DNA from: a virus
IMG/VR virus record: IMGVR_UViG_3300032163_000002
Location: 64,001-128,000 of that record
Length of the DNA: 64,000 bases
Direction: 5' to 3' (one strand)
The translations under genes and the position numbers were made by a program. Below are positions 1 through 64,000 of this stretch, one piece after another. The notes under the pieces were generated by a model. It had not been told where the DNA came from. It did no database searches and saw only the letters and a program-made list of their open reading frames with translations. How positions within the stretch are numbered: the first letter of the stretch is position 1; every line of letters begins with the position of its first letter.

Positions 1-127
1 AACCTTCCTTGGTTGTGCCAATAAAAGTTGTGCTATTTTCAGAATCAGGTTCATTAGAAGGTTGAAAACCCTCCTGTGTTCGAAATGACATAGCTGCGTC
101 AGGCCCAATCATGAAAAACCGTTTCAT
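1..127 (-). CDS. hypothetical protein, N-terminal part (runs off the window)
   Basis: ATG at 127 overlaps the TGA of the upstream ORF (ATGA); frame MKRFFMIGPDAA... stays open to position 1. Confidence 0.55.
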   Translation of the reverse strand, partial: MKRFFMIGPDAAMSFRTQEGFQPSNEPDSENSTTFIGTTKEG

Positions 128-528
128 GGCACCCCACCTCTTTCTACTGAAATTTTTACCCGAAGCTTTTTGAGCGCCTCTTCATCTATTTCTATTTCAG
201 GAAATGGTGTGGAATTTTTCGGAACAAATTTACCATTTACTATATCCGCTGGTGCAGCAATAGATTCGCGGAGCTTTTTCGTTTCCTCTGACACGACATA
301 CATTTCTTCTTCTTTAGATATGACTTCAAGAAGCGCTTTTATCGCTTCTTCGCTTTCTCTTATGCGCGCTTCTTCTTCAAGACTTCCTATCCTGCTCCCG
401 GCACGCTCCTCCATAATAGGTGACGTATCTGCCATATTTTTGACTATGAGAACTTCTTTACGACGGTCCAGCACCCCATAATGCCGACGAGAGCCTGAGC
501 TGTAGTCCCGCCGCCAAGGGCCACCCAT
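124..528 (-). CDS. hypothetical protein
   Basis: 134-aa ORF; ATG lies 7 nt downstream of the -10 box at 535-540; an internal start (MADTSP) is possible. Confidence 0.65.
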   Translation of the reverse strand: MGGPWRRDYSSGSRRHYGVLDRRKEVLIVKNMADTSPIMEERAGSRIGSLEEEARIRESEEAIKALLEVISKEEEMYVVSEETKKLRESIAAPADIVNGKFVPKNSTPFPEIEIDEEALKKLRVKISVERGGVP

Positions 529-534
529 ACTCTT

Positions 535-563
535 AACTTACACCTGTAAACTAAAAATGTCAA
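535..563 (-). promoter_or_regulatory. sigma70-type promoter TTGACA-N17-TAAGTT with near-perfect CTTAC-N4-GTAAG palindrome
   Basis: plus strand aacttacacctgtaaactaaaaatgtcaa; member of a 7-copy family. Confidence 0.85.
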
Positions 564-1009
564 GCCCTTTTTTTCGTTCGATTCACTATGGCACACCCCG
601 ACATTAAACGTTCATGAACGTGCCGAACAAATTTCGTGCTGAACTTGTAATGCCCGGACACCTGCTTGTAAATTGTCTCTAAATCCGTGTCTGTCTTCTC
701 TCGGGCTGCTTCGACAGCTAGATAAAGTTGAAGCTCAGTCCAGATTCGATTCCAGACCCGCATGCGGGGAATAACAAATGTCTTGCCACTATACAACGAA
801 AGAAATTGTCGAAAAGTTTCAAGAGTAAACCCAAAACCAGCAAAATCCACAAGCTGTGGGCAAGCAGGAGACGCCAGCGCGATGAAAAGTCGAAGTGCAT
901 CCTTCTCACTAATCTTGCTTGTGAAATATCTTGCAGAAATTTTCGGAAGTGGAGCGAAATCTGTGGCAAGAATTTCAATAGATTCCCTGATCTCCCTCTT
1001 CAATGTCAC
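560..1009 (-). CDS. Mor/C-like transcription activator (putative)
   Basis: YSGKTFVIPR resembles the Mor GG-x-x-x-YIP motif, followed by a C-terminal HTH-like segment. Confidence 0.45.
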   Translation of the reverse strand: MTLKREIRESIEILATDFAPLPKISARYFTSKISEKDALRLFIALASPACPQLVDFAGFGFTLETFRQFLSLYSGKTFVIPRMRVWNRIWTELQLYLAVEAAREKTDTDLETIYKQVSGHYKFSTKFVRHVHERLMSGCAIVNRTKKRA

Positions 1010-1782
1010 GGCATTTCTCGATTTTTCAGAAGTTCAGGAACCTGAAGAATCGCATTACGAGCAAGATGCTCTCCGTATTGAATGATGAAAAATGGATCAG
1101 GAGGTTTCCATTGTGATCGAATAAGAGTAGGGGAAGGAAACCGACCTCGTAAACGTTGAAAAGCAGAAAAACGAACAGCCTCTCCCCACGGAGTCAACGC
1201 GTAAATATTCAAAGAATCCACCGCTTTTACGACCGCTGTCGGAAATGATTCCTCAAGAAACATCTCCTGCATCATCGGATCGGAGTTGTTAACTTCGTGA
1301 GGCTCTACCGCATCATCATCAGAGACATCTTCTTCACTAAGCGAAAGCGCCACACGCATCAAATGCTCTTCTTCCGGAAAGTCACCCTCATCATCTTCAC
1401 TTTGTGCGGTCCCATAAGACAAAAGAGAACCTTTTTTCAACCGAGCAAGCTCGCGGAACATAGAATATTTTGCCACAGAGTAAAGCACACGAAAAAGTAT
1501 ATCAGGACTAAGCGTATCCGTGAGGATAGCCAATTTTTTTGCGCTTCGATGAAACTCAAGAAGTGCCGCTTGCTCCAAATCCTCACGATCAGGAGAATTC
1601 CGCATACTTGCAAACTGGACAACGAAGACAGCTTTCGTCAAGTCGATAGCCGCGTGTATCCATACCTCGCTACGTTTGACTGAACGTGGAGCTTTTCGTA
1701 AATCCTGAAGAGCGTAAAATAACGTCAAGTTCCGAGTGCTAGCTACTGAAACCGCTCTGGACCTATTCACGCTCACGGGCAA
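1006..1782 (-). CDS. sigma-factor-like protein (region 2-like)
   Basis: DREDLEQAALLEF...LYSVAKYSMFRELAR resembles sigma70 region 2; acidic linker follows. Confidence 0.45.
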   Translation of the reverse strand: MPVSVNRSRAVSVASTRNLTLFYALQDLRKAPRSVKRSEVWIHAAIDLTKAVFVVQFASMRNSPDREDLEQAALLEFHRSAKKLAILTDTLSPDILFRVLYSVAKYSMFRELARLKKGSLLSYGTAQSEDDEGDFPEEEHLMRVALSLSEEDVSDDDAVEPHEVNNSDPMMQEMFLEESFPTAVVKAVDSLNIYALTPWGEAVRFSAFQRLRGRFPSPTLIRSQWKPPDPFFIIQYGEHLARNAILQVPELLKNREMP

Positions 1783-1793
1783 CCTCCACTATG

Positions 1794-1830
1794 AAAAAAG
1801 AGGGGCGTGGAGCAATATACTCCTCACCCC
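1794..1830 (-). terminator. intrinsic terminator downstream of the AT-hook gene
   Basis: minus-strand imperfect hairpin GGGGTGAGGAG-N7-CTCCACGCCCC followed by TCTTTTTT. Confidence 0.7.
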
Positions 1831-1854
1831 CCCCTTCCCGCAAGGGAAAGCACC

Positions 1855-2523
1855 TTAGAGAATCGCAGCCGCGCCAAGCACCGGAGGAAGGCCCTCACCA
1901 CCAAGCTTGAGGGACAGCACTTCGGCGTCAGTAACCGGAATGTCCCCCGGAATCTCCGGGACAACCGGAAGCCCCGTAGCCACCTTGATCGCACGAGCGG
2001 CTTCAGTTTCCGACGTGATCTTCCGAGGGCGCCCCCGACCGCGCTTGATCGGAATACCGTCCGACCCGAGTGTGACAGGCTTCGGGGGACGGCCACGACC
2101 GCGCTTGATCGGAATACCGTCCGGCCCGAGTGTGACAGGCTTCGGGGGACGGCCACGACCGCGCTTGACTGGGGCGCCAGCCACGACAGGCTTCGGGGGA
2201 CGGCCACGACCGCGCTTGACGGGGGCGCCAGCCACGACAGGCTTCGGGGGACGGCCACGACCGCGCTTGACGGGGGCGCCAGCCACGACCGGTAATGCAG
2301 ACACAGCCGCCGCAGGAGAAGAACCTGCAACAGCGGGAGTCTGCTGCCCCTGAGCGTACTTGTGGAGCGAAATGAACTCAGTTTGCGCCGCCGTCAGTGG
2401 ATGAACTCCACCAGAGATCCGACGCGCGATGTTCGAAAACATGAGGTAGGCGTAAGGGTTTGCCTCCATCGCCTGCGCGATGACATTAGAGGCGGCTTCG
2501 ATAGGGGTCAGGATCTTTTTCAT
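1855..2523 (-). CDS. multi-AT-hook DNA-binding protein (HMGA-like)
   Basis: five KRGRGRP(P/R)K motifs; start reassigned to ATG 2523 (MKKILTP) behind RBS AAAGGAGAG. Confidence 0.85.
   Translation of the reverse strand: MKKILTPIEAASNVIAQAMEANPYAYLMFSNIARRISGGVHPLTAAQTEFISLHKYAQGQQTPAVAGSSPAAAVSALPVVAGAPVKRGRGRPPKPVVAGAPVKRGRGRPPKPVVAGAPVKRGRGRPPKPVTLGPDGIPIKRGRGRPPKPVTLGSDGIPIKRGRGRPRKITSETEAARAIKVATGLPVVPEIPGDIPVTDAEVLSLKLGGEGLPPVLGAAAIL
2020..2290. repeat. intragenic tandem repeats (two ~60-bp and three ~51-bp units) encoding AT-hooks
   Basis: recurring gacaggcttcgggggacggccacgaccgcgcttga. Confidence 0.9.
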
Positions 2524-2525
2524 GA

Positions 2526-2969
2526 TTACTTCTCTCCTTTTCTTTCCAGATTCATGATGTTCGTTACGGTTCCAAATTGAATCCACTTCGGGGCGTTTTC
2601 TCCTTCGGACCAAGAGACTACCATATATTTTCCGGGTTTCAAAATTCCAAGGTAAGATTTCGGGACAGACGCTACCGCTGAAGGCCGAGACTTGCTGTAG
2701 GAAATCCTGTATGAGGTATCGGCAGTGCCGTCCGAGGAAACCAGACGGATGAAGCCGGTATTCTTGTCGTAGAGCCAGATGATGTGACTCGGACGGCCCA
2801 ACGCGGCCAGTGCGTCACGAGTCAAGGTAATCTGCACTCCGTTTCTCGTTATCCTCACGTAAGGCTGCTCAAGCACGGCGTTGAGCGGAACCGGCAACTT
2901 CACAGGACGCCGCCTGCGCGCCCCACGTTTCGGCCCTATCATCACGTTAGAGACTTCCATTTCATTCAT
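2526..2969 (-). CDS. hypothetical protein, possible AbrB/MraZ-like DNA-binding fold
   Basis: VRITRNGVQITLTRDALAALG pattern; basic N-terminus. Confidence 0.4.
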   Translation of the reverse strand: MNEMEVSNVMIGPKRGARRRRPVKLPVPLNAVLEQPYVRITRNGVQITLTRDALAALGRPSHIIWLYDKNTGFIRLVSSDGTADTSYRISYSKSRPSAVASVPKSYLGILKPGKYMVVSWSEGENAPKWIQFGTVTNIMNLERKGEK

Positions 2970-2984
2970 CTAAAAGCACTTCCT

Positions 2985-3242
2985 TTAGTCTTTGACCCTG
3001 CTCTGCCATTCTTCCTTTACCGCAGGCAGTAACCGCAGGATGTTCTCACCTTCACTGAGAATGATCTCTTCAAGTCGGGTTCTGGCTTCAACCCGAAGAC
3101 GCTCGAAACAAGCATCCTTTTCCTCCTGCGAGTTATCCGGGGCATCCTCCTCGAACCCCACGTCTGCACGAAAAAATTCGTAGTTACCGAGATTCACCGT
3201 TACCCCTAAACCGACCTTACATCGGGCCATGCGCCCCTCCAC
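2985..3242 (-). CDS. conserved phage hypothetical protein
   Basis: G-x-TVNLGNYE-x-x-R-x-D motif common in small phage proteins. Confidence 0.7.
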   Translation of the reverse strand: MEGRMARCKVGLGVTVNLGNYEFFRADVGFEEDAPDNSQEEKDACFERLRVEARTRLEEIILSEGENILRLLPAVKEEWQSRVKD

Positions 3243-3243
3243 G

Positions 3244-3278
3244 CTTACGAATGTAAGACTTCAAAAAGGAAAAGTCAA
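3244..3278 (-). promoter_or_regulatory. promoter TTGACT-N17-TACATT with CTTAC-N4-GTAAG palindrome shifted 8 bp downstream
   Basis: cttacgaatgtaag at 3244-3257; agtcaa at 3273-3278; GTG start at 3242. Confidence 0.75.
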
Positions 3279-3279
3279 G

Positions 3280-3474
3280 TTAATCTTGCAGCAGTGTTTT
3301 CTTTGAATCGGCGCGCTCTGACGGAGACACCAAAACGGGAGGTTCAACGACAAGATGTGTAGCTGTCAGAGAAATAACCCTATAACCCTTTTTCGTATAG
3401 CTACTTACGAACAGCGTAGCTTCACGAGGATCATCCGGAAGGGTATACACTTCCTGTATCGGTTTCTCAGGCAT
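3280..3474 (-). CDS. hypothetical protein
   Basis: MPEKPIQ start coupled to the upstream stop, with RBS. Confidence 0.6.
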   Translation of the reverse strand: MPEKPIQEVYTLPDDPREATLFVSSYTKKGYRVISLTATHLVVEPPVLVSPSERADSKKTLLQD

Positions 3475-4153
3475 TTTCTTTCTCCTCGCTGGTAATGACC
3501 GGCAGCAAACCGGCATCGGTTGAAGGTGTGTCTACGGGTTCAAGAGCAGGAATCACTTCGGCCTTCCCCAACTCCACGCTATAAGCGATGAGTTCTTCAG
3601 GAGTGAAAAGCTGCTCCACGTCAAGATGAGTACCTGTTGCAATCGTATATCGAGTCACGATATCCACGTTGTCAGGATTCTTCTTCAACCAGTAGACGAG
3701 ACCAGTGACATAACCCCCATAGATATAATGATCCGAATGCTCTTCGTTCCATTGGAGAACGAGCGTCACCCGGTCCCGCAGCGGAACCTCCTTCATCATG
3801 AAGTTCACGGTGTCAAGCACCTGCTTAAACTGAAGCTGCGTATTCGCCGTTTTCTTGTACTTTTCCATATCGAGAAAACCACCAGTAACAAGCTCACGAA
3901 CCAAAGCCTCAAACTTACTATCAAGCTCCCCATTGAAATGCGAAAGAAGCCCAATCCCATTTCCAAGACGTTTGAAATCAGCTACGACATCTCTGCGTTT
4001 TACGTCACCCGCTAACCATTTCTGATATTCCTCCGGTGTACGAAATACCGGAGCACCCTGTTCCAATAACGAAGGCTCATCATATTCCGGAATGGAAGAA
4101 GCCCGTTTCTGACTCCCACTACGATTCTTCGGCATAGTCGTCTTGTTACTCAT
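3467..4153 (-). CDS. hypothetical protein
   Basis: 228-aa ORF with ATGA coupling. Confidence 0.75.
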   Translation of the reverse strand: MSNKTTMPKNRSGSQKRASSIPEYDEPSLLEQGAPVFRTPEEYQKWLAGDVKRRDVVADFKRLGNGIGLLSHFNGELDSKFEALVRELVTGGFLDMEKYKKTANTQLQFKQVLDTVNFMMKEVPLRDRVTLVLQWNEEHSDHYIYGGYVTGLVYWLKKNPDNVDIVTRYTIATGTHLDVEQLFTPEELIAYSVELGKAEVIPALEPVDTPSTDAGLLPVITSEEKENA

Positions 4154-4794
4154 TCAGTTTCTCCCCTTTCTTCCTCTGGAATCTCTTCCGTTTTTTCAGC
4201 TTCAACTTCAGCAATCGCTTCCTCAGCACGGCCAGCAACAGGTAACTTTAATTTTTCCGGAGCAACCTTCGGGAAATAATCACCAAGAAAATCGAGTGTC
4301 GTTTTCAAATGGCTCTCTCGACGTTGTGTAAGCATTAAAAGAAACTGCATCACTGCTTCGTCACGCAACTTCCAATCGCCACGCCCCTTGAGAATGAACG
4401 AATCCTGAATTGGAGCACCTGTTTCATCAAGAGCTTGTTTATAAAACTGAGTCTCAAGAATATCCTGTGCATTGTTCAGCAACCGTCCTGTATTTCGAAG
4501 CTCTAATGCAGCTTCTGTGGCAATCCTCTTCAATTCCTTTCGCGCCAGATGCCTTTCCAATCGTTGTCGCTCAGTCCGCCAGTGTCCAGTCTTCGCCCAT
4601 ACGACAATAGTATTCAAAGGAATTTTAGTTTCCAGTGCAACTTTCCGAAGCGAAAACCCGTTTCTCAAATACAAATTCCTCGCTTTGAGACGAGTCTCGA
4701 ACGGATGAACTTTACGTATCTCCCCCGGCTTCAACTTCGATTCTTCTTCAGACACGGTCAACATTACCCACTTTTCGTCTTTCCACCGCTCCAA
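4150..4794 (-). CDS. HTH protein (terminase small subunit/gpP-like HTH)
   Basis: ARNLYLRNGFSLRKVALETKIPLNTIVVWAKTGHW HTH signature. Confidence 0.5.
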   Translation of the reverse strand: MERWKDEKWVMLTVSEEESKLKPGEIRKVHPFETRLKARNLYLRNGFSLRKVALETKIPLNTIVVWAKTGHWRTERQRLERHLARKELKRIATEAALELRNTGRLLNNAQDILETQFYKQALDETGAPIQDSFILKGRGDWKLRDEAVMQFLLMLTQRRESHLKTTLDFLGDYFPKVAPEKLKLPVAGRAEEAIAEVEAEKTEEIPEEERGETE

Positions 4795-5345
4795 CGAAGA
4801 GTATCATTGAGAGGCAGAATCTTGTCGGCAATACGCCGATACTCGGAATTGAGATCCCCTGCTCGAATGAACGCCACAACCCATAATACCTTCCCGGCTT
4901 CCTTGACCATATTCGCGGTCGGAAGAAGCGCCCCAGCTCCTGAGACAAGAACTACCTTATCATAATAGGCGAGCACTTCCCTCACATCCTGATAAACCGC
5001 ATGAGCCATCGAGGTACGAACGTAGTTGACATGACGAACTTCAGCAGTTTCATTTACCTTCATGGAACAAAAGCTTCGACGAACTTTATATCCGAGTCTC
5101 TTTAGCAGCTCTACGAAGGAATCATCTATGAAACCTGTCTGTTGTTCTGGCGGTATCAAAGATTTTTCCTGTATTTCCGTGGAAGCCACAGGCGTCACGA
5201 TGTAGGCTGTCAATAACGTTTCCTCTCCGGGGTGTGTAACGATCCGTTTTAGCTTAACATAATCCACACGAGCACGCGGATCTCCCGTGGTTCGTATCAA
5301 CCCGTGAAAAATATTTTGAATATCACATACAACGAAGGTTTTCAA
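4764..5345 (-). CDS. NYN (LabA/DUF88, PIN-like) domain protein with degenerate active site
   Basis: FVVCDIQNI, VDYVKL, VVLVSGAGAL, GKVLWVV motifs. Confidence 0.75.
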   Translation of the reverse strand: MKTFVVCDIQNIFHGLIRTTGDPRARVDYVKLKRIVTHPGEETLLTAYIVTPVASTEIQEKSLIPPEQQTGFIDDSFVELLKRLGYKVRRSFCSMKVNETAEVRHVNYVRTSMAHAVYQDVREVLAYYDKVVLVSGAGALLPTANMVKEAGKVLWVVAFIRAGDLNSEYRRIADKILPLNDTLRWSGGKTKSG

Positions 5346-5941
5346 GGAGTCTCCTCCGCATTTTCATGAGCAAAAGTAAGTGCTACCCGATTAAGAAAAG
5401 CTACTGCGAATACTTCAAGTTTCGCAATTCGATACATTCCTACGCGAAGACATAAACATTTTACGTCCCCAAAAGCATCAGTGCTGTTCCAAAGTATAAG
5501 CGGCTCTCGATAATTTTTCATAAGCACCACAACCGGGAGAAGAAGCTTTGGCGCAGTCTTTCTGTCTTGCTCCCCACGCAATTTTTCAGTAGCTTCCTTA
5601 AGCCATTCAAACCCGACCCACTTCATTTCGAGTTCAAGCAGATTATCAAATGTCCATATTTCCCGGTTTTTGACTTCTATGTAAACCGGAAAACGGGCGC
5701 GTACTTCATCAGACATGCGCAAATCAGACCGTTCAATAAAAGCACCAGAATTCGGAGTTCGACACAAAGCCTTGTATTCAACTCCGAGAATTTTCCCAAG
5801 TATCTTGGCAATTTTCAGTTCACCTGATTTCCCCTTCGTCCGAGCCCTACGGCCATGTCCTGCCTTCGTCCGAACCATGACTTTCCCGAAACCTTCACAT
5901 TTAGGACAGGTCTTTTCGGTAAAACTTTCAGCTTCGCTCAT
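5342..5941 (-). CDS. Holliday junction resolvase-like PD-(D/E)xK nuclease
   Basis: KGKSGE...SD(L)...IEVK motifs; N-terminal CxxC. Confidence 0.7.
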   Translation of the reverse strand: MSEAESFTEKTCPKCEGFGKVMVRTKAGHGRRARTKGKSGELKIAKILGKILGVEYKALCRTPNSGAFIERSDLRMSDEVRARFPVYIEVKNREIWTFDNLLELEMKWVGFEWLKEATEKLRGEQDRKTAPKLLLPVVVLMKNYREPLILWNSTDAFGDVKCLCLRVGMYRIAKLEVFAVAFLNRVALTFAHENAEETP

Positions 5942-6150
5942 TCAGCTACCTTAATCCACTCTGCCCCATCCCATTTTACAGTCACCGAAGTCAAAAAAAG
6001 ATCAACCTGAAACTCCGGATCTTTGGAGGGGTTAACCTCCGAGTAAAAAAACATGCACAACTTGCTCTTATCTGCGCGTTCAGCCTGCTTTTCAAAAGAC
6101 AAAGGCACCCATCTACCCTTACACTCGGCAACGAATTCTAGAATAGTCAT
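5938..6150 (-). CDS. hypothetical protein
   Basis: 70-aa ORF coupled on both sides. Confidence 0.6.
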   Translation of the reverse strand: MTILEFVAECKGRWVPLSFEKQAERADKSKLCMFFYSEVNPSKDPEFQVDLFLTSVTVKWDGAEWIKVAE

Positions 6151-6686
6151 GCTGCAATCTCAAGGGCCTTCAAAAATGCTTTCCGAATTGCCCACGCATA
6201 ACTACTAAGCGTAACATGCACGCCACCACAGCACTGTCCACAATGAAGACCAACCTCGTTCATTGATATTTCTTTCACAAGAAGTCTAAACTTTTTCACG
6301 TCAATACGCGCTAATTCTTCATCAGAAAGATTCAACTCTTTCAAAACTTCATTAAGTGCGCGTCTAGGCCAATATGTATCGTAAATCGGAACTGCGGTTT
6401 TACGAAGCCAACACCACATTTCAGTAGCGTCATTAACATTCGGAGCTTCATCGTGACAGCGCGTGCATAACGCAACAATATTATTCACATCATCTGTTCC
6501 ACCAAGTGAAACCGGAACGATATGACACCTCTGAAGTTGAGCTTCATAGCCGCATCTCCAGCAGCGTTCATGTGCCTCAGCCCAATCAACACCAAGCCCT
6601 ACTTCTGTTTGACGGATCTCCCAATAGCGTACGGTTTCCGCCAACCAATCTTTTTTCTTATTCCGTCTTCGAGATAATACTCCCAT
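6147..6686 (-). CDS. HNH endonuclease
   Basis: CWRCG...CHIVPVSLGG...NIVALCTRCH. Confidence 0.85.
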   Translation of the reverse strand: MGVLSRRRNKKKDWLAETVRYWEIRQTEVGLGVDWAEAHERCWRCGYEAQLQRCHIVPVSLGGTDDVNNIVALCTRCHDEAPNVNDATEMWCWLRKTAVPIYDTYWPRRALNEVLKELNLSDEELARIDVKKFRLLVKEISMNEVGLHCGQCCGGVHVTLSSYAWAIRKAFLKALEIAA

Positions 6687-6687
6687 A

Positions 6688-8604
6688 TTAAACTCTAGCT
6701 ACTTCGATGACTTGATCTACAAGAGCACGCGCAGTATTCATGTGAGAAATCAAATACGTCGGTCTGTTCTGTTCCCGCGCTCGTGTCTGAAGATATGTCA
6801 CAGCCCTCATTGTACCCTCTTCATCAAGGGCATCCAGAATTTCATCATAAACACACAAAGAAATTCCACGCTGAGCGCGCATTCCAATAAGATCCTGAAG
6901 AGCAAGAAGAATTGCAAGATCAATTCGTCGCTTCTCCCCACCGGAATTTCCTTCGTAAATTTCCGCCCCACGAGTGTTAATAATATTCACACTCATGCGC
7001 TCCGCTGCCGTCCCTTTTTTCAACATCGTCGTCGCCTGAATTTCAGCACTAAACCCGCCACCTGTCAAGGCATATAAATGATCGTTCACCCGCCGGTTTA
7101 ACTCAGGGAGCAACCCTTCGATGATAAAAGCCTTGATCCCCTTTGATCCAAAAGCGTCACGCCAAAAATCATATATCCCCAATTTTCCTGAAACCTCATC
7201 TAGAGCTTTCTGGACCTCTGCCGTTTTAACTTTCGCCTCCATGAGCTTCTGTTCAACGCTCGCAAGGCTCACCGTATAAGGGTCCACCTCCCTATCAAAT
7301 TTTTCCACCGCACCAAGAGCATTGCTAAAAGCGGTCTCTGCCGTAGCCTTCCACTGCTGCGTCGTCTGATATCGTAGCAAAACCTCCGCAAGTTTTGCTG
7401 AAACATCCGTAAGAGATTTCTGCCGTACGGTCATATCACTTCGCAATTTTTCCAGTTCCGTACTTAATAAACCGTGATCTTCTTTAACCTGCATGATGAG
7501 CCCGTCAAGGTTCTTCTTCTCGTTTCCTTTCGCTATCACTTCAGCAGCAGCTTCGGCGCGCTGCACAGCAATGTGCATCTCCGCTGAACCGTCATGTTTT
7601 ATTTCCTGCCCACAGGTCGGACAAACCTTCATGACCACGGACAGCTCCTCAATTTTCCGCTCCAACGCCCGAATATCGCCGTCAATAACTGCACGATTTG
7701 CAAGAAGCTCCGTAAAATAATCCTTCAATTCCGCCACGGATTGTTCTGTCAAAACAATTTCAGACAATATGTTCTGTGTCTCTGTCGTATCCAATATTTT
7801 CTTGTGTGTGGTCTCCTGAGTCATCAAATCTTTTACAAGAACATTCTGCTCCGTGAGCGTCTTTTTGCACTCCTCCAACGAAACCATTGCCCCGTCAGCC
7901 TGCTCAATAAGAGTTTTTCGAGTCTCCACACGCCCTTGCCGCCATGCTTCCCTAGCCACCTTACCCCCAGCAAGCGTCTGTTGGTGGATTTCCTCCGTTG
8001 TAATAGACAGATTTAAGGTATTCTGATATTCAGACAAAACTCCAGTCAATTCACCATACTTGTTTTCAGCGAGTTTCAATGCGGTGTCATACTCATCCAA
8101 TCCATAAATCCTATCAAAAATGGATTTACGTTCAGCGTCACTCATGTTTCCAGATGCGAAAAAAGCCCCAAGCCCCTGCCCGAAAATAATGGAATTCGTG
8201 AAGGTCCTATAATCCAGTCCAAGCCACTCTTCAACCTTTTTCTGTTGCTCCGCAAGATTCGCGGCTGCGAAAATAGGAAGGCCATCACGCAAAGTATAGA
8301 GTACCTGAGCCGCCACACGAGGCTTCACCCGACGTATCTGATAAGTGCTTCCGTCATCACTATCTTGAACGGTAACGGTTACGTCAGTTGATGCACATTC
8401 TTTATTGATCACATCATTGACGGTCTTTTTTGGGCGGACAGTATCTCCGAATAGACACCACGTAACAGCTTCGCTATACCGACTTGATTTCCCTGCACCG
8501 TTCTTTCCAATGACAAGAGTCAACCCCGGAGCAGTCAAATCCACCGTCTCCGTCCCAATGACGTTCATGAAATCCGCAAGAGTAACCCTTACGAAATGCA
8601 GCAT
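6688..8604 (-). CDS. sbcC: SbcC/Rad50-like SMC ATPase (gp46-like)
   Basis: GKNGAGKS Walker A, CPTCG zinc hook, SGGEKRR signature, YDE Walker B; start reassigned to 8604. Confidence 0.92.
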   Translation of the reverse strand: MLHFVRVTLADFMNVIGTETVDLTAPGLTLVIGKNGAGKSSRYSEAVTWCLFGDTVRPKKTVNDVINKECASTDVTVTVQDSDDGSTYQIRRVKPRVAAQVLYTLRDGLPIFAAANLAEQQKKVEEWLGLDYRTFTNSIIFGQGLGAFFASGNMSDAERKSIFDRIYGLDEYDTALKLAENKYGELTGVLSEYQNTLNLSITTEEIHQQTLAGGKVAREAWRQGRVETRKTLIEQADGAMVSLEECKKTLTEQNVLVKDLMTQETTHKKILDTTETQNILSEIVLTEQSVAELKDYFTELLANRAVIDGDIRALERKIEELSVVMKVCPTCGQEIKHDGSAEMHIAVQRAEAAAEVIAKGNEKKNLDGLIMQVKEDHGLLSTELEKLRSDMTVRQKSLTDVSAKLAEVLLRYQTTQQWKATAETAFSNALGAVEKFDREVDPYTVSLASVEQKLMEAKVKTAEVQKALDEVSGKLGIYDFWRDAFGSKGIKAFIIEGLLPELNRRVNDHLYALTGGGFSAEIQATTMLKKGTAAERMSVNIINTRGAEIYEGNSGGEKRRIDLAILLALQDLIGMRAQRGISLCVYDEILDALDEEGTMRAVTYLQTRAREQNRPTYLISHMNTARALVDQVIEVARV

Positions 8605-8605
8605 T

Positions 8606-8908
8606 TCATACCGCCTGAAGTCCATGCCTAGAAAACTTGGTAGTAGGCTCGACAGCCTTAACCTTATCCTCAAAGATCACACGGGGAGCCGGGCATCCGG
8701 GACCAACAGAATCATCCGTTGTTGAATACATAAGCTGATTTTTCATTGGAGACCAAAAAAGCTCTCCAACTCGCGGAGGTCGAACTTCTCCCGTCGGAAC
8801 ATACCCATCATCTAAAACCCACTTCGGTACAATTTCACCAACAATAACCCACTCAACAGGTTTCTCTTCACCTTCCGCTGTAGTACTTCCTATTTTGAAT
8901 AAGCTCAT
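8606..8908 (-). CDS. hypothetical protein
   Basis: 100-aa ORF between sbcD and sbcC. Confidence 0.6.
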   Translation of the reverse strand: MSLFKIGSTTAEGEEKPVEWVIVGEIVPKWVLDDGYVPTGEVRPPRVGELFWSPMKNQLMYSTTDDSVGPGCPAPRVIFEDKVKAVEPTTKFSRHGLQAV

Positions 8909-10045
8909 TCAAACTCTCCCGTTACGCATAACCGTTTCCAGAAATTCCCGCCCCACTTCAAGGAGATTTTCTTCTGTAACTCCACTCGGTAATCCCTTAC
9001 TGTCTTTCATGTATCCAATGTATTTCCGCAAAACCTCATTCACACCTTCAACACCAGTAAAAGAAATTCGAGTAAGTTGGGCTCCAGAAGAAGCCGCAAG
9101 CCGAAGAGAAATCGTATCAGGAACCTGCCGCGCAAGTATATCAAACATTGTAGGTTCACCTTTCCATTCAACACGATAATATGTCCCGAGAATCGCCGTG
9201 TCTTCCTCCAACATAGTTAATTGCACGACATTATCCACCTGTTGAACAACAAAACGCGGAGAATATTTATCTTCAATATGTTCGAAAGTTTCCGTATCTT
9301 CGTGATAAACAAGCCAACCGGGCGTGTAAGTTCGCTCACCAAAATTATGCTGAACCAGCCCTCCAACATAAATTACAGGAGCAGGAGCAACAAGAGCTTG
9401 GTGCTCGTGGTAATGCCCGGTAACAACTGCTATCGCCTCTTTTGGCACGTCCGTCTCCGGGTTCAATCCCTCACGCATGATGAATTCGTGTGGTCCCGTC
9501 TTAGCTCCAGAAAAAGACTGATGCGCAATGATGATCGGGGGGCGCTCAAATGACTGCGTAGCCACGGCCTGCATGAGGCGCTGAGCTTCCTTCATCCATT
9601 GCTCTCGTGAAGCCGTGTAAGGAATGACACAGTAAGGCGTCTGAATACCCCCCAACCGGGTCACAGCAGGCTCGTTGAAGACGACAGCGCTCCCCATCGC
9701 ATAGAGTGCGTGCAGCCCGTCATAAGACTGCCTTCCCTGTCGGTCTACGACATCATGATTCCCGGCCATGACATATATCTTCACCCCGGCTTCCTGTGCC
9801 ATTCTGAATGCTTTCGAAACAGCATTGAAGACCGCTACGTTGATTATTCCACGTCGATGAAATACATCTCCGGGAATGAAAATAACCGGAATACCATGAG
9901 CTTGTGCATAAGCCACTGCCCGCAAAAACGCTTCTAAAATTCGCACCATACGGGAATTACATCCCGGATAATTAGGGGAAGCATCCGGAGTAGAAAATTC
10001 CGAGTGATTATCGAAATGTGTGTCCGACAGAAAGAGCACGTCCAT
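8909..10045 (-). CDS. sbcD: SbcD/Mre11-like metallophosphoesterase nuclease (gp47-like)
   Basis: SDTH, GDVFH, GNHD, AHQ, GHYH motifs. Confidence 0.92.
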   Translation of the reverse strand: MDVLFLSDTHFDNHSEFSTPDASPNYPGCNSRMVRILEAFLRAVAYAQAHGIPVIFIPGDVFHRRGIINVAVFNAVSKAFRMAQEAGVKIYVMAGNHDVVDRQGRQSYDGLHALYAMGSAVVFNEPAVTRLGGIQTPYCVIPYTASREQWMKEAQRLMQAVATQSFERPPIIIAHQSFSGAKTGPHEFIMREGLNPETDVPKEAIAVVTGHYHEHQALVAPAPVIYVGGLVQHNFGERTYTPGWLVYHEDTETFEHIEDKYSPRFVVQQVDNVVQLTMLEEDTAILGTYYRVEWKGEPTMFDILARQVPDTISLRLAASSGAQLTRISFTGVEGVNEVLRKYIGYMKDSKGLPSGVTEENLLEVGREFLETVMRNGRV

Positions 10046-10065
10046 TATTTTTATGCCTCACCCAT

Positions 10066-10557
10066 TCACTTATAGAACATCACCGGATCATTGTCCGCCA
10101 GAAACGCCGAATAATCGAAAGGTATTTGCAAAACCTCTTTCACCGATATATCTGGACCTTCAAATTGCATCAGTGTATCCCGGAACAACCAAACATACTT
10201 CGGAAGCAAAATAGCTCCTGATGCAAATTCAATTCCTTTTTGAAGTGGTCTCCATAACCCAAGATCACGACGGGTCGGATCAACGTCATTCGGCTTAGCT
10301 TCACTAAGCCCCCAATGTTTTGTAACGGGGATCGCTGATGTCCCATAAATATGACGTGGGGCAGCATCCGGGACATCTACCCAACCATAGGTGCGCTTCT
10401 ATTTCCAAATTAACCACAAAAGTCCCCTCGCCATAGAGGCATTCAACGACCTTCGATAAACCTTATCAATTCTTTCACACAGGGGGCACTTAACCCAATC
10501 TCCTTTAATTATTTCATTGATGAAATGCTCCCTAGCGGCGTCAAGGCTTAATGGCAT
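10066..10557 (-). pseudogene. 163-codon phage protein gene (CxxC plus winged-helix-like) with one in-frame TAG at 10399-10401; pseudogene or amber readthrough
   Basis: manual translation MPLSLDAARE...KCPLCE...WLIWK*KRTYGW...KHWGL...GLWRPLQKGIEF...PFDY...FYK; RBS GAGGG; fills an otherwise empty 530-bp gap. Confidence 0.75.
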
Positions 10558-10578
10558 TCGCGTTAAACCCTCTTCAGT

Positions 10579-10842
10579 TCACGAAAGACAGAAATCACGC
10601 TTGAAGTCTTCGTTTGAAACAACCACGTAATTCAAAGGACGAACTTCTACAATCCAATCTCCGGGAAATGCGAGTGCCCCATATATGCAACCGATATGTG
10701 ATACCAGCAGCCCTTTATTACGCCCCCAGCCAAAAAATTGAGTACCATTAAATCCAGAGTGACTCGCCCAATCCTGCACCTTAGAAACATTTTCTCTCGT
10801 TAGTTGAATAGCCCTTACATATTGTATGTAGGAGGTGTCCAC
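10579..10842 (-). CDS. small phage protein (PGDWI-type), paralog of 11114-11401
   Basis: DWASHSGFNG and WIVE(V/I)RPL are shared with the neighbour. Confidence 0.75.
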   Translation of the reverse strand: MDTSYIQYVRAIQLTRENVSKVQDWASHSGFNGTQFFGWGRNKGLLVSHIGCIYGALAFPGDWIVEVRPLNYVVVSNEDFKRDFCLS

Positions 10843-10843
10843 G

Positions 10844-11095
10844 TTAATTTCCCCCTAATACTTGTTGCTGCTTTTCTTTCTCTCCGGGTTCCACCAGCCA
10901 GATCCGCAACCCCTCGCGCCCTGAATTCCAGAACCCGCCCGGTTTTTTACAGCAAGGGCACATAGAAGAACCGGTGCCATTCTGTGTTACGTTATTTTGA
11001 TAGGTGCAATGATAACAGTAGAAAATCTGATCTCCCACATTCGCCTGCGATAGATCAGGCCAGTGAAAAAGTGGAACTTTCAGCTTTTCCCACAT
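10844..11095 (-). CDS. small Zn-ribbon protein
   Basis: CYHC...CPCC. Confidence 0.65.
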   Translation of the reverse strand: MWEKLKVPLFHWPDLSQANVGDQIFYCYHCTYQNNVTQNGTGSSMCPCCKKPGGFWNSGREGLRIWLVEPGEKEKQQQVLGGN

Positions 11096-11113
11096 GCTCC
11101 AGCTTCCTACCTC

Positions 11114-11401
11114 TTATATGCATTCCAAGAAATCATGACAGAAATCGTCATTACTAATGACCACATAATCTAAAGGCCGAATTTCAACAATCCAGTTCGA
11201 CGGAAGCGCCCAAGAATACTTCACACACCGAACACTGTTTACTTCCATGCCTATGAACCTAACACCGTTTATTTCCATACCCTTTGTGCTCCACCCGTAA
11301 AAGACAACACCATTAAACCCCGAGTGAGAAGCCCAATCCACCACTTCCTGTGCGTTATCCCATAGCACTTTAATAGCGCGCACTTTATAAAGATATAACA
11401 T
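11114..11401 (-). CDS. small phage protein, paralog of 10579-10842
   Basis: start reassigned to ATG 11401 (TGATG coupling). Confidence 0.75.
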   Translation of the reverse strand: MLYLYKVRAIKVLWDNAQEVVDWASHSGFNGVVFYGWSTKGMEINGVRFIGMEVNSVRCVKYSWALPSNWIVEIRPLDYVVISNDDFCHDFLECI

Positions 11402-11871
11402 CAGGCACTTTCCACAGGAAGAACTTTTTTCGCAAAATGAGTCATGATTCGTCCGCATTGATCTACGCTGTAAATCGGAATCCACATAGCAAATAAATAG
11501 CAAGAAGGGGCAACTAGCGCAAGATCCTTTTCAATCTCTCGAACCAAACATTTCGTATATCGTTTTGAAAAATCCTCTCCGCCAAATCGCTCACGTATTT
11601 TTTTAGGGCGAGACATGATAACGATGCCTTCAAGCTCTGGCATCGGACCCCCCGCAGCGTACAACTTCAACCTGTCAGAATCTCTCAACGGAAAATTCGA
11701 GAATACCTCACGCACGAAATCGTCTAGAGTATTCGGAGTAATGACCCCTACAAATGGCAACTTGTAGTTACCTCTATTTATTCCCTCGCGGGAGTCAGAG
11801 CTACCACTTGACTCTAGACAAGTCTTAATTTGCTTCCGTTGATTTTCTACAAGAAGATCCACGTCAAACAT
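11401..11871 (-). CDS. hypothetical protein
   Basis: 156-aa ORF in the operon. Confidence 0.65.
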   Translation of the reverse strand: MFDVDLLVENQRKQIKTCLESSGSSDSREGINRGNYKLPFVGVITPNTLDDFVREVFSNFPLRDSDRLKLYAAGGPMPELEGIVIMSRPKKIRERFGGEDFSKRYTKCLVREIEKDLALVAPSCYLFAMWIPIYSVDQCGRIMTHFAKKVLPVESA

Positions 11872-12073
11872 GATAAGCCTTCCCCAAAGTAAAAGTCACA
11901 AATTCAGGGGTAGAAACAAAGGAAGAAAAAAAAGCAACAGGCTCAGGTTCACGTCTTGTTCCACAATATTCACATGGCTTACTGATCAGCCAGCAATACA
12001 ACGAAACGTTATAAGGAGAAGCCCCCTTCGGCATTCTGAAAGGGGCTCCGCAGTTCTTGCAGTTCTTAAACAA
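11864..12073 (-). CDS. small Zn-finger protein
   Basis: CKNCGAP...CEYCG; start uncertain (TTG 12073 overlapping the upstream stop). Confidence 0.55.
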   Translation of the reverse strand: MFKNCKNCGAPFRMPKGASPYNVSLYCWLISKPCEYCGTRREPEPVAFFSSFVSTPEFVTFTLGKAYHV

Positions 12074-12317
12074 GATACGATCCTGTATGTACAACCCCGT
12101 TTTTTTCCTGCCCCCACTCAAGCTCCTCATCCACTTCGGCGCCACAATCCTTCCTAAATTTCCAACCAACATTCGAAGGGCCACAATAAATGAATTTCTC
12201 GTCAACTTCGGTGACACGAAGCTTCATTGGTTTCATTGCCGCCCGCCCCAATTTAGCAGAAGCAAACATGCGGTGAATGATATCACCAACTTTAACGTAT
12301 TCGAACTTCAATTCCAT
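12066..12317 (-). CDS. conserved phage hypothetical protein
   Basis: VKVGD...MKLRVTEVDEKFIYCG...WKF...GAEVDEEL pattern. Confidence 0.7.
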   Translation of the reverse strand: MELKFEYVKVGDIIHRMFASAKLGRAAMKPMKLRVTEVDEKFIYCGPSNVGWKFRKDCGAEVDEELEWGQEKNGVVHTGSYLV

Positions 12318-12320
12318 GAA

Positions 12321-12605
12321 TTACTTCCCGGTCGTTGCTCCACTATCATCAGATTCCGGAACTTCACCCCCCTCTTCCGGCTCACCTGTCATTTCATCAA
12401 ACGCATCCATGAAAGTCACGCTCGGGTCCGGATATTGTGCCGGGTCTGGACGTGCTCCCATTGCCGTGATGAGGGCGCAAAATCCAGCTTGCAGAGTTTT
12501 TGAAATGGAAACGGCTTGCGCATGATGCATCGCTAACAGCACAATCAAATCGTCCGGCGTCAAGCTATTGATCTGTGCTTCTGGCTCTTTCTTCCTACGC
12601 CCCAT
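12321..12605 (-). CDS. hypothetical protein
   Basis: 94-aa ORF with acidic C-terminus. Confidence 0.65.
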   Translation of the reverse strand: MGRRKKEPEAQINSLTPDDLIVLLAMHHAQAVSISKTLQAGFCALITAMGARPDPAQYPDPSVTFMDAFDEMTGEPEEGGEVPESDDSGATTGK

Positions 12606-13698
12606 CGACTTCCTCCTCTTCTATCGCTGCGACGAAAGCAGGGGGTTCCATAGCCAACTTCCGAAGCTCTGTGTGAATTTTTTGAATATCAGGTGTAACA
12701 AATCCTGCTACAAAATCTGCCCTACGAAACTTTCCACCGTAAACTTTATGTGAAAAGAATCCCGGTGATTCCTTGATGAAAACCCCACGGGATACACCAA
12801 AATCAAAAACACTAGCTGGATAATTGATGCCCTTGTTGAAGTAAAACTCAAACATAGCCTTCCCGAACGGAGCAGCAACTTTATTTTTCTTGATTGTAGC
12901 TTCAATTTCGATGCCAATGATCGGCGCCGTCTTATCATCATCCGTCCCGCTAACCTTAATTGCCTTGGCCTTCCGCAGAATAATCCGCTGCGAAGCATAA
13001 AATTTCATCGCTCGCCCGCCGGGAGTATCATCCGGATCACCAAACATCACTCCAATTTTAGTCCGAGATTGATTCAGCAAAAGCAGCGTCGTTTGTGTCT
13101 TCGTGATGGTGGGATTCAATTTTCTGAGTCCCGATGAAACCGCCCGTGCCTGTTCCGCCATTTGTTTATCTTCATATTCAGCGTCAAGCTGAGACTTCGT
13201 CTGCGAAGCCGCAACAGAATCTACGACAAACAAAAACGGACATGTTTCGTTCTGCTCACGCACGCCTTCGGCAAATGCTTCGATGATTCCGAAAAGATGC
13301 TCCAAAGTATCAGGCCGAGACAAGTAGAAATTATTTTCCACATCCACGCCTAACGTTTTGAAATAACTCTCGTGCGCTGTCTGCTCCATGTCACCATAAA
13401 CCACGCACCCACCCATTTTCTGACATTCACGAGCTATGTGCGCAGCAATCGACGTTTTTCCTTCAGATTCATTTCGACTGAAAAGTTCGATGATACGCCC
13501 ACCAGCTATTCCACCACCAAGCACCGCATCAAAATTTAAGGCTCCTGTAGAAATCCAATAAGGTATATTCGTCACTCCACCGACTGCCCCTGAAAGACGA
13601 ATCGCCGCCTCCGGCCCGTATCTTTTCTGAATGCCTTTCACTACCCCCTTGAAAAGATCAAGAGGCGCTTTTACGCCCCCCTCATCTCTTTCTGCCAT
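12595..13698 (-). CDS. recA: RecA/UvsX recombinase
   Basis: STG..LGGG..GRIIE, GKT, DSVAA, NQ.R.KIGVMFG, TPGGRAMKFYAS, KNKVAAP. Confidence 0.95.
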   Translation of the reverse strand: MAERDEGGVKAPLDLFKGVVKGIQKRYGPEAAIRLSGAVGGVTNIPYWISTGALNFDAVLGGGIAGGRIIELFSRNESEGKTSIAAHIARECQKMGGCVVYGDMEQTAHESYFKTLGVDVENNFYLSRPDTLEHLFGIIEAFAEGVREQNETCPFLFVVDSVAASQTKSQLDAEYEDKQMAEQARAVSSGLRKLNPTITKTQTTLLLLNQSRTKIGVMFGDPDDTPGGRAMKFYASQRIILRKAKAIKVSGTDDDKTAPIIGIEIEATIKKNKVAAPFGKAMFEFYFNKGINYPASVFDFGVSRGVFIKESPGFFSHKVYGGKFRRADFVAGFVTPDIQKIHTELRKLAMEPPAFVAAIEEEEVDGA

Positions 13699-13699
13699 T

Positions 13700-14758
13700 T
13701 TAACTAACCGCCTTCCCCATCCGCGCAGTAACCCGAGCCCTAAGCGCCTTCAGATCCATGCCTGTGAGAACAGAAGGAGCGGTAGGAGCGGTAGGAGCGG
13801 TAGGAGCGGTAGGAGCGGTAGGAGCGGTAGGAGCGGTAGGAGCGGTAGGAACGACGGGGGACACTGGAATGACCGGCACCGGGGCACCAAAGGCCGCAGA
13901 ACCCCCTGAAACCACCGGAGGAACAACAAGAACAGGCGAGATAACCGGAATTGTAGAAGCCTCCACAGGAACAGCCGCAGAAAACATTCCAAAAGCACCG
14001 GGAACAGTTTCAGGAATACCCACCTCAACAGGTATATCTACTCCACCAGTGACAGGCAGAACGCCAGCCGAAGTCATAGGCAAAACTTTCTGACTTCCAA
14101 AGTAAGCCTCATCAACTCCAAGAAAACGCGCGATGACTTTTTGAAGCTTCTCCTTTGATTCAACCTTGATCTCTTCCGTAAGATCCTTGGCGGTACTGAA
14201 AAGCGCAAGAGTCTCAGCATCCGTCCGAAAAACCGGGCAGCGATTTTGAAGTAGCTGCACCGTGTATGTGACAAGTTTTCCAACACCCTGCCTTTTCAAG
14301 AGCATGTCGATTCCAGTCTTCAAATTGAGTACGTCTGGAAAATGCTCCATGTCCATGATGTAGGCAAGAAATTGCTCTTGCACTTTCCTCCCGCATTTGT
14401 AAACCTTGACTCCTTCTTTCTCTTTATTCCGCACGATGAGATTCCAGAGAAAGACTTTCTTTGGTTGAATAGAAGCGCCGACTTCCTGCTCGACCGGATC
14501 AGGGCTTTTCTTCAACCTGCGCGACTCGTGACAAATCGGACATGCTTCTTCGAGACCGGGCATGCCGAGACAATAAAAGCTTTGATTCACATCGCCCCCG
14601 ACAAAATGATCCACAGCCTCTACCCAAGGAACCTGTGCGTCCGGCCAACCGGGAAGCAGCCGAATATGATTTTGTCCGGACTCGGGACGGAAAAAGCCAC
14701 CAGCAGATTTTGTGAAATGTTCGTACAACGCGCGCATTTTAGCAATGTCGAGTGTCAT
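13700..14758 (-). CDS. single-stranded DNA-binding protein (gp32-like) with Pro/Thr/Ala-rich tail
   Basis: FFRP..G.NHIRLLP, H..YC..CPIC zinc site; located between recA and the UvsY-like gene. Confidence 0.75.
   Translation of the reverse strand: MTLDIAKMRALYEHFTKSAGGFFRPESGQNHIRLLPGWPDAQVPWVEAVDHFVGGDVNQSFYCLGMPGLEEACPICHESRRLKKSPDPVEQEVGASIQPKKVFLWNLIVRNKEKEGVKVYKCGRKVQEQFLAYIMDMEHFPDVLNLKTGIDMLLKRQGVGKLVTYTVQLLQNRCPVFRTDAETLALFSTAKDLTEEIKVESKEKLQKVIARFLGVDEAYFGSQKVLPMTSAGVLPVTGGVDIPVEVGIPETVPGAFGMFSAAVPVEASTIPVISPVLVVPPVVSGGSAAFGAPVPVIPVSPVVPTAPTAPTAPTAPTAPTAPTAPTAPSVLTGMDLKALRARVTARMGKAVS
13775..13846. repeat. 8 x 9-bp perfect tandem repeat (aggagcggt) encoding (TAP)8
   Basis: direct inspection. 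Confidence 0.95.
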
Positions 14759-14825
14759 GAAAATTTATCCTTTCAGATTGTGGTTAGTTTTCTTTTTTAA
14801 TTCGCGCGTAATACAAATCCATATT

Positions 14826-15326
14826 TCAGACACCTCCTCTGTGCCTGATGTACTCTCTACCCATTTGTTCGATCTCAGAACGGATATGCGCACCAAGAGA
14901 AATTAAAACGGAGCCTTTTTCACGAATCGCCTCAAAAGCACGGCGGGTCAATTCAGCCTGTGCTTTAAGTGCGTCTACTCGTTGCCGCCGAGAAATGTAT
15001 TCCTCATCAGCCATTACGAGTTGCTTGATGAAAGTTTCAGTCACTTTAACTTTTTCTTCCACACATTGTCGAGCTTCGTTACAAGCTTTTGCTTCAAAAA
15101 TTTCGAGTTCTGTTTTCGCGGTCTCGTAACTATTATTTGCTTGCTGGTATATTACACCAAACCACGCGAGAAGTGCAGGTTGCTTTGAAAATTCAGCAGT
15201 GATATTTTCTGAGTCAATATAGCTGTCAGCAACTAAGTCGATGTGATAAGTTTTTCCTTGAACGATGACAGGAAAACGAAGAATTGATTGATCGTGTGAA
15301 AAAGGATGAGATGCCGGAAGCGACAT
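14826..15326 (-). CDS. UvsY-like recombination mediator
   Basis: helical protein with ID..NI..EF..QP and KVTE..I..V..DEEY patterns; next to SSB and recA. Confidence 0.6.
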   Translation of the reverse strand: MSLPASHPFSHDQSILRFPVIVQGKTYHIDLVADSYIDSENITAEFSKQPALLAWFGVIYQQANNSYETAKTELEIFEAKACNEARQCVEEKVKVTETFIKQLVMADEEYISRRQRVDALKAQAELTRRAFEAIREKGSVLISLGAHIRSEIEQMGREYIRHRGGV

Positions 15327-15329
15327 ATA

Positions 15330-17924
15330 TTACTCCCACTCGAATTCCCTTACCGCACCCCAATCAGGACCTTCCGAACCAGAGACTCTAAGAGGCACTC
15401 CGGGAGATTCAGGGCCGTCGATAAACGGGAGTCCGAGGTGTTCAAAAATTTCCTTGATCTTGTAGGCAACCTCAAGAAGCTCATCGTTAGGGACCGAAAG
15501 AACCACGGAGTCATGGACCGTGGCTAGAATATGCGCCCGACTCTTACCGTTGTCAAGCCATTCCATCAGCCGAATGAGGCTCCATAGGCAGATATCTGAG
15601 GCATCTGCTTGGATTGGCGAGTTCACTCCTCTACGAAGAGCCGCATTGATCCGACCTACATTGGCAGGCACATTCGGCAAAAGGGCATCAGAGAGTATCC
15701 GGCGCCTACCGAAACGGGATTCGGAGTAACCCATCTTCTTGACTTGACGCTGAACTTTCTCGATCCATTCGTTCAGGATAGGATAACGAGCCTTATAAGA
15801 CTGGATAAATAATTCTGCCTCCGTCTCTGTCACTCCAAGCTGTTCGGCAATTTTTCTAGCTCCCGCCCCGTACAGAATTGCGAAATTCAAAGTTTTTGCT
15901 TTCTGACGCAACGGCTTGTTAGCTTCAGTTTTCATCTCCTTCGGATCTTTCCCGAAAATTTCTGCACCAACTGCTGAGTGAATATCATAACCTGCTTTGA
16001 AGGCCGCAACCAGCTTGGGGTCTTCGCTATGGATAGCAGTTACAACATATTCCAGTGTCGTGAAGTCGATATCAAGAATGACAGAATTCTCATCATCTGG
16101 AACAAAGACGTGTCGTAAATCAGGATCTTTTGGGATCTGCTGACAATTTCCAGCAGGACCAGAACTCGACAGTCTTCCAGTTATTGCCCCCGAACTATCA
16201 TCTTCCGTTTCATTGAAAAAAGAAACGAGATTATACCGAAAATGAAGGCGTCCATCCTGTGCCATGCCCCGCTTCCAACGATCATAAAAGGTCGTGTAAA
16301 GCTTTTCGACCTTACGATGCTCCAACATGAGTGGAATGGACGGGTGTTGATCTTTCAATTTCGTAAGCGCGGCTTTTGCCGTTGAAGGCATACCCTTCGG
16401 AGTCACAAAAGTTTGTGGGAGATGAAGCACCTGATAAAGCAACGTACGCAGATGCGGGTTGCTCGTCATAATAAATTCTTGTTCCGTAATTTCCTTGAAA
16501 GTATCAAGTGCCGATCCAAGCGTTTTCACAATCTCCGTTTCAATACGAGCCTGTTCTTTCAAAAGACTTTGCCCATATTCTTCTAATCGTTTAGAATCCA
16601 GCTTCCAACCATATGTCTCAATACGAGATAACGCATTCGATGCCTTTGCAAGAAACTCCGAAAGAAAACCCAACCGTGTTTGTTTCTTCGAAAAGAGTTC
16701 AGGAAGAAAATGCTCTGCCAACCGATAGGTCACATCCGCATCAAGACAACCGTACCAGAACAGTATTTCAAGCGGATAATGGTAAGAATCATTTTCCTGA
16801 TCCACATTTTCATTACCTATCGCCACATCCACAAGGCGTTTCTCCTGCTCATATCCTCCGTAAGGTGTAACCTCCCACGCAATTTTCTTCAACGACCGAG
16901 CGGGTAAACCACGACGCAGATGATCATAAATCATGCCATCAAAGAAAATTTGAGGAGCAACTCCAAGAGCGGCCAAGACAGCAACCTGATCGAATTTCGC
17001 ATTAAACGCAACCAGCTTTCCTTTATAGTTTGAAAAAAATCGGTGCATCTGCTCGCAAACGACTTCATACCATTGCGCTTGATCCCCAACCAATGTAGGC
17101 ACCTCTTTATGCACGACAGGAAGAAAAAAAGCTTCACCTACCTTGTCACTAAATTGAATCGAAGAAATAAAGCACTCTGGTGATGAACCATCAATAATAT
17201 GCCAAGGGTCCAAGCCCCGCGTCTCCGTATCGAATGCAACAAGCGGAGCCCTCAAAAGACGTGTCACCATTGCCTTGAGAGCAACAAGCTTCGTTACCAG
17301 TCTGTAAGTCTTCGCATGTGTGCGCTTATGTTCGTCCAGAGAAAATGGCTTCCAACCGGGCGTCGCAAAATTCTTGGCAAGGACAAGATCGAAAGCAAGG
17401 GCTTCACAGTCCGAAGCCGAGATGAGCGCTTGATAAGAATGTACGGTCGGGATTACTTTAACAATACGCTTATCAAAAAAAATATCGTGAATCTGTCCAC
17501 GTAACATACCAGATTTTGTTAACGGAATTACCAGAGTAGCCGCCGTCGCCAATTTCCCAAGAGAGACAATGACCTGCACCTCCGGATGTTTATCAATCTC
17601 TTCTCGCAACCACGGACGACACGCATTCAATTCCGTTTTTCCAAGCTTATACCCGTTAAATGGAATCGAACATCGAGTCGCATAGGTAAATGCTATTGAA
17701 GCTGCGTCTATTCCAACATTCTGAAGGATAGAACGAAGAAGTACATGCTTATCTTCGCCCGTGAAGAGCTTTCCAGAATCGGTTTCAATGACTCCCGGAT
17801 TATCCCCAGCAATTAAAAGACGAGCATTCGCGGGGCCATCCCAACGCACGGGTATTAAATTGCGATTAACTCGCCCCTCAAAAAGAGGGCACTTTTCACA
17901 AACATCCAGAGGATTTATAGACAT
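15330..17924 (-). CDS. polA: family A DNA polymerase with N-terminal uracil-DNA glycosylase-like domain and 3'-5' exonuclease
   Basis: CEKCPL...GDNPG..E (UDG family 4), DTETRGLD, FNAKFD, YGCLD, TGRLSS, RQKAKTLNFAILYG, VHDS. Confidence 0.93.
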   Translation of the reverse strand: MSINPLDVCEKCPLFEGRVNRNLIPVRWDGPANARLLIAGDNPGVIETDSGKLFTGEDKHVLLRSILQNVGIDAASIAFTYATRCSIPFNGYKLGKTELNACRPWLREEIDKHPEVQVIVSLGKLATAATLVIPLTKSGMLRGQIHDIFFDKRIVKVIPTVHSYQALISASDCEALAFDLVLAKNFATPGWKPFSLDEHKRTHAKTYRLVTKLVALKAMVTRLLRAPLVAFDTETRGLDPWHIIDGSSPECFISSIQFSDKVGEAFFLPVVHKEVPTLVGDQAQWYEVVCEQMHRFFSNYKGKLVAFNAKFDQVAVLAALGVAPQIFFDGMIYDHLRRGLPARSLKKIAWEVTPYGGYEQEKRLVDVAIGNENVDQENDSYHYPLEILFWYGCLDADVTYRLAEHFLPELFSKKQTRLGFLSEFLAKASNALSRIETYGWKLDSKRLEEYGQSLLKEQARIETEIVKTLGSALDTFKEITEQEFIMTSNPHLRTLLYQVLHLPQTFVTPKGMPSTAKAALTKLKDQHPSIPLMLEHRKVEKLYTTFYDRWKRGMAQDGRLHFRYNLVSFFNETEDDSSGAITGRLSSSGPAGNCQQIPKDPDLRHVFVPDDENSVILDIDFTTLEYVVTAIHSEDPKLVAAFKAGYDIHSAVGAEIFGKDPKEMKTEANKPLRQKAKTLNFAILYGAGARKIAEQLGVTETEAELFIQSYKARYPILNEWIEKVQRQVKKMGYSESRFGRRRILSDALLPNVPANVGRINAALRRGVNSPIQADASDICLWSLIRLMEWLDNGKSRAHILATVHDSVVLSVPNDELLEVAYKIKEIFEHLGLPFIDGPESPGVPLRVSGSEGPDWGAVREFEWE

Positions 17925-20140
17925 TAAGCCGCTAATTTCCTCTTCCCGTTTAGAAAAAGACGCATGAGCAACTCCGGAAGTTGAGTAAAATCTTTGAGAA
18001 CTACGTAATTCCTGTAAAAATCCTCCACCGCGCTGTCGTCTCCCTCCTTGGGTGAAGAAAGCCCCACAGCGTAGACCTCCAGCCCCGGTATTCTTTCAAG
18101 CTTTTTGACTACAGCCTTCAGATGATTCGAAAGCCCTTGTTGGTCAGTCGCACCAGCCGGATACCCGTCTGACAGCACAATGAGAATTTTCCGTTTTTCA
18201 GACCGGAGAAGCAAGTGCTGTGAAAGCGTAGCGATAGATTCTCCGTCAATGTTATTACACTTAGGAACAGCATCTCCATTAGCAAACGAAGGAAACGCCA
18301 ACTTGAAAGACATGCCAAACGGTTTGAAGATTGGAAGATTTAAGGCTTCAACACGAAAATACGGATCAGGCTTTTCTGTGTAATGACATGGTGTACCCGC
18401 TCTTAAATTTCCTCCCGTAGTAAACCCATATACCGAAAACGGAATGGTCAGCTTATCGAGAAGAAAACTGAGGGCACCCGCAGCCAACATGGCATTTTGA
18501 AATTTCATTCCTGACATTGAGCCGCTGCAATCGACAATCAATTCGACGGCAATATTTTTTCTCATCCGCTTTTCAGCTCGTGTCAAGAAAGCCACGTCAA
18601 GAGCCGGAAATGGAGTTGAAAACGTCGCAAGCTGGCGCTGATTCAACCGAGGACCTTCCGAAGCCGGAACATACCGCCGAGAAAACTCCCCGAGAAGATG
18701 TCTGCCAAGATGCCCTAACGAAATAGCTGTAGCGTTCTTGCGGAAGATTTCTGTTCCTGACGCAGATGCGGGGGGAACCTGCTCAGACCTGTCCTTTTCC
18801 GTAGTAAGTACATGCCAATTACGAAGAGGGTCTCCCTCAAGATTCGGAGGAACCCTTTTCATCTTCAGGGCTTCCACAATTTTTGCAAACTTCGATGACG
18901 TGGACAGCGCCTCTTCTACCAGATTCAGAAGCTCAATAAGCACCTTAGCATCGAGCTTCTGCTCTTCGCCAGAAATGGAGTCATCTCCAAGCTCCTCTTT
19001 CTCTTCGCTACTTTTTCCAGCATTTCCAGTAGCATCACCAAAGGAGGTTTTGATTTTTCCTGTGGCATTACTCTCTCCGTCACCTTCTTCATCACCCTCT
19101 TCGTCACCTTCTTCATCACCCTCTTCGTCACCCTCCTCGTCATCCTTTTCATCAGGAGAGATCCTCTTATCCGTCTTCTCTTTTTTCTCAACCTTTTCTT
19201 TTTTCTCTTTCTTGCTCTTGGATGAATCAGAACTAGAATTACCAGCGTTCTCGTCATGCGCTTCGTCAACCTCAACGTCATCACTAGCCTTCGACTCTGA
19301 CGCCCTCTCGCTCCCTTTCTTCGGCTCCTGCTTCTCACAAGGCTGCGAGGATTTCGATTTTTCCTTCTGCGTCTTGAAGGCATCCTTTAGGAATTCAATC
19401 GTCGGGGACACAGCATATGTAATAACTGCATTTGCCGAATCGAGAGCCACAAGAGCTTCATAATTAACGAGGTTGAGAATCTCCTCTTCACGCGAAGTTG
19501 CAGCAGACACGTTATCTTTCCGCTCTGCTATGGCTTCTGTCATCCACGGAGCGCCCCGCCTAGCAAAGATCAAAGACACTAATCTAAAAAATTTCTCTGC
19601 AAATGTCTTTTCACCAACCGCTTCTTTATTACGTGACAAAACGGGATGTGTAACCTCGTCAATATAAGTTGCGTAAAAAAACCCCCGGCTTCCCTTGAAC
19701 CGCTCCACCCAGCGGCTTTCGCAACGAATATCTTCAAAGACATTGAACAGGATGAAAAGAACTTTTTCAACAATCAAACGATGCTCCGGCTTGACACCAT
19801 AAGGTGCTAACGTAGACAAAATCGTAGAAGCTTCACGCTGCGTCACAAATTTTAAGGTCTCCGTCCCTGCTTTCTGATTAAAAGTAAAAACAGTATGCGC
19901 CGCCTCGTGGTCGAGCAATCCATTAACAATATCAAGGCCAGAAATTCCCTTTGCCGCATAAACCTTTGTTACTTCCTCAAGCTGAGCGTCACTCAACGCC
20001 GGAAGAACGATGCACTTACCGTCCGTCTTCGGAATAGCGTTCTCCCGAAGAATAACCTGAAGCCCACTTCGCGCCGCCAGAACACGCGCCAGCCTGCCCA
20101 AGTAGTTTTCAGTATTAACCGGTACGTTCACGCCATCCAC
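17924..20140 (-). CDS. CobT-like protein: HExxH domain, acidic linker, vWA domain
   Basis: DHEAAH, FNVFEDIR, DCSGSM MIDAS, LSDGYP. Confidence 0.85.
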   Translation of the reverse strand: MDGVNVPVNTENYLGRLARVLAARSGLQVILRENAIPKTDGKCIVLPALSDAQLEEVTKVYAAKGISGLDIVNGLLDHEAAHTVFTFNQKAGTETLKFVTQREASTILSTLAPYGVKPEHRLIVEKVLFILFNVFEDIRCESRWVERFKGSRGFFYATYIDEVTHPVLSRNKEAVGEKTFAEKFFRLVSLIFARRGAPWMTEAIAERKDNVSAATSREEEILNLVNYEALVALDSANAVITYAVSPTIEFLKDAFKTQKEKSKSSQPCEKQEPKKGSERASESKASDDVEVDEAHDENAGNSSSDSSKSKKEKKEKVEKKEKTDKRISPDEKDDEEGDEEGDEEGDEEGDEEGDGESNATGKIKTSFGDATGNAGKSSEEKEELGDDSISGEEQKLDAKVLIELLNLVEEALSTSSKFAKIVEALKMKRVPPNLEGDPLRNWHVLTTEKDRSEQVPPASASGTEIFRKNATAISLGHLGRHLLGEFSRRYVPASEGPRLNQRQLATFSTPFPALDVAFLTRAEKRMRKNIAVELIVDCSGSMSGMKFQNAMLAAGALSFLLDKLTIPFSVYGFTTGGNLRAGTPCHYTEKPDPYFRVEALNLPIFKPFGMSFKLAFPSFANGDAVPKCNNIDGESIATLSQHLLLRSEKRKILIVLSDGYPAGATDQQGLSNHLKAVVKKLERIPGLEVYAVGLSSPKEGDDSAVEDFYRNYVVLKDFTQLPELLMRLFLNGKRKLAA
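19080..19139. repeat. 5 x 12-bp tandem repeat encoding (EEGD)n
   Basis: tcaccYtcYtcR units. Confidence 0.85.
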
Positions 20141-21109
20141 CTACAAATTGATCTCATTCCGCTTCGCCAGATCGCAGACAATATTCCGCTCGTTCTGCGG
20201 CACGGCAGCGAGGAAGGAAAGCTTCACAGCACGCGAAAGCGAACCAAGAAAAATAGTGGCTTCGATTATGTTGTGAAGCATCCGCGTACTGAATGGAATG
20301 GTGAGTTCCATGCTACCGTCAAATGCCTTCCGATATTGCTGAAGGAAAGAAAAGATAGGCTCGATAGCTTTGAGCGGCAGGTCAAGATATTTTTTCGTGA
20401 TGATCTCACGCTCACGACTGATCTCGTTGTAGCCAACCTCGACGCGGTACGCGAAGCGGTTGAGTGAAGCGAAATTCTGTTGCTGCGTGCCAGCGTACAG
20501 GCCACGCGGGTCCGGGTTCACACCATCCGTGTTCCCCGTCGCCACACAGCGCCACTCTTTATTCGGACGAACGAATTCACTCGTCTCCGGAATATGGAGT
20601 GCGGGTGCATCCGACTCAAGAATCGGGTTAAGGAGCACGGTCGCGGCAGGCGAGCCCGTATCAAATTCGTCCAACAGATAGGTTGCCGGGCGCAAGACAC
20701 TCAGAGCGAGCGATCCGCGCCTGAACTGGAAAATGAGATGCTGCTTGCTTTCATCGGCGACAGCCGTATACGACCCGACGAGTTCGCTTCTAGCAATATG
20801 CTCGTCGAGATTCTGTCTCACGAGTTCTTTCGATCGTCTCGCACAAAACTGCACGACATGCGCCGTCTTGCCAGTGCCCGTATGCCCGTAGAGATACGTG
20901 TGCTTTCCCAGCACCTCTCCGAGAATGAGCGCCTCAAGAACCTGCGGCTGAAACATGAAAGCCGGGTCTACCTTCGGAACAAGTACCCGGTGGGGCTCGT
21001 CTTCGGAATGAGTGTAAACCCACAGCGAGAGATTACGAACCGACGAACTTAGCTCCGTAACCTCCGGAAAGAGTTCCGAGACTTTACGTGCGGTTTTCGT
21101 AATCGCCAT
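20141..21109 (-). CDS. CobS/MoxR-like AAA+ ATPase
   Basis: GHTGTGKT, LLDEFD, ATGNT, NFASLNRF, STR sensor. Confidence 0.9.
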   Translation of the reverse strand: MAITKTARKVSELFPEVTELSSSVRNLSLWVYTHSEDEPHRVLVPKVDPAFMFQPQVLEALILGEVLGKHTYLYGHTGTGKTAHVVQFCARRSKELVRQNLDEHIARSELVGSYTAVADESKQHLIFQFRRGSLALSVLRPATYLLDEFDTGSPAATVLLNPILESDAPALHIPETSEFVRPNKEWRCVATGNTDGVNPDPRGLYAGTQQQNFASLNRFAYRVEVGYNEISREREIITKKYLDLPLKAIEPIFSFLQQYRKAFDGSMELTIPFSTRMLHNIIEATIFLGSLSRAVKLSFLAAVPQNERNIVCDLAKRNEINL

Positions 21110-21134
21110 TTCCCGTTAGCCTCCTGACCCTTAT

Positions 21135-21163
21135 AACTTACACCTGTAAGTTAAAAAAGTCAA
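21135..21163 (-). promoter_or_regulatory. promoter TTGACT-N17-TAAGTT with perfect AACTTAC-N4-GTAAGTT palindrome
   Basis: aacttacacctgtaagttaaaaaagtcaa; SD AGGAGG downstream. Confidence 0.88.
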
Positions 21164-21172
21164 GGGGTATTT

Positions 21173-22126
21173 TCAGATACGGTATCTATTAGCGTTTTCA
21201 ATGACTTCCGTAATCTCTTCATCAGGGGCCTCACCCGGATCTTTCGACCGAAGAAGGGTCGCAACGTAAACCTCCGGTATATGCGCAACGAGCCGCCCAG
21301 CCAGAAATTTAGCCGCCAGAGACGCATCAGCATCGAGCAGCACTGTCATTTTCGTGATGCCTTTCGCTCTCATCGTGAGCAGCACAGCGATCTGCTGAGC
21401 CGTCGGATTTTTCCCGAGCAGCGCTACGAAATTAGGACCGTGTCGCATGGCATCAAAGACACCTTCGACGACAACGATCTCCGAAAAATACTGCGCCTTG
21501 TCGAGCCCGAAGATATGATTTTTAATGGATTCGACTTCGTTCGAAGAAGACAGGATCTTGAGAAACTGTTCCCCCGTCAGATCCCTTGCGACCCATCCGA
21601 CAAGCCGAGAATCCACTGCGCGAACCGGAACAATCACACGCCCTCTAAGCTGCCCGATAGTAGCGAAGCCAATCTCGTAAGCGTGAGCGGTAATAACAGA
21701 GACCCCACGCGAATCAAGATACGCAAGCGCCTTTTTCCGTGCTTCTTCATAACCGGGAGCTTCAAGCCAAACTGGAAGATACCCTGCCGGAAGCGGCTGA
21801 ATCTTCGGTGTCTTCGCCAGTACAGGCATTGACAGGTGGAGGAGGCTCGCACCAGCCTCCCCTTCACCATCGAAGATCACGTAGTCATGCAGTTTCAGAT
21901 CGGGTCTGCTGGCGAGTGCTTTTCGCGCAAAACGGACAAACCCGCCGTGCTCGTCGCATCGAAAGCAGATCCACATGCCAGTTTTGATGTTGATGTAAGC
22001 GTGCTTTTTCGCTTTTCGGTCATCATGGAAGGGACACGGAACATTAAACTCTTTTCCATTTCCAGATAGGCTAGACCGTCCGGGATAGACATCTCGAATG
22101 AATTCTTTTACGTGAATACTTGACAT
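21173..22126 (-). CDS. dnaG: DNA primase (CHC2 zinc finger plus TOPRIM)
   Basis: CPFHDD...CFRC, YL..RG, VEGVFDA, DAD. Confidence 0.9.
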   Translation of the reverse strand: MSSIHVKEFIRDVYPGRSSLSGNGKEFNVPCPFHDDRKAKKHAYINIKTGMWICFRCDEHGGFVRFARKALASRPDLKLHDYVIFDGEGEAGASLLHLSMPVLAKTPKIQPLPAGYLPVWLEAPGYEEARKKALAYLDSRGVSVITAHAYEIGFATIGQLRGRVIVPVRAVDSRLVGWVARDLTGEQFLKILSSSNEVESIKNHIFGLDKAQYFSEIVVVEGVFDAMRHGPNFVALLGKNPTAQQIAVLLTMRAKGITKMTVLLDADASLAAKFLAGRLVAHIPEVYVATLLRSKDPGEAPDEEITEVIENANRYRI

Positions 22127-22129
22127 TTT

Positions 22130-23518
22130 CTATGTTCCTGTTGAGGGTAATGTTTCAATTTCTTCTTCGAGTGTACCAATCTTGTTTAGAATTTCAGGAG
22201 CACTGACTTCACGAGTAGAAAAGATTCCGGGTTTTGCAAACACACAAATGGAGTAATCTTGATCAAAAGAAATTTCTTGATATGGTTTTCCAGAACGGTT
22301 TTTTGCGACGAAGATTCTAGCTTTATTTTGCTGGGATTCTTCAAGTGTTTGACAGATACCAAAAATGTGATCAGAAATCCAAGCTTTACTGATGTCTTCT
22401 GAAATATCTGCAAGCCCAACAATCTTTTTACCGATGGCGTCACGTTTGGCCTGAGTTGCGGTAATAACGGATATTTTATGATCTTTTGCAATTTTGTGTA
22501 GCATGGTATAGATTGAGTTTAATTCAAAACGACGGTCTTTGTAAGTATGTGAAGGTTTCATCAGATCCGCGTAATCGACTATGACGGTATCCGGAGCAAA
22601 CCCCGAATCCTGCTTCAATGTGTCGATCAGGCCAGAAAGCTGTTCAGGTGTCAAGGTCATTTCAGAATAGCCAACAATCCTGAGGGCATCTCCATATTTT
22701 GAAAATTGCGTTTGCATCCGTCGCTGCACTTCTCCTGTCATGTCTGTGAGTCGGTCGAATGGAATACCAGAAAAAGAGGAATCGAAACGGTCAGATACGG
22801 CATCCGGTTCTAATTCAAGGGTCACATAAAGAGCCTTAAAACCATAAAGTACAGCCTGCCGCGAGCAATGAACTAAAGCCTGCGATTTTCCTATTCCTGT
22901 TGCTCCAACAAAAACAGTCAACGTACTTGGGCTTATCCCCCCTCGGAGATAACTGTCAAGATTTCCTATCGCACAAGGTATACGCCGGTTGTAGATACTC
23001 GTTAAATCAAGACGCCGATCTGAACGCTTTTCCACAACTTCAGGAAGAAAGAAATCTACAGTACCAAAATCCCGGTCCACAGCAACCATGTTCGCTGCGG
23101 TGATCTCCTTTAGAATATCATCAAAATTGTTTCGTTCGAGGGCTTTTTCTGACTCGGCCAATGCATCCGAAAATGCTCGATGCCGAATATAGACCCGCAA
23201 ATGATCCACATAAAACGGTAAATCTACAAGCGGAGCATCCAGAAGATCCTCGAAGGTTTTCGCATATACGTTCCGTTGTTCTTCTGTGAGCGCAGGATCG
23301 GTAGCGAAGAAATCTACCATGACTTCGAAGCTCGGTGCATGCCCGTAAGTCTTAACATATTCAGCTATGAAATTTGCAATCGCGTTATAATAAGTATCCG
23401 ACCAGAAATCCGGCGTCAGAAGAGGCCAGAATTTCCGATAGAATCCTTCGTCAAAAAATACAGCCGCCAACAAGACACGAAGTGCCTGTGGGCTAAGCTC
23501 GACAAACGTAGCGGGCAT
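22130..23518 (-). CDS. dnaB: DnaB-like replicative helicase
   Basis: GATGIGKS, TLE, IVDYADLM, TATQ, AKNR. Confidence 0.92.
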   Translation of the reverse strand: MPATFVELSPQALRVLLAAVFFDEGFYRKFWPLLTPDFWSDTYYNAIANFIAEYVKTYGHAPSFEVMVDFFATDPALTEEQRNVYAKTFEDLLDAPLVDLPFYVDHLRVYIRHRAFSDALAESEKALERNNFDDILKEITAANMVAVDRDFGTVDFFLPEVVEKRSDRRLDLTSIYNRRIPCAIGNLDSYLRGGISPSTLTVFVGATGIGKSQALVHCSRQAVLYGFKALYVTLELEPDAVSDRFDSSFSGIPFDRLTDMTGEVQRRMQTQFSKYGDALRIVGYSEMTLTPEQLSGLIDTLKQDSGFAPDTVIVDYADLMKPSHTYKDRRFELNSIYTMLHKIAKDHKISVITATQAKRDAIGKKIVGLADISEDISKAWISDHIFGICQTLEESQQNKARIFVAKNRSGKPYQEISFDQDYSICVFAKPGIFSTREVSAPEILNKIGTLEEEIETLPSTGT

Positions 23519-23892
23519 TAGCCGCCAAGCTCTAGTACCGGGATTCCTTTCGTTCGAGCACGTTCCACCATATCCGCTGTACCTCTACCCCCCGGAAAAG
23601 CCAGCAAAACATCTGGATGCCAGTGTTCGAGAAGTCGCTCATTACGAAGTGGTCCAGCCGCTTTTCCTTCAGTTTTCCAGTCTGCATTTTCAACCGCTAC
23701 GCTAAACCCAAAAAATCGTTTTGCTAAAAATTCAGCTAATGCGTCCGCTCCTTGCGCTCCACCAGTTACAACTGTCACCTTGGGGACGTAAGAATAACGG
23801 TCCAATGCATTGAAAACACCGTCTTCATTGTTGTAATTACGCCCACCACAAACAGCGACAACCAAACCACGGCCATTCAAGCGTCCGTCCAT
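23518..23892 (-). CDS. SLOG/YspA (DUF2493) family protein
   Basis: VCGGRNY, GGAQGAD, ADW...GKAAGPLRN, FPGGRGTADM. Confidence 0.88.
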   Translation of the reverse strand: MDGRLNGRGLVVAVCGGRNYNNEDGVFNALDRYSYVPKVTVVTGGAQGADALAEFLAKRFFGFSVAVENADWKTEGKAAGPLRNERLLEHWHPDVLLAFPGGRGTADMVERARTKGIPVLELGG

Positions 23893-23908
23893 TTTATTCC
23901 TCTTTCAG

Positions 23909-24556
23909 TTATTGAAGGTAATCGGCTAAGACGGCAGACATTGCCGGATCACTGCTAAGCGTCGGGGCTAACTGCCTGAACTCCGGAAGAGACCAGACAT
24001 AGTCACGAGGAAGAAGCCTGACTAAGAACGGATCTAAAAGAACATCCGATATCGTCTTCATATCTACACGCGATACCATGATGTTTTTGAGCGTAGCCTC
24101 ACCAGATTTCAAAATATTCTCCGGACACCGCGCGCCCTGAGACATTTGCACCCGACGGAGCCACGCTTTATACCGAGATACGCACCCAGCGTTGACACCT
24201 AAATACCGCCACGTCGGATAAGTCGTGGCGTAAGGTGTTGGCTTAACCCACTCGACAAATTGTGCTTGTAGAAAATGAAAAACGCTAATGTGCTTTTCCC
24301 CGCAGAACCGAAGAATAGCACAAATCGGTTTCCAAAGCTTTAGATTTTCAGCATGAATTCCATTACGCAACACACCCCGGTAATAAGTCGTAACAGAATG
24401 TTGTTGCACAAGTTTTTCATAAAATTGAAGGGCTTGAATAACCTGCATCCGGTTGAGACCTTCCGGATTTCGTAAATGAACCGAGGTCTCATACGCTAGT
24501 TTTCTCCGCTTTATTGTTGGGCCAGAGGAATTCTTGGTCTTCCCCGTCGTCATCAT
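23909..24556 (-). CDS. hypothetical protein
   Basis: ORF in the replication operon; start reassigned to an ATG with GGAG RBS. Confidence 0.65.
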   Translation of the reverse strand: MMTTGKTKNSSGPTIKRRKLAYETSVHLRNPEGLNRMQVIQALQFYEKLVQQHSVTTYYRGVLRNGIHAENLKLWKPICAILRFCGEKHISVFHFLQAQFVEWVKPTPYATTYPTWRYLGVNAGCVSRYKAWLRRVQMSQGARCPENILKSGEATLKNIMVSRVDMKTISDVLLDPFLVRLLPRDYVWSLPEFRQLAPTLSSDPAMSAVLADYLQ

Positions 24557-26093
24557 CGTATTGCTCCAACGATGCCGTAACAGGTTGCTGCTGTGCGACA
24601 CCGCTCTCGTACACGGAAATGGTTGAGAAAATCTTCTCGTCTTCGTAAACCTTCAATCGCGCCTTGAAATGTTTGAGCAAATAAGGATTCGTCAAATCAA
24701 GAAAATCTATGACCTCAAGCGAATGCCCTCCTTCCTTGATACGAAGTCCGCGCCCGATCCGCTGCATCACCCGCACAAAGCTTTTTGTTGGAGCCGCAAG
24801 AATGACCACATCAAGATCAGGAACATCGGTGCCTTCATCAAAAATAACCGTGGAGACAAGAATTGAAAGCGCCCCGCTTCGAAGATCAGCTACGGCCTTG
24901 TTGACAATACTCCGGTAAGACACGGAAGCCATATCTTTTCGTGCAATGAAAATGGCAGGGGGGAGAGTCGGATCACCTTTTTTCAAAGCTACATATTCAG
25001 CTTCAAGATTCCGAACCAATTTAACGCTAAAGCCCCCGACGACCAGAACCCGCTTTCCAGTCTTCGCCCGCTCCACAGCAAGCTCCATGATCCTTCGGGA
25101 CCGGCCTTCATTGCCAATGATCAGGTAGTTCAGGGCCTCCCGCCAGTTGTAATGACTGCACCCTGCGGGCTCTGAGACCTCGTAGACGATCAACCCAGCC
25201 TGTGCCAGCTTACCTTGCCTCTGAAGCCGTTCAGGCGGAACATCGACCAACAGGGGGCCTGTGCAGCCCATCAGGACCAGATCCGTCTCCTCATCCTTCG
25301 TGAAGGGGGTGCCGGACATGCCGACTCTAACCTGAGCCGGACAAGCGTCGAGAATCGCCCTGAAGGTGCGATCACCCTTTCCAACCCGATGGGCTTCGTC
25401 AGCTATCACAACGCGACTCTCCCGTAGAAGAGACAAAACGTAGGGGTCTCTAACGTAGAGCCGGGAAGCCAGCGTGTCAATGCTCCCGATGAGAAACTTC
25501 CCCGGTTTGTTGGTCTCGGCCATGATGATGCCAACACGCTCAGATCCGAGAAACTCGCAGAATCGTTCGTAGGTTTGGTCCACAAGCTGTTGTCCATGAA
25601 CGAGTACAAGGGTCGGGACATCGAAAGCATGAGCTATCATCGCTCCCACAAGGGTCTTACCGCCCCCGGTCGCAATCCGAAGAACGCCACGCTGATCACC
25701 GGGGTAGTTGGCCCGGAGAACCCTCTTGACAGCGTCTACCTGATAGTCCCACGGAGTCAGTGACCCGAACGGCCCGGTAATGGGGTTGACGACGGGTAAG
25801 AACTCAAAACCTTCCGGCATGAAAAGTTCGACCGGAAATCCTGCTTTCGTGAGAGCTTCCGTAACTAAAGACAAAACACCTGAAGGAAATGCCCCTCCTG
25901 TACTTAACAGATGAAGCTTTCCATCCCAACGTTTCTGCTTATAAGCTGTTGTCCAGAAATAACCTTTCTTGTAGCAGGAGGTTACTTCGTCAACAATATT
26001 ACGGGGATATCGGCTTAGAAACCTCGCGCGCTGCGCCCCAACCAGAATGTTCATTTTTGTTCCAAGCGGAAGAGGAAGCTGCACAGCAGGCAT
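24489..26093 (-). CDS. superfamily 2 DNA helicase (UvsW/XPB-like)
   Basis: YQ, ATGGGKT, DEAH, SGTP, EGTDVP, QRIGRGLR. Confidence 0.92.
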   Translation of the reverse strand: MPAVQLPLPLGTKMNILVGAQRARFLSRYPRNIVDEVTSCYKKGYFWTTAYKQKRWDGKLHLLSTGGAFPSGVLSLVTEALTKAGFPVELFMPEGFEFLPVVNPITGPFGSLTPWDYQVDAVKRVLRANYPGDQRGVLRIATGGGKTLVGAMIAHAFDVPTLVLVHGQQLVDQTYERFCEFLGSERVGIIMAETNKPGKFLIGSIDTLASRLYVRDPYVLSLLRESRVVIADEAHRVGKGDRTFRAILDACPAQVRVGMSGTPFTKDEETDLVLMGCTGPLLVDVPPERLQRQGKLAQAGLIVYEVSEPAGCSHYNWREALNYLIIGNEGRSRRIMELAVERAKTGKRVLVVGGFSVKLVRNLEAEYVALKKGDPTLPPAIFIARKDMASVSYRSIVNKAVADLRSGALSILVSTVIFDEGTDVPDLDVVILAAPTKSFVRVMQRIGRGLRIKEGGHSLEVIDFLDLTNPYLLKHFKARLKVYEDEKIFSTISVYESGVAQQQPVTASLEQYDDDDGEDQEFLWPNNKAEKTSV

Positions 26094-26099
26094 GGTTAA

Positions 26100-26128
26100 A
26101 ACTTACACCCGTAAGAGAAAAAAGTCAA
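26100..26128 (-). promoter_or_regulatory. promoter TTGACT-N17-TAAGTT with CTTAC-N4-GTAAG; leaderless start at 26093
   Basis: aacttacacccgtaagagaaaaaagtcaa. Confidence 0.85.
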
Positions 26129-26137
26129 GAGATACCC

Positions 26138-26166
26138 TTGACAGTCAAACGTATTGAACCTAAGTT
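26138..26166 (+). promoter_or_regulatory. divergent promoter TTGACA-N17-TAAGTT without palindrome
   Basis: ttgaca gtcaaacgtattgaacc taagtt. Confidence 0.75.
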
Positions 26167-26172
26167 ACAGGC

Positions 26173-26245
26173 TGCTGCTGTGCTCGCTGGGCCGAACACC
26201 CTGCGCGTACGTTTCGCCCCCGGTGTCCACCGGGGGCGTTCTTTT
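26173..26245 (+). ncRNA. candidate ~75-nt two-hairpin small RNA
   Basis: bounded by a consensus promoter and a GC-rich terminator; internal hairpin with CCGAACA loop; no credible ORF. Confidence 0.6.
26215..26245 (+). terminator. intrinsic terminator
   Basis: CGCCCCCGGTG-TC-CACCGGGGGCG followed by TTCTTTT on the plus strand only. Confidence 0.8.
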
Positions 26246-26249
26246 CTCC

Positions 26250-26810
26250 TCATGCCGTCTCCGACGACGAAACCACAGCTTCATCCAGAATCACTTCAAT
26301 TCCATAAACCTTACGAAAAAATTTCTCTATGTAAATCGAGTAAGGTAATCCAGATTCAAGAACGGCTCCAGCAGCATCCTGTGTCAGTAAAAGCTTTCCA
26401 TCATCACGCTGAAGAAGCTCGAAAAGGTTCAAGTCTTCGATATAAACAAGAAAGCTGGGGTGCTTTCCCTGTGTATGGACGATCCCTTCATTCATTTCCT
26501 TTGCAGCTTCTACCCGTTCCTCCACTGTTTTCATTTTTCGAATCTCAGCTAATGCTTTGTCATGTTCAGCATAACCGTCAGCATATACGGAATGCATTTC
26601 CCGACTAAGGACATTCGTTGCGTAAAGTGCTCCGAACATGCCTTCACTTCGATGCGACAGAACTTTTACGAGTCCAAGCACTTTTTCCATCTGCTCTACA
26701 ATGAGTTTCTGGTTAGCCTCAACTCTGGCAAGCCGTTTTTCAAATTCCTCTTTACGCTTTTCAGATTCCTCTTTTTCATCAGTAATAAGTTCGCGCTTAC
26801 GAATCGGCAC
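26250..26810 (-). CDS. hypothetical protein
   Basis: 186-aa ORF; GTG overlaps the upstream TAG. Confidence 0.7.
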   Translation of the reverse strand: MPIRKRELITDEKEESEKRKEEFEKRLARVEANQKLIVEQMEKVLGLVKVLSHRSEGMFGALYATNVLSREMHSVYADGYAEHDKALAEIRKMKTVEERVEAAKEMNEGIVHTQGKHPSFLVYIEDLNLFELLQRDDGKLLLTQDAAGAVLESGLPYSIYIEKFFRKVYGIEVILDEAVVSSSETA

Positions 26811-27238
26811 TAAGCACCTCCATAAATAATTCCAACTTCACGTTCAGCCAATGTTCGCCATTTTCGAGCATCATTAGAATCAAAAGAGTTCAAACACTTA
26901 ATACGATTATGTTCCAACCCATAATTATACCAGTCAGACACCCTTTCCTCTTGTTTACACAAAATAACCCACGGTAGAGAATGAGAATAAGGTAATGCAG
27001 AAGACGCAAATCGAGTCAAGAACTGCTTCCGACTTTGCTTAAAAAACTTTCCCCCCTCTGGAAATACAACAGGCGGGCTACCCTCAACCGTAATAACAAA
27101 TTGATCATCCACATAAACCACAAACAACCAAAATGAATACATCTCGTGAAAACTATCACCGACTTTCGGGTTTTGCAGCGCATCAAGCGTCAACGTGATA
27201 AGTTCGTTCCAAGATATTTCTTTACCCTCTAATTCCAT
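26810..27238 (-). CDS. hypothetical protein
   Basis: 142-aa ORF with RBS GGAGG. Confidence 0.7.
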   Translation of the reverse strand: MELEGKEISWNELITLTLDALQNPKVGDSFHEMYSFWLFVVYVDDQFVITVEGSPPVVFPEGGKFFKQSRKQFLTRFASSALPYSHSLPWVILCKQEERVSDWYNYGLEHNRIKCLNSFDSNDARKWRTLAEREVGIIYGGA

Positions 27239-27283
27239 GACGTTATCATTCCTCCCACACTAAACCTGTAAGAGATAATCCTT

Positions 27284-27772
27284 TCACGAGCTATCTTTGT
27301 TAAGCGCCTTGAATCGTGTCAGCGTCTTTAATTTATGCTGTATCGGGCGTAACCCCTCACGAAGACGACGCCGATTGATCGCAGCACAAATTGACAAGTA
27401 ATTTGCTGTGTGACAAGACTCACACCGACAACCTCGTTGATACCGCGCGCAAGTCCCATGCTGAGACAGTGCCCGTTTTATTCCAGCTTCTGTTACACGC
27501 AACCGACTAACATGAGCAATACGTCTGACTGCTACTCCAGTTATAGGCTCATTTTTTTCACGCAACAATTTCATGGCATTTTCAAAGCGCTTGTTTCGAG
27601 CATATTGAGAAGCATGAAAGCGAGCAAGAACAGCCTGCTCCTCCTGTCCAGCCCGTGTAACGATTTGTCGAACCCGCTCACGACTTATTTCAAATTGACG
27701 GCCTATCGCAGAAAGCGGTGCGCCTTTCAAAGCCAATTCAATAATCAGCATTTCACGAGTCTTGTTAACCAT
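27284..27772 (-). CDS. sigma70 region-4-like HTH protein with C-terminal Cys/His zinc motif
   Basis: LSAIGRQFEISRERVRQI; HGT..RY..GCRC..C. Confidence 0.75.
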   Translation of the reverse strand: MVNKTREMLIIELALKGAPLSAIGRQFEISRERVRQIVTRAGQEEQAVLARFHASQYARNKRFENAMKLLREKNEPITGVAVRRIAHVSRLRVTEAGIKRALSQHGTCARYQRGCRCESCHTANYLSICAAINRRRLREGLRPIQHKLKTLTRFKALNKDSS

Positions 27773-27779
27773 ACTTCAT

Positions 27780-28562
27780 TTAACGAAGTTTGAGCGTGGA
27801 CACTGGAATGAACCATGCAATCAAAAAATCAAAATTTCGAGACAGATATTTAATCCTCCCAACAACGACCGGATCTTTTTTCCTAAACGTACGCGCCGGA
27901 CTAACCCCAATCTCATCGAAGATTTTCAGTGCCATTGCCCGCTCAGTCGCTGTGAGAATATGAGGCTTCGAAAGAGCAAAGGGAAACGTGATCTCTTCGC
28001 GGAATTTTTCAGCCCATCGGTTAACCAGCATAACAGGAGAAACCGTTCCATCAGCCGCCTTTTTATCAATAGTATAAGTTTTCTCCGCTGTTATTGCCTC
28101 CTCAGAGACATATCGCCCTTCTCCAAGAGCCGGAGCTTCTGATTCCTGAGCACGAACAGTTGGACCATTCCAACGGTTTTCACCACTTCTAAAATTCTTC
28201 GTCGGCTTCTTCCGTGTCGTCCTGACAGCAAAAATATCAATGGTAAAATCCGGAACGAGAATATACCCTGCCTCAAAAGCTGCACGCAACTTATGATAAG
28301 TCTCTGCTTTTTGAGACAACCTATGTAAATCCTGTTTGATCCGAACGAGATTCCAATGGTTTTTCTTGGCAATCTCGAAGTTTTCAGTCCGCTCTTTTAG
28401 CTCTACCTCCGTTTTTCTGATCAACTGAGATATCCAAGCAATAAGAGTTGTCTGTGAGGATGTAGCATCTACTTCAGACCCCACAACGACAGACACTTCA
28501 TCAGGAACCAACTCAGCCATTACTGGCGTTTCCAGTGCAGCAAGTTCCAGCGTCGCGCTCAT
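27780..28562 (-). CDS. hypothetical protein
   Basis: 260-aa ORF with RBS GGAG. Confidence 0.75.
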   Translation of the reverse strand: MSATLELAALETPVMAELVPDEVSVVVGSEVDATSSQTTLIAWISQLIRKTEVELKERTENFEIAKKNHWNLVRIKQDLHRLSQKAETYHKLRAAFEAGYILVPDFTIDIFAVRTTRKKPTKNFRSGENRWNGPTVRAQESEAPALGEGRYVSEEAITAEKTYTIDKKAADGTVSPVMLVNRWAEKFREEITFPFALSKPHILTATERAMALKIFDEIGVSPARTFRKKDPVVVGRIKYLSRNFDFLIAWFIPVSTLKLR

Positions 28563-28968
28563 TTTTCACTCCCTCCTCTTTACCAAGCAAAACTTTCACC
28601 ATAGCATTAATTTCAGCACAGATCGGGGCGTCAATATAAATTAAATCCCCTTCATCCGCCTCAATGTCTTCCCCGTGAATCTTCGGATCGTAAGCCACTT
28701 GAAAAAGAAGTCCAACTTCATGCGCCCATTCCTGAAACACCGGATCATTATAACCGGGATCAAAAAGATCCTCACGGATTTTTCCCCAAAACAACGCAAG
28801 AGGAAGCAACATTTCCATTATGGCAGCGGCATGAGTGAACATCTCTGAACGAATCTTGTTGAAATCAGGCGGTTTTTGCTCGGTTTCTCCGTGACCAGTG
28901 ATACACCCTGCAAGAAAAATGTCGTTGAGATTCTTGTCTATTTCTTCAGGCGTTAGGATTTTTTTCAT
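28513..28968 (-). CDS. hypothetical protein
   Basis: start reassigned to ATG 28968 (MKKILTP), ATGA-coupled to the upstream gene. Confidence 0.7.
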   Translation of the reverse strand: MKKILTPEEIDKNLNDIFLAGCITGHGETEQKPPDFNKIRSEMFTHAAAIMEMLLPLALFWGKIREDLFDPGYNDPVFQEWAHEVGLLFQVAYDPKIHGEDIEADEGDLIYIDAPICAEINAMVKVLLGKEEGVKNERDAGTCCTGNASNG

Positions 28969-29216
28969 ACCCGTTGTGCCTCCTTTTTTGCCGCTTGAAG
29001 TTCCCGCCGTTTCTTTTCCCACTCCCGCTTCGCCTGCATGTCTGCGAAAGCGGTCTTACCCCGTTGCGCAGCATCATCGCGGAACTACTGCCACGGCCCA
29101 ACACGCAGATAAGCACGCACGTAGACACGTCGCTGAAGCTTTATCATAGCCCGATACTTGATAAGCTCGGCGGCTTCCCGTGGATCTTTGTCATTAACGA
29201 AAAATTTCAATTTCAT
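28965..29216 (-). pseudogene. 83-codon gene with one in-frame TAG at 29085-29087; pseudogene or amber readthrough
   Basis: MKLKFFVND...VGPWQ*FRDDAA...AAKKEAQRV; RBS GGGAG; terminal TGA overlaps the next ATG. Confidence 0.65.
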
Positions 29217-29218
29217 AA

Positions 29219-29380
29219 TTACATCTCCCTAGCGCTTTTTTCAGCATTTGCAACCCACACGAAACAAAATACTCCAACTGCCACCATCCAATTACTCCCC
29301 AACCAAATCAATAACAGGCTTACAATATAAAGCACCCACGAAAAAATCAGCACAAACCAGTATGCCCATTTATTTTTCAT
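29219..29380 (-). CDS. small membrane protein (2 TM), 53 aa
   Basis: MKNKWAYWFVLIFSWVLYIVSLLLIWLGSNWMVAVGVFCFVW; below the ORF-track cutoff. Confidence 0.65.
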   Translation of the reverse strand: MKNKWAYWFVLIFSWVLYIVSLLLIWLGSNWMVAVGVFCFVWVANAEKSAREM

Positions 29381-29622
29381 TTTCCTCCTTCAGCTATAGC
29401 ATTTCGTTTATTTAACCAATATTGCTGAAACCACCCAAGACGATGTACTGGCCTGCAATACCCGCATCCCGGAAGAAGACACCGATCTACGAGAATCGAC
29501 CAGTTATACCAAAACATCCAACGAGGCGTCGCGGGCGCTATACGTTGTTGGCTACCATAACCATGCGTGTGAGGTCTCAAATTTTCTTCCTCGCAACACG
29601 AATATAGTGAAGAGGAGGCCAA
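29377..29622 (-). CDS. hypothetical protein
   Basis: coupled ORF; start uncertain. Confidence 0.5.
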   Translation of the reverse strand: MASSSLYSCCEEENLRPHTHGYGSQQRIAPATPRWMFWYNWSILVDRCLLPGCGYCRPVHRLGWFQQYWLNKRNAIAEGGK

Positions 29623-29999
29623 CGCGGCGGAATATTCTTGTATTGATCAGTACAGGCCATATCCAATGCTTTCCGTAATACCTTCACCAATTTTTTTGTT
29701 TCAGCAAGATCGCTCCGAAGAGATGCATCTGTAAAAAGAAACTCTTCAATATAAGGATGGTCTGAATCATCTGGCAACGCCTTGAACATGAACTCTATCG
29801 CTTCTCGTGTCAATCTGGTCAATTTACTGACACAAGTTATATCTGGAATTTTAACTCGTGATTTTGTCGTTTGTAGAGCCAAGATATTCACTGTTCTCAA
29901 CAACTTACTTCGCTGTTCATTCAAATCTGTAACAGCAACGCAAGTACCTTCATGCTTCAATTCAAAACACCGAAAACATATTGTTGGGCGCTGATTCAT
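29577..29999 (-). CDS. hypothetical protein
   Basis: CxxC..H..C N-terminus; ATGA coupling. Confidence 0.6.
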   Translation of the reverse strand: MNQRPTICFRCFELKHEGTCVAVTDLNEQRSKLLRTVNILALQTTKSRVKIPDITCVSKLTRLTREAIEFMFKALPDDSDHPYIEEFLFTDASLRSDLAETKKLVKVLRKALDMACTDQYKNIPPRWPPLHYIRVARKKI

Positions 30000-30475
30000 A
30001 CTTTTTTCTTCTCACCAAGAATAATCTTTTCAACTTGGTCGTCACTCAACCCTCGCCAACGACACCACCGAATAACACAACCCACTTTGAAATTGAGCCA
30101 CACATTTTCACAGGCATGTTTCACAAGCTCAAAAGCTGCCCGCCAGTAACTACCGTACCACGCACGAACTAAACACCACAGATTAAGCTGCCATATAGGT
30201 TCTACTTTTATTCCCCGATCCTGAAATACACGAAGCCCCCGCAAGGCATTCTCCCACGGAACAGAGTAAACAGGATATCGACGGTTCACTTCAATACTCC
30301 GCGTTTTCATGCTGCATATCTTGCACACTACACGCCGCTTGTGACCTGCAAAAACGCCATGACAAGAACAGCACTCATTCCAATAATTGCCGTTCTCGTG
30401 CTTAAAATCTTCAGGCCAATCCCGTTCCGTTGCTTTCCAGTCCCGTTCATTTACTTTGTAAGAAGAATCAGCCAT
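29996..30475 (-). CDS. hypothetical protein with N-terminal Zn ribbon
   Basis: RDWPEDF.HENGNY..C..C..F.GHKRRVVCKIC motif. Confidence 0.7.
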   Translation of the reverse strand: MADSSYKVNERDWKATERDWPEDFKHENGNYWNECCSCHGVFAGHKRRVVCKICSMKTRSIEVNRRYPVYSVPWENALRGLRVFQDRGIKVEPIWQLNLWCLVRAWYGSYWRAAFELVKHACENVWLNFKVGCVIRWCRWRGLSDDQVEKIILGEKKKV

Positions 30476-31085
30476 TTTTCGTTACCTCAAATAATTTGTT
30501 CTTTTCATAAATCGCCTGTACCCAACTGGCAGAAAGACCAAAGCGCTTTCCAATCAAACCGTATGCTTCTCCCTTATTGCGAGCTTTAACGATTTCGTGA
30601 TCCCTTTCTTTTCTTGCCGGAGCACCAAGTGCCCGAACAGAAAGTACCGGAATCACACGACGCTTCGGAAATCTGGTATTAAGCATGCACTCTCTATTAT
30701 GAAAATATTGACTCTCATGCTTCGGATTGAACGAAACCCCACAGCCTTCACACTGTCGCAAACGTGCCCCGCAAGTAGGACACACCGAACCACCCTCCGC
30801 AGAGGGCTTCTTGTATCGTTTTTCCAGCCCCGTTTCATATCCTGTAACAATCGGTAATTGAACACCATACCTCTTCAATATACAACACAGTAACTGATGC
30901 GAATTCTCCCCAAAATTACGAAGGAGAAACATTGCCCTCCATTGCAAACCATCTCGGTAAAGAAGACACCCCGTAGATGTACGCGCAAGGTCTAAAGTCG
31001 TTTTCAAATTGGCACTACGCAAACAATTTTTTAAGCGCTCCGTCAAATCGAGTTCTTCCAAAACGATAGATTTCTGCTCAACCAT
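30468..31085 (-). CDS. RNA polymerase alpha-CTD-like domain + Zn ribbon + HTH fusion
   Basis: LEELDLTERLKNCLRSANLKTTLDL...LRNFGENS; CPTC..CEGC; RDHEIV..G.AYGLIGKRFGLSASWV. Confidence 0.7.
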   Translation of the reverse strand: MVEQKSIVLEELDLTERLKNCLRSANLKTTLDLARTSTGCLLYRDGLQWRAMFLLRNFGENSHQLLCCILKRYGVQLPIVTGYETGLEKRYKKPSAEGGSVCPTCGARLRQCEGCGVSFNPKHESQYFHNRECMLNTRFPKRRVIPVLSVRALGAPARKERDHEIVKARNKGEAYGLIGKRFGLSASWVQAIYEKNKLFEVTKNG

Positions 31086-32034
31086 GAAATTCTCCCGGAA
31101 TTTCTTTATAGATTTTTCCGATCACGCCTGTCTTCATATCTCCAACAAGACTCGGGGGCCAATAAAAAGTTCCGATTGCATGCCCGAGCAATGGGCGTTC
31201 GGACAAATATGTTTTGAAGTGTCCCCGCCGCAAATGCACCCCGATTAAAACTTTTTGCTGTGTCGCGCGGCGGATCTCGTCTTCAGAAAGAATTCGCTGT
31301 GTGCCGGGCACTCTAATTCGCAAAGTGTGATAACGAAGATACAGAAGACCACCACGGCGCACATGTTTCTTCGACAACTTCTCCGGAGGATTGATCTCCT
31401 CCGGCAAAACATTTCGACAGGATAAAAGCCCCTGAAAAAATAAAGCGACGTGACAAGAAGCGGGCACAGAGATATCCCCGAGACGTATATCCGTATCCGG
31501 CACGGTTAAATCATCGAGCTGAGAAACGAATTCTCCTCGATAAGTGTAAGCTGTACGTAAAACCCGTCCATCCTTTTCAAGCACAGCAATCATTGTCACA
31601 GTCGGCTGAATGACAATATTCCCCGCTTCAATAAACGGAACTAGTACCTGAATCCACCGTGCCCCGGCTATAAAATGCTGCCATAAAACGACACCTGCCG
31701 GGTCAAGGAACTCAGGACACATAAAGTGGTCAGGTGTAATTTGCTGCTGGTCAAACGTCACAATAGCCACAGCAGAGCATGCACCTTTCTCGTGCCATTC
31801 ATACCACACATTTTGATACGGCGGAGCAGCAGGTGGAATATCATAGATAGAAGTTTGAGCGATAACGGGAAACGTCTGTAACCCGTGGGCATGCTGAAAA
31901 TGTTCAAGCGCAAGTGGAAATACGGACGTACATTCGAAACTCTGGAATAACCCTCTCGGTGCAGACGGAAAAGTGCCAAACGGTATGACAACTTCAGTCA
32001 TCCGGTCAAGAAGGAGCGTTCGGTAGCTGCTCAC
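31078..32034 (-). CDS. hypothetical protein (HLRRGH motif family)
   Basis: HLRRGHFK...YWPP..VG; start reassigned to the coupled GTG. Confidence 0.7.
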   Translation of the reverse strand: MSSYRTLLLDRMTEVVIPFGTFPSAPRGLFQSFECTSVFPLALEHFQHAHGLQTFPVIAQTSIYDIPPAAPPYQNVWYEWHEKGACSAVAIVTFDQQQITPDHFMCPEFLDPAGVVLWQHFIAGARWIQVLVPFIEAGNIVIQPTVTMIAVLEKDGRVLRTAYTYRGEFVSQLDDLTVPDTDIRLGDISVPASCHVALFFQGLLSCRNVLPEEINPPEKLSKKHVRRGGLLYLRYHTLRIRVPGTQRILSEDEIRRATQQKVLIGVHLRRGHFKTYLSERPLLGHAIGTFYWPPSLVGDMKTGVIGKIYKEIPGEFHG

Positions 32035-32618
32035 CGAAAATCTTCCTTCCACGCGCTTATCCAACCACCGCAAGCAAGGAAAGGACGAAACACGCGCTTT
32101 AGCTTCCGAATTTCCACGAGGTTGTCCACACAGATGCTCGACCAAATATCGAAGTAGATCGTGTCGTAGCGCGTGCCTCGCTTTGGACGCCACTTAAAAA
32201 TGTCGGCCACGACAACACGCATACCCAGCGGAAGCGAGGGGTTCACGAGCGTCACAACATCAGGATATTTCTCGACAACTGTGATCTCGGTGACGTTCTT
32301 TTTCTTGGCGAGCGCATGCAAGACAAGCCCGATACCGAGCCTGGCGACCAGAACTCGACCATGCGCCTCTTCCACGATTTCACGGTTCGTCCGCTTCTCC
32401 ATCTGTGTGTCGCTCATCACAAGCTCACCATTCACCTTGAGCATGACGTAGCGACCCAGCGACACTAAAGCATCGCGCCTCCCGTGGATCATGGTGTGCA
32501 GATTAGCGAACCGCACGTCCTGCTCCGAAAGAGTGAAATGCGTCACCTCAGCGACCCCAGCCTTGCCCGGAGGCAGGAGTGTCGTCATGGTCTTCGGGAA
32601 ACCTGCGGAAGCGTCCAT
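32031..32618 (-). CDS. spermidine-synthase-like SAM-dependent methyltransferase
   Basis: MSDT.ME, GRVLVARLGIG, VVEK, ADIF, YDTIYFDIW; leaderless ATG at 32618. Confidence 0.75.
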   Translation of the reverse strand: MDASAGFPKTMTTLLPPGKAGVAEVTHFTLSEQDVRFANLHTMIHGRRDALVSLGRYVMLKVNGELVMSDTQMEKRTNREIVEEAHGRVLVARLGIGLVLHALAKKKNVTEITVVEKYPDVVTLVNPSLPLGMRVVVADIFKWRPKRGTRYDTIYFDIWSSICVDNLVEIRKLKRVFRPFLACGGWISAWKEDFR

Positions 32619-32625
32619 AAGGGAT

Positions 32626-32654
32626 AACTTACACCCGTAAGAGAAGAATGTCAA
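32626..32654 (-). promoter_or_regulatory. promoter TTGACA-N17-TAAGTT with CTTAC-N4-GTAAG
   Basis: aacttacacccgtaagagaagaatgtcaa. Confidence 0.88.
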
Positions 32655-32657
32655 GAG

Positions 32658-33230
32658 CTATTTCGCTATACCCCTGTCATCTTTTATCGACCCCTCTGGC
32701 GGAAACTCCACCGCTCGTGCCCGACGAGCCTCGATTAACAGTGCCCTCACATCGGCCCGTGCCTGTGCAGGATAGGCAACGAAACGCCTCTCAATCTCCA
32801 AGAGGATTTCCTCGCTCATCCTCCCGCTCGCGGGTAAAGGCGGGACGGAAGAAACGCAGGGATACCCAGCAAGCCGCTCTCCGACACGAGGCTCCAGTGG
32901 GGAGGCAGATTCGCGCCACTCCATCAAAGCTTTATTGTCGTCCGACACCACCCGCCATGCTCCACGCGGTTTTACAGGCGAGGATGAGGAGGAAGGAGCT
33001 GGCTTATTCATTTTGAAAACAAGTTCTGCCATGTTGCATAAAGCGTTCAGCTCTGGCAGCCCAATCGTAGTGCAGTTGTTTTTTTCGTCACGTCCTATTT
33101 TTCTGATGCAGTCAATTTGCTCCTGTGTTAAAACTGCCTTGAAAATAGGACGGGTACATATACAACCCGGCTCCAAGCAACCAAGTCCAGTATGAGTGGT
33201 ATGAATACAGTAAGAACACAATTCGATCAT
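32658..33230 (-). CDS. hypothetical protein
   Basis: N-terminal C..C.H..H..C..C.C. Confidence 0.6.
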   Translation of the reverse strand: MIELCSYCIHTTHTGLGCLEPGCICTRPIFKAVLTQEQIDCIRKIGRDEKNNCTTIGLPELNALCNMAELVFKMNKPAPSSSSSPVKPRGAWRVVSDDNKALMEWRESASPLEPRVGERLAGYPCVSSVPPLPASGRMSEEILLEIERRFVAYPAQARADVRALLIEARRARAVEFPPEGSIKDDRGIAK

Positions 33231-33233
33231 TTT

Positions 33234-33488
33234 TCACTCCAAGAATTTCTCGAATGCCTTTTCGAGTTTTGCAAAGCCTGTATGGTCATACAACCGCTGC
33301 ATCATTACCGACTGGCACGGCATTTCCATGTGCGCCAAATAAAACCAGTGCTGACGTTGAGCGGTATCCTCGGGAGCATTCGAAAAGAAAAACATCCAAG
33401 AATCGTTCTTTTCCTTGTTGGAAATCAAATTCTTTGCTGTGTGCAGAATGATTGCAGCGGCCATACGGCGATAAGGAAGATCGTTCAT
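33234..33488 (-). CDS. hypothetical protein
   Basis: coupled ORF. Confidence 0.6.
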   Translation of the reverse strand: MNDLPYRRMAAAIILHTAKNLISNKEKNDSWMFFFSNAPEDTAQRQHWFYLAHMEMPCQSVMMQRLYDHTGFAKLEKAFEKFLE

Positions 33489-33805
33489 GGTTTTTCCTCA
33501 ACATAAGGCCAAACAGGAGGAGCAGGCAAAGGCATCCACGCACGTACTTTCCGACCTGTGTTTCCGAAAAGAGAACCTTCTGAGCGCCAGTAACCGGAAT
33601 AAAACACAGTCTTACCATCTTTCTTTTGATTTTTTGGGGGTTTTTCAAAAGTGTCAATGAAAATGGAATGCTCATCCCACACTAAAAAGCAACCGCCGTA
33701 ATGTTGATAACTTCCTTTTTCAAATGTCACTTTCAAATCTGGCAAATCTGGCTGCCGTACAGAAGCATCAATCCAACCAAGATCCGATTCTCGGTCAACC
33801 ATCAT
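33485..33805 (-). CDS. DUF551-like protein
   Basis: WIDAS..P ... V.AWMPLP.PP. Confidence 0.7.
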   Translation of the reverse strand: MMVDRESDLGWIDASVRQPDLPDLKVTFEKGSYQHYGGCFLVWDEHSIFIDTFEKPPKNQKKDGKTVFYSGYWRSEGSLFGNTGRKVRAWMPLPAPPVWPYVEEKP

Positions 33806-34122
33806 TGAGAAACGACCTCCTCACCAAGCTCATCATCGAAAATCAGTTCTCCAAGCCCTTCAATTTTTCCATACCACACCGGACTACGAAGATTCAAGGA
33901 TGCCTCCGATACAGTCTGCCGCAAGGCAAACATGATACACGCAGGGTTTCTTACTTGTGCTCCCCAAGATCCACCGAAAACTTTGGTATCCCGATCTTCG
34001 ATCTCAATGGCAATAGGCATGAAGGGAGTGGGAACACCCATTCGATATTTGCTGGTGAAATAAGGGTTCACAGGAGACTTCAAATAGAATGTCTTACCAC
34101 AACGGTCAATCTTTCGTCGCAT
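33802..34122 (-). CDS. hypothetical protein
   Basis: IED..V.GGSW...NPA...VWYGKI.GLGEL pattern. Confidence 0.7.
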   Translation of the reverse strand: MRRKIDRCGKTFYLKSPVNPYFTSKYRMGVPTPFMPIAIEIEDRDTKVFGGSWGAQVRNPACIMFALRQTVSEASLNLRSPVWYGKIEGLGELIFDDELGEEVVSQ

Positions 34123-34369
34123 CGGGGGCCTCCGTCTTCACGGCAGCCGCCTCCAGTTGGGCGGCCTGTTTCAAGAGTCGTCGCCTCCGGATCGGATGCC
34201 ACCACGGTACGCCGAGCGCCATCGCGCGACAAACTGCCGCGATTTGGATGCCAAACTCTTTAACAGTGATTGGATAAAGGCCCCCTTCAGCATCTTCTTC
34301 TAGAACACGGTCGATGTGATCTGCCAGCCCTTCAATTCGGCGCTTAGTCATCTCGTCAATTTCGCTCAT
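34106..34369 (-). CDS. hypothetical protein
   Basis: start reassigned to MSEIDEM. Confidence 0.55.
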   Translation of the reverse strand: MSEIDEMTKRRIEGLADHIDRVLEEDAEGGLYPITVKEFGIQIAAVCRAMALGVPWWHPIRRRRLLKQAAQLEAAAVKTEAPDATKD

Positions 34370-34652
34370 CTCTTCTCTTTTTTTGCAACTCTCGTCGCGT
34401 CGCGCGAGATAGCGGTTGGGCGGGCGCTTCCCCCGCCGAGGGCTCAACCACCCTACTTTCATTCCGGTCATCGGTGTTGCTCAACAATGACTCTCCGGGC
34501 GTCTCTATTCGGAGCTTACGGCGTCGCTGGACCCTCTTGTTGATGTCTTCTCGGGAATCCCTGTGCGGCGAGTCTGTCGCCACTCGCAACCGCATAATCA
34601 TTTCGTCGCCCGGCGCGTCATGTTTTTCTCGGACTTCCTCTTCGTTTTTCAT
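34356..34652 (-). CDS. hypothetical protein
   Basis: TAATG coupling; charged. Confidence 0.55.
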   Translation of the reverse strand: MKNEEEVREKHDAPGDEMIMRLRVATDSPHRDSREDINKRVQRRRKLRIETPGESLLSNTDDRNESRVVEPSAGEAPAQPLSRATRRELQKKRRDERN

Positions 34653-34882
34653 TAGCAGTCCAGCACGATGTGAACGAAACCCTTACGTAACCGTGACTGC
34701 CCACAACGTATGCGCTGTCGGAGTCTCATGTCTTCAGACACCCTCCAGCCCATCGAAGTGCCAGAAGGCTGAATGGAGTCAGCGAAAGCCTTCACCTGTT
34801 CGTTCGTCCAGTCAGAAGGGACGCAGACCTGTATGGCCAGAGGACGAGCTTGAATCAGCGTAGGCTTCGGCTTCGAGTCCAT
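34652..34882 (-). CDS. conserved phage hypothetical protein
   Basis: QVCVPSDWTNEQV..FA...P.GT..GW; leaderless ATG at 34882. Confidence 0.7.
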   Translation of the reverse strand: MDSKPKPTLIQARPLAIQVCVPSDWTNEQVKAFADSIQPSGTSMGWRVSEDMRLRQRIRCGQSRLRKGFVHIVLDC

Positions 34883-34889
34883 GCCCGAT

Positions 34890-34918
34890 AACTTACATCC
34901 GTAAGAAGCGAATGTCAA
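34890..34918 (-). promoter_or_regulatory. promoter TTGACA-N17-TAAGTT with CTTAC-N4-GTAAG
   Basis: aacttacatccgtaagaagcgaatgtcaa. Confidence 0.88.
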
Positions 34919-34990
34919 GGACTTTTTCGCTATGCTTTGAAAAAAATAGAACCGAAGTTGAAATTTACACCTAGCAGAGTTTCATATTTT

Positions 34991-35041
34991 TTTACACTTC
35001 ACTTTTCTTTACACTTCACTTTTCTTTACACTTCACTTTTT
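34991..35041. repeat. 3 x 17-bp direct repeat TTTACACTTCACTTTT(C/T) in an AT-rich non-coding region
   Basis: direct inspection. Confidence 0.9.
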
Positions 35042-35428
35042 CTATTCTTCAAAAAGATAGAATTTGTTGACCGACAGTGATTTATGCGGAGCGAAGCGAA
35101 GCCTAACCACGTAAGGGGGGAGATTCCCAAGTGCGAAGCACGAAGGGATTCGGGGGGAATACGCCTGCCAGAATGGCGTGTCAAGTACTATCTTTCGACA
35201 GCATCTAAGTAGTATAAAACACAATGATTTAGACGTGTATCGAAAAGTTACACATTGATCACACCCCCTGTTTTCTTACGGCAAAAACGCTTCTTTGCAG
35301 CCCCCGACCGCATGTAATGCATGATGGCTAAGTGCTTGTTTGCCGTACCATCGCTTTTAAGCCGATTCGCTCTCCAAAGGCCCTAACTGCAAAGCTTTAC
35401 AGTCAGGGCCTCTCAACCTTTCATGGCC

Positions 35429-35803
35429 TCAGTCCGCCGGGGAAGCGCCGCGCACCTCCAACTTGGCGAACTCGATGATCTTGGAGTACTTTGCGATCTG
35501 TTCCGGGGTCAGAAGACTCTTGTCGATGTCCGTCCGCTTCGACGGAATGGCCTGCACAACACCTTCCGGGGTCGTGAAGCTGGACACATCCGCCTCGATG
35601 AGAGCAGTCCCCAGCCGGGCAACGAGGGCCTTCTCCTTGTCTTCGAGCTGATGTTTGAGACTCCGGACCTCGACCAGCTCCTTGATGTTTTCGGTCACAT
35701 CCTTTCGGACAGTCTGCTTGAAGCCGCCTTTCTTCGCAGCTTCCAGTAGTGCAGCCTTATCCAGCGTAGGGGTGGCCTCGGTAACGTGTTTCTGGCTCGA
35801 CAT
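35429..35803 (-). CDS. hypothetical protein (first gene of the leftward block)
   Basis: strong SD AAGGAGG; own promoter. Confidence 0.75.
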   Translation of the reverse strand: MSSQKHVTEATPTLDKAALLEAAKKGGFKQTVRKDVTENIKELVEVRSLKHQLEDKEKALVARLGTALIEADVSSFTTPEGVVQAIPSKRTDIDKSLLTPEQIAKYSKIIEFAKLEVRGASPAD

Positions 35804-35834
35804 AGTCTGGTTCCTCCTTTTCCTTTCAATCTAT

Positions 35835-35863
35835 AACTTACATCTGTAAGATCGAAAAGTCAA
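35835..35863 (-). promoter_or_regulatory. promoter TTGACT-N17-TAAGTT with CTTAC-N4-GTAAG
   Basis: aacttacatctgtaagatcgaaaagtcaa. Confidence 0.88.
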
Positions 35864-35890
35864 GGGAAATCTTATGCCAGAAACAACCTC

Positions 35891-35920
35891 TTGACATCGG
35901 AGGAGTTAACCAGATAAGGT
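35891..35920 (+). promoter_or_regulatory. promoter TTGACA-N18-TAAGGT for the packaging operon, leaderless GTG at 35927
   Basis: ttgacatcggaggagttaaccagataaggt. Confidence 0.6.
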
Positions 35921-35926
35921 ATTACC

Positions 35927-36586
35927 GTGGCATCCTTCCTGCCTCCGGACGAAGACGAAGAGGAGCTGCTTGAGGCCGACATCGACTTAGAAGAATTTCG
36001 TGTCAACACCCAGCATACGATTTATGACCTGATTCTTCGGTGGGTGCAGGAGGCGAGCGCATCCGTTAGAAGTCTGGCGGAAGCCCGAGAGACTCTCATG
36101 GACGCCACGGTATACGGAGACTACCGTTCAATCAAACTCGCAGCAGATAGCCTCGGAAAAACTTTGGAAGCAGCTATTGAGCAGCTTCTTGCCATTGCCG
36201 GACAATTTGATTCTCCGCTTCAAATTAAATCTGCTCTCGCCGAACGTGAAAGTGGTGAGAAAAAATCGAGCCCCATTGTGGATGCTTTGTTCAAGCTCGA
36301 TGGAACGGCACGAGAACATCTACGTGTTGCTTTTCTGACCCTTCTGCGTGACGCTCAAAAATTACAAGATCCTGTCACCGTAACAGTGCTACCAGAACCG
36401 GAGAAACTTGGTGAACAAAGTACATCCGTCACTGACAGCGCTACCGCTGCTCCTGACAAAAAGGTTAACCGACGCACAAGCCGAAGCGTTAGAAACAGGC
36501 TGCGAATCCTACGCAAAAAGTCCTCAGTTAAACGTAGTACTCCATTATATTTACGGACTCTTCGTAAACTGTCAAAGCGACGCTGA
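35927..36586 (+). CDS. hypothetical helical protein, positional candidate for terminase small subunit
   Basis: directly upstream of and overlapping terL. Confidence 0.5.
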   Translation: MASFLPPDEDEEELLEADIDLEEFRVNTQHTIYDLILRWVQEASASVRSLAEARETLMDATVYGDYRSIKLAADSLGKTLEAAIEQLLAIAGQFDSPLQIKSALAERESGEKKSSPIVDALFKLDGTAREHLRVAFLTLLRDAQKLQDPVTVTVLPEPEKLGEQSTSVTDSATAAPDKKVNRRTSRSVRNRLRILRKKSSVKRSTPLYLRTLRKLSKRR

Positions 36587-39500
36587 ATTTCTACTTTTAC
36601 AACAAGTTCTCATGGAATTTGTGGTTCACCACAACATTGAAGGACTAGTACGACTTTGGAAAGATGAATTCATTGACGGTGTTCCACCTGTAGACGCTAG
36701 TAAATTTCTCGAAGATCCTTACTTTCTAGGTGAATTTGGAAAATCCCTTTATCCTGTATGGAAAAAAGACCTTCTTTACGTTCTCAATCCAATCAATAAC
36801 ATTGAAGAGTGGGCTCTTGTAGGCGCGCAAGGTTCTGGAAAATCGACCGCGGCCCTCGTTGGGCAGACCTATAAACTCTATTGGCTGTCTCGGCTGAAAA
36901 ACCCGCAAAAATACTTCTTTCTCGACCCGACCACAAACATCTATTTCGGGTTCTTTACGTTGAATAGGGAAAAAGCCGAAGATATCCTTTACAGTAAATT
37001 TCATGCCATCTTGGAACAATCCAGCTATTTCAAGGATCGGTTCCCGATGCGCAAACGCCGTGTTGGCGGAATCAAGGTCTCGAAGAATATACAAGATCAG
37101 ACAACGGAAGGCTCTGACTGGAATTACGAATTGCTTTTTCCAAAAGGTGTACACATCGTTTCAGGATCGCAAACCTCCCACGCCCTTTCCATTGATCTGA
37201 TGAGCGTCGTACTTGACGAAATGAACTGGCGGCGAAAAAAAACTCTTCGCCCTGAAGAAGACATAAACTCTGCTCTCACACTTTATGAGCAAGTTCGTAC
37301 ACGTATCTCCTCGCGCTTCATGACACAAGGTGTAAAACCGGGACTCTTGACTGTCATCTCTTCAAAACGCGCCACGACAGACTTCATGGATTCACTTGTG
37401 GCTCGAATGAAAAAGGAGCCATATCGTTGTTATATTTCAGATTATGCTCTATGGGAAGCCAAACCAGACAGAATTTATTCAGGGAAAAAATTCTACGTCT
37501 TCGTCGGGGGCTCTCAAACCAAGAGCCATATCATCGACGACACACATCTCCATGAGTACGATGTATCCCTGAAAAATGTTTACGCTATTCCCGTCGAATA
37601 CCGTGCTGAATTTGACATGAGCTTGACCACAGCTCTACACGACATCGCAGGTATTTCAACTGTACCTCATGAACTTCTTTTTGATAAAGAAGAACATTTA
37701 ACGCAATGCATTGACCTAACCCGAACTTCTCCTTTTACACAAGATGTCATTGAACTTGGCCTTTCCTCTCCTTACTCCCTCAACAAATTTTTCAAGCAAG
37801 CCGAATTCACTCACCACGACGGTTTCAAACTCAAGCCGAAATACTGGCCGGAGTCAGAAAGGTACATTCATATAGACCTTTCAAAGACAAAAAACGCCAC
37901 AGGAATAACAATGCTATGTCCGTACAAAGTCGGACGAATGGTTATACCCGTTCCCGGAGGATCACCGGTCGTTACTCTTGTTCCGCTTGTCTGGATTGAT
38001 CTCATGATGCGTCTCGTGGCTCCAAAGGAAGATCAAATTGATTATGACAAAATCAGAGAGTTCGTTCAATATCTTCGGAATTGCGGATTCCGTATCGTAA
38101 ATGTTTCCTACGATACTTACCAATGCTTAGCCGCTGGAACACTCGTGAACACATCCAGAGGACTTATTCCCATTGAAAAAGCAAAAATTGGAGACCTCGT
38201 CGCCTCTAGAATAGGTCCGCGTCCAGTACAGAAAACATGGTCATTCGGTGAACACAGCACAATTAAAATCACCATGAAAGATGGAGACACTCTCGAAGGT
38301 ACAGAAAAGCATTGTATTGAAGTTCGTACAGCATGGGCGCAGGGGAAAGATAGGCGCGTAGTCTCTAAATGGAAATGGAAACGTCTGGATGAAATCAAAT
38401 TAGGAGATGTGGTTCATCTCGTGGAAGAAGCCGTACCATTAAACACAAGAAAAAATACAATACTGTGCGGCAGTAAACTCAACTTCGGATGGAGACGCGG
38501 TGCTGGTAGAAAAAGCAAAGCGGACACTTGGGAATTTCCAAAACGAATGACGCCTGAACTAGCAGAAGTACTAGGGCTTTTGTGGGGGGATGGAAATATC
38601 TCTGAAGACAGCTTGCGCCTTACAGTTACTCCAAATGAAGCTCCTAATGCCCGTCGTGTATTCCGTGCATTATTCGGGTTCTCTCCAAAATACAGAGCGC
38701 GTAAATCTACCCACGGTGTCATATCCGTTTCTGGTAGATGGATAACAAGATGGATGAAAAAGAACGGGTTACTGAAGCCTCTGATTCCGGAAGCCATTCT
38801 CACAAGCAGTCGAGAAGTTCAGGCCGCATTTATTCAAGGTTTATTCGCAACCGATGGCTCTGTTAATAAAAACACAGGGCAGGTGAGTTTTTCCACCAAG
38901 CATCTCAAGCTGGCCGAGCAAGTAATGATCCTTCTCCGCACAGAATTCGGCCTCGCCTGTCATCTAACAAAAATACAGCGCGGGCATAAAGGGGATTACC
39001 TACAAGAAGGCATTCAGTATGTTGTTTTAGTTCGAGGAAGTCGCAACGCATTCATCAGTCAGATCGGGTTCAGTTACACTAAAAAAACCCGCGATCTAGC
39101 TCTGCACAACAACAGACCGGGACGTAGAATTTTTTCTCGCATCGCTAAAATTGAATCTTCCAGAGCAAGAGTATTCGACCTTCAGGTAGAAGGCGATCCG
39201 TCTTATACGGCTAATGGCTTCGTGTCACATAACAGTGCTGATAGTATTCAGTTGCTCTCAAAAATGGGCTTCAACACATCAAATATTTCTGTAGAAGCCG
39301 ACCTTCCTTATCTCAATCTACGCACAGCATTTGCACAAAAGCGCATTAACTGGTATCGGTACGATCCGGCTATCGAAGAATTAAAAGCCCTGATTCACGA
39401 TCTTGAAAAAGACAATGTTGATCATCCAGACATGGACCCTTTCGGAGGTCCGGGAAGAAAAGACATAGCTGATTCCATTTGTGGTGCCTATACAGCGTTA

Positions 39501-39773
39501 GCACGAGCTATCGCAACGAAAAAAGTCAGCACTGCCAGTCCAACAGCCATTAATCTCGGACAGATCCGCCCGAAAGAACCGGCTGTTGTAGACGCAAGTG
39601 TGGTTGAATTTTTCAGGGGAGTTATACCTGTAGTTCCAGATTCCGTAACTGGTCATCGAACAGACCGCTTTATCACGGAAGACTATCAGGAATACCCAAA
39701 GAATGCCACGATAGAAGAAGTGTTGAAGGAGGAAAAAGAAGATGAGAAAAAAGAAATACTTAAGCCCGGATGA
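36411..39773 (+). CDS. terL: terminase large subunit with intein
   Basis: GAQGSGKS Walker A, VLDEMN Walker B, HIDLS, YDTYQ/S, DH...KDIADS nuclease motifs; GTG start with GGAG RBS. Confidence 0.92.
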   Translation: MNKVHPSLTALPLLLTKRLTDAQAEALETGCESYAKSPQLNVVLHYIYGLFVNCQSDAEFLLLQQVLMEFVVHHNIEGLVRLWKDEFIDGVPPVDASKFLEDPYFLGEFGKSLYPVWKKDLLYVLNPINNIEEWALVGAQGSGKSTAALVGQTYKLYWLSRLKNPQKYFFLDPTTNIYFGFFTLNREKAEDILYSKFHAILEQSSYFKDRFPMRKRRVGGIKVSKNIQDQTTEGSDWNYELLFPKGVHIVSGSQTSHALSIDLMSVVLDEMNWRRKKTLRPEEDINSALTLYEQVRTRISSRFMTQGVKPGLLTVISSKRATTDFMDSLVARMKKEPYRCYISDYALWEAKPDRIYSGKKFYVFVGGSQTKSHIIDDTHLHEYDVSLKNVYAIPVEYRAEFDMSLTTALHDIAGISTVPHELLFDKEEHLTQCIDLTRTSPFTQDVIELGLSSPYSLNKFFKQAEFTHHDGFKLKPKYWPESERYIHIDLSKTKNATGITMLCPYKVGRMVIPVPGGSPVVTLVPLVWIDLMMRLVAPKEDQIDYDKIREFVQYLRNCGFRIVNVSYDTYQCLAAGTLVNTSRGLIPIEKAKIGDLVASRIGPRPVQKTWSFGEHSTIKITMKDGDTLEGTEKHCIEVRTAWAQGKDRRVVSKWKWKRLDEIKLGDVVHLVEEAVPLNTRKNTILCGSKLNFGWRRGAGRKSKADTWEFPKRMTPELAEVLGLLWGDGNISEDSLRLTVTPNEAPNARRVFRALFGFSPKYRARKSTHGVISVSGRWITRWMKKNGLLKPLIPEAILTSSREVQAAFIQGLFATDGSVNKNTGQVSFSTKHLKLAEQVMILLRTEFGLACHLTKIQRGHKGDYLQEGIQYVVLVRGSRNAFISQIGFSYTKKTRDLALHNNRPGRRIFSRIAKIESSRARVFDLQVEGDPSYTANGFVSHNSADSIQLLSKMGFNTSNISVEADLPYLNLRTAFAQKRINWYRYDPAIEELKALIHDLEKDNVDHPDMDPFGGPGRKDIADSICGAYTALARAIATKKVSTASPTAINLGQIRPKEPAVVDASVVEFFRGVIPVVPDSVTGHRTDRFITEDYQEYPKNATIEEVLKEEKEDEKKEILKPG
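38124..39233 (+). mobile_element. intein (370 aa) with LAGLIDADG endonuclease in terL
   Basis: Q/CLAAGTLV ... LGLLWGDG, GLFATDG ... ANGFVSHN/S. Confidence 0.93.
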
Positions 39774-39808
39774 AAAAAGGACTATCCTATTGAGGAGAAC
39801 TTCATCAC

Positions 39809-42748
39809 ATGGCTAGAATTGCTGAAGACAGAATTATTCCTTTGAGTCAGCTTAATCGGGTGCAAAAAGCCCTCATTAGAATCTTCGGCATTGACAGGTG
39901 GATTTTCGGGCGCAAAGCCATCACCAAGACGGGCGGCGGAGATCCAGAAGCAGTACGCCAAGAACAGATGTCCCTTCTCATGGGGGAATTCTCAGCCTAT
40001 ACGCAGTTAAGCAATGACAGACACGTAAAATACGCAGACTATGACGCGATGGACGAAGGTAGCCCTGAAGTTGCTTCTGTCCTCTCTCTCTACGCACAAG
40101 AAGCTTCTCCGGAAGACTTGCACACGCGTAAGGTGATATGGGTGACGGCAAAAGAAAAGGATCTTGAAAAAACCCTGAACCGACTGATACGAGAACTGAA
40201 TCTCGAAGAGCGCGCGTGGGGCACAATTCGAAATCTGGCAAAATATGGTGATTGCTTTTTGCTCAATTTATTTGCCGAAGGAAAAGGGGAAGGTACAGCA
40301 CACGAAAAGAACAAGACATATCTACGTTCTTTACAATATATTTATCCCGGTCGTGTTAAACGTATTGAAGCTGATACATTGCTTGGGTATGTTTCAGAAG
40401 ACCTTGCCACAATTATTCCTCCTGATGACGACGAACATAATATGTATGCTCCGTGGGTTTTCTGTTACGATGCTGAGACGGAAGTTCTTACATCTCGTGG
40501 CTGGCTACATTTCAAGGATCTTGAAAAAACCGACATGATAGCTACTCGAAACCTTCGAACAAAGCAATTCGAATGGCAAAAACCTACAGAATACGTCAAT
40601 CACCCGTATTCTGGTCCTATGGTTAAATTCAGTTCTAATACGGTGGATCTTCTCGTTACACCTAATCATAGAATGCTGGTTTGGATTCCCACCAACAATA
40701 AAATTGGAACTGAACGAATCATCAAGGCCGAAGATATCATAACAGACAAACACAACCGCTCTCATTTTTCAATTCCGATGACATCTTCTTGGGCGGGTAA
40801 CGAAATCAAAAATGTTACATTTAATCCGATAACTTCTCAGGTAACACGTCAAGAGCGTAACGGAAAAATAGCTACGCGCAATCAATGTAACCAGCAGCCT
40901 CTAAGTCTATCTGGAGATGATTATTGCGCGCTCATGGGAGCATGCCTTTCCGAAGGTAGCGTTGATCGTAAAAAAGGACTGCAAATTGCACAGCGCACCA
41001 CATCAAAAGGATACACTAAATATAAAGAACTGTTCGAACGCATTAACGGGGGAAATGCTAGGCACAACGGTAAAGTGTTTTGGATTTATCGTCGTTGTTT
41101 AGTGCCTTTCTTCAATGCATTCGGATATTCTCACGAAAAGTTCATTCCTGACAACATCATGAACGCTATCCCTAGACAACTTAAAATCTTTTGGGAGTAT
41201 TACGTACTAGGTGACGGCTGGTTCACACGAGATAGAAAAACACGAAACGGAATAGACCCGGTTATGATTGCAACCAGTAGCTTCCAGATGGCAGGACAAC
41301 TTCAAGAAATCGCACAAAAATTAGGTTTTTGCGCCACCATGCGAACATTTCCAGCCAAAGACAAGATAATCAAAGGCCAGCGCACTCATATGCGCAAAAA
41401 TTACCGTATTACGCTTCGAAATACTAAAGCTGTAACTTTTAAGTCTGAAATGACTGAATACACCGGTACAATTCACTGCGCGACAGTCCCTAACGGAGTC
41501 ATGTATGTTAGGCGAAACGGTAAGCCTGCATGGTGTGGAAATACTCATGGACGACTGATGGCATACGATCAAGAAAGTATTTACGGGAGATCAATGTGCG
41601 AGGAAGTTCGAAAAATTTGGAAAATGCTGAGTATCCTTGAAACGATGGTGGCACTCGCACATGTCCAAAGGGCCATTGACCGAAATGTGTTCATGATAGA
41701 TGTGGGGACCGCATCCGAAGAGGAAGCTCTTGCTCTCGTAAAAAAATACAAACAGTGGCTTCGTCGAAAGGAATTTTTCGATCCTCAGACGAATCAATTC
41801 AAAAATGACTTCAACCCTACCACGATCCAAGAAGATATTTTCTGGCCGACTCGTCCCAATTCCAATTCACGAGTTGATACACTTCAAGGAAAAACAGTAC
41901 CACAAGGACTCGTAGATGATCTGAATTACTTTCGCAATAAGCTCTGTGGAGGGCTAGGTGTTCCGCGTGAATACCTCGACGGTACAACACAAGGTTCAGT
42001 CTTCGACTCAAAAGCTGCTCTCGTTCTACAAGATATTCATTTCGCCCGAAAAATCGAACGGCTTCAACGAAGCTTTCGCCAGATGATTCATCGTATCTGT
42101 CAAGTTCATCTTGCTCTTGATGGTGTAATAACAAACGAATTTGAAATACGCATGGCTCCACTTTCTCTTATTAGCGATAGGCTCAATGAAGACTTGTGGC
42201 AACGACGTGCAGAAGTTCTTGGAGTGTTGACTCTGCTTGCTACACAAATGGGTTGGCCGCAAGATGTTTGGAATATTTATCTCACAAAAAATTTCATTCG
42301 AGACATTCCAAGTGACATATTGGAAAAACTAATCGAAGGTATCAAAAAAATGGTGCCGCCAGAAGGACTCCCACAAGATGTGAGCACATCGGGAGAAACC
42401 GGAAACGGCGAGAAAGGGGGAAAATCCAGCGGACCCCCAATGACTCACAACCCAAAGAATCCACTCTCACCTGATGTTCCGAAAAAAATACCTCATGCTG
42501 ATTTCCCTCTTACCCCGAAAAACCTTTTCAAAGATGCATTCGGAAAGATAGCAGCAGATAGCTTGGAAGAATCTCTTTATGAAAGCTACGGCGAAACAGA
42601 AACACTCGAACGGCTAAAAAGAGACCTCTCAAAAATGAAGCGGGGCATCATTGAAAAATATCCAGAACTTGAAAATATGGCAAAAGCTGCGGAAAAAGAA
42701 CTAGATGAAGACGAGAAGAAAGAGTCGAATGAAGATGAGGAGGAGTAA
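39809..42748 (+). CDS. portal protein (T4 gp20-like) with intein
   Basis: YDAMD..PEV, KYGD.F, YGRS..E, R.VF.IDVG, EDIFWP.R, YFRNKL..L.VP. Confidence 0.9.
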   Translation: MARIAEDRIIPLSQLNRVQKALIRIFGIDRWIFGRKAITKTGGGDPEAVRQEQMSLLMGEFSAYTQLSNDRHVKYADYDAMDEGSPEVASVLSLYAQEASPEDLHTRKVIWVTAKEKDLEKTLNRLIRELNLEERAWGTIRNLAKYGDCFLLNLFAEGKGEGTAHEKNKTYLRSLQYIYPGRVKRIEADTLLGYVSEDLATIIPPDDDEHNMYAPWVFCYDAETEVLTSRGWLHFKDLEKTDMIATRNLRTKQFEWQKPTEYVNHPYSGPMVKFSSNTVDLLVTPNHRMLVWIPTNNKIGTERIIKAEDIITDKHNRSHFSIPMTSSWAGNEIKNVTFNPITSQVTRQERNGKIATRNQCNQQPLSLSGDDYCALMGACLSEGSVDRKKGLQIAQRTTSKGYTKYKELFERINGGNARHNGKVFWIYRRCLVPFFNAFGYSHEKFIPDNIMNAIPRQLKIFWEYYVLGDGWFTRDRKTRNGIDPVMIATSSFQMAGQLQEIAQKLGFCATMRTFPAKDKIIKGQRTHMRKNYRITLRNTKAVTFKSEMTEYTGTIHCATVPNGVMYVRRNGKPAWCGNTHGRLMAYDQESIYGRSMCEEVRKIWKMLSILETMVALAHVQRAIDRNVFMIDVGTASEEEALALVKKYKQWLRRKEFFDPQTNQFKNDFNPTTIQEDIFWPTRPNSNSRVDTLQGKTVPQGLVDDLNYFRNKLCGGLGVPREYLDGTTQGSVFDSKAALVLQDIHFARKIERLQRSFRQMIHRICQVHLALDGVITNEFEIRMAPLSLISDRLNEDLWQRRAEVLGVLTLLATQMGWPQDVWNIYLTKNFIRDIPSDILEKLIEGIKKMVPPEGLPQDVSTSGETGNGEKGGKSSGPPMTHNPKNPLSPDVPKKIPHADFPLTPKNLFKDAFGKIAADSLEESLYESYGETETLERLKRDLSKMKRGIIEKYPELENMAKAAEKELDEDEKKESNEDEEE
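40463..41542 (+). mobile_element. intein (360 aa) with LAGLIDADG-type endonuclease in the portal gene
   Basis: F/CYDAETEVLT ... VTPNHRM ... VRRNGKPAWCGN/T. Confidence 0.92.
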
Positions 42749-43122
42749 TGACCGGAATACCTTCTCCTCAAACTCTTCTCGCCAAACGCACTGTTGAAAA
42801 ATTACGAAATACCTTGCTTCCGAGTGCTGCACCTTACGAACCTGACTGGAATATGGCAATGATCCAGCGAGTTCTCGGTGCCCTTGGAGAAGTTATTCTC
42901 GATGCCGTTTCTCACGGAGAAGAAGTTCAGCTTGGGCGACTCGGTTCTTTTTTTCCGAAAGTTTTTGATGAACGAATTGTTGCTTCCAATTTACAAGGTG
43001 GCGAGAAAAAAGTAATCCCAAAGCGTATACATCTCGGCTTCGATGCTACTACAAGCGCAGAAACACGCGTGCAAGAGTTCAGCAAATTTCTCAATGAATT
43101 CGATAAGCGGAAAACAAGTTGA
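42748..43122 (+). CDS. HU/IHF-like DNA-binding protein
   Basis: ILDAVSHGEEVQLGRLGSF...NLQGGEKKVIP.R.HLGF. Confidence 0.8.
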   Translation: MTGIPSPQTLLAKRTVEKLRNTLLPSAAPYEPDWNMAMIQRVLGALGEVILDAVSHGEEVQLGRLGSFFPKVFDERIVASNLQGGEKKVIPKRIHLGFDATTSAETRVQEFSKFLNEFDKRKTS

Positions 43123-45176
43123 TGAAAACTCCTGTGGATCTCTTCGCCGAAGCCACACTGTATGAAGCACTGGTGGGCGCCATGATTTACGAATCCAAAT
43201 ATTTTCCGACACACGGACACGTTAGACACGCGCCTTCTTCCAGAAATAGAATACGAACGCAACTTCATACGTATGACGCGCTGGCAAACTACGATCAATG
43301 GAAAAATGCCAAACGTTATCAGGCAGGTGTAGTGAAAGCTGCCTTCGACCGAGTAAAATCAGATTTCAAAAGAGCACTACTTGACGCTACGCAGGGTTAC
43401 AGAGCAAAAAAATACAATGCCAACGAAATGAAGGTGCTATCAAAAGTTGCTTTCGATAATGCTTATACGAGTGCTTACGCTCTTGGTCTACGCGCAGCAG
43501 GGCTAACCCGTCTAAGCATGGGGCAAAAAACAGCCACCTCTGGCCCGACAATGGACCCACACGACAAAGAATGGCTGAAAAGCTCAGTAGCGCATGAACG
43601 CCGGTACTGGAATGAATTCGTAAGCTCCATCATTTCGGGAAGCATTGACGCTAAATGGCGTGCTTTCACGATGGAACAGCGTGTAGAATTTTATGTGCGT
43701 ACACTCGACCACGTATATGAAACTGCCCGAGTCGTAGGACATCCTGTTCACACAATTTTTTACTGGACCCTGCACCCAGCAGAACACTGTATCGCTGAAT
43801 CAGCATGGCTCGTGACCGATCAAGGGCTTCTTACCATGAAAGAAGCAGCTAAAACAATGCAATGCCGCGTTGCCACTGGAATGACAAACGGGCTCGGCAA
43901 TATTAGAAAAGTAATTTCAAAAGGTCATCAGCCAGTCCTGTGTATCACGACACATCTTGGCTATCACCTCGAAGGTACGAATGAGCACCGTATTGTGATT
44001 TATGATGTAGCAACAAAAAATCTTGCGTGGAAAACACTCGGTCAAATTAAACGTGGGGATCTACTTGTCATGACACGCGGACAATTCGACCGTTACGGAG
44101 CAGGCCGCCACATTGATCCGGAAATTGCAGAGCTTCTTGGGTTTATCGAAGGAAACGGTTACTACTGGCACGAAAAACACGCCACACGAAAAACTCCAAG
44201 GCAAATACTTGGATACCTTTTAGATCGTCGAGACATGGATCTTTGGACTCGTTACAACGACGCTCTTTTACGAAACGGTATGGAAACCTTCAGAGCCAAC
44301 AACTATTCTGGTTCTAATCATGTCTTAAATATTCGGACAGGAAAACTCAGCACAATAAAGACCCTTCGTTTACTCGGAGCCAAATCAGGATTTTCCGAAG
44401 TCATCAGGGCATTCTCCCCCGATTCATTAGCTGCGTATCTACGTGGACTTTTTGAAGCTGATGGTTCGTGTGGTAGGAGAAAAACCGACACAAAACTAAT
44501 TTCGATTAGCGTCTGTTTTTCCTCTGCAAAGGAAACATTCATTCGAGACATTCAGATGGCCCTCTTCTCCCTTGGCATTTTAAGTCGTATTTACAAACAA
44601 ACAGGAAACACAAACTTCAAGCAAAACCGAACTCTGTGGACCCTGAAGATTCTCGGAGGAGCTAATCTCGTTCGATTCATCGAACGTATCAATTTCGCCA
44701 GTCGAAGAAAGCGTCTTCAACTCAGAGAAGTCCACGAAAAAGAGACCAGAGGTGATACATTCCCGGTTCATGAAAAGAAACGTGCATCAGTTGGTCAGCT
44801 TATTGAAATGAACGTCAAAAACCACAAAATTCAAGAGTGGCTGACATCCGACATTCATTTTGCTAGAGCCGTAACACTGAAAAAGCTTAAGCCACGCGAA
44901 GTCTATGACGTACTTGACAGCTCAACACATACTTTTTCGGCCAATGGTTTTCTCGTGCATAATTGCGATGGCTGTATCATGTTAGCAGATAATTCTCCTT
45001 ACACACGCGAAACACTTCCTGCCGTACCACGTTCAGGAGCTACACAGTGCCTTGCAAACTGTAAATGTGAACTTCGTGTCGTGACCCCTTCCAATACAAA
45101 TCAATGGGATCAAATCAGGAAACAAGGAAATCGAAATATCCTTCTTGCAAAATTAAAGTCCCTCAAACGTAGATGA
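43119..45176 (+). CDS. head morphogenesis (Mu gpF/SPP1 gp7-like) protein with intein
   Basis: YW.L...EH/CDGC...PY....P.PRSG.TQCLANCKC; follows the portal gene. Confidence 0.75.
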   Translation: MMKTPVDLFAEATLYEALVGAMIYESKYFPTHGHVRHAPSSRNRIRTQLHTYDALANYDQWKNAKRYQAGVVKAAFDRVKSDFKRALLDATQGYRAKKYNANEMKVLSKVAFDNAYTSAYALGLRAAGLTRLSMGQKTATSGPTMDPHDKEWLKSSVAHERRYWNEFVSSIISGSIDAKWRAFTMEQRVEFYVRTLDHVYETARVVGHPVHTIFYWTLHPAEHCIAESAWLVTDQGLLTMKEAAKTMQCRVATGMTNGLGNIRKVISKGHQPVLCITTHLGYHLEGTNEHRIVIYDVATKNLAWKTLGQIKRGDLLVMTRGQFDRYGAGRHIDPEIAELLGFIEGNGYYWHEKHATRKTPRQILGYLLDRRDMDLWTRYNDALLRNGMETFRANNYSGSNHVLNIRTGKLSTIKTLRLLGAKSGFSEVIRAFSPDSLAAYLRGLFEADGSCGRRKTDTKLISISVCFSSAKETFIRDIQMALFSLGILSRIYKQTGNTNFKQNRTLWTLKILGGANLVRFIERINFASRRKRLQLREVHEKETRGDTFPVHEKKRASVGQLIEMNVKNHKIQEWLTSDIHFARAVTLKKLKPREVYDVLDSSTHTFSANGFLVHNCDGCIMLADNSPYTRETLPAVPRSGATQCLANCKCELRVVTPSNTNQWDQIRKQGNRNILLAKLKSLKRR
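43788..44963 (+). mobile_element. intein (392 aa) with LAGLIDADG endonuclease
   Basis: H/CIAESAW ... TNEHR ... GLFEADG ... ANGFLVHN/C. Confidence 0.92.
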
Positions 45177-45907
45177 ACTATCTTCATGAGGATCTCATGA
45201 AGAAACCACTGAACGAAACATTACTTCCTCCCGCCGTAGAAATAATCACGATAATCCCCCTAAAAACCACCGACAAATTCCTCGGCGGAAAACCTGAATA
45301 TGACGCAGACATAAAATGGAGTCCTGTAACCGCAGAAGCTTTTAGGAATTCCTTCCATGAATACAGCCCCGAATACCCTCTCATCGCGCAATTCATTGAT
45401 GCCGCGATGCAGCAACCTGAAGCTGTCTTCGGTTTTCGAGCTGGAGACGTGGATCTTCCTATCCTGCTTTCCTTCCGTCCCGCCAAAGGTGGGCTATGCA
45501 TAGGAACCGCAAGTCCAGACTGGTTCTCCTCGGCAGGCCCGGACGCCGACGAAGACGAGGATGACCCCGGCTTCATCAGTCCCGGAACCGTTGAAAGCAC
45601 CGTTTTCCGTCTTCTCTTACCCGGTAAGAGCCCTGTTCCTGTCAAGGAGGGCTTAGGCTGGAAGATCTGTGTTCCTCGCCATAGACGGGCACAGGGCATG
45701 GCTGAGTCTATCTCTACGGCAGCCGCAGCCTACCTCGTCAGTCTCTCTCAGCGGAGCCTCACCATTCGAGAAGGAAAAGAAACCTACAGTGCCATCTTCA
45801 AATTCGAAGAAGACGCGAAAGAGTTCGCACGGATACTCGGTGCTCCTGAGCCTCTTATCGAAGATCAAGCCGAAAAAATCGCTCTTCGGCTTCTGCGAGA
45901 GGAGTGA
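45173..45907 (+). CDS. hypothetical protein
   Basis: 244-aa coupled ORF. Confidence 0.7.
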   Translation: MNYLHEDLMKKPLNETLLPPAVEIITIIPLKTTDKFLGGKPEYDADIKWSPVTAEAFRNSFHEYSPEYPLIAQFIDAAMQQPEAVFGFRAGDVDLPILLSFRPAKGGLCIGTASPDWFSSAGPDADEDEDDPGFISPGTVESTVFRLLLPGKSPVPVKEGLGWKICVPRHRRAQGMAESISTAAAAYLVSLSQRSLTIREGKETYSAIFKFEEDAKEFARILGAPEPLIEDQAEKIALRLLREE

Positions 45908-45910
45908 ACC

Positions 45911-46321
45911 TTGAGTTTGACTTTGACCCTTAATGGAAATATCGGGCGCTCTACTTCTTCATACCAACGTGAAGTTCTGAGAGATTTAGCACTTGCTTCA
46001 GAAGAATGCACCCTAGAGACGGGTATCAAAAGATTCCTGCTTCGGTATGGCACAGGCTCGAACCCAGCGCCTACAATACTTCCGATTGTTGTTGCTTTCG
46101 ATCAAATCGTTGTGGTGAAATTTCTTTACGTCCATGTCACAAATGACGCTGTAATTCGGATAGAAAACAGCGCGGGGGCTACCAACAACAAATCCTGTGA
46201 CATTACGCTTGGCGGGCCAGAAGGCACACTCATTCTGTTCCCTGTATCCGTCACGAAGCTGTCAATTATTTCCACGACGACAGATTCAACAGAAGTTGAA
46301 ATTTATATGGCTGGAAATTAA
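45911..46321 (+). CDS. hypothetical beta-rich protein (possible virion protein)
   Basis: RBS GAGGAG; beta-strand pattern. Confidence 0.65.
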   Translation: MSLTLTLNGNIGRSTSSYQREVLRDLALASEECTLETGIKRFLLRYGTGSNPAPTILPIVVAFDQIVVVKFLYVHVTNDAVIRIENSAGATNNKSCDITLGGPEGTLILFPVSVTKLSIISTTTDSTEVEIYMAGN

Positions 46322-46324
46322 GTC

Positions 46325-46564
46325 GTGAGTGAAAATCTTCAAGAAACTATGGGTGGCGAAAAGCAATACAGTTACTTCGACTTCATGCTGGCATTAAAAA
46401 CACTGCCAGATTCGGTAGCTACTCTCGCATTTACAGAATGGCTGACTGCCTTTGCTCTTGATAAAGACCGACAAGCAATCTTTCAAAAATACATAGAATG
46501 GTCAAAGACACCAAGCTGGAAAAGAAAACCGTGGGAAAACCCTCCAATGTGGCAAGACGGGTAA
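46325..46564 (+). CDS. hypothetical protein
   Basis: 79-aa ORF ending the plus-strand block. Confidence 0.6.
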   Translation: MSENLQETMGGEKQYSYFDFMLALKTLPDSVATLAFTEWLTAFALDKDRQAIFQKYIEWSKTPSWKRKPWENPPMWQDG

Positions 46565-46591
46565 TAATTTCCAACCTCATCATTCAAATAC

Positions 46592-46624
46592 AAAAAAATA
46601 AGGGGGTCGAAAGATCCCCTTATT
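46592..46624. terminator. terminator between convergent operons
   Basis: AATAAGGGGGTC-GAAA-GATCCCCTTATT with an A7 tract on the left (U-tract for the minus strand). Confidence 0.8.
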
Positions 46625-46642
46625 CATTAAAACCACTCTTGT

Positions 46643-47101
46643 TCAAATAACCAACGCTTCCGGATTTATGACGCCAAACAGCTTCAAAAGATTAGGAATC
46701 GTATCTGCTGAAATAGTGATGACTCGTCCGGGGCCAAGGTTGATCGTTGCTGACGCAGGAACACTTGATGCGGGTACACCCGGCGCAGCACCCGGAGCCG
46801 TACCTGCCACCGCAGATGCGAAAGCATTTGAATAACCGGGAACATTCGGGAACGATCCCCCTAAGCTGTTCAAATCCGCCTGCATAGCTTTCAAATCAGA
46901 CAGTGTGTATTTCTGGCCATTAATTGCTCCGATAATGTAAGGAATCAAACGCTTCAGCGCTGTATCTGCAAGCCCAATGATTGGGCCTGCTGCCGGAAAG
47001 ATCATGGTAAGCCCGACCGTGAGAACCTCCTCGACAGATTGAATGACTTCAGGGCTGATAGTGGATGCAACAGCCGGAGTAATGGAAGGATTAGCACTCA
47101 T
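46643..47101 (-). CDS. hypothetical hydrophobic protein (possible membrane or lysis protein)
   Basis: amphipathic/hydrophobic helices; adjacent to a lipoprotein gene. Confidence 0.55.
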   Translation of the reverse strand: MSANPSITPAVASTISPEVIQSVEEVLTVGLTMIFPAAGPIIGLADTALKRLIPYIIGAINGQKYTLSDLKAMQADLNSLGGSFPNVPGYSNAFASAVAGTAPGAAPGVPASSVPASATINLGPGRVITISADTIPNLLKLFGVINPEALVI

Positions 47102-47110
47102 GGTAATTCC

Positions 47111-47608
47111 TTACTTGACCGCAAGCGCACCGCTGGGCGGTGCGGCAGGAAGTGCAGGAGGAGTAGATGAAATAAAATAAGCCGGATCGTAAGCAACAGT
47201 GTTTTTTCCACCCGGAAGATTGTACGTGACCGTAGTGTTCAGAAAATTAGAGTCAAATGCACGAACAGTTGTAATTATCTGAAATGCGGCACCCCAAGCG
47301 TTTGCTGCACAAGGAGAAAAGTCTGACAGATTCACGTTTACAGCTTGCCCCTCTGGAATTCCCGTTGCAGCTTTTACGTAAGCATTATACATGCAATTCC
47401 ACGCTGTATCGTAAGAACCTTCAAGTGCGTTGATCTTGGTTTGCGTTGCTATGTCTGTAATTTTGGCTTGAATTTGAGGAGAGGTCATCATATCGTGTTC
47501 TGCGCGTCGAAAGGCGTAGGATACTGTTAGTACGGTAGGAGCTAACGTACACCCACACAAGACTACCGTAAGGATAAATGCCAGCCCGAGCTTGAACGCT
47601 TGTTTCAT
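47111..47608 (-). CDS. putative lipoprotein
   Basis: MKQAFKLGLAFILTVVLCG/C lipobox-like signal; RBS AAGGAG. Confidence 0.65.
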   Translation of the reverse strand: MKQAFKLGLAFILTVVLCGCTLAPTVLTVSYAFRRAEHDMMTSPQIQAKITDIATQTKINALEGSYDTAWNCMYNAYVKAATGIPEGQAVNVNLSDFSPCAANAWGAAFQIITTVRAFDSNFLNTTVTYNLPGGKNTVAYDPAYFISSTPPALPAAPPSGALAVK

Positions 47609-47621
47609 CTCTTCTCCTTTT

Positions 47622-48008
47622 TCAGCCGTGTTTAACGGCTGCCTCTTCGTTCTGGAAATTTTGAACACTGATAAGATAAGACTCTAATTCCTCGATTGTC
47701 AAGCATTCTTTTGACGAAAACATTTCCAAAGGTAAGTTAAGAGCGTGCAGGGAGTGCTCGACAAAAGGATAGAATTTGTTTTCTTTTACTATCCCGGCAG
47801 AAACGTCATAGAGCAACATTCCAACCATCAAGAATTCTCGTGCCGTAATGGCTTGTACACCGTAACCGTTTTTGAAAAACCAATGGCGAATCTCCGGGTC
47901 CGGAATGTCTTTCCCTGTACCACGAAAATGCAGAAGAGCACTCGTAAGTTGAAAATCCCATACCGGGTCCAACCGCTCAATAAATGTTGGATTCATGTAT
48001 ATCCGCAT
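47622..48008 (-). CDS. hypothetical protein
   Basis: 128-aa ORF. Confidence 0.65.
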   Translation of the reverse strand: MRIYMNPTFIERLDPVWDFQLTSALLHFRGTGKDIPDPEIRHWFFKNGYGVQAITAREFLMVGMLLYDVSAGIVKENKFYPFVEHSLHALNLPLEMFSSKECLTIEELESYLISVQNFQNEEAAVKHG

Positions 48009-48048
48009 AATCTAAATGCCAAACTTTCTTTTGAATTTGGCTACGAAG

Positions 48049-48122
48049 GGGTGAGATGTGTCGGAACTCATGTGCGGAAAGGAGAGAAGGAGAGAACGCT
48101 CAGGAGATGACACACCTCACCC
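48049..48122 (-). other. long intergenic RNA hairpin with UCUCCUU-repeat loop
   Basis: GGGTGAGGTGTGTC/GACACATCTCACCC outer stem, inner stem, 20-nt pyrimidine loop. Confidence 0.6.
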
Positions 48123-48132
48123 ACAGGATTTT

Positions 48133-48630
48133 TTAAGACACTGTCTGCATCTGTTTGTTAGAAAAAGAATGTTGTAACGCAAGTAGAAGGCAAGCACGTA
48201 AGAGCGCAATTTCAGGAGTCGGTCCATACGCGATTGCCTTCATTTTTGCTTCCGTTTCCCACCAGAGAGCTTCATCGTTTAGATTGCCTCCATGAGGGCC
48301 ACATTCAATTTCATAGGCATGAAGGCCAAATCCAGCTACATAAGCTCGATCTTTTGTTACCGTTTTCAAGTTTTCTGTAATGGACAACGGCCATGTATAG
48401 GAAACAGAAATACCAGTTCGCAGTAATGATGCTACTTCCATGATTTTTTCGAAACTAGTATAATGAGGAATAGTACAAAGCTTTTTGGCATCCGTAATAC
48501 CATAAATGATTCGTCCAACAAGAGCATTTAAGAATGTGGGAGAACCAACGAGAATAGAATCTCTTAGCTCCTGATAATTTTCAGGAAGTTCTTCTATCCG
48601 TTTTTGTGTTGCCATACTCACAATCTCCAC
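48133..48630 (-). CDS. hypothetical protein (BC1872-like C-terminus)
   Basis: IPHYTS ... GPTPEIALLRACLLL. Confidence 0.6.
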   Translation of the reverse strand: MEIVSMATQKRIEELPENYQELRDSILVGSPTFLNALVGRIIYGITDAKKLCTIPHYTSFEKIMEVASLLRTGISVSYTWPLSITENLKTVTKDRAYVAGFGLHAYEIECGPHGGNLNDEALWWETEAKMKAIAYGPTPEIALLRACLLLALQHSFSNKQMQTVS

Positions 48631-48632
48631 CG

Positions 48633-48950
48633 TTAAACATTTCCAATTTCATCAAAAAGTAGTTGTTTCAGTTCTCGGTAAGCACTTAATTTTCCCTCAA
48701 AATAAAGATCCATGTACGAAGAGCTACCTTCGTGAAGTTTAACGTGTTCTTTGATGATTTCTTCTACAATGCTTTTGAAAAGAATAAGACCTTCGCGGCG
48801 GCTATCCATTGTAAGAATTTCAACTATACGAATTAGTTTTTCACGTTCTGGAAACCGATCAAGTTCATATTGCATCAACTGACGGACACGGTCCCGAACT
48901 TGTCGGGCCGTATCCGCCAAAGGACGCTGCTGCGTCGCTACGACACTCAT
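48633..48950 (-). CDS. hypothetical protein
   Basis: TAATG-coupled to the tail fibre gene. Confidence 0.65.
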   Translation of the reverse strand: MSVVATQQRPLADTARQVRDRVRQLMQYELDRFPEREKLIRIVEILTMDSRREGLILFKSIVEEIIKEHVKLHEGSSSYMDLYFEGKLSAYRELKQLLFDEIGNV

Positions 48951-51900
48951 TATACCGTCAGGAGAAAGTCGTCCATGTCTCCGTGATGCCTAAGCATTGG
49001 ATGTCCTATAGGGCGATAAAGCTCAACAACATCGCTGATATTTTCTCCAAGCTCATTCGTCAAGGTAGTCGTGTAACACTGTACACGAACCGCCAGAAGA
49101 ATTTCACCTTCCACCGTCACAAGATAAGGTGTTGCCACATATCGGTAGCTCGGCGCCGATGCACACGAAAATGAAGCCACTGTCGGTCCAGCAGCATTAT
49201 AGGGCATAATGAGCCCCATCGGGCCGGGTACATATACAATACTACGAAAGCCCCCTCTAACTCCCGCGTCTGCTACAGCCCGAGATACATAAGAAAGTAG
49301 TGAACTATCCTGCCAAAACGATGCATTTTCCTGCTTAAGTGTTCCACGGAAATTAGACACAGTGTTTAGAATCAGAGTGTAATAATGTGCCCGAGAAGTC
49401 ATCAGGTTTCCGCTTAAAGCAAATTCCACAGGTCTAACTGCGCGCTCATCAAATCCAGAAAGAGGAATAGGAAGCCGCTGAATACAATTCGCGTAACTGA
49501 TGACACCCGGATCATTGAACAAATTTTCACTTGTTCCCTGCCCCAACGTTGTGATAAGCATTTTTTGGGGGGCCATCAATATATTTTTTCCGGCCAACCG
49601 AGGATAAAGCGTTTTCGCGTCCGAGAAATTCATTGTAGTTGTTGGCTTTCCTCGTTGATAAACGCCTTGATAGGGCGTAAATCGGAAATGACCATACCAC
49701 ATCGAGCTTACTTCGGGAGGCACAAGAAATTCTGTTCGACTTACATTTGGTTCGACATAAGCACAATGCTGATCTAAAATAAGAATACGCCCGTTATTGT
49801 GATCACAGATGAAAATATATCGAGTATCTACTGCGATACCTGTCGGACGCATCCACGAAGCCTTATCGTTGCTTCCTGTACCTGCAACACCCGCTTTACC
49901 TGTGAAGTAATAATCTGCTGCACTGACACAGGCAAGCTGATTCGTGCTAGCATCAGACCAGAAAATATTACCACCAACAACTTTAGTAACACTGAAAAAG
50001 TCATTTCCTCCAAACTCCGGGGCATATCCGGCCAAAGTAAGCGGAACATAAACAGTCGCATAAGAACTAGCATTTGCGTCTACATAAACCGGCGTATCAC
50101 GATTTGACCCAGCAACGTTTACTTCAAATGGTCCGTTGTTATCCTGACACCAAAGCTTGCCTGTACCAGTTGTAAGGGCATAACTGCGCCCGGAAAGCAT
50201 GGTAGGAAAAACTTGAATACGAGCGTGGGTCCACTGCGCAGAATAACATCCGGACGAACCACTCGTATTGAAATTTCCATTATCCTTGAGAATCATCATA
50301 CGTTGGTTGGCAGTATCTCCAACATAAATTCGTCCACTGGCATCTGTAGCCGTAGCAACCATGACTCTAAGTTGTCCGGTCAGTGTTTTTCCACCAGCAT
50401 TAACAAAATTCAAATGGTACGTATCATTACCGGGTGTCGAAGTATACCCGAACCTACCTACATAGGTCATCGTCGCACCAGTCGTGTTCAACTTGATGAC
50501 AGTATTATTGTCGGTAATGTAAAGCCCGGAACCATCATCAGCCAAACCCATCCCCTGACCATAAGGAGTAATGTGCAAAAGTCGAGTGTTATCGTAACTT
50601 GATGAAAGCCACGCTACCCAAATATTTCGTCCCTTTGTACCAGAATATTGAATCCATTGATCGCCAAAGCTGTCTGCGAACGTCCACGTATCCGGGTCAG
50701 TATTTGTAGCTGACCATTTTTCAACACGCTGGCGTTCACCCGCCTCATAATCCGAATCTATGTATCCACTACATCCAACGTAAAGATAATGATTTATAGA
50801 ATCAAATTCCACACTCGCAGGACGAAGCCCCGGATAAGAAATTCCCCACGGGGCTAAATCCTTAAACATAGTTGAGTCTTTTGTCCGCCAAGATTGAATC
50901 GGTCCATAAGGAGTCATCGCTCCCGAACCCGGTGCCGGGCTACTATACCTTACTTGATACAGCGACAAGTCACTCATCTTGATGGAAACAATTCGATTTT
51001 GACGCGCACCGAGTACGACGAGACCTGATTGCGTCATATCCAGAGCGTCGTGTCCTTCATTTGATTCGAAAATATGAACTGCATCATTCGGTTCATCTAA
51101 TGCAAAGTCCACTGCAAATGTTAATCCATTTTTCGTTCCCGCGTTTATTCCACCCCAACGACCACCCGTATCCCATGCGGCTCCGTACCGCGCAAGATAC
51201 CCCCAAGTGCTATCATATTTTGTAAAAACATAACCACCATGCCCACCGGGCAAATCCGCATTTCCGTTACTCGTGAGCGTATATTTATTTCCAGATGAAT
51301 CTTCACGATATCTTGGACTGGTTTTCCACGGATCAACGGCTTGAACTGATGCTGTCTTTGCCGCCGGAATCGAATAGCCGTTTTGAAGAAATACTGTTGG
51401 CAACATTGACGTTACATTCATGACTATGATACGGCTGCGGTCAGCCACGTACAAGTAACTATCATCCCCAAAGAATGAGTGACGCGGAAAGACACAGTGC
51501 CCATTATCCGGCATCGACACCCCTACAACTCCGAAAGCAGAGGTATAGCTAAATCCGGACGAAACTTTCATAATTCGGTAATTCAAAGTGTCAGAAATAT
51601 AAATGTTGCCAGAGCCATCCACTGCTACACCTTGAGGTGTATTCAAGTGACTAGTATCCGTACCCGGTGTACCGGTTGTTCCAAACTGCCCTTGATAGAC
51701 CATCGACGAGTTCAATTTAACTATCCGGTGATTACTGGCATCCGCTATGTAGACGTTTCCTGATCCATCAAGAAAAATTGCCGCAGGAGCATTGAGGTGA
51801 GTATTATCGGCTCCAGAAGTGGCATAAACACCAAATGACGCTGAAATAGCCAGCGTTGAACGGTTGACTTTCCATGCTTTATGTGCAAGACGATCACACA

Positions 51901-53875
51901 CATAAAAATAAGTAGCGTCTACTGCAATACCAGTAGGTGCAAGAAATTGATCTGTTCCTATGTAAATTACGCTTTGTACTGAAGCCGCAGACGCCGATGG
52001 ATTCGTGTAAGTTTGTCCGACGATTGATTTGTTGGCTTTATTAAACCCCACAACAGGCGGGAAAGAAACTTTTATCAACCCGACAATGGTGCCCGTGGCT
52101 GAATAGTTGGCATCTCCTGTGTTTAATGTTGCAGTAAGAGTAGACGCACCAAGAGTCGCCCAAGCCACAGAAAGTGCCACCGGCTTTTTAGATCCGCTCC
52201 ACCAAAGAAGCGGAGCTTCAAACATGGCCGTTCCAGCATTTCCCACTGTTTGTCCGGATGATTTCAAGGTAATAACTGCGTCAGCAACAGACGCAAAATT
52301 CGTGGGCGTTCCCGTGGTAGATTGAAGATTGATTGTAAACCCGACAACTTGTATTTCTGCCTGCGCACTATAAAGCCGCTGAAAGGCATTCGGAATCATT
52401 CGATTCGCGCCAGTGTCCACCAACTGCCACGTTTTTGACTGTGCAGACGCTGCAAGTGAATACGCACCAACAATTCCCGATCCGCCAACCGCTTCGTTTG
52501 TTCCAGCAATCGTATCCTCAACATAATACTGACCATAATCCAGATACCCATGTCGAGTTTTCAATTCACCTCGCAAAAGCCGGTCAAATGATTCCTCCAA
52601 AATTCGGTTCAAATTCGTCCGTTCAGATACGACAGACGGAGCAATAAACACGAGATCATTAGGTTCAATTTTATCATGGAAGAAACCATCAGGTCGTGCG
52701 GAATCCCCTGTAACCCATGTTCCAGTACCTCCAGAAGTCTTTGTACCATTCTGATTCGAAATCGTCCATTGCCCGGTATTTCTACGAAAAACAAGAGCCA
52801 CAGGAATCGCATATACGTAACCATCAATGGTATTCAATTCTGTCTTCGAAGTACCATCACCACTACCAGCCATCCAAAGAGAGGGGTCTCCTTTCGTGTC
52901 CTGCGCAGCAATAAAGACGTTCCGCGCCGTCGGAGAACCGGGTACAGAGCTATTACCCCCCTGTGCGAGCACATTTGCTTGATCTGACATTCCCATCGGG
53001 TTATAGTCTGGTGAAGCCACTGGCGAAACACGCAGCCGATGACGTACCTGAAAGTAATCTCCGTTATTGCCGCCCCAAAATCCAACATTACCTTGCAAGG
53101 TTGAATCATCAGGTGAAGTAATAACAGCAGCTTGTGAGCCCACAGCACCGTAAGCATAGAAGCTGGGGCCACTACGCGCGACATTCTGAAACCAAACCTC
53201 AATCCAAAGCAAATCTACTCTACTATTTGCAGCCGGCGCAGCAGGGAGATTCCAACAAATTTCATTGGTAATCCCAAAAGTGCTTGCCCCTCCCGCTTCA
53301 TTAAACAAAGTAACGAGCACGCCCCCGACGTTCACATAAATAGGACGGTAAGCCAGAAAATCTCTTGCGCCTGTACCGCCATTCATCCGCATGTTGTTCC
53401 CGTTCCCGAGATATACCTTATTCGTTCCTTTTGTAACATCCTCATCTCGCAAATAAATTTGTCCAAATACTGACAAAGAAGATGTACCTGCAAGAGGAAC
53501 AGGAACGGTTCCAACGCCAAGCGATGCAGAAATGTCGCTCGTCTTTAATACATCCGTAATCGGAAAAAGCACCCCGGAAGCATACCGTGCTTGCCACGAT
53601 TGCGCTCGTGCCATGAATTCAGCGAAGGCAATCTGCTTTTGTGGGTAGCCTGCCGCGAGTTCAAGATCATCGAGCCGTGCATCAAGTGAAGCGTAGGTCT
53701 GCTGAAGCCCTGTGCGTGCCTGTATGACCTCCGCTGTCGTCGCTTCTAATTCAGTATTCAGCGCGATGTCATTAAGAATTAAATTCCGAAGTGGTCTGTT
53801 ATCGACATCAAATCTGTAAATATCCGATGAGGTAAAAAGCTGTACGTCTGAGTCACTTGTCAATATAGTTGCCAT
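48950..53875 (-). CDS. tail fibre / receptor-binding protein with NHL beta-propeller repeats
   Basis: DNRPL..L..ND N-terminus; DGYVYAIP..RRN and RPDG motifs; multiple P.G(I/V)AVD..G.IY(I/V).D..N.RI repeats. Confidence 0.85.
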   Translation of the reverse strand: MATILTSDSDVQLFTSSDIYRFDVDNRPLRNLILNDIALNTELEATTAEVIQARTGLQQTYASLDARLDDLELAAGYPQKQIAFAEFMARAQSWQARYASGVLFPITDVLKTSDISASLGVGTVPVPLAGTSSLSVFGQIYLRDEDVTKGTNKVYLGNGNNMRMNGGTGARDFLAYRPIYVNVGGVLVTLFNEAGGASTFGITNEICWNLPAAPAANSRVDLLWIEVWFQNVARSGPSFYAYGAVGSQAAVITSPDDSTLQGNVGFWGGNNGDYFQVRHRLRVSPVASPDYNPMGMSDQANVLAQGGNSSVPGSPTARNVFIAAQDTKGDPSLWMAGSGDGTSKTELNTIDGYVYAIPVALVFRRNTGQWTISNQNGTKTSGGTGTWVTGDSARPDGFFHDKIEPNDLVFIAPSVVSERTNLNRILEESFDRLLRGELKTRHGYLDYGQYYVEDTIAGTNEAVGGSGIVGAYSLAASAQSKTWQLVDTGANRMIPNAFQRLYSAQAEIQVVGFTINLQSTTGTPTNFASVADAVITLKSSGQTVGNAGTAMFEAPLLWWSGSKKPVALSVAWATLGASTLTATLNTGDANYSATGTIVGLIKVSFPPVVGFNKANKSIVGQTYTNPSASAASVQSVIYIGTDQFLAPTGIAVDATYFYVCDRLAHKAWKVNRSTLAISASFGVYATSGADNTHLNAPAAIFLDGSGNVYIADASNHRIVKLNSSMVYQGQFGTTGTPGTDTSHLNTPQGVAVDGSGNIYISDTLNYRIMKVSSGFSYTSAFGVVGVSMPDNGHCVFPRHSFFGDDSYLYVADRSRIIVMNVTSMLPTVFLQNGYSIPAAKTASVQAVDPWKTSPRYREDSSGNKYTLTSNGNADLPGGHGGYVFTKYDSTWGYLARYGAAWDTGGRWGGINAGTKNGLTFAVDFALDEPNDAVHIFESNEGHDALDMTQSGLVVLGARQNRIVSIKMSDLSLYQVRYSSPAPGSGAMTPYGPIQSWRTKDSTMFKDLAPWGISYPGLRPASVEFDSINHYLYVGCSGYIDSDYEAGERQRVEKWSATNTDPDTWTFADSFGDQWIQYSGTKGRNIWVAWLSSSYDNTRLLHITPYGQGMGLADDGSGLYITDNNTVIKLNTTGATMTYVGRFGYTSTPGNDTYHLNFVNAGGKTLTGQLRVMVATATDASGRIYVGDTANQRMMILKDNGNFNTSGSSGCYSAQWTHARIQVFPTMLSGRSYALTTGTGKLWCQDNNGPFEVNVAGSNRDTPVYVDANASSYATVYVPLTLAGYAPEFGGNDFFSVTKVVGGNIFWSDASTNQLACVSAADYYFTGKAGVAGTGSNDKASWMRPTGIAVDTRYIFICDHNNGRILILDQHCAYVEPNVSRTEFLVPPEVSSMWYGHFRFTPYQGVYQRGKPTTTMNFSDAKTLYPRLAGKNILMAPQKMLITTLGQGTSENLFNDPGVISYANCIQRLPIPLSGFDERAVRPVEFALSGNLMTSRAHYYTLILNTVSNFRGTLKQENASFWQDSSLLSYVSRAVADAGVRGGFRSIVYVPGPMGLIMPYNAAGPTVASFSCASAPSYRYVATPYLVTVEGEILLAVRVQCYTTTLTNELGENISDVVELYRPIGHPMLRHHGDMDDFLLTV

Positions 53876-53957
53876 TTACGATCTCTCCCTATTCAGATAA
53901 TGCCTTCAGAGCTAAAACTTGTTTCCAAAGTAAAGACGGAGCTGAATTTTGGTATAG

Positions 53958-54521
53958 CTAAAATATGTAGGTCCAAACAGCGGTCAGAACTACCGTGTTG
54001 TCCTTCGTGATAGCTCCTGAAACCTTATGACTGAAAATGTCTCCATTACCTTTCACAAGACAAGCTTCGTGATAAGTCTGCGTTCCAGAACCATTACCTT
54101 CACTTGATCCAACGACCGCTGTAAACCGCACTTTCAATCCCGTAGAACCATCAGGGAAATCGTAAGACGTAGATTTCTGAATGATGAGCGAACCCGATAA
54201 TCCAGTATCATCCACCGTTGGAGCCGTTGAACCGTCTCCGAATTTCATAGCAACGACTTTATGATTATCAGTGGAATCTCCGGCCAGAAGATGCGCAAGA
54301 CTAATTCTTCCAAGCTTCACAACAATATTGTGTCCAGTATCTATACCAAGGATTTCACCTGTCAACGCATGTGAACGAATAATCGTAAGGATGCCAAAGC
54401 CCGCAGGAGCCCGATCAACACCAACACTTAACCAAATAGCTCGAAAAGCCATTTCAGCGGAATGTTCAATTTCACGCAACTTAGCTTCAAGAAGCGGATG
54501 AAGTTTTTTCGTACGAGACAT
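53958..54521 (-). CDS. baseplate / tail-fibre attachment protein
   Basis: HNIVV..GR, FGDG..PT..DTGL, EACL...FSH...ITKD...WTYIF. Confidence 0.7.
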   Translation of the reverse strand: MSRTKKLHPLLEAKLREIEHSAEMAFRAIWLSVGVDRAPAGFGILTIIRSHALTGEILGIDTGHNIVVKLGRISLAHLLAGDSTDNHKVVAMKFGDGSTAPTVDDTGLSGSLIIQKSTSYDFPDGSTGLKVRFTAVVGSSEGNGSGTQTYHEACLVKGNGDIFSHKVSGAITKDNTVVLTAVWTYIF

Positions 54522-54530
54522 GACAACCTC

Positions 54531-56390
54531 CTAAACGTGTGTTGTTATAACAAGCCGCGAAGCATATTCATAAGTCTGATCTCTTGTGGGAGGGTAATAA
54601 GGATTTCGAGACGGCCAATCATTCATGTCTACTACACCGATAGGAGACCCAACCGGATATCCTCCAACCCCCAAGCCGTCACGGTGCATGATAAAATGAT
54701 AGGTTTCTTCTTCTATCGGTGATTCGTCCCAATAGAAGTCTTCTTGAGGGTGACAATAACCACGTTCAGGAAGCCTTTTCATGTTAATTGTCGGGTCCGT
54801 AGAAGAGTGAAGACCCGGCTCTTTTCGTGTAACCCCAAGTGCGAGCAACCCTTTTCCATCAAGGCGAGTTGAACGTATGGCATCTCGGTAATAAATAGGA
54901 TCGTCAGGTAAACAGTATGGAAGATACCAACCCGGTTCTTCTGGATACCAGTCTACGTCCATTTCAGTCTGCTCAGTAGGAATCGGGCCACACTCGACAA
55001 ATGGAATTACGAACATGATATAGTCAAGCACCGTGTGAGCAGGACGGAAATAATCAATCCTCTCCATGAGATATTTCAAGTCTTCTGTAGAAAATGAAAC
55101 AGACGTTCCACTCGATTCCATAGGACATGCAACAGGGTCCGTATTGTACGGATATATTGGTGTCGGAACCATAATTGAAAGTGGCTGAATACGAAGGCCG
55201 AAGTAAGGTGACTTATACCAGTTCCCACCATTCTCTAACAGGTAGGAAGAATTATCTGGAGGTGGAAGTGGATTCCCTGCATCATCCTTGTAAACATAAT
55301 CAGTATAGGTGTTCGTCATCACCGTCGGATAAAACAGAGAGTAATTATCCGTCCAGAGTTCTTGAATAGAAAGGTCATAATCGAGCATGTAGAAAAGAAT
55401 TTTGAAGACTTCAAAGGTTCCTTTCCATTTCCAAAGCTCGACAGCATTTTTGAGTTGAAATCGCTGAGATTCAATGGAATCAAGCCGGTTCAATGGATAC
55501 CCAAGTAAATAAGCAAGTGCATCAAAATACTTCGAATCACAATGTTCTATGTCAAAAATATCCGTGAACTGGTCTATCAGCGATTTGACTTCATCTTGCG
55601 TCAACGCTAGGATTTGAATGAAATTCTGCAAATCCCCCGTCTGTTTGTCATCATCCTGCATTACCGCAGGTAAGTAACTAAAAAGACGTGTTTGAAAAAA
55701 TCCACTAAGCACTTCTGTAGCTGGAGACTCAACAGAAGGAGCCAGAAGTTCAGTCTTCGCCCCATCCTGTGCCACAGAATAGCGGAGTGCTCGTGCTGTA
55801 ACAAGATCATTTTTAGAGAGCGGAAGCAAAGGAGAATCCGATACACCCAATAAATCAAATGTCCAGTGCCCCATCTTATTTGACTGTGTGTTAGCAAGAA
55901 AGGTACTATTAACGTAAATCGAAATCGCTACACCTTCAGCAATATTATTGGAAAGATCCGCGTTAAACGGCGTGATGCCATTTAACAAAGGCACGTCCCC
56001 GGCAATATATCTCTGACGTTCATAAATTGGTGACGGTGCTTTCGAAAGATCATCCTGAGCATAAGGTGCGCGCGGTTGATCAATACCCCCAACAATGTAA
56101 ACGATAGTCGAATCGGAAACATCTTTTCCAACAGCCCGAGCTTTTACATAAAGCTGATCACCAAATTTAACTCGTTGAATACCACCGACAAAAACAAACT
56201 CTGAAATATTAACCTGCCAACTTTTAACAGACAAAGAATCCGCACGAGTAAAAGCTGTAGCCACACGTCGTGTGTTCAAATAAACATAAATGATCGCTCC
56301 GGCAACTTCTTCATTCAAAGTTCCACTGATTTGCGCAGTGCCACTAAAAATAGTAGCACGATCAACTTTCGGTGTAACTGTTTTAACCAT
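54531..56390 (-). CDS. baseplate wedge protein (P2 gpI / tail-formation-like) with N-terminal Ig-like domains
   Basis: LFSYLP, FD..C..YF.ALAYLLG, AVELWKWKGT, RPAHT. Confidence 0.8.
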   Translation of the reverse strand: MVKTVTPKVDRATIFSGTAQISGTLNEEVAGAIIYVYLNTRRVATAFTRADSLSVKSWQVNISEFVFVGGIQRVKFGDQLYVKARAVGKDVSDSTIVYIVGGIDQPRAPYAQDDLSKAPSPIYERQRYIAGDVPLLNGITPFNADLSNNIAEGVAISIYVNSTFLANTQSNKMGHWTFDLLGVSDSPLLPLSKNDLVTARALRYSVAQDGAKTELLAPSVESPATEVLSGFFQTRLFSYLPAVMQDDDKQTGDLQNFIQILALTQDEVKSLIDQFTDIFDIEHCDSKYFDALAYLLGYPLNRLDSIESQRFQLKNAVELWKWKGTFEVFKILFYMLDYDLSIQELWTDNYSLFYPTVMTNTYTDYVYKDDAGNPLPPPDNSSYLLENGGNWYKSPYFGLRIQPLSIMVPTPIYPYNTDPVACPMESSGTSVSFSTEDLKYLMERIDYFRPAHTVLDYIMFVIPFVECGPIPTEQTEMDVDWYPEEPGWYLPYCLPDDPIYYRDAIRSTRLDGKGLLALGVTRKEPGLHSSTDPTINMKRLPERGYCHPQEDFYWDESPIEEETYHFIMHRDGLGVGGYPVGSPIGVVDMNDWPSRNPYYPPTRDQTYEYASRLVITTHV

Positions 56391-56396
56391 TACTAT

Positions 56397-58193
56397 TCAC
56401 GGCAAAGTCAAGCAAGGATTCGGCAGTGGATCAGGAACGGGTGAATCAATATTAGCAGTCGTTGTGATTCTAACGTGCTCAATGGCACTACCATCTTTAG
56501 CATCTCCAAGAATTGCCTTATTAGACTTGTCAAAATCGTTGATACGAATAAGTTTCCAGCGAGACACCGGAATATCCGCATAATCAGGTATCGTTTCTAT
56601 CCACCGATAAACGGTTTGATATATGCCTGTACCTATAATACCTCCATCATTATCATCGCTAGAACCCCCCTGCGAACCAATCGGTTGAAAATTCGTACCC
56701 CCAACAAGAATTATACCTTGTGTATACACAGACTGACTGAGCTTGACCGTCGCCCATGAAACTCCCGGTACACTGGAAATGAGTTTTGCTACGAGCGACT
56801 GCCGAGCATCCTGTCCAAATTCCACGTTGGCGTAAGAGAAATAATCCTGTACTGCCAGCTTTACATCTGCCGCGACAATTTCCGGGTCATACCGCATTCG
56901 ATCCACGGCAACGATAGCCGATATGATGATGTCTACCCATTCTGGCGCGCGAAAAACAAGACGAGTTGTAACCGGCTTTCGTTCTTCCAAGAGTGTTTGT
57001 ACGTTGGATTTAATTGTTGTATAAGCTGTGGAGTCTGATTCGACAAGATTTCCGTTAGTGTCAAGCGCCAAAAATACTACCATGACTCGATTGATAAGCT
57101 TGACGTTTGGATGCTCTTCTTCCTGTTCACCCCACGCATTTGCTTTATCGACACCGTTGATACTACGAGTAAGAGCTATGTAATCATTCTTGGACATTGC
57201 CCGAAAAAGCGCAGACAATAACGCTGGTCCATTCTGTTTCGCATTTTCAATCGTCTCAGGATCTGCGCCTCCCGAAATTGGAAGAATATTCGTAGCAATT
57301 AGCTGTACAGGAATTCCGTTCGCGTCTGTAATAACAGAAGAAACACTGGTAATAGTGCCCGCAGCTAGATTTCCTACGGAGCCTAAAGTGAGAATCGGAT
57401 AAACATAAATATTTTGGCCTAATGCTGGAATTTTCCCGAACTTTCCATCTCCAAATTGCACGTAGACATTTCCTCGTGCATCTTCACTTGACTGAAAAAC
57501 TTGATCATTTGACTCGGAAGTAAGAAACGATGAAACATTGGACCAAGAAAGCGAGGAAGCTTCCGATGAGCCAATCTTGACGATGAGCAGGTTTCGATCA
57601 ATACCTTGTATGCTTAATACGTATCGTTGATTTGCCGTACCATCTGCTGAAAAAACTTCCGGAGCAGTTATTTTTTGCCCTTGAATGACTCCAACTATCA
57701 CAGAACCCGGAGCACCCGGTTCTGACGCTGTTAAGTAAGCATCTTCCGTAGTATAAAAATCCACAGAGTCTACGTTGTCACTACGCCCGGAAAGTTGAGT
57801 TCCAGCCGGAATATAAATTGAATTCGCGTGTCCATTCACAGTTCCATATGTAGGACTACTAGCCGCTGGAGACACGGAGAGTGTAACTTGTCCTTTGGCT
57901 GCACCATACCCCAACAAATCATAATCTATAAGCTTCAACAAATTTTTGACATTAGCTCGTTGTACCGCAGTTGGAAGCTGTGTCTCAGAAAATTTCTTAT
58001 CAAGGTAAAAGAGCAACTGATCTTGCATGGCAATGAGAAGCTCAAGAACCGCAATACCAAGATCAGATTCATTTAGATCCGTCCAACGCCCGACGCTTAA
58101 TACCGGAATTCGCGCAAAAAGTTCATCTCGCAACGAGCGCCAATCTGCATTCGTATAAGAAATTTTAGCAGCAGGAGTAAGTTGTAAAGTCAT
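56397..58193 (-). CDS. baseplate J / T4 gp6-like wedge protein
   Basis: YT.AD..SL, WTD.NESD.G, FGDG.FG.IP, GGADPET, RA...DY. Confidence 0.9.
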   Translation of the reverse strand: MTLQLTPAAKISYTNADWRSLRDELFARIPVLSVGRWTDLNESDLGIAVLELLIAMQDQLLFYLDKKFSETQLPTAVQRANVKNLLKLIDYDLLGYGAAKGQVTLSVSPAASSPTYGTVNGHANSIYIPAGTQLSGRSDNVDSVDFYTTEDAYLTASEPGAPGSVIVGVIQGQKITAPEVFSADGTANQRYVLSIQGIDRNLLIVKIGSSEASSLSWSNVSSFLTSESNDQVFQSSEDARGNVYVQFGDGKFGKIPALGQNIYVYPILTLGSVGNLAAGTITSVSSVITDANGIPVQLIATNILPISGGADPETIENAKQNGPALLSALFRAMSKNDYIALTRSINGVDKANAWGEQEEEHPNVKLINRVMVVFLALDTNGNLVESDSTAYTTIKSNVQTLLEERKPVTTRLVFRAPEWVDIIISAIVAVDRMRYDPEIVAADVKLAVQDYFSYANVEFGQDARQSLVAKLISSVPGVSWATVKLSQSVYTQGIILVGGTNFQPIGSQGGSSDDNDGGIIGTGIYQTVYRWIETIPDYADIPVSRWKLIRINDFDKSNKAILGDAKDGSAIEHVRITTTANIDSPVPDPLPNPCLTLP

Positions 58194-59818
58194 TATGGCC
58201 TACCTTGAATAGGAAGTACCATACCCTTAGTAGAAATTCTATTTGATTCAAAACCTGTCACGCTGCTCGTCATAGACATTCCCTTGATTTCAAAAGGAAA
58301 GACGAAAGATCCCGTTTGGTGTGTCTGTACCACGTAGAAATTGATGACGATTCCAATATACTCAGGACGATTATCGTCCCTCTGGAAATAGACATTTGTG
58401 ATGGTAATACGCCGTTCCCAACGCCGCAAAGACTCGACAGTGTAATAATAAAGAAGTTGATTCGTAAACCCATCACTCGGTTCAAAAACAAGATCATAAA
58501 GCCTTGAATTATGGATGAAAACCCCAGCACTTACAGCATAATTTTCAGTCGTTGAATTTGCCAAGTCAAATACTTCGAGAACCAACCCGGTTTTTTCTAC
58601 AAAAAGAACTTTATGATTATGCCATTTATTTCCCTTCAGTATTTGTGGGGCTAACAAAGCTACTGGAATTCGACGTATCAAGGTCGCGCGACTAATCTTA
58701 AAATGCGAACATACACGCTGCACAACTTCAGTTCTATTCTCAACCCGCAAAGTAGTTGAAAATTTACGAATAACCTCTGCTGATATTGGCTTTTTGCGCA
58801 CTAATCCAAGCGTGCGTGCATAAGCCCGCCCTAAAAGACTGCGCGACCACACCCCACTTTGCCCTACTCTCCTACATACTTCTACACGATGCTCATGTGC
58901 AAGACGCTGTCGCTCTGGACTGTGCCTACGCGCGTACTCTTCAAGCCGTAACATCTCTCGACGTTCCCGCATGATTTTCCAACGCTCTGCCAAAGATGCC
59001 TTCATTTTCGAAATACGCCTCTCTTCCGAATGTGCAGAGCGTCTGTAAGCAGCCAGATTTTTCAAAGCAATAGCTCGCATTTTTTCCCGGTGCTTCGGGT
59101 CTTTCCAAAGTCGTTCCAAAGGCATTCCCGGAGTAAACATATGCTTGATATGCTGAGCATGAAGCTCAATATGTTCTTTTTTCTCCAGCGCCACAAGATT
59201 ATCCGGACTATTGTTTCGCTTACAAAAATCTTTATGATGTACGATATGTCCAACTTTTACGTTTAATACTACCCTGTGGGTAGGACACCATTTGTTCAAG
59301 TGAGAAAGATATGTTTCCTCATATCCTTTTCGATTTATCTTGCGATAAAGAGGCATTAAAGACATTCCAGTAAGAAGATTTTCAGCCGAACAATACATAC
59401 CCCCCCGTAACATGAAGGGGTGTCCAGCCGTCACCAAAATAGATTCCATGTTATCTAGCGTAACACGAAGCACTTCTTGAAATCCACGAGATACGGCACC
59501 GGGAGAGAACGCAGGAACCATTTTACCGTCCCTATTCCCGTAAACCCATACCGGAACACCTACAAGTTCTCTAATTAAACGCTCTGTGCCGTTCAAGAGT
59601 GGGATTTTCGTATCTCCTGACACGCAACCGAATTCTGGTTGCATAATACGTTCACCGGGACGGGTACGTAAAATCGTCTGAATCGAAGAGATAATTTTGT
59701 CAAGCCCGTTGGCCGTTGTGACTGCACGAACTCCTTTTCCCACAGAAAAAGAAAAAGGAGACCGCATTCCGGTTCCAATTACGTCGCGCGAGCCGAGAGG
59801 TACACCAGTAAGTGACAA
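58193..59818 (-). CDS. gp25/gpW-like baseplate protein with intein
   Basis: SI..IL.T.PGERIMQPEFG/SRL..LVFEP...RWERRI; mature protein ~168 aa. Confidence 0.9.
   Translation of the reverse strand: MSLTGVPLGSRDVIGTGMRSPFSFSVGKGVRAVTTANGLDKIISSIQTILRTRPGERIMQPEFGCVSGDTKIPLLNGTERLIRELVGVPVWVYGNRDGKMVPAFSPGAVSRGFQEVLRVTLDNMESILVTAGHPFMLRGGMYCSAENLLTGMSLMPLYRKINRKGYEETYLSHLNKWCPTHRVVLNVKVGHIVHHKDFCKRNNSPDNLVALEKKEHIELHAQHIKHMFTPGMPLERLWKDPKHREKMRAIALKNLAAYRRSAHSEERRISKMKASLAERWKIMRERREMLRLEEYARRHSPERQRLAHEHRVEVCRRVGQSGVWSRSLLGRAYARTLGLVRKKPISAEVIRKFSTTLRVENRTEVVQRVCSHFKISRATLIRRIPVALLAPQILKGNKWHNHKVLFVEKTGLVLEVFDLANSTTENYAVSAGVFIHNSRLYDLVFEPSDGFTNQLLYYYTVESLRRWERRITITNVYFQRDDNRPEYIGIVINFYVVQTHQTGSFVFPFEIKGMSMTSSVTGFESNRISTKGMVLPIQGRP
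58508..59626 (-). mobile_element. intein (373 aa) with HNH endonuclease
   Basis: G/CVSGDTKI ... TAGHPF ... VHHKD..KRNNSPDNL..EH..H ... AGVFIHN/S. Confidence 0.92.
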
Positions 59819-59843
59819 CGAAGTTCTCTCCTACGAAGATAGT

Positions 59844-60101
59844 TCAGATTACTTGCATTTTTGTTGCGCCAGCAATAATAGTTGATCCTTCATCCGTCAT
59901 ACTTCCAACCATACCAACAAATTTTCCTTCAACTTTCGTTTTCGTAGAAAGTGCTGCTACTAAAGTTGCTGTGCCGTGCCCTGTCAAAATTGAACCAAGA
60001 AATGCCACAAAAAGTCCTCCTATCTTAAACTTTGTGGATACATTACTCGTAACTGTACGGCCATCGTCATCAGGAGAAGTAAGAGTGGCGATAGCTGGCA
60101 T
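59844..60101 (-). CDS. PAAR-like spike tip protein
   Basis: MPAIATL...GGLFVAFLGS...EGKFVGMVGS...G..I..G; lies between the spike and gp25 genes. Confidence 0.65.
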   Translation of the reverse strand: MPAIATLTSPDDDGRTVTSNVSTKFKIGGLFVAFLGSILTGHGTATLVAALSTKTKVEGKFVGMVGSMTDEGSTIIAGATKMQVI

Positions 60102-60105
60102 TTTC

Positions 60106-62364
60106 TTAATTCCAATTATACAAAGAAGCAGTACCCGAAAGCGTTCCGGCAACCGAAATTGCCATTGCCGCAGATTGTTCCGTAAGAGTTCCAGAAACGT
60201 CAAGAAGCATTGTCGCAGCATATTCCGAAAGAGACGTAATGGCCGTAATGGAAATAGCAGACCCATCAAATACCATCACGTCGCCCCACATATCACGAAT
60301 TTTGATGGAGGAAAGAGTAACTTCGACATAAGTAACACCCGGCACAGGCTCCCCTGCTCCAATACTGAGAACCGCACCTGCTCCAGCAACCGTAGCCGAT
60401 CCTCCAAAAAGCCCTAAATAACCAGCCGCAAGTGCGAGAGCCCCCAACGAAATTCCTGCGGAAACAACAACTCCTCCACTTATAAATGATGAAGCCATCA
60501 CTCCAAGGGCTCCAACGGTCGCTCCACTACTTTGTGTGAAAACCCCACTGACTACGGAATTCCATTCTTCATAAATCGTATCCGTAACCGTGACATCGCC
60601 TCCGAAAATATCTGCTACACTTCGAATATGACTCATCGTAGCAATCATCGCGGAAGGTCCAGAATAAGTCGTTCCCCGCGATACTACGAAAGTATCCTGA
60701 ACATCAAGCCCTACGGCAGCTCCTATGATTGCACAGCGATCAAACCTGAGTCGGGTCTGCTTCACCCCTGCTCCTGCCGAAGAAACCCCATTCACCACTC
60801 CGGAAATAACCGGGCACAAAACCGCATCCACATCAGTCTGCGTAAGATTCAACCCGTCTCCAGCTAATCCACTGATTGATTGAACCTTCCTGAGCTTGAT
60901 TAGAGATTCGGTCGCTTTGATGCCGTCTCCGGCCAACCCGGAGATCGAATCCTGCCCTACCACGTTAACCGTAGAGCCCGCACCTGCCACGATACCGTCT
61001 CCGGCCTGCCCTGTGATGGCCGTACCCTTAGAGGCCGTAATTTGACAGTCTGAACCCGCGTTTACACCATCCCCAGCCATTCCGGTAACTGCCTGACACT
61101 GTGACAGGATGAGCCGGGCTGCTGCCCCCATCTTGACCCCGTCTCCTGCCATTCCAGTAACTGCTGCCGCTCCCTGTAAGGAAGCATAAGAATCATCTCC
61201 AAGCGTAACCCCGTCCCCACCCTCTCCTGTAATGTTCTCAACAAAAAAGGTAGCGAGACGAGAACCTTCAATAATTTTTGCGCCGGAACCCGCTAGTCCA
61301 TTGACCTTCGCAACTTCATAAAGTTGGAGAAGAGATTTATTTGCGGCGTAAACTCCATCCAAACCCATCCCCTCAATGGTAATAACGTCGTTTACATAAA
61401 GCTCAGAAGTCTCATCAAGATGAATTCCATGCCGACCAGTTCCTATAAGTGATTGCACACTGACAACATGACCGTGGCCGCCATTTTCAAGCTGAATAGC
61501 GTCCTTCGCGTCACTCTTAATAAGTTGCCCACCAAGCATAAAAATCGAATTCAGATTTGCACCACGAATAGCAGAATTTCCTTGACCACGAATTATTTTG
61601 AACGTACGAACTTCCGCCCCAGCATGATTATCAAGGAAAATTGCAGAGTCAGAGTTTCCGATAATTTGATCGCATTTGTTACAGAGCACAAAACCGTGTG
61701 TATCTCCGAAAATGGCCTGTATCTGTCCTTGAATCAGCGCACAGTTCAACCCTTCGATTCGGGCGTAATTTTCAGCATGAGCAGCATAAGTAGCTACGCC
61801 TTCAATTACAGCACACTCGATAGCCTGAATTACGGAACGATCAAGTGCCCATAATGCTTTCACACCTTTGATTGAAGGACATTTTGAAAGAAGCACAAAA
61901 GAAGCACCGTCAGCTTTGATTGCTGCCGTCCCATGAGCCGAATAACTACAACGAGTAATTCGCCCCTGCGAACCGCTAGAAAAATCACATCCAATATCAC
62001 TTGCGGAAAAAATAGAATTATCCGCGCGAAGATAAGAGCGTGCTTTTAATTGCCACTTGCTCGTCGAAGTGATATTGTAAAGATCCGCTTTTGAACCAGT
62101 AAGCGCAACATTACCACTACCAAAACCCGTACCTCGTGACATGAGAAGCGAATCGCTTCCCACAATACTTTCGCATTTTCCACCTTCAATGAATATATTG
62201 TTGTTTCCCTGCAATATCAAATTTCCGATGATACACGAATAAAAACGAACGTGTACATCCTTCGGAACGACAGCATCACCTTTTTCACCAATTACTGTAA
62301 ACGAGTGAAGATATCGCCCTTTTTCAGTCTTGTAATTAAAGTCTATTACTGATTGGATAGACAC
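60106..62364 (-). CDS. parallel beta-helix (pectin-lyase-like) protein with gp5-like C-terminal beta-repeat
   Basis: ~23-aa repeats (I/V)xGxAGDG(V/I); C-terminus IKIRD..G..MVFDG.AISITA...YNWN. Confidence 0.7.
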   Translation of the reverse strand: MSIQSVIDFNYKTEKGRYLHSFTVIGEKGDAVVPKDVHVRFYSCIIGNLILQGNNNIFIEGGKCESIVGSDSLLMSRGTGFGSGNVALTGSKADLYNITSTSKWQLKARSYLRADNSIFSASDIGCDFSSGSQGRITRCSYSAHGTAAIKADGASFVLLSKCPSIKGVKALWALDRSVIQAIECAVIEGVATYAAHAENYARIEGLNCALIQGQIQAIFGDTHGFVLCNKCDQIIGNSDSAIFLDNHAGAEVRTFKIIRGQGNSAIRGANLNSIFMLGGQLIKSDAKDAIQLENGGHGHVVSVQSLIGTGRHGIHLDETSELYVNDVITIEGMGLDGVYAANKSLLQLYEVAKVNGLAGSGAKIIEGSRLATFFVENITGEGGDGVTLGDDSYASLQGAAAVTGMAGDGVKMGAAARLILSQCQAVTGMAGDGVNAGSDCQITASKGTAITGQAGDGIVAGAGSTVNVVGQDSISGLAGDGIKATESLIKLRKVQSISGLAGDGLNLTQTDVDAVLCPVISGVVNGVSSAGAGVKQTRLRFDRCAIIGAAVGLDVQDTFVVSRGTTYSGPSAMIATMSHIRSVADIFGGDVTVTDTIYEEWNSVVSGVFTQSSGATVGALGVMASSFISGGVVVSAGISLGALALAAGYLGLFGGSATVAGAGAVLSIGAGEPVPGVTYVEVTLSSIKIRDMWGDVMVFDGSAISITAITSLSEYAATMLLDVSGTLTEQSAAMAISVAGTLSGTASLYNWN

Positions 62365-62367
62365 GAA

Positions 62368-62925
62368 TTATTTCCTAGCTAAGAATTCAGAAATAGGATA
62401 CGCCCATTTACTGCAATTACATGGCGGACACGCCACAGTCAGATTACAGACTAAATGTTTTCCTCCTCTAGCAAGAGGAATAATATGATCTACATGCCGC
62501 CATTTCACTGTTGTGGGCTTTCTACAATATGCACACGGAATATGTTCCGCAGTCCTAACCCACCGGTAAAAAGCTACCAACCCGGCCTTTTCTTCTTTAG
62601 GTGCGTTGTGTAAAAGCTTAGCACGAACTCGAAAATACTCCCAACAATAATTCAGGTTTGCTTTGTACCACGCGCGCTTTCGTAAAAGAATTCGCTCTCG
62701 ATGCTTTGCGTAGTGTTCCTTTAAATGTTTAATCCGCCATTTCCGTGAAGCTACCAGAATCTTCGCGCAAAATTCAGGATCATTCCTTTGTTTCTGCGCC
62801 CACAAGCGACTGCGCCTTCGCGTCTCATCAGGAGGCTTCTTATCCCACAGGCGACTTCGCCTCTTAATCTTCGCTTTATGCTTAGCGTAATAGACTTTGA
62901 AATACGCTTTCCGGTCAAAACTCAT
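62368..62925 (-). CDS. HNH homing endonuclease
   Basis: basic helical N-terminus; CAYC..HVDHIIPLARGGKH..NL..ACPPCN.SK. Confidence 0.9.
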   Translation of the reverse strand: MSFDRKAYFKVYYAKHKAKIKRRSRLWDKKPPDETRRRSRLWAQKQRNDPEFCAKILVASRKWRIKHLKEHYAKHRERILLRKRAWYKANLNYCWEYFRVRAKLLHNAPKEEKAGLVAFYRWVRTAEHIPCAYCRKPTTVKWRHVDHIIPLARGGKHLVCNLTVACPPCNCSKWAYPISEFLARK

Positions 62926-63998
62926 TACTTTGTCTCCCCTCCAGACAAATCTCCAATAATCAAGGCGTCTCCCCCAACAAGGAGATCCCCTTCAACGAAG
63001 GCGTCTCCTTTGATCGTTGCCCGCCCGAGAATTTCGAGGGATTGGACATTTATGCGCATGACAACCGGCCCGGTAATTTCGACATATCCAGCCGCCGCGT
63101 CGAGAATGATTCGCGCACCCGCGTCCCCACCAGACGAAGAAGAAAAAATAATCCGCTTTGAGCCTGCATCAAGTTCAACGGACATTTCATCTTTCGCTCC
63201 AGCATAATTAGTGTTGTCTTTTTCAACTGGACGTGAAAGAATTTTGATGCGCTCAGAGCCAACGTGTGCGTGCAAAAGCAAACTCTGCCCTGCCGCATCC
63301 ACGAGGAACATTCGCGTTTCGTTTGCGACAGTATCCTCAAAAGTAACAGGGGGTTCACCTTTCGAAGCCAGCATATGCCCACGCTGACTAACATTTTGAA
63401 GATTTGGTACTTTCTGGACTTCACTTTCCATATGAAGCCCCTGCCCGGCCCGGTCTACGACTGAGATGTTCTCGCGCTCGTCCTTGTCGTCGAAGACGAT
63501 AGCCGCACCCTTTACGCTCTTGGCAGGAACCATGACTTCCGGTGAAGCATGGAGCATCTGAAGAGCTTCGATAGGAACTTCTGGACCCTTCGGCCCGGTC
63601 CATTTGTCCGTGGTTCCAGCCATCGAAATTTCAGCAAGAGGCAGCCCCATCGTACGAAGATACTCTTGTTGCTGTTTGTTGACGGCAAAAAATCCGCCCA
63701 TGTAAATTGGTAATTCCGGATTTCCTGATGCGAACATAACCCATACAGTCGAACCAACCGGAGGGATCATGAATGAACCGTAATCATTTCCTCCAGCAAA
63801 AGGAAAGCATGGCATTGCCCACGGCAAATTTTTCGTCGGCACCTTCGTTGTAATATCTGTACCTTGTGGTCCGTGGATTTGATAAATACGTACTTTTACG
63901 CGCCCCATCTGAAGCGGATCAAGAACATATTCAACAATACCGGGCCAAGCACCATCGAAGCGCGCGGAAGAGTGCTGTGGGCGGGAGCTGAACCCCCC
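62925..63998 (-). CDS. gp5/VgrG-like baseplate hub-spike protein with OB-fold (5' end outside the window)
   Basis: DPLQMGRVKVRI, LPWA.P, PPVGSTVWV.F..GNP..P; frame open to the window edge. Confidence 0.88.
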   Translation of the reverse strand, partial: GGFSSRPQHSSARFDGAWPGIVEYVLDPLQMGRVKVRIYQIHGPQGTDITTKVPTKNLPWAMPCFPFAGGNDYGSFMIPPVGSTVWVMFASGNPELPIYMGGFFAVNKQQQEYLRTMGLPLAEISMAGTTDKWTGPKGPEVPIEALQMLHASPEVMVPAKSVKGAAIVFDDKDERENISVVDRAGQGLHMESEVQKVPNLQNVSQRGHMLASKGEPPVTFEDTVANETRMFLVDAAGQSLLLHAHVGSERIKILSRPVEKDNTNYAGAKDEMSVELDAGSKRIIFSSSSGGDAGARIILDAAAGYVEITGPVVMRINVQSLEILGRATIKGDAFVEGDLLVGGDALIIGDLSGGETK

Positions 63999-64000
63999 AG

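Follow-up and report, generated by a model that had tools for sequence, protein, structure and literature searches.

A conserved dyad over the −10 box of early and replication promoters in an uncultured phage: a candidate operator of one dimeric protein

We find that a short dyad, CTTAC-N4-GTAAG, recurs at the promoters of about a dozen early and replication operons of a phage genome, where it spans part of the spacer and the −10 box. Comparison of promoter copies and of related phages supports the view that the dyad is a cis-element in its own right, superimposed on the −10 box in a single, coordinated class of promoters. By a narrow balance, we regard it as probable that the dyad is the operator of one dimeric sequence-specific binder, most likely a small phage protein missed by family models, that acts by occluding the −10 box. 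A dimeric repressor would explain the dyad most economically and is also its most likely reading.

The dyad is concentrated in intergenic promoter copies

The window analyzed here is a 64-kb stretch that covers positions 64001-128000 of a phage record; the record is 141,027 bp long and bears terminal repeats, and the genome was read as complete. The phage is uncultured, with a genome of 141 kb. In the window, exact CTTAC-N4-GTAAG occurs six times against 0.03 expected, a number reached by 0/100 shuffles. The motif scan placed these copies on the minus strand at 3244, 21137, 26102, 32628, 34892, and 35837, and a seventh, with one mismatch, at 537. All seven lie between ORFs. The promoters and related sites of the window are as follows.

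535..563, minus strand: class A promoter with operator-like dyad; −35 TTGACA 558-563, dyad 537-550, −10 TAAGTT 535-540
3244..3278, minus strand: off-register copy; −35 TTGACT 3273-3278, −10 TACATT 3250-3255, exact dyad 3244-3257
21135..21163, minus strand: class A promoter with dyad, heading the gene run AAA_5 ATPase, CobT-VWA, PolA ... RecA ... SbcCD
26100..26128, minus strand: class A promoter with dyad, heading a 534-aa SF2 helicase gene
26138..26166, plus strand: divergent promoter lacking the left arm of the dyad, TTGACA-17-TAAGTT
27259..27272, minus strand: degenerate copy, CTTAC-AGGT-TTTAG; right arm mismatched at two positions, −35 box absent
32626..32654, minus strand: class A promoter with dyad; 195-aa ORF with its ATG 7 nt after the −10 box
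34890..34918, minus strand: class A promoter with dyad; 76-aa ORF with its ATG 7 nt after the −10 box
35835..35863, minus strand: class A promoter with dyad, divergent from the plus-strand promoter that serves the head-gene block
35891..35920, plus strand: divergent promoter without dyad, TTGACA-18-TAAGGT, preceding the terminase/portal block

An initial annotation had described seven minus-strand, intergenic copies at 535, 3244, 21135, 26100, 32626, 34890, and 35835, the first with one mismatch, and each combining TTGAC(A/T)-N17-TAAGTT (TACATT at 3250) with a 14-bp dyad over spacer and −10 box. The scan and the promoter alignment agree with this description: six copies are exact, the 535 copy (TTTAC-AGGT-GTAAG) differs in an outer base, and its coordinates are 2 nt lower than the dyad starts since they refer to the first base of the −10 box. 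Its further observations also hold, namely that the 3244 dyad is intact but shifted by 8 bp with a different −10 box, that the plus-strand promoters at 26138 and 35891 lack the dyad (the left arm is missing in both), and that a degenerate copy exists at about 27259-27272, a site that is probably a non-functional relic.

Scanning the whole genome yielded 10 exact copies of CTTAC-N4-GTAAG plus two promoter copies with one mismatch. By type, canonical class A promoters number 11, and the genome further has the off-register copy at window 3244 and a single weak variant. For the core TTAC-N4-GTAA, the genome has 14 sites where about 1.2 would be expected; 12 of the 14 are class A or off-register promoter copies, all of them (12/12) intergenic. 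The only other one-mismatch copies are at genome positions 59901 and 60348, the latter inside an ORF. Their number is what chance would give, and the motif is therefore not as frequent within genes as outside them; equal frequency there had been named in the initial annotation as evidence against a regulon.

Class A promoters serve replication and recombination operons that encode an SF2 helicase, DnaB, DnaG, PolA, RecA, and SbcCD. Other genes are served by a −10-only late-type motif, and a second promoter class (class B) has the same −35 box and spacing with a different spacer sequence that lacks CTTAC; its whole spacer is invariant, and two class B promoters are followed by a conserved stem-loop. 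The proposed regulon, previously termed phage-wide, thus covers about a dozen early and replication operons, whereas class B and the late-type motif drive other genes.

The dyad doubles as part of an atypical −10 box

On the minus strand, the canonical copies read cTTGAC(A/T)-N7-CTTAC-RRRT-GTAAGTT, which is TTGACW, a 17-bp spacer, and TAAGTT. The 14-bp dyad has an invariant core, TTAC-N4-GTAA, and the full form CTTAC(A/G)NNTGTAAG, and its position is fixed at −22..−9 in the 11 canonical class A promoters. When these 11 promoters are aligned, information content is maximal or nearly so in the −35 box, CTTAC, and TGTAAGTT, and it drops to near zero at three spacer positions beside the left arm and at all positions outside about −48..−5. 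Because the seven spacer bases and both flanks are free to vary, and indeed are unrelated among copies, the promoters are not (recently) copied cassettes.

The −10 box is TAAGTT in 11/11 copies. It agrees with TATAAT at T−12, A−11, and T−7 only, and a generic promoter scanner rejects it. Invariance at the −10 positions that are least important to sigma is as expected if they do double duty as the right arm of the dyad. In 5-6 of the 11 promoters, a long ORF begins exactly 6-7 nt past the −10 box, with its start codon at the predicted +1, which indicates that the class A promoters are real. For instance, the 535 and 26100 promoters are leaderless, with the ATG of a 134-aa ORF and of the SF2 helicase gene, respectively, 6 nt after the −10 box. 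The 21135 and 35835 transcripts instead have leaders, with AGGAGG and GGAGG, respectively.

The dyad persists when register and surroundings change

In the off-register copy, the promoter is TTGACT-N17-TACATT, and the dyad begins at spacer position 16 rather than 8, so that it covers −14..−1 with its asymmetric center inverted relative to the other copies. Downstream lies an operon whose orphan genes encode proteins of 81, 147, and 222 aa, the last with an AT hook. A weak promoter at genome 59352 carries GTTAC-AGGG-GTAAC, in which both outer bases are changed symmetrically. The earlier proposal that the dyad is conserved independently of the promoter is supported by these two copies, one a strong case (3244) and one a weak case (59352). 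The plus-strand promoter at 26138 serves as an internal control, with an identical −10 box and no dyad. Since the plus-strand promoters without the dyad also have a TAAG-type −10 box, part of the right-arm conservation may be promoter preference.

Two relatives, L006 (helicase 58% identical, GC 54%) and L074 (helicase 72%, GC 62%), retain TTAC-N4-GTAA at orthologous promoters, where flank identity is 16-26%, the random level. The L006 orthologues of the 21135 and 35835 promoters both read TTAC-AGGT-GTAA, and the L074 orthologue of the 26100 promoter reads TTAC-AGAC-GTAA. The outer dyad bases are not symmetric in these relatives (G..T in L006, T..T in L074). Retention of the dyad despite random flanks argues that it is an independent cis-element. 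In the more distant relatives L008 and L076, this part of the spacer likewise contains a conserved block, but one that reads CTTGAC, repeating the −35 box in direct orientation and lacking a dyad partner. The ancestor of the left arm may thus have been an element that functions without symmetry.

From the sites, their positions, statistics, and conservation, we infer that a protein binds the dyad, that it represses and does not activate, and that the phage encodes it. Since the dyad spans the −10 region in both registers, a bound dimer would cover the −10 box, from −22 to −9 in canonical promoters and from −14 to −1 in the off-register copy. Such occupancy would block open-complex formation by host σ70-type RNA polymerase, and about a dozen early and replication operons would be shut off or throttled together.

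Candidate binding proteins

Pfam sweeps of ~175 phage ORFs gave no HTH_3, S24/LexA, Penicillinase_R, RHH, or MarR/PadR-type match, and no Peptidase_S24, LexA_DNA_bind, Cro/CI, or BlaI-type domain. The phage also encodes no Peptidase_M56 or S24 sensor partner or anti-repressor. Three genes were considered as sources of the binder.

4150..4794, minus strand: candidate binder with an HTH; weak matches to DUF1804 and to 'DNA binding protein' PHROGs, and a helical charged tail
30468..31085, minus strand: candidate binder, a 205-aa orphan; N-terminal alphaCTD-like part (PF03118, E 1e-6), Cys4 ribbon, C-terminal sigma4/LuxR-like HTH
42748..43122, plus strand: candidate binder, a 124-aa HU-like protein (PF00216, E 4e-7), encoded between the portal gene and the next head gene

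The 30468 orphan gene is located within a class A operon, the one transcribed from the 32626 promoter. The HU-like protein (structure prediction uninformative, pLDDT 51) is more likely a head or DNA-packaging protein than the binder. Two further genes were rejected as repressors: 27284 encodes an HTH plus HNH protein resembling a homing endonuclease, and 2526 an orphan with no detectable domain. Thus, the four HTH candidates initially put forward (27284, 30468, 4150, and 2526) are all weak by domain searches, and the few possible DNA-binding proteins of the phage are either orphans or ill suited to the role. For the proposed dimeric repressor of early and replication operons, the separate cis-element and a promoter class that includes replication genes stand, whereas no regulator was found.

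Alternative explanations

Symmetry may be incidental if the spacer block and GTG-TAAGTT form an intrinsic signature of a promoter class, recognized either by RNA polymerase holoenzyme itself or by a phage factor bound to polymerase, such as the alphaCTD/sigma4-like orphan. We consider this unlikely, with a chance that is still appreciable. Polymerase is able to touch the spacer where the block lies, through contacts such as the beta-prime zipper 'Z element' and sigma region 3. The block at −22..−17 is conserved clade-wide, including relatives with CTTGAC and no dyad partner; in each phage at least two classes of promoter can be told apart, mainly by their spacers; and a phage protein with alphaCTD-like and sigma4-like parts exists. 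However, the dyad is complete in the 3244 copy and in the weak promoter at genome 59352 even though register or hexamers are lost there, and class B and the two plus-strand promoters share the −35 box and spacing without CTTAC. In addition, the chance that a conserved 4-mer is the exact reverse complement of −13..−10 is roughly 2% by our estimate.

A smaller chance falls to a host protein, either a BlaI/MecI/CopY-family winged-helix dimer or a LexA-type SOS repressor, that reads the dyad as its operator, so that a host signal would gate the early and replication programme. The operator of the BlaI/MecI/CopY family (Penicillinase_R, PF03965) is the 'cop box' TACANNTGTA, with the 16-nt extended CopR/CopY consensus RNYKACANNYGTMRNY (PMC1935004, PMC7253601). 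All 12 of 12 phage sites match the latter with 0-1 mismatch, and exact TACANNTGTA occurs in four phage sites and both L006 sites. A genuine blaI promoter, that of the blaI-blaR1 operon in a Bacillota MAG (L233), is TTGACA-N17-TAAGTT with CTTACAATTGTAAG in the same register and a second copy downstream; a site of this kind thus does act as a repressor operator elsewhere, which also speaks for the operator reading preferred here. TTAC/GTAA half-sites are also used by Bdellovibrio bacteriovorus LexA (TTAC-N3-GTAA) and by an Elizabethkingia LexA-like protein (N5), and a change of spacer length abolishes binding of the tested LexA-like repressors (PMC8565304). The Bdellovibrio box given in the initial annotation is therefore correct, but phage spacing is N4 in 14/14 sites, and judged by sequence the BlaI/MecI/CopY consensus is the better fit. 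A host regulator would also accord with the lack of a recognizable one among the phage proteins in Pfam sweeps and with the position of phage RecA in a class A operon. On the other hand, with 12 of its promoters open to a resident repressor the phage would be blocking its own infection, and neither an anti-repressor nor a sensor partner is encoded. Moreover, GC content differs among the three dyad-keeping phages (46, 54, and 62%), suggesting that their hosts differ, and BlaI/CopY promoters usually have two operators where the phage promoters have one.

It is very improbable that the HU-like protein (window 42748-43122) acts like SPO1 TF1, an HU homologue that binds early promoters, by binding and bending the early promoters late in infection and so silencing them. 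Its PF00216 match is above the curated cut-off, it is conserved at 47-52% in near and far relatives, and the replication module is closest to SPO1-like Bacillus phages (~30% identity). Against this, its gene sits in the head module, its arm lacks the usual proline tip, the HU family recognizes the shape of some 35 bp of DNA and not a sharp 5-4-5 dyad, and conservation is equal in relatives without the dyad.

Most improbable is that the promoters are homogenized or mobile cassettes, like T4-type promoter-early-stem-loop units, with the palindrome a functionless passenger, since eleven near-identical 30-bp cores in one genome and the invariant class B spacers with their stem-loops fit this idea but identity ends at functional blocks and relatives' orthologous promoters retain the dyad core amid diverged surroundings.

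Comparison with known systems

As a proposed operator of a dimeric protein, the phage dyad resembles that of BlaI/MecI/CopY in being a homodimeric-repressor dyad over the core promoter, and the L233 blaI promoter is identical in architecture. It differs in having one site per promoter instead of two, in being distributed among 12 viral operons where the bacterial site serves a single local one, and in reading TACG, not TACA, in one half in 7/11 canonical copies and the off-register copy; the phage also has no Penicillinase_R protein, BlaR1-type sensor, or Cys-X-Cys metal site. The Bdellovibrio LexA box shares the half-sites and the repressor-dyad form, whereas its spacing differs and the phage has no S24 or LexA domain. 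With SPO1, the phage shares an HU-like protein and a PolA/helicase module; its HU-like gene, however, belongs to the head module, and its sharp dyad differs from TF1 sites.

In the lytic phage T7, promoters of the phage genome that are used by host polymerase are repressed by Gp5.7, a winged-HTH-like protein of 7 kDa that no family model had flagged (PMC5569994). By analogy, the present phage may likewise be a lytic-type phage silencing its own σ70-dependent early promoters via a small DNA-binding protein that family models miss. Gp5.7 differs in having RNA polymerase as a further binding partner and in lacking a sharp palindromic operator, in contrast to the precise dyad here.

Multi-operator regulons are known from the C1 operators of P1, the gp71 operators and stoperators of mycobacteriophage L5, and the lambdoid and 434 operators, the last being 14 bp in a 5-4-5 layout. 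Those phages are temperate, each with an identified repressor, whereas no integrase or CI/Cro-type gene is among the families found in this genome, its structural genes are T4-type, and the intragenic 'stoperator' copies of L5 have no counterpart. What they have in common with it is one short site repeated on many promoters across the genome, and 434 operators match the phage dyad in both length and layout. Control of many promoters through one operator is, as such, an already familiar kind of phage gene regulation.

The CTTAC-N4-GTAAG dyad has a fixed place in a class of sigma70-type promoters

In the 64-kb window, the palindrome CTTAC-N4-GTAAG has six exact copies, against 0.03 expected, and a seventh copy with one mismatch, all situated between ORFs. 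The minus-strand reading at every window copy is cTTGAC(A/T)-N7-CTTAC-RRRT-GTAAGTT, i.e., a -35 box that matches the consensus and, after 17 bp of spacer, the -10 box TAAGTT; the dyad spans -22 to -9 of the promoter (hereafter, class A). The phage record is complete (141,027 bp, terminal repeats present), and across this whole genome we found 11 canonical class A promoters, one off-register copy (window 3244), and one weak variant (genome 59352, numbered on the whole record). The full palindrome is exact at 10 genomic sites. Its core, TTAC-N4-GTAA, occurs at 14 sites versus ~1.2 expected, with the N4 spacing in 14/14; 12 of these sites are intergenic promoters, and the core is rare elsewhere. 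The dyad lies at -22 to -9 in 11 promoters and at -14 to -1 in one. The palindrome that the initial annotation placed on sigma70-type promoters is therefore confirmed (six exact copies and one with a mismatch in the window) and extended to 11 canonical promoters genome-wide. Nor is the motif equally frequent inside ORFs, as one-mismatch copies away from promoters occur genome-wide only at the chance rate.

In a profile of information content along the alignment of these 11 promoters, CTTGAC, CTTAC, and TGTAAGTT are at or near full information and are separated by variable spacer bases, while the flanks are unrelated except for a weak A-rich stretch near -45. Among the genes served by class A are the replication and recombination set (SF2 helicase, DnaB, DnaG, an AAA_5 ATPase with CobT-VWA, PolA with a UDG domain, RecA, and SbcCD) and numerous small orphans; the structural genes of the phage are T4-like. 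A generic promoter and terminator scan gave chance-level output and missed class A, because TAAGTT matches TATAAT at only three of six positions. At both divergent promoter pairs (window 26124-26142 and 35863-35896), the facing -35 boxes form GTCAAG...CTTGAC inverted repeats, and the terminator scan misreads the first pair as a hairpin.

The dyad is a cis-element in its own right

Four lines of evidence support the dyad as an element separate from the promoter hexamers. The -10 box is TAAGTT in 11/11 copies and agrees with TATAAT solely at the three positions most needed by sigma; its extra invariant bases coincide exactly with the right arm of the dyad. At window 3244, as the initial annotation had noted, the promoter TTGACT-N17-TACATT carries an exact dyad 8 bp further downstream (-14 to -1), here with its asymmetric centre inverted; we estimate the probability of an exact extra dyad landing on a promoter core by chance at below 1e-3. 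The weak promoter at genome 59352 reads GTTAC-AGGG-GTAAC, with both outer bases changed together.

Relatives were found through alignment of the helicase, and orthologous promoters were assigned by synteny. In relative L006 (helicase 58% identical, GC 54%), GTTAC-AGGT-GTAAT stands at the orthologues of the promoters at window 35837 and 21137, and no further TTAC-N4-GTAA site is present on its 32.7-kb contig. In L074 (helicase 72%, GC 62%), the helicase promoter carries TTTAC-AGAC-GTAAT. Flank identity in these promoter comparisons is 16-26%. Conservation of the dyad independently of the hexamers and in relatives is thus seen at window 3244, at genome 59352, in L006, and in L074, but not in L008 or L076, which are more distant relatives.

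About half of the class A transcripts are predicted to be leaderless

Of the 11 class A promoters, 5-6 have a long ORF that begins exactly 6-7 nt past the -10 box, so that its start codon coincides with the predicted +1. Such transcripts are predicted leaderless mRNAs, and the start-codon placement is independent support for the promoter assignment. The 534-aa SF2 helicase is among the ORFs that start in this way, and ATGGAC is common to three of the starts.

Leaderless-type starts
Window 528, 26093, 32618, and 34882: class A promoters
Genome 62330 and 42082: class A promoters
L076 1306, 5088, 17079, and 19575: promoters of this relative, TAATAT-N6-ATGG at 4/5 promoters

The phage has at least two regulatory classes besides class A

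The regulon had been described as phage-wide, which is too broad, since the phage has at least three regulatory classes. A second promoter class (class B) comprises six minus-strand copies at genome 30476-41527 (L242:4476-15527) of the form CTTGACT-TTCTGTAATAARTAACC-TATMTT, in which all 17 nt of the spacer are nearly invariant; a GGCCGC-AGARA-GCGG stem-loop lies downstream of two of them. In relative G002, too, there is a second class, with a sequence of its own (..TTAGTTAT-TACATT), and it precedes an orthologous early gene (L238:4992). A further motif, (G)AACTATCT, consists of a -10 element with no -35 box, lies before structural and late genes, 10-25 nt upstream of ribosome-binding sites, and is a late-promoter candidate. 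The phage lacks the motif of T4 late promoters, TATAAATA, and no tRNA genes were found in it.

Copies of (G)AACTATCT
Window 45176 (+)
Window 59844 (-)
Genome 2644, 8592, 10673, 13936, 18676, 19573, 52344, and 140010 (all -)

A repressor operator is the leading reading of the dyad

The dyad has the attributes of a generic promoter-occluding operator: it has fixed spacing, overlaps the -10 box or start site, and is rare elsewhere. We put at about even the chance that it is the operator of a dimeric repressor that occludes the -10 box and is an unrecognized phage protein. No credible regulator, and so no cognate DNA-binding protein, emerged from sweeps with Pfam and PHROGs, family searches in six frames, a word-based search, and a full HMMER search. 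Specifically, the six-frame family searches of the phage returned no HTH_3, Penicillinase_R, Peptidase_S24, or LexA_DNA_bind domain. PF03965 (Penicillinase_R) gave no candidate in six frames at E<=10, PF00717 (S24) had no match in the phage, and PF01726 gave only noise inside DnaB. Peptidase_M56 was not among the families found in Pfam sweeps of the phage ORFs, and RHH and HTH patterns, screened for with regular expressions, gave nothing usable, the best match being an Endonuclease VII. Across ~175 ORFs, including two pooled sweeps, Pfam indicated only five candidate DNA binders.

Candidate DNA binders
Window 27284: HTH+HNH homing-endonuclease-like protein
Window 30468-31085 (-): orphan 205-aa protein with an RNA-polymerase alphaCTD-like segment, a Cys4 zinc ribbon, and a C-terminal sigma4/LuxR-like HTH
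Window 4150: weak DUF1804-type HTH
Window 1855: AT-hook protein
Window 42748-43122 (+): HU-like protein in the head module, a divergent HU fold (PF00216)

The first three had been proposed as the dyad regulator, a role that fits none of them well: they are, respectively, homing-endonuclease-like, an orphan without homologues, and a weak DUF1804-type HTH. Homologue searches with the 205-aa orphan found none, and its full HMMER matches were partial, to the ribbon and HTH only. A fourth proposed HTH protein (window 2526, 147 aa) is a domain-less orphan for which homologue searches and the protein atlas gave nothing usable. The gene for the HU-like protein separates that for the portal from the next head gene; the protein is 47-52% conserved in relatives, has a conserved 35-residue N-terminal extension, and may be a packaged DNA-binding head protein. 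Structure models of both the 205-aa orphan (pLDDT 39) and the HU-like protein (pLDDT 51) were of too low quality for use in fold searches.

In the same head module, each of three consecutive genes (window 36408-39773, 39809-42748, and 43119-45176, all +) has a LAGLIDADG-type insert, and an intein-splicing domain was also detected in the two of these genes that flank the T4-type portal gene.

Farther relatives carry a spacer block without symmetry

In L008 (49% identity) and L076 (47%), a conserved block likewise occupies the spacer position of the left dyad arm, but it reads CTTGAC, directly repeating the -35 box; a canonical TGn extended -10 box comes next, and the block has no dyad partner. 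The -35 hexamer is thus present twice in these relatives, the second time 13 bp further downstream, where the phage studied here has the left arm. The still more distant relative L077 lacks the spacer block.

Promoters of the form TTGACA-N7-CTTGA(C)-(C)GTGY-TAnnnT
L008: 6314, 7481, 8218, 9951, and 16322
L076: 1306, 5088, 6993, 17079, and 19575

Because the block stands without a partner in these relatives, the left arm may have descended from an older spacer element that worked without symmetry. Besides this, the two plus-strand promoters without the dyad likewise have TAAG-type -10 boxes. Both observations bear on a reading of the dyad as a promoter-intrinsic class signature, which, given the dyad at window 3244 and the paired changes at genome 59352, we regard as rather unlikely.

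The closest helicase relatives are P0002 at 70% (41-kb contig) and P0003 at 60% (60-kb contig). Searches of the viral collection with P0002 and an 82%-conserved neighbour gene returned only L006 or unrelated phages, helicase alignment against the genome-contig collection gave no match, and no cultured relative above 35% identity was found. A 293-aa protein of unknown function (genome 55601-56482; L243:9601-10482, -), whose gene adjoins an adenylosuccinate-synthetase-like gene (genome 54394-55572), is 81% identical in L006, where the helicase and polymerase reach far lower values (58% and 51%, respectively).

Comparison with known operators

The initial annotation had named a similar box, TTAC-N3-GTAA, for Bdellovibrio LexA. 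That box is correct (PMC8565304), but the fit to the phage fails on spacing, which is N4 at every phage site and N3 for LexA; spacer-length changes abolish binding of the LexA-like repressors tested (PMC8565304). Moreover, six-frame searches found no S24 self-cleaving repressor in the phage. BlaI/MecI/CopY operators centre on TACANNTGTA (PMC1935004), later refined to RNYKACANNYGTMRNY (PMC7253601). When we compared the phage sites with this core (TACANNTGTA, or KACANNYGTM within RNYKACANNYGTMRNY), 12/12 had 0-1 mismatch to the 16-nt consensus; the 10-nt core is exact at four sites and has one mismatch at the other eight. By sequence, therefore, BlaI/MecI/CopY operators fit the phage sites better than the Bdellovibrio LexA box does.

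A motif scan of the genome collection met by chance a blaI-blaR1-type operon (L233:4474-4560, MAG Bacillota JAFADI010000150.1), whose genes were confirmed as Penicillinase_R and Peptidase_M56. Its promoter, TTGACA-N17-TAAGTT, carries CTTACAATTGTAAG twice, first over the spacer and -10 box in the phage register and then again 12 nt downstream. This natural blaI promoter shows that a site of this kind, so placed, functions as a repressor operator. The scan itself gave four single matches in genome contigs, at or below chance, of which one is this operon and one a dnaG/tRNA region. In viral contigs, the full promoter pattern gave one chance match, and the matches of a looser pattern in contig L194 were rejected as coding repeats of a tail-fibre-like gene.

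While the operator consensus is found at the phage sites, a Penicillinase_R repressor and a BlaR1/CXC-type partner were not found in the phage, and BlaI of L233, compared by phmmer with every phage frame, gave a best E of 2.5. The phage dyad would thus work like a BlaI-type operator, an analogy that does not establish family membership. That the operator is read by a host repressor of BlaI/CopY or LexA type is unlikely in our judgment. Quite improbable is the further idea that a host stress-sensing repressor (a BlaI/MecI/CopY-type winged-helix dimer or a LexA-type protein) reading these operators gives conditional dormancy without a phage repressor. Under such control, a large, virulent-looking myovirus would keep its early and replication programme silent until an envelope, metal, or DNA-damage stress signal, and the phage RecA, expressed from a class A operon, could give positive feedback.

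Silencing of the HU/TF1 type, to which the HU-like head protein might be related, is very improbable beside the exact dyad. Mobile cassettes have the slightest probability of all; T4-type PeSL cassettes were rejected, as class A flanks and seven spacer bases are unrelated between copies and only some of the class B promoters have a stem-loop downstream. A MerR-type activator site, with the dyad in an over-long 19-20 bp spacer, was rejected, the spacer being 17 bp in 12/12 promoters. An RNA hairpin is ruled out by the position of the dyad upstream of +1, and reverse-ordered cre/TyrR-type boxes by their everted arms.

Altogether, the analysis gives a regulatory map for an uncultured clade: a dozen sigma70-type promoters bearing the putative operator (half of them leaderless), a second class, and a late -10-only motif. 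Control of this kind is already known; of greater interest here are the leaderless design and the missing regulator. Should the binder be a host repressor of BlaI/CopY or LexA type, the phage would show host-state sensing that is unusual for a large lytic-type phage. If, as in the leading reading, the sites are bound by a new small phage protein, that protein should be easy to isolate by DNA-affinity capture on the exact 14-bp site. Promoter and operator together would make a compact and tightly defined switch. An unrecognized small phage repressor of host-polymerase promoters has a precedent in T7 Gp5.7, a tiny unannotated winged-helix protein that silences such promoters on a lytic phage genome (PMC5569994).

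What the first reader, a model, noticed from the sequence alone, without database searches (positions are those of the whole stretch)
26138..26245. Self-contained ~75-nt small RNA gene on the opposite strand of a 35-kb minus-strand block
Seen: a consensus promoter TTGACA-N17-TAAGTT sits back-to-back with the helicase promoter. It is followed by hairpin 1 (GUGC-U-CGC-U-GGG / CCGAACA / CCC-U-GCG-C-GUAC) and an 11-bp GC inverted repeat with a U-tract only on the plus strand. Its 5' end contains CUGCUGUGC, which also occurs at the 5' end of the divergent helicase mRNA. It is not tRNA-like. Inference: an undescribed phage sRNA (regulator, decoy or anti-defence RNA).
Basis: partly seen in the sequence, partly recalled or inferred. 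Interest (0 to 1): 0.7.

Follow-up and report, generated by a model that had tools for sequence, protein, structure and literature searches.

The report
Phage small RNA targeting its helicase operon
A 141-kb uncultured phage carries a self-contained gene for a ~75-nt RNA next to its replication genes, and the RNA's conserved 5' end matches a site in the helicase message just upstream of the next gene, so it is probably a new but conventional base-pairing regulator.

Summary
At 26138-26248 (+) there is a TTGACA-N17-TAAGTT promoter, a ~75-nt transcribed stretch, and one of the three strongest intrinsic terminators in the 141-kb genome, with its T-tract on the + strand only. No Rfam family, tRNA or phage-database match was found.

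The unit is conserved in the only close relatives found. L009/L010 (helicase 70% identical) have it in the same layout. L011 (59% by global alignment) has it flipped onto the helicase strand, so it behaves as an autonomous module, not an obligate cis-antisense RNA.

Synonymous sites in the helicase gene are saturated (36-40% identity). The RNA's first 20 nt are 75-85% identical.

That 5' end is complementary to a site at homologous codons (..QQQ..) near the helicase 3' end, about 30 nt upstream of a conserved GGAG-ATG start of the next gene. The match is 11 nt here (18 bp extended), 15 bp in L009 and 13 of 14 in L011, with two compensatory changes.

Best reading: a trans-acting, 5'-seed small RNA controlling the helicase/gene-2 junction of the phage replication operon. 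Transcription and the regulatory outcome are untested. It is a new member of a known kind.

Other first-stage readers had flagged this same stretch; one note supplied the target lead.

The parts
26138..26143 (+). -35 hexamer TTGACA of the small-RNA promoter
   Evidence: Identical hexamer in L009 and L011.
26161..26166 (+). -10 hexamer TAAGTT, 17-nt spacer. It lacks the CTTAC-N4-GTAAG palindrome carried by the 11 minus-strand promoters.
26170..26246 (+). Predicted small RNA of about 75 nt. The start is inferred from -10 spacing, the end from the terminator U-tract.
   Evidence: Single copy in the genome by nhmmer.
26170..26188 (+). 5' seed GGCUGCUGCUGUGCUCGCU; core nt 4-14 at 26173-26183
   Evidence: Region beginning at CTGCTG (26172-26191) is 75-85% identical among three phages, against 36-40% at synonymous sites. 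Complementary to 24605-24583.
26180..26210 (+). Hairpin 1 (GUGC-U-CGC-U-GGG / CCGAACA / CCC-U-GCG-C-GUAC)
   Evidence: A hairpin on the same conserved 5' arm CGCYGG is predicted in L011 and L009. Not significant alone.
26215..26248 (+). Intrinsic terminator: 10-bp GC stem, 4-nt loop, TTCTTTTCTC tail; + strand only
   Evidence: In L009 the stem lost one base on each arm and stays fully paired.
26100..26128 (-). Divergent helicase promoter TTGACT-N17-TAAGTT with the CTTAC-N4-GTAAG palindrome. The ATG lies 7 nt after the -10, so the mRNA is leaderless.
24489..26093 (-). SF2 (ResIII/DEAD) helicase gene, first gene of the replication operon
24583..24605 (-). Predicted target site inside the helicase 3' coding region. 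Core GCACAGCAGCA at 24596-24586; flanks AGCGG and CC extend the pairing.
   Evidence: At homologous codons in L009 (5477-5491) and L011 (5473-5488).
23909..24556 (-). Gene 2 (215 aa, all-alpha, function unknown), with a revised start at ATG 24556 and GGAG at 24567-24564. It overlaps the helicase 3' end in the +1 frame.
   Evidence: The conserved LRNPxGxxRM lies upstream of the ATG at 24448, the start of the 179-aa gene called downstream of the helicase on another contig of this phage. No Pfam family above threshold and no significant fold match.
26250..26810 (-). Upstream 186-aa gene of unknown function. Its stop codon abuts the small-RNA terminator.

Best explanation
This is a gene for a ~75-nt non-coding RNA. 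It is transcribed from a host-type sigma-70-like promoter and ended by a strong intrinsic terminator.

Its 5' end (GGCUGCUGCUGUGCUCGCU) pairs in trans with the phage replication-operon mRNA about 1.6 kb away. The paired site lies inside the 3' end of the helicase coding region, 27-49 nt upstream of the start codon of the next gene (gene 2).

The most likely outcome is post-transcriptional down-tuning of gene 2 and/or of the helicase message. This could work by hindering 30S access just upstream of the Shine-Dalgarno sequence, or by making a duplex that an RNase cuts.

The RNA's promoter lacks the palindrome that overlaps the -10 of the early promoters, so it may be regulated differently from the operon it targets.

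Shown: the sequence signals, their conservation, and the complementarity with covariation.
Inferred: transcription, pairing in vivo, the direction of regulation, and any timing role.
For: - Promoter and terminator.
- Same unit in L009/L010, confirmed by the scan tool.
- L011 unit found by a model built only from own + L009. It was the only hit in 154 kb, E = 0.0096, and it lies on the helicase strand. The module therefore works regardless of its orientation to its neighbours.
- Helicase 4-fold synonymous sites are 36-40% identical, while the RNA's first 20 nt are 75-85% identical.
- Seed/target complementarity at homologous helicase codons in all three phages: 11 nt perfect (18 bp extended) in own, 15 bp in L009 (best trans hit in that locus by 4.8 kcal/mol), and 13 of 14 in L011.
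- Shuffled-seed tests: 2, 5 and 35 of 2000 shuffles reach the observed energy.
- Compensatory changes: seed nt 13 G->A with target C->U in L009; seed nt 14 C->G with target G->C in L011. There is also one C->U change giving a G-U wobble.
- A conserved GGAG-N7-10-ATG lies 30 nt downstream of the site, and gene-2 residues upstream of the previously called ATG are conserved.
- L012, L014 and L016 lack both the RNA and the CAGCAG site.
- A more distant clade (L013-15, L020) has a different small unit at the same place. Its loop is complementary to the 5' end of the leaderless helicase mRNA, and that is the top trans hit in those loci.
Against: - There are no transcript data.
- Only three distinct family members exist, so covariation rests on two or three events, and the three lineages are not independent.
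- The core of the target is CAGCAG (Gln codons), a simple repeat kept by protein constraint.
- The cross-pairing matrix is not cleanly diagonal: the own seed pairs as well with the L009 target.
- By duplex energy the site ranks 3rd among trans sites on the own minus strand and 2nd in L011.
- The site ends 16 nt upstream of the SD, at the edge of the usual window for translational repression.
- No conserved mRNA structure links the site to the RBS.
- L011 has two possible pairing registers.
- Hairpin 1 is not supported by statistics or covariation.
Confidence: 0.55

Rival explanations
1. A cis-acting antisense unit of the lambda OOP or P22 sar type. The RNA, or convergent transcription from its promoter, acts on minus-strand read-through RNA that crosses the junction between the 186-aa gene and the helicase gene. 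This would trigger RNase III cleavage or transcriptional interference and insulate the helicase promoter from upstream transcription.
For: The RNA is perfectly complementary to any read-through transcript. The minus strand has no proper terminator after the 186-aa gene, because the hairpin has no U-tract on that strand. In L009 the RNA overlaps about 30 nt of the upstream gene's 3' end, as OOP overlaps cII. Size and layout resemble OOP (PMC12197685).
Against: In L011 the homologous unit lies on the same strand as its neighbours, so it is antisense to nothing. In the window the RNA stops before the upstream stop codon. This model does not explain the strong conservation of the 5' 20 nt or the distant complementary site.
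Confidence: 0.15
2. A DNA-level element rather than an RNA gene: a replication-origin or priming signal (CTG repeats plus hairpins beside the helicase/primase genes), or a regulator-binding region of the divergent promoters.
For: It sits at the head of the replication module. CTGCTGCTG contains the trinucleotide that E. coli DnaG recognises (my own knowledge, not tested here). Inverted copies of CTGCTGTGC flank the promoter pair in the window.
Against: A strand-specific T-tract and a full promoter are conserved in three phages. The inverted 9-mer is absent from L009 and L011. There are no iterons or AT-rich unwinding features. The spacing between the divergent promoters is not conserved: about 9 bp here, with 19 more bases in L009.
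Confidence: 0.08
3. A transcribed but functionless by-product, such as a spurious divergent promoter capped by a protective terminator. In this case the complementarity to the helicase site would be a coincidence of CTG/CAG repeats.
For: The target core is low-complexity. Several other sites in the genome pair about as well by energy. The family is tiny.
Against: The 5' end is conserved far above the neutral level. The positional coincidence holds in three phages, with compensatory flanking changes.
Confidence: 0.12

Closest known systems
Trans-acting 5'-seed small RNAs with a Rho-independent terminator (enterobacterial RybB/OmrA type; phage examples lambda PreS/LPR1 and VP882 VpdS)
   Same: It has its own promoter, a conserved mostly unpaired 5' end used for pairing, an internal hairpin, a terminator hairpin with a U-tail, and a short imperfect duplex with a distant mRNA. 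Phage-encoded examples are known (bioRxiv 10.1101/2024.10.31.621285; PMC12197685).
   Different: There is no sequence or Rfam relationship. The predicted target is the phage's own replication operon, at an internal cistron junction inside a coding region, not a host mRNA 5' UTR. Chaperone dependence is unknown and the host is unknown.
Lambda OOP RNA and P22 sar RNA (cis-antisense phage RNAs)
   Same: These are also ~70-nt self-contained units, transcribed against an early operon next to replication or regulatory genes and ending at an intrinsic terminator (PMC12197685).
   Different: OOP and sar act on the gene they overlap. Here the overlap is absent (window), partial (L009) or impossible (L011, same strand), and the conserved complementarity is to a site 1.6 kb away.
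Spot 42-galK and RyhB-iscRSUA (discoordinate operon control; from my own knowledge)
   Same: A small RNA pairs at an internal cistron boundary of a polycistronic mRNA, so genes of one operon can be expressed unequally.
   Different: Those are host RNAs that pair over the internal RBS. Here the duplex ends 16 nt upstream of the SD, and the outcome is untested.

Membership tests
Any Rfam 15 family | Covariance-model score at or above the family's gathering threshold | tested here: not met
   Best overlapping hit is anti-hemB at 15.1 bits against a threshold of 49.5. L009 hits ncS54 at 28.3 bits against 43. Both look like generic GC-hairpin/U-tail similarity.
tRNA / tmRNA | Cloverleaf or tmRNA detected by ARAGORN | tested here: not met
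   No genes found in the whole window.
Trans-acting base-pairing small RNA (kind) | Independent promoter and Rho-independent terminator delimiting a 50-300-nt non-coding transcript | tested here: met
   There is no self-contained ORF on the + strand. These are sequence signals only.
Trans-acting base-pairing small RNA (kind) | Conserved seed with a conserved complementary target and compensatory changes | tested here: met
   Only three lineages and two double changes, so support is moderate.
Trans-acting base-pairing small RNA (kind) | Detected transcript, and regulation abolished then restored by compensatory mutations | not testable with these tools
   Uncultured phage; no expression data available.
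Cis-antisense RNA of the OOP/sar type | Transcribed opposite to, and overlapping, the gene it controls in all members | tested here: not met
   No coding-region overlap in the window. About 30 nt of overlap in L009. Same strand as its neighbours in L011.
RNA anti-CRISPR (repeat mimic) | Similarity to the host's CRISPR repeat | not testable with these tools
   The host and its repeats are unknown. There is no repeat-spacer structure near the unit.

The most novel reading that the evidence does not exclude
A three-way RNA switch. In this phage the 5' end of the leaderless helicase mRNA (nt 5-13, CUGCUGUGC) is identical to the small RNA's seed. The helicase message could therefore pair with its own 3' site upstream of gene 2. 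The small RNA, acting as a mimic of that 5' end, would compete for the site and so set the helicase to gene-2 ratio. More distant relatives have a different small RNA at the same place aimed at the helicase 5' end. Small RNAs would then be an evolving control layer of this phage group's replication operon.
Probability: 0.1. Interest if true: 0.75.

Novelty: new member of a known kind. Interest (0 to 1): 0.55.

Why it matters
Few small RNAs of large lytic-type phages have a known target, and almost none have been found from sequence alone in uncultured phages. Here comparative genomics gives both an RNA gene and a specific, testable target inside the phage's own replication module. A second, unrelated small RNA in a sister clade appears aimed at the same operon. 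If confirmed, this would show RNA-level control of phage replication-gene dosage, and it would show that such regulators can be predicted from metagenomic contigs.

Tried and rejected
- Rfam at permissive E-values gave nothing credible.
- blastn against 50,697 phage records gave no match.
- IMG/VR and metagenome scans with protein patterns and three DNA patterns found no further homologues. The 2 IMG/VR and 84 metagenome pattern hits lack the body or terminator of this RNA.
- Pairing of the RNA with the helicase 5' end: only 5-6 bp in the window by hand inspection, so rejected for this clade.
- Exact-complement search in L009 at first missed the G-U-containing site. A search that allows wobble pairs found it.
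- The 42-aa minus-strand ORF 26125-26253 (ATGA overlap with the upstream stop) is open in L009 too, but the conserved DNA blocks fall in different frames. It is probably not coding.
- A + strand peptide: there is no start/stop-delimited ORF.
- A conserved mRNA structure linking the target and the gene-2 RBS: none found.
- Gene-2 function: no Pfam family above its threshold. The AlphaFold model has pLDDT 74 and gave no significant fold match. A 'helicase loader' appears only at E around 0.7.

Full report
**Context**

The window is bases 64001-128000 of a 141,027-bp virus record with direct terminal repeats. Around the finding lies a minus-strand replication module:
- an SF2 helicase (24489-26093);
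- a 215-aa protein of unknown function (gene 2);
- a YAcAr/SLOG protein;
- a DnaB-like helicase and further ORFs;
- a CobT/vWA protein, and a UDG-PolA fusion.

The finding sits in the 156-bp gap between the helicase start and the stop of a 186-aa gene of unknown function (26250-26810).

**Observation**

Promoter. It is TTGACA (26138-26143), 17 nt, TAAGTT (26161-26166). TTGAC-N18-TAAGTT turns out to be the phage's own repeated promoter type. There are 11 minus-strand copies with a conserved spacer (CTTACRGRTG), several of which start leaderless mRNAs, including the helicase mRNA. The + strand copy shares both hexamers and the spacing but not the spacer palindrome. A chance match at this spacing is expected about 0.07 times per genome (my estimate).

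Terminator. The stem is 26215-26238, followed by TTCTTTTCTC. At -21.6 kcal/mol it is among the three strongest of 54 hairpin+T-tract sites in the genome. On the minus strand the hairpin is followed by AAACG, so it is built to stop + strand transcription, and the only + strand promoter nearby is 50 nt upstream.

Other checks:
- Hairpin 1 folds as described but is not better than shuffles.
- No Rfam family reaches threshold.
- No tRNA was found.
- There is no match among deposited phages.

**Relatives**

A helicase search of 5.8 billion proteins found only a handful of relatives. Their contigs were fetched.

L009/L010 (helicase 70% identical; neighbouring 185-aa gene 44% identical) has the same arrangement on the strand opposite the helicase:
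- TTGACA-N17-TATATT;
- the same spacing to CTGCTG;
- a ~80-nt body;
- the terminator CGCCCCGG-TCT-CCGGGGCG followed by TTCTTTATTT.
The stem has lost one base on each arm and is still fully paired. In L009 the stem lies inside the upstream gene's coding region, so it is not being kept there as non-coding spacer.

L011 (helicase 60% by BLAST, 59% by global alignment) has a homologous unit just upstream of its helicase operon but on the same strand as the operon. It reads TTGACA-N17-TATTTT, then GGCTGCTGCTGTGGGCGCTGG..., a hairpin, and a terminator. A profile built from own + L009 alone finds it as the only hit in 154 kb (E = 0.0096).

Helicase 4-fold synonymous sites are 36-40% identical among the three phages, which is saturation. 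The first 20 nt of the RNA are 75-85% identical. The unit is therefore under selection. Because its orientation relative to its neighbours is not fixed, it behaves as an autonomous gene.

No further members were found in IMG/VR or in the metagenome collection.

**Target**

An earlier first-stage note on this same stretch said the RNA is complementary to the start of the operon's second gene. I tested this.

Own genome. Seed nt 4-14 (UGCUGCUGUGC) are perfectly complementary to GCACAGCAGCA at 24596-24586 on the minus strand. Flanking pairs extend the duplex to 24605-24583, giving 18 bp with one mismatch and a 4-nt bulge. An 11-mer alone is not rare in a genome this size.

Relatives. The relatives show the same pairing at the same place:
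- L009: seed nt 3-17 pair over 15 bp (one G-U) with CGGGTACAGCAGCAG at 5477-5491. This is the best trans site in that locus by 4.8 kcal/mol.
- L011: seed nt 1-14 pair 13 of 14 with CCACGCCAGCAGCC at 5473-5488.

All three sites fall on homologous helicase codons (..V-A-Q-Q-Q.. and equivalents), 60-107 nt before the helicase stop.

Covariation. The flanks of the site covary with the seed:
- seed nt 13 G->A is matched by target C->U in L009;
- seed nt 14 C->G is matched by target G->C in L011;
- a C->U seed change in L009 leaves a G-U pair.

Statistics. Shuffled seeds reach the observed energy in 2, 5 and 35 of 2000 trials.

Absence in other relatives. L012, L014 and L016 lack the RNA and also lack CAGCAG at that position.

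**What lies at the site**

Thirty nucleotides downstream, inside the helicase codons L-E-x-Y-D, all three phages (and L012) have GGAG, 7-10 nt, then ATG in the +1 frame. Gene callers used this ATG for gene 2 in L011 and L012.

Residues encoded between it and the ATG at 24448 (the start of the 179-aa gene called downstream of the helicase on another contig of this phage), LRNPxGxxRM, are conserved with synonymous variation. Gene 2 therefore most likely starts at 24556 and overlaps the helicase 3' end. The RNA would bind at -49 to -27 relative to that start.

Gene 2 is an all-alpha protein with no Pfam family above threshold and no significant fold match.

**Mechanism**

Shown:
- a conserved promoter-RNA-terminator module;
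- a conserved 5' end;
- conserved, covarying complementarity to the helicase/gene-2 junction.

Inferred:
- The RNA is made and pairs in trans.
- The duplex either hinders 30S access at the upstream edge of the ribosome footprint or creates an RNase substrate. Either would lower gene-2 and/or helicase expression, giving discoordinate control within the operon.
- Because its promoter lacks the palindrome over the -10 of the early promoters, the RNA may escape whatever regulator acts there.

I found no conserved mRNA structure that would suggest activation by unmasking the RBS.

**Rivals**

- A pure cis-antisense (OOP/sar-like) role fits the window and L009. It fails for L011, and it does not explain the conserved seed or the distant site.
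- A DNA-level origin or operator role does not explain the strand-specific terminator.
- Coincidence of CTG/CAG repeats remains possible, given only three lineages.

**Wider pattern**

A more distant clade (L013-15 and L020; helicase about 50% identical) has an unrelated ~100-nt promoter-terminator unit at the same position and orientation. The large loop of its terminator hairpin contains GUCGCCGCCA, complementary to nt 2-11 of that clade's leaderless helicase mRNA. This is the top trans hit in both loci. It is independent, if weaker, support that small RNAs at this locus act on the helicase operon.

**Verdict**

It is very probably a small-RNA gene (about 0.8). The specific base-pairing model has about 0.55 confidence. 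It is a new family of a familiar kind of regulator, of moderate interest, and made directly testable by the predicted seed/target pair.

Noticed in passing
window 563, 21163, 26128, 32654, 34918, 35863 (minus strand) and five more outside the window: Eleven near-identical promoters of the form cTTGAC(T/A)-N8-CTTACRGRTG-TAAGTT. The CTTAC-N4-GTAAG palindrome overlaps the -10. Several have the start codon 6-8 nt after the -10, which implies leaderless mRNAs, including the helicase mRNA.
   Followed up: partly
L014 about 3300-3205 (minus strand); L020 about 690-585 (minus strand); identical in L013 and L015: Distant relatives have a different ~100-nt promoter-terminator unit at the same place. Its terminator loop (GUCGCCGCCA) is complementary to the 5' end of the leaderless helicase mRNA (AUGGCGGCGAC), and this is the top trans hit in both loci.
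   Followed up: partly
L014 3330-4000; L020 700-1380; L016 3020-4000: A conserved 650-1000-nt stretch with no called gene lies upstream of the helicase in the ~50%-identity relatives. It looks GC-rich and structured and has no Rfam hit at E <= 0.1. In L016 an open frame with Cys- and His-rich motifs runs on the opposite strand; its identity was not checked. It could be a large non-coding RNA or an intron-like element.
   Followed up: no
window 23909-24601 (minus strand): The start of gene 2 is probably ATG 24556, with GGAG at 24567-24564. This overlaps the helicase 3' end by 68 nt in the +1 frame. Neither ATG 24448 nor GTG 24601 fits the conservation as well.
   Followed up: yes
window 48951-48920 (minus strand): The start region of ORF 48633-48950 (its ATG overlaps the stop of the 1641-aa ORF) pairs with the small-RNA seed at -29 kcal/mol, including wobbles. 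This is a possible second target. Conservation was not examined.
   Followed up: no
window 26081-26089 and 26175-26183: The 9-mer CTGCTGTGC occurs in inverted copies flanking the divergent promoters. The helicase mRNA 5' end therefore shares the RNA's seed and is itself complementary to the 24596-24588 site. This is not conserved in L009 or L011.
   Followed up: partly
L059, L063, L066, L071, L086 (metagenome contigs): The pattern scan found, by chance, an unrelated conserved unit: TTGACA-N17-TAAYTT, then CTGCTGTTGT..., then the terminator AAGCCCGCAYCTTGCGGGTTTTGTTT. It looks like another small-RNA family.
   Followed up: no
window 26125-26253 (minus strand): A 42-codon arginine-rich ORF starts with an ATGA overlap on the upstream gene's stop and covers the small-RNA region on the other strand. 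The conserved DNA blocks fall in different frames in L009, so it is probably not coding.
   Followed up: partly
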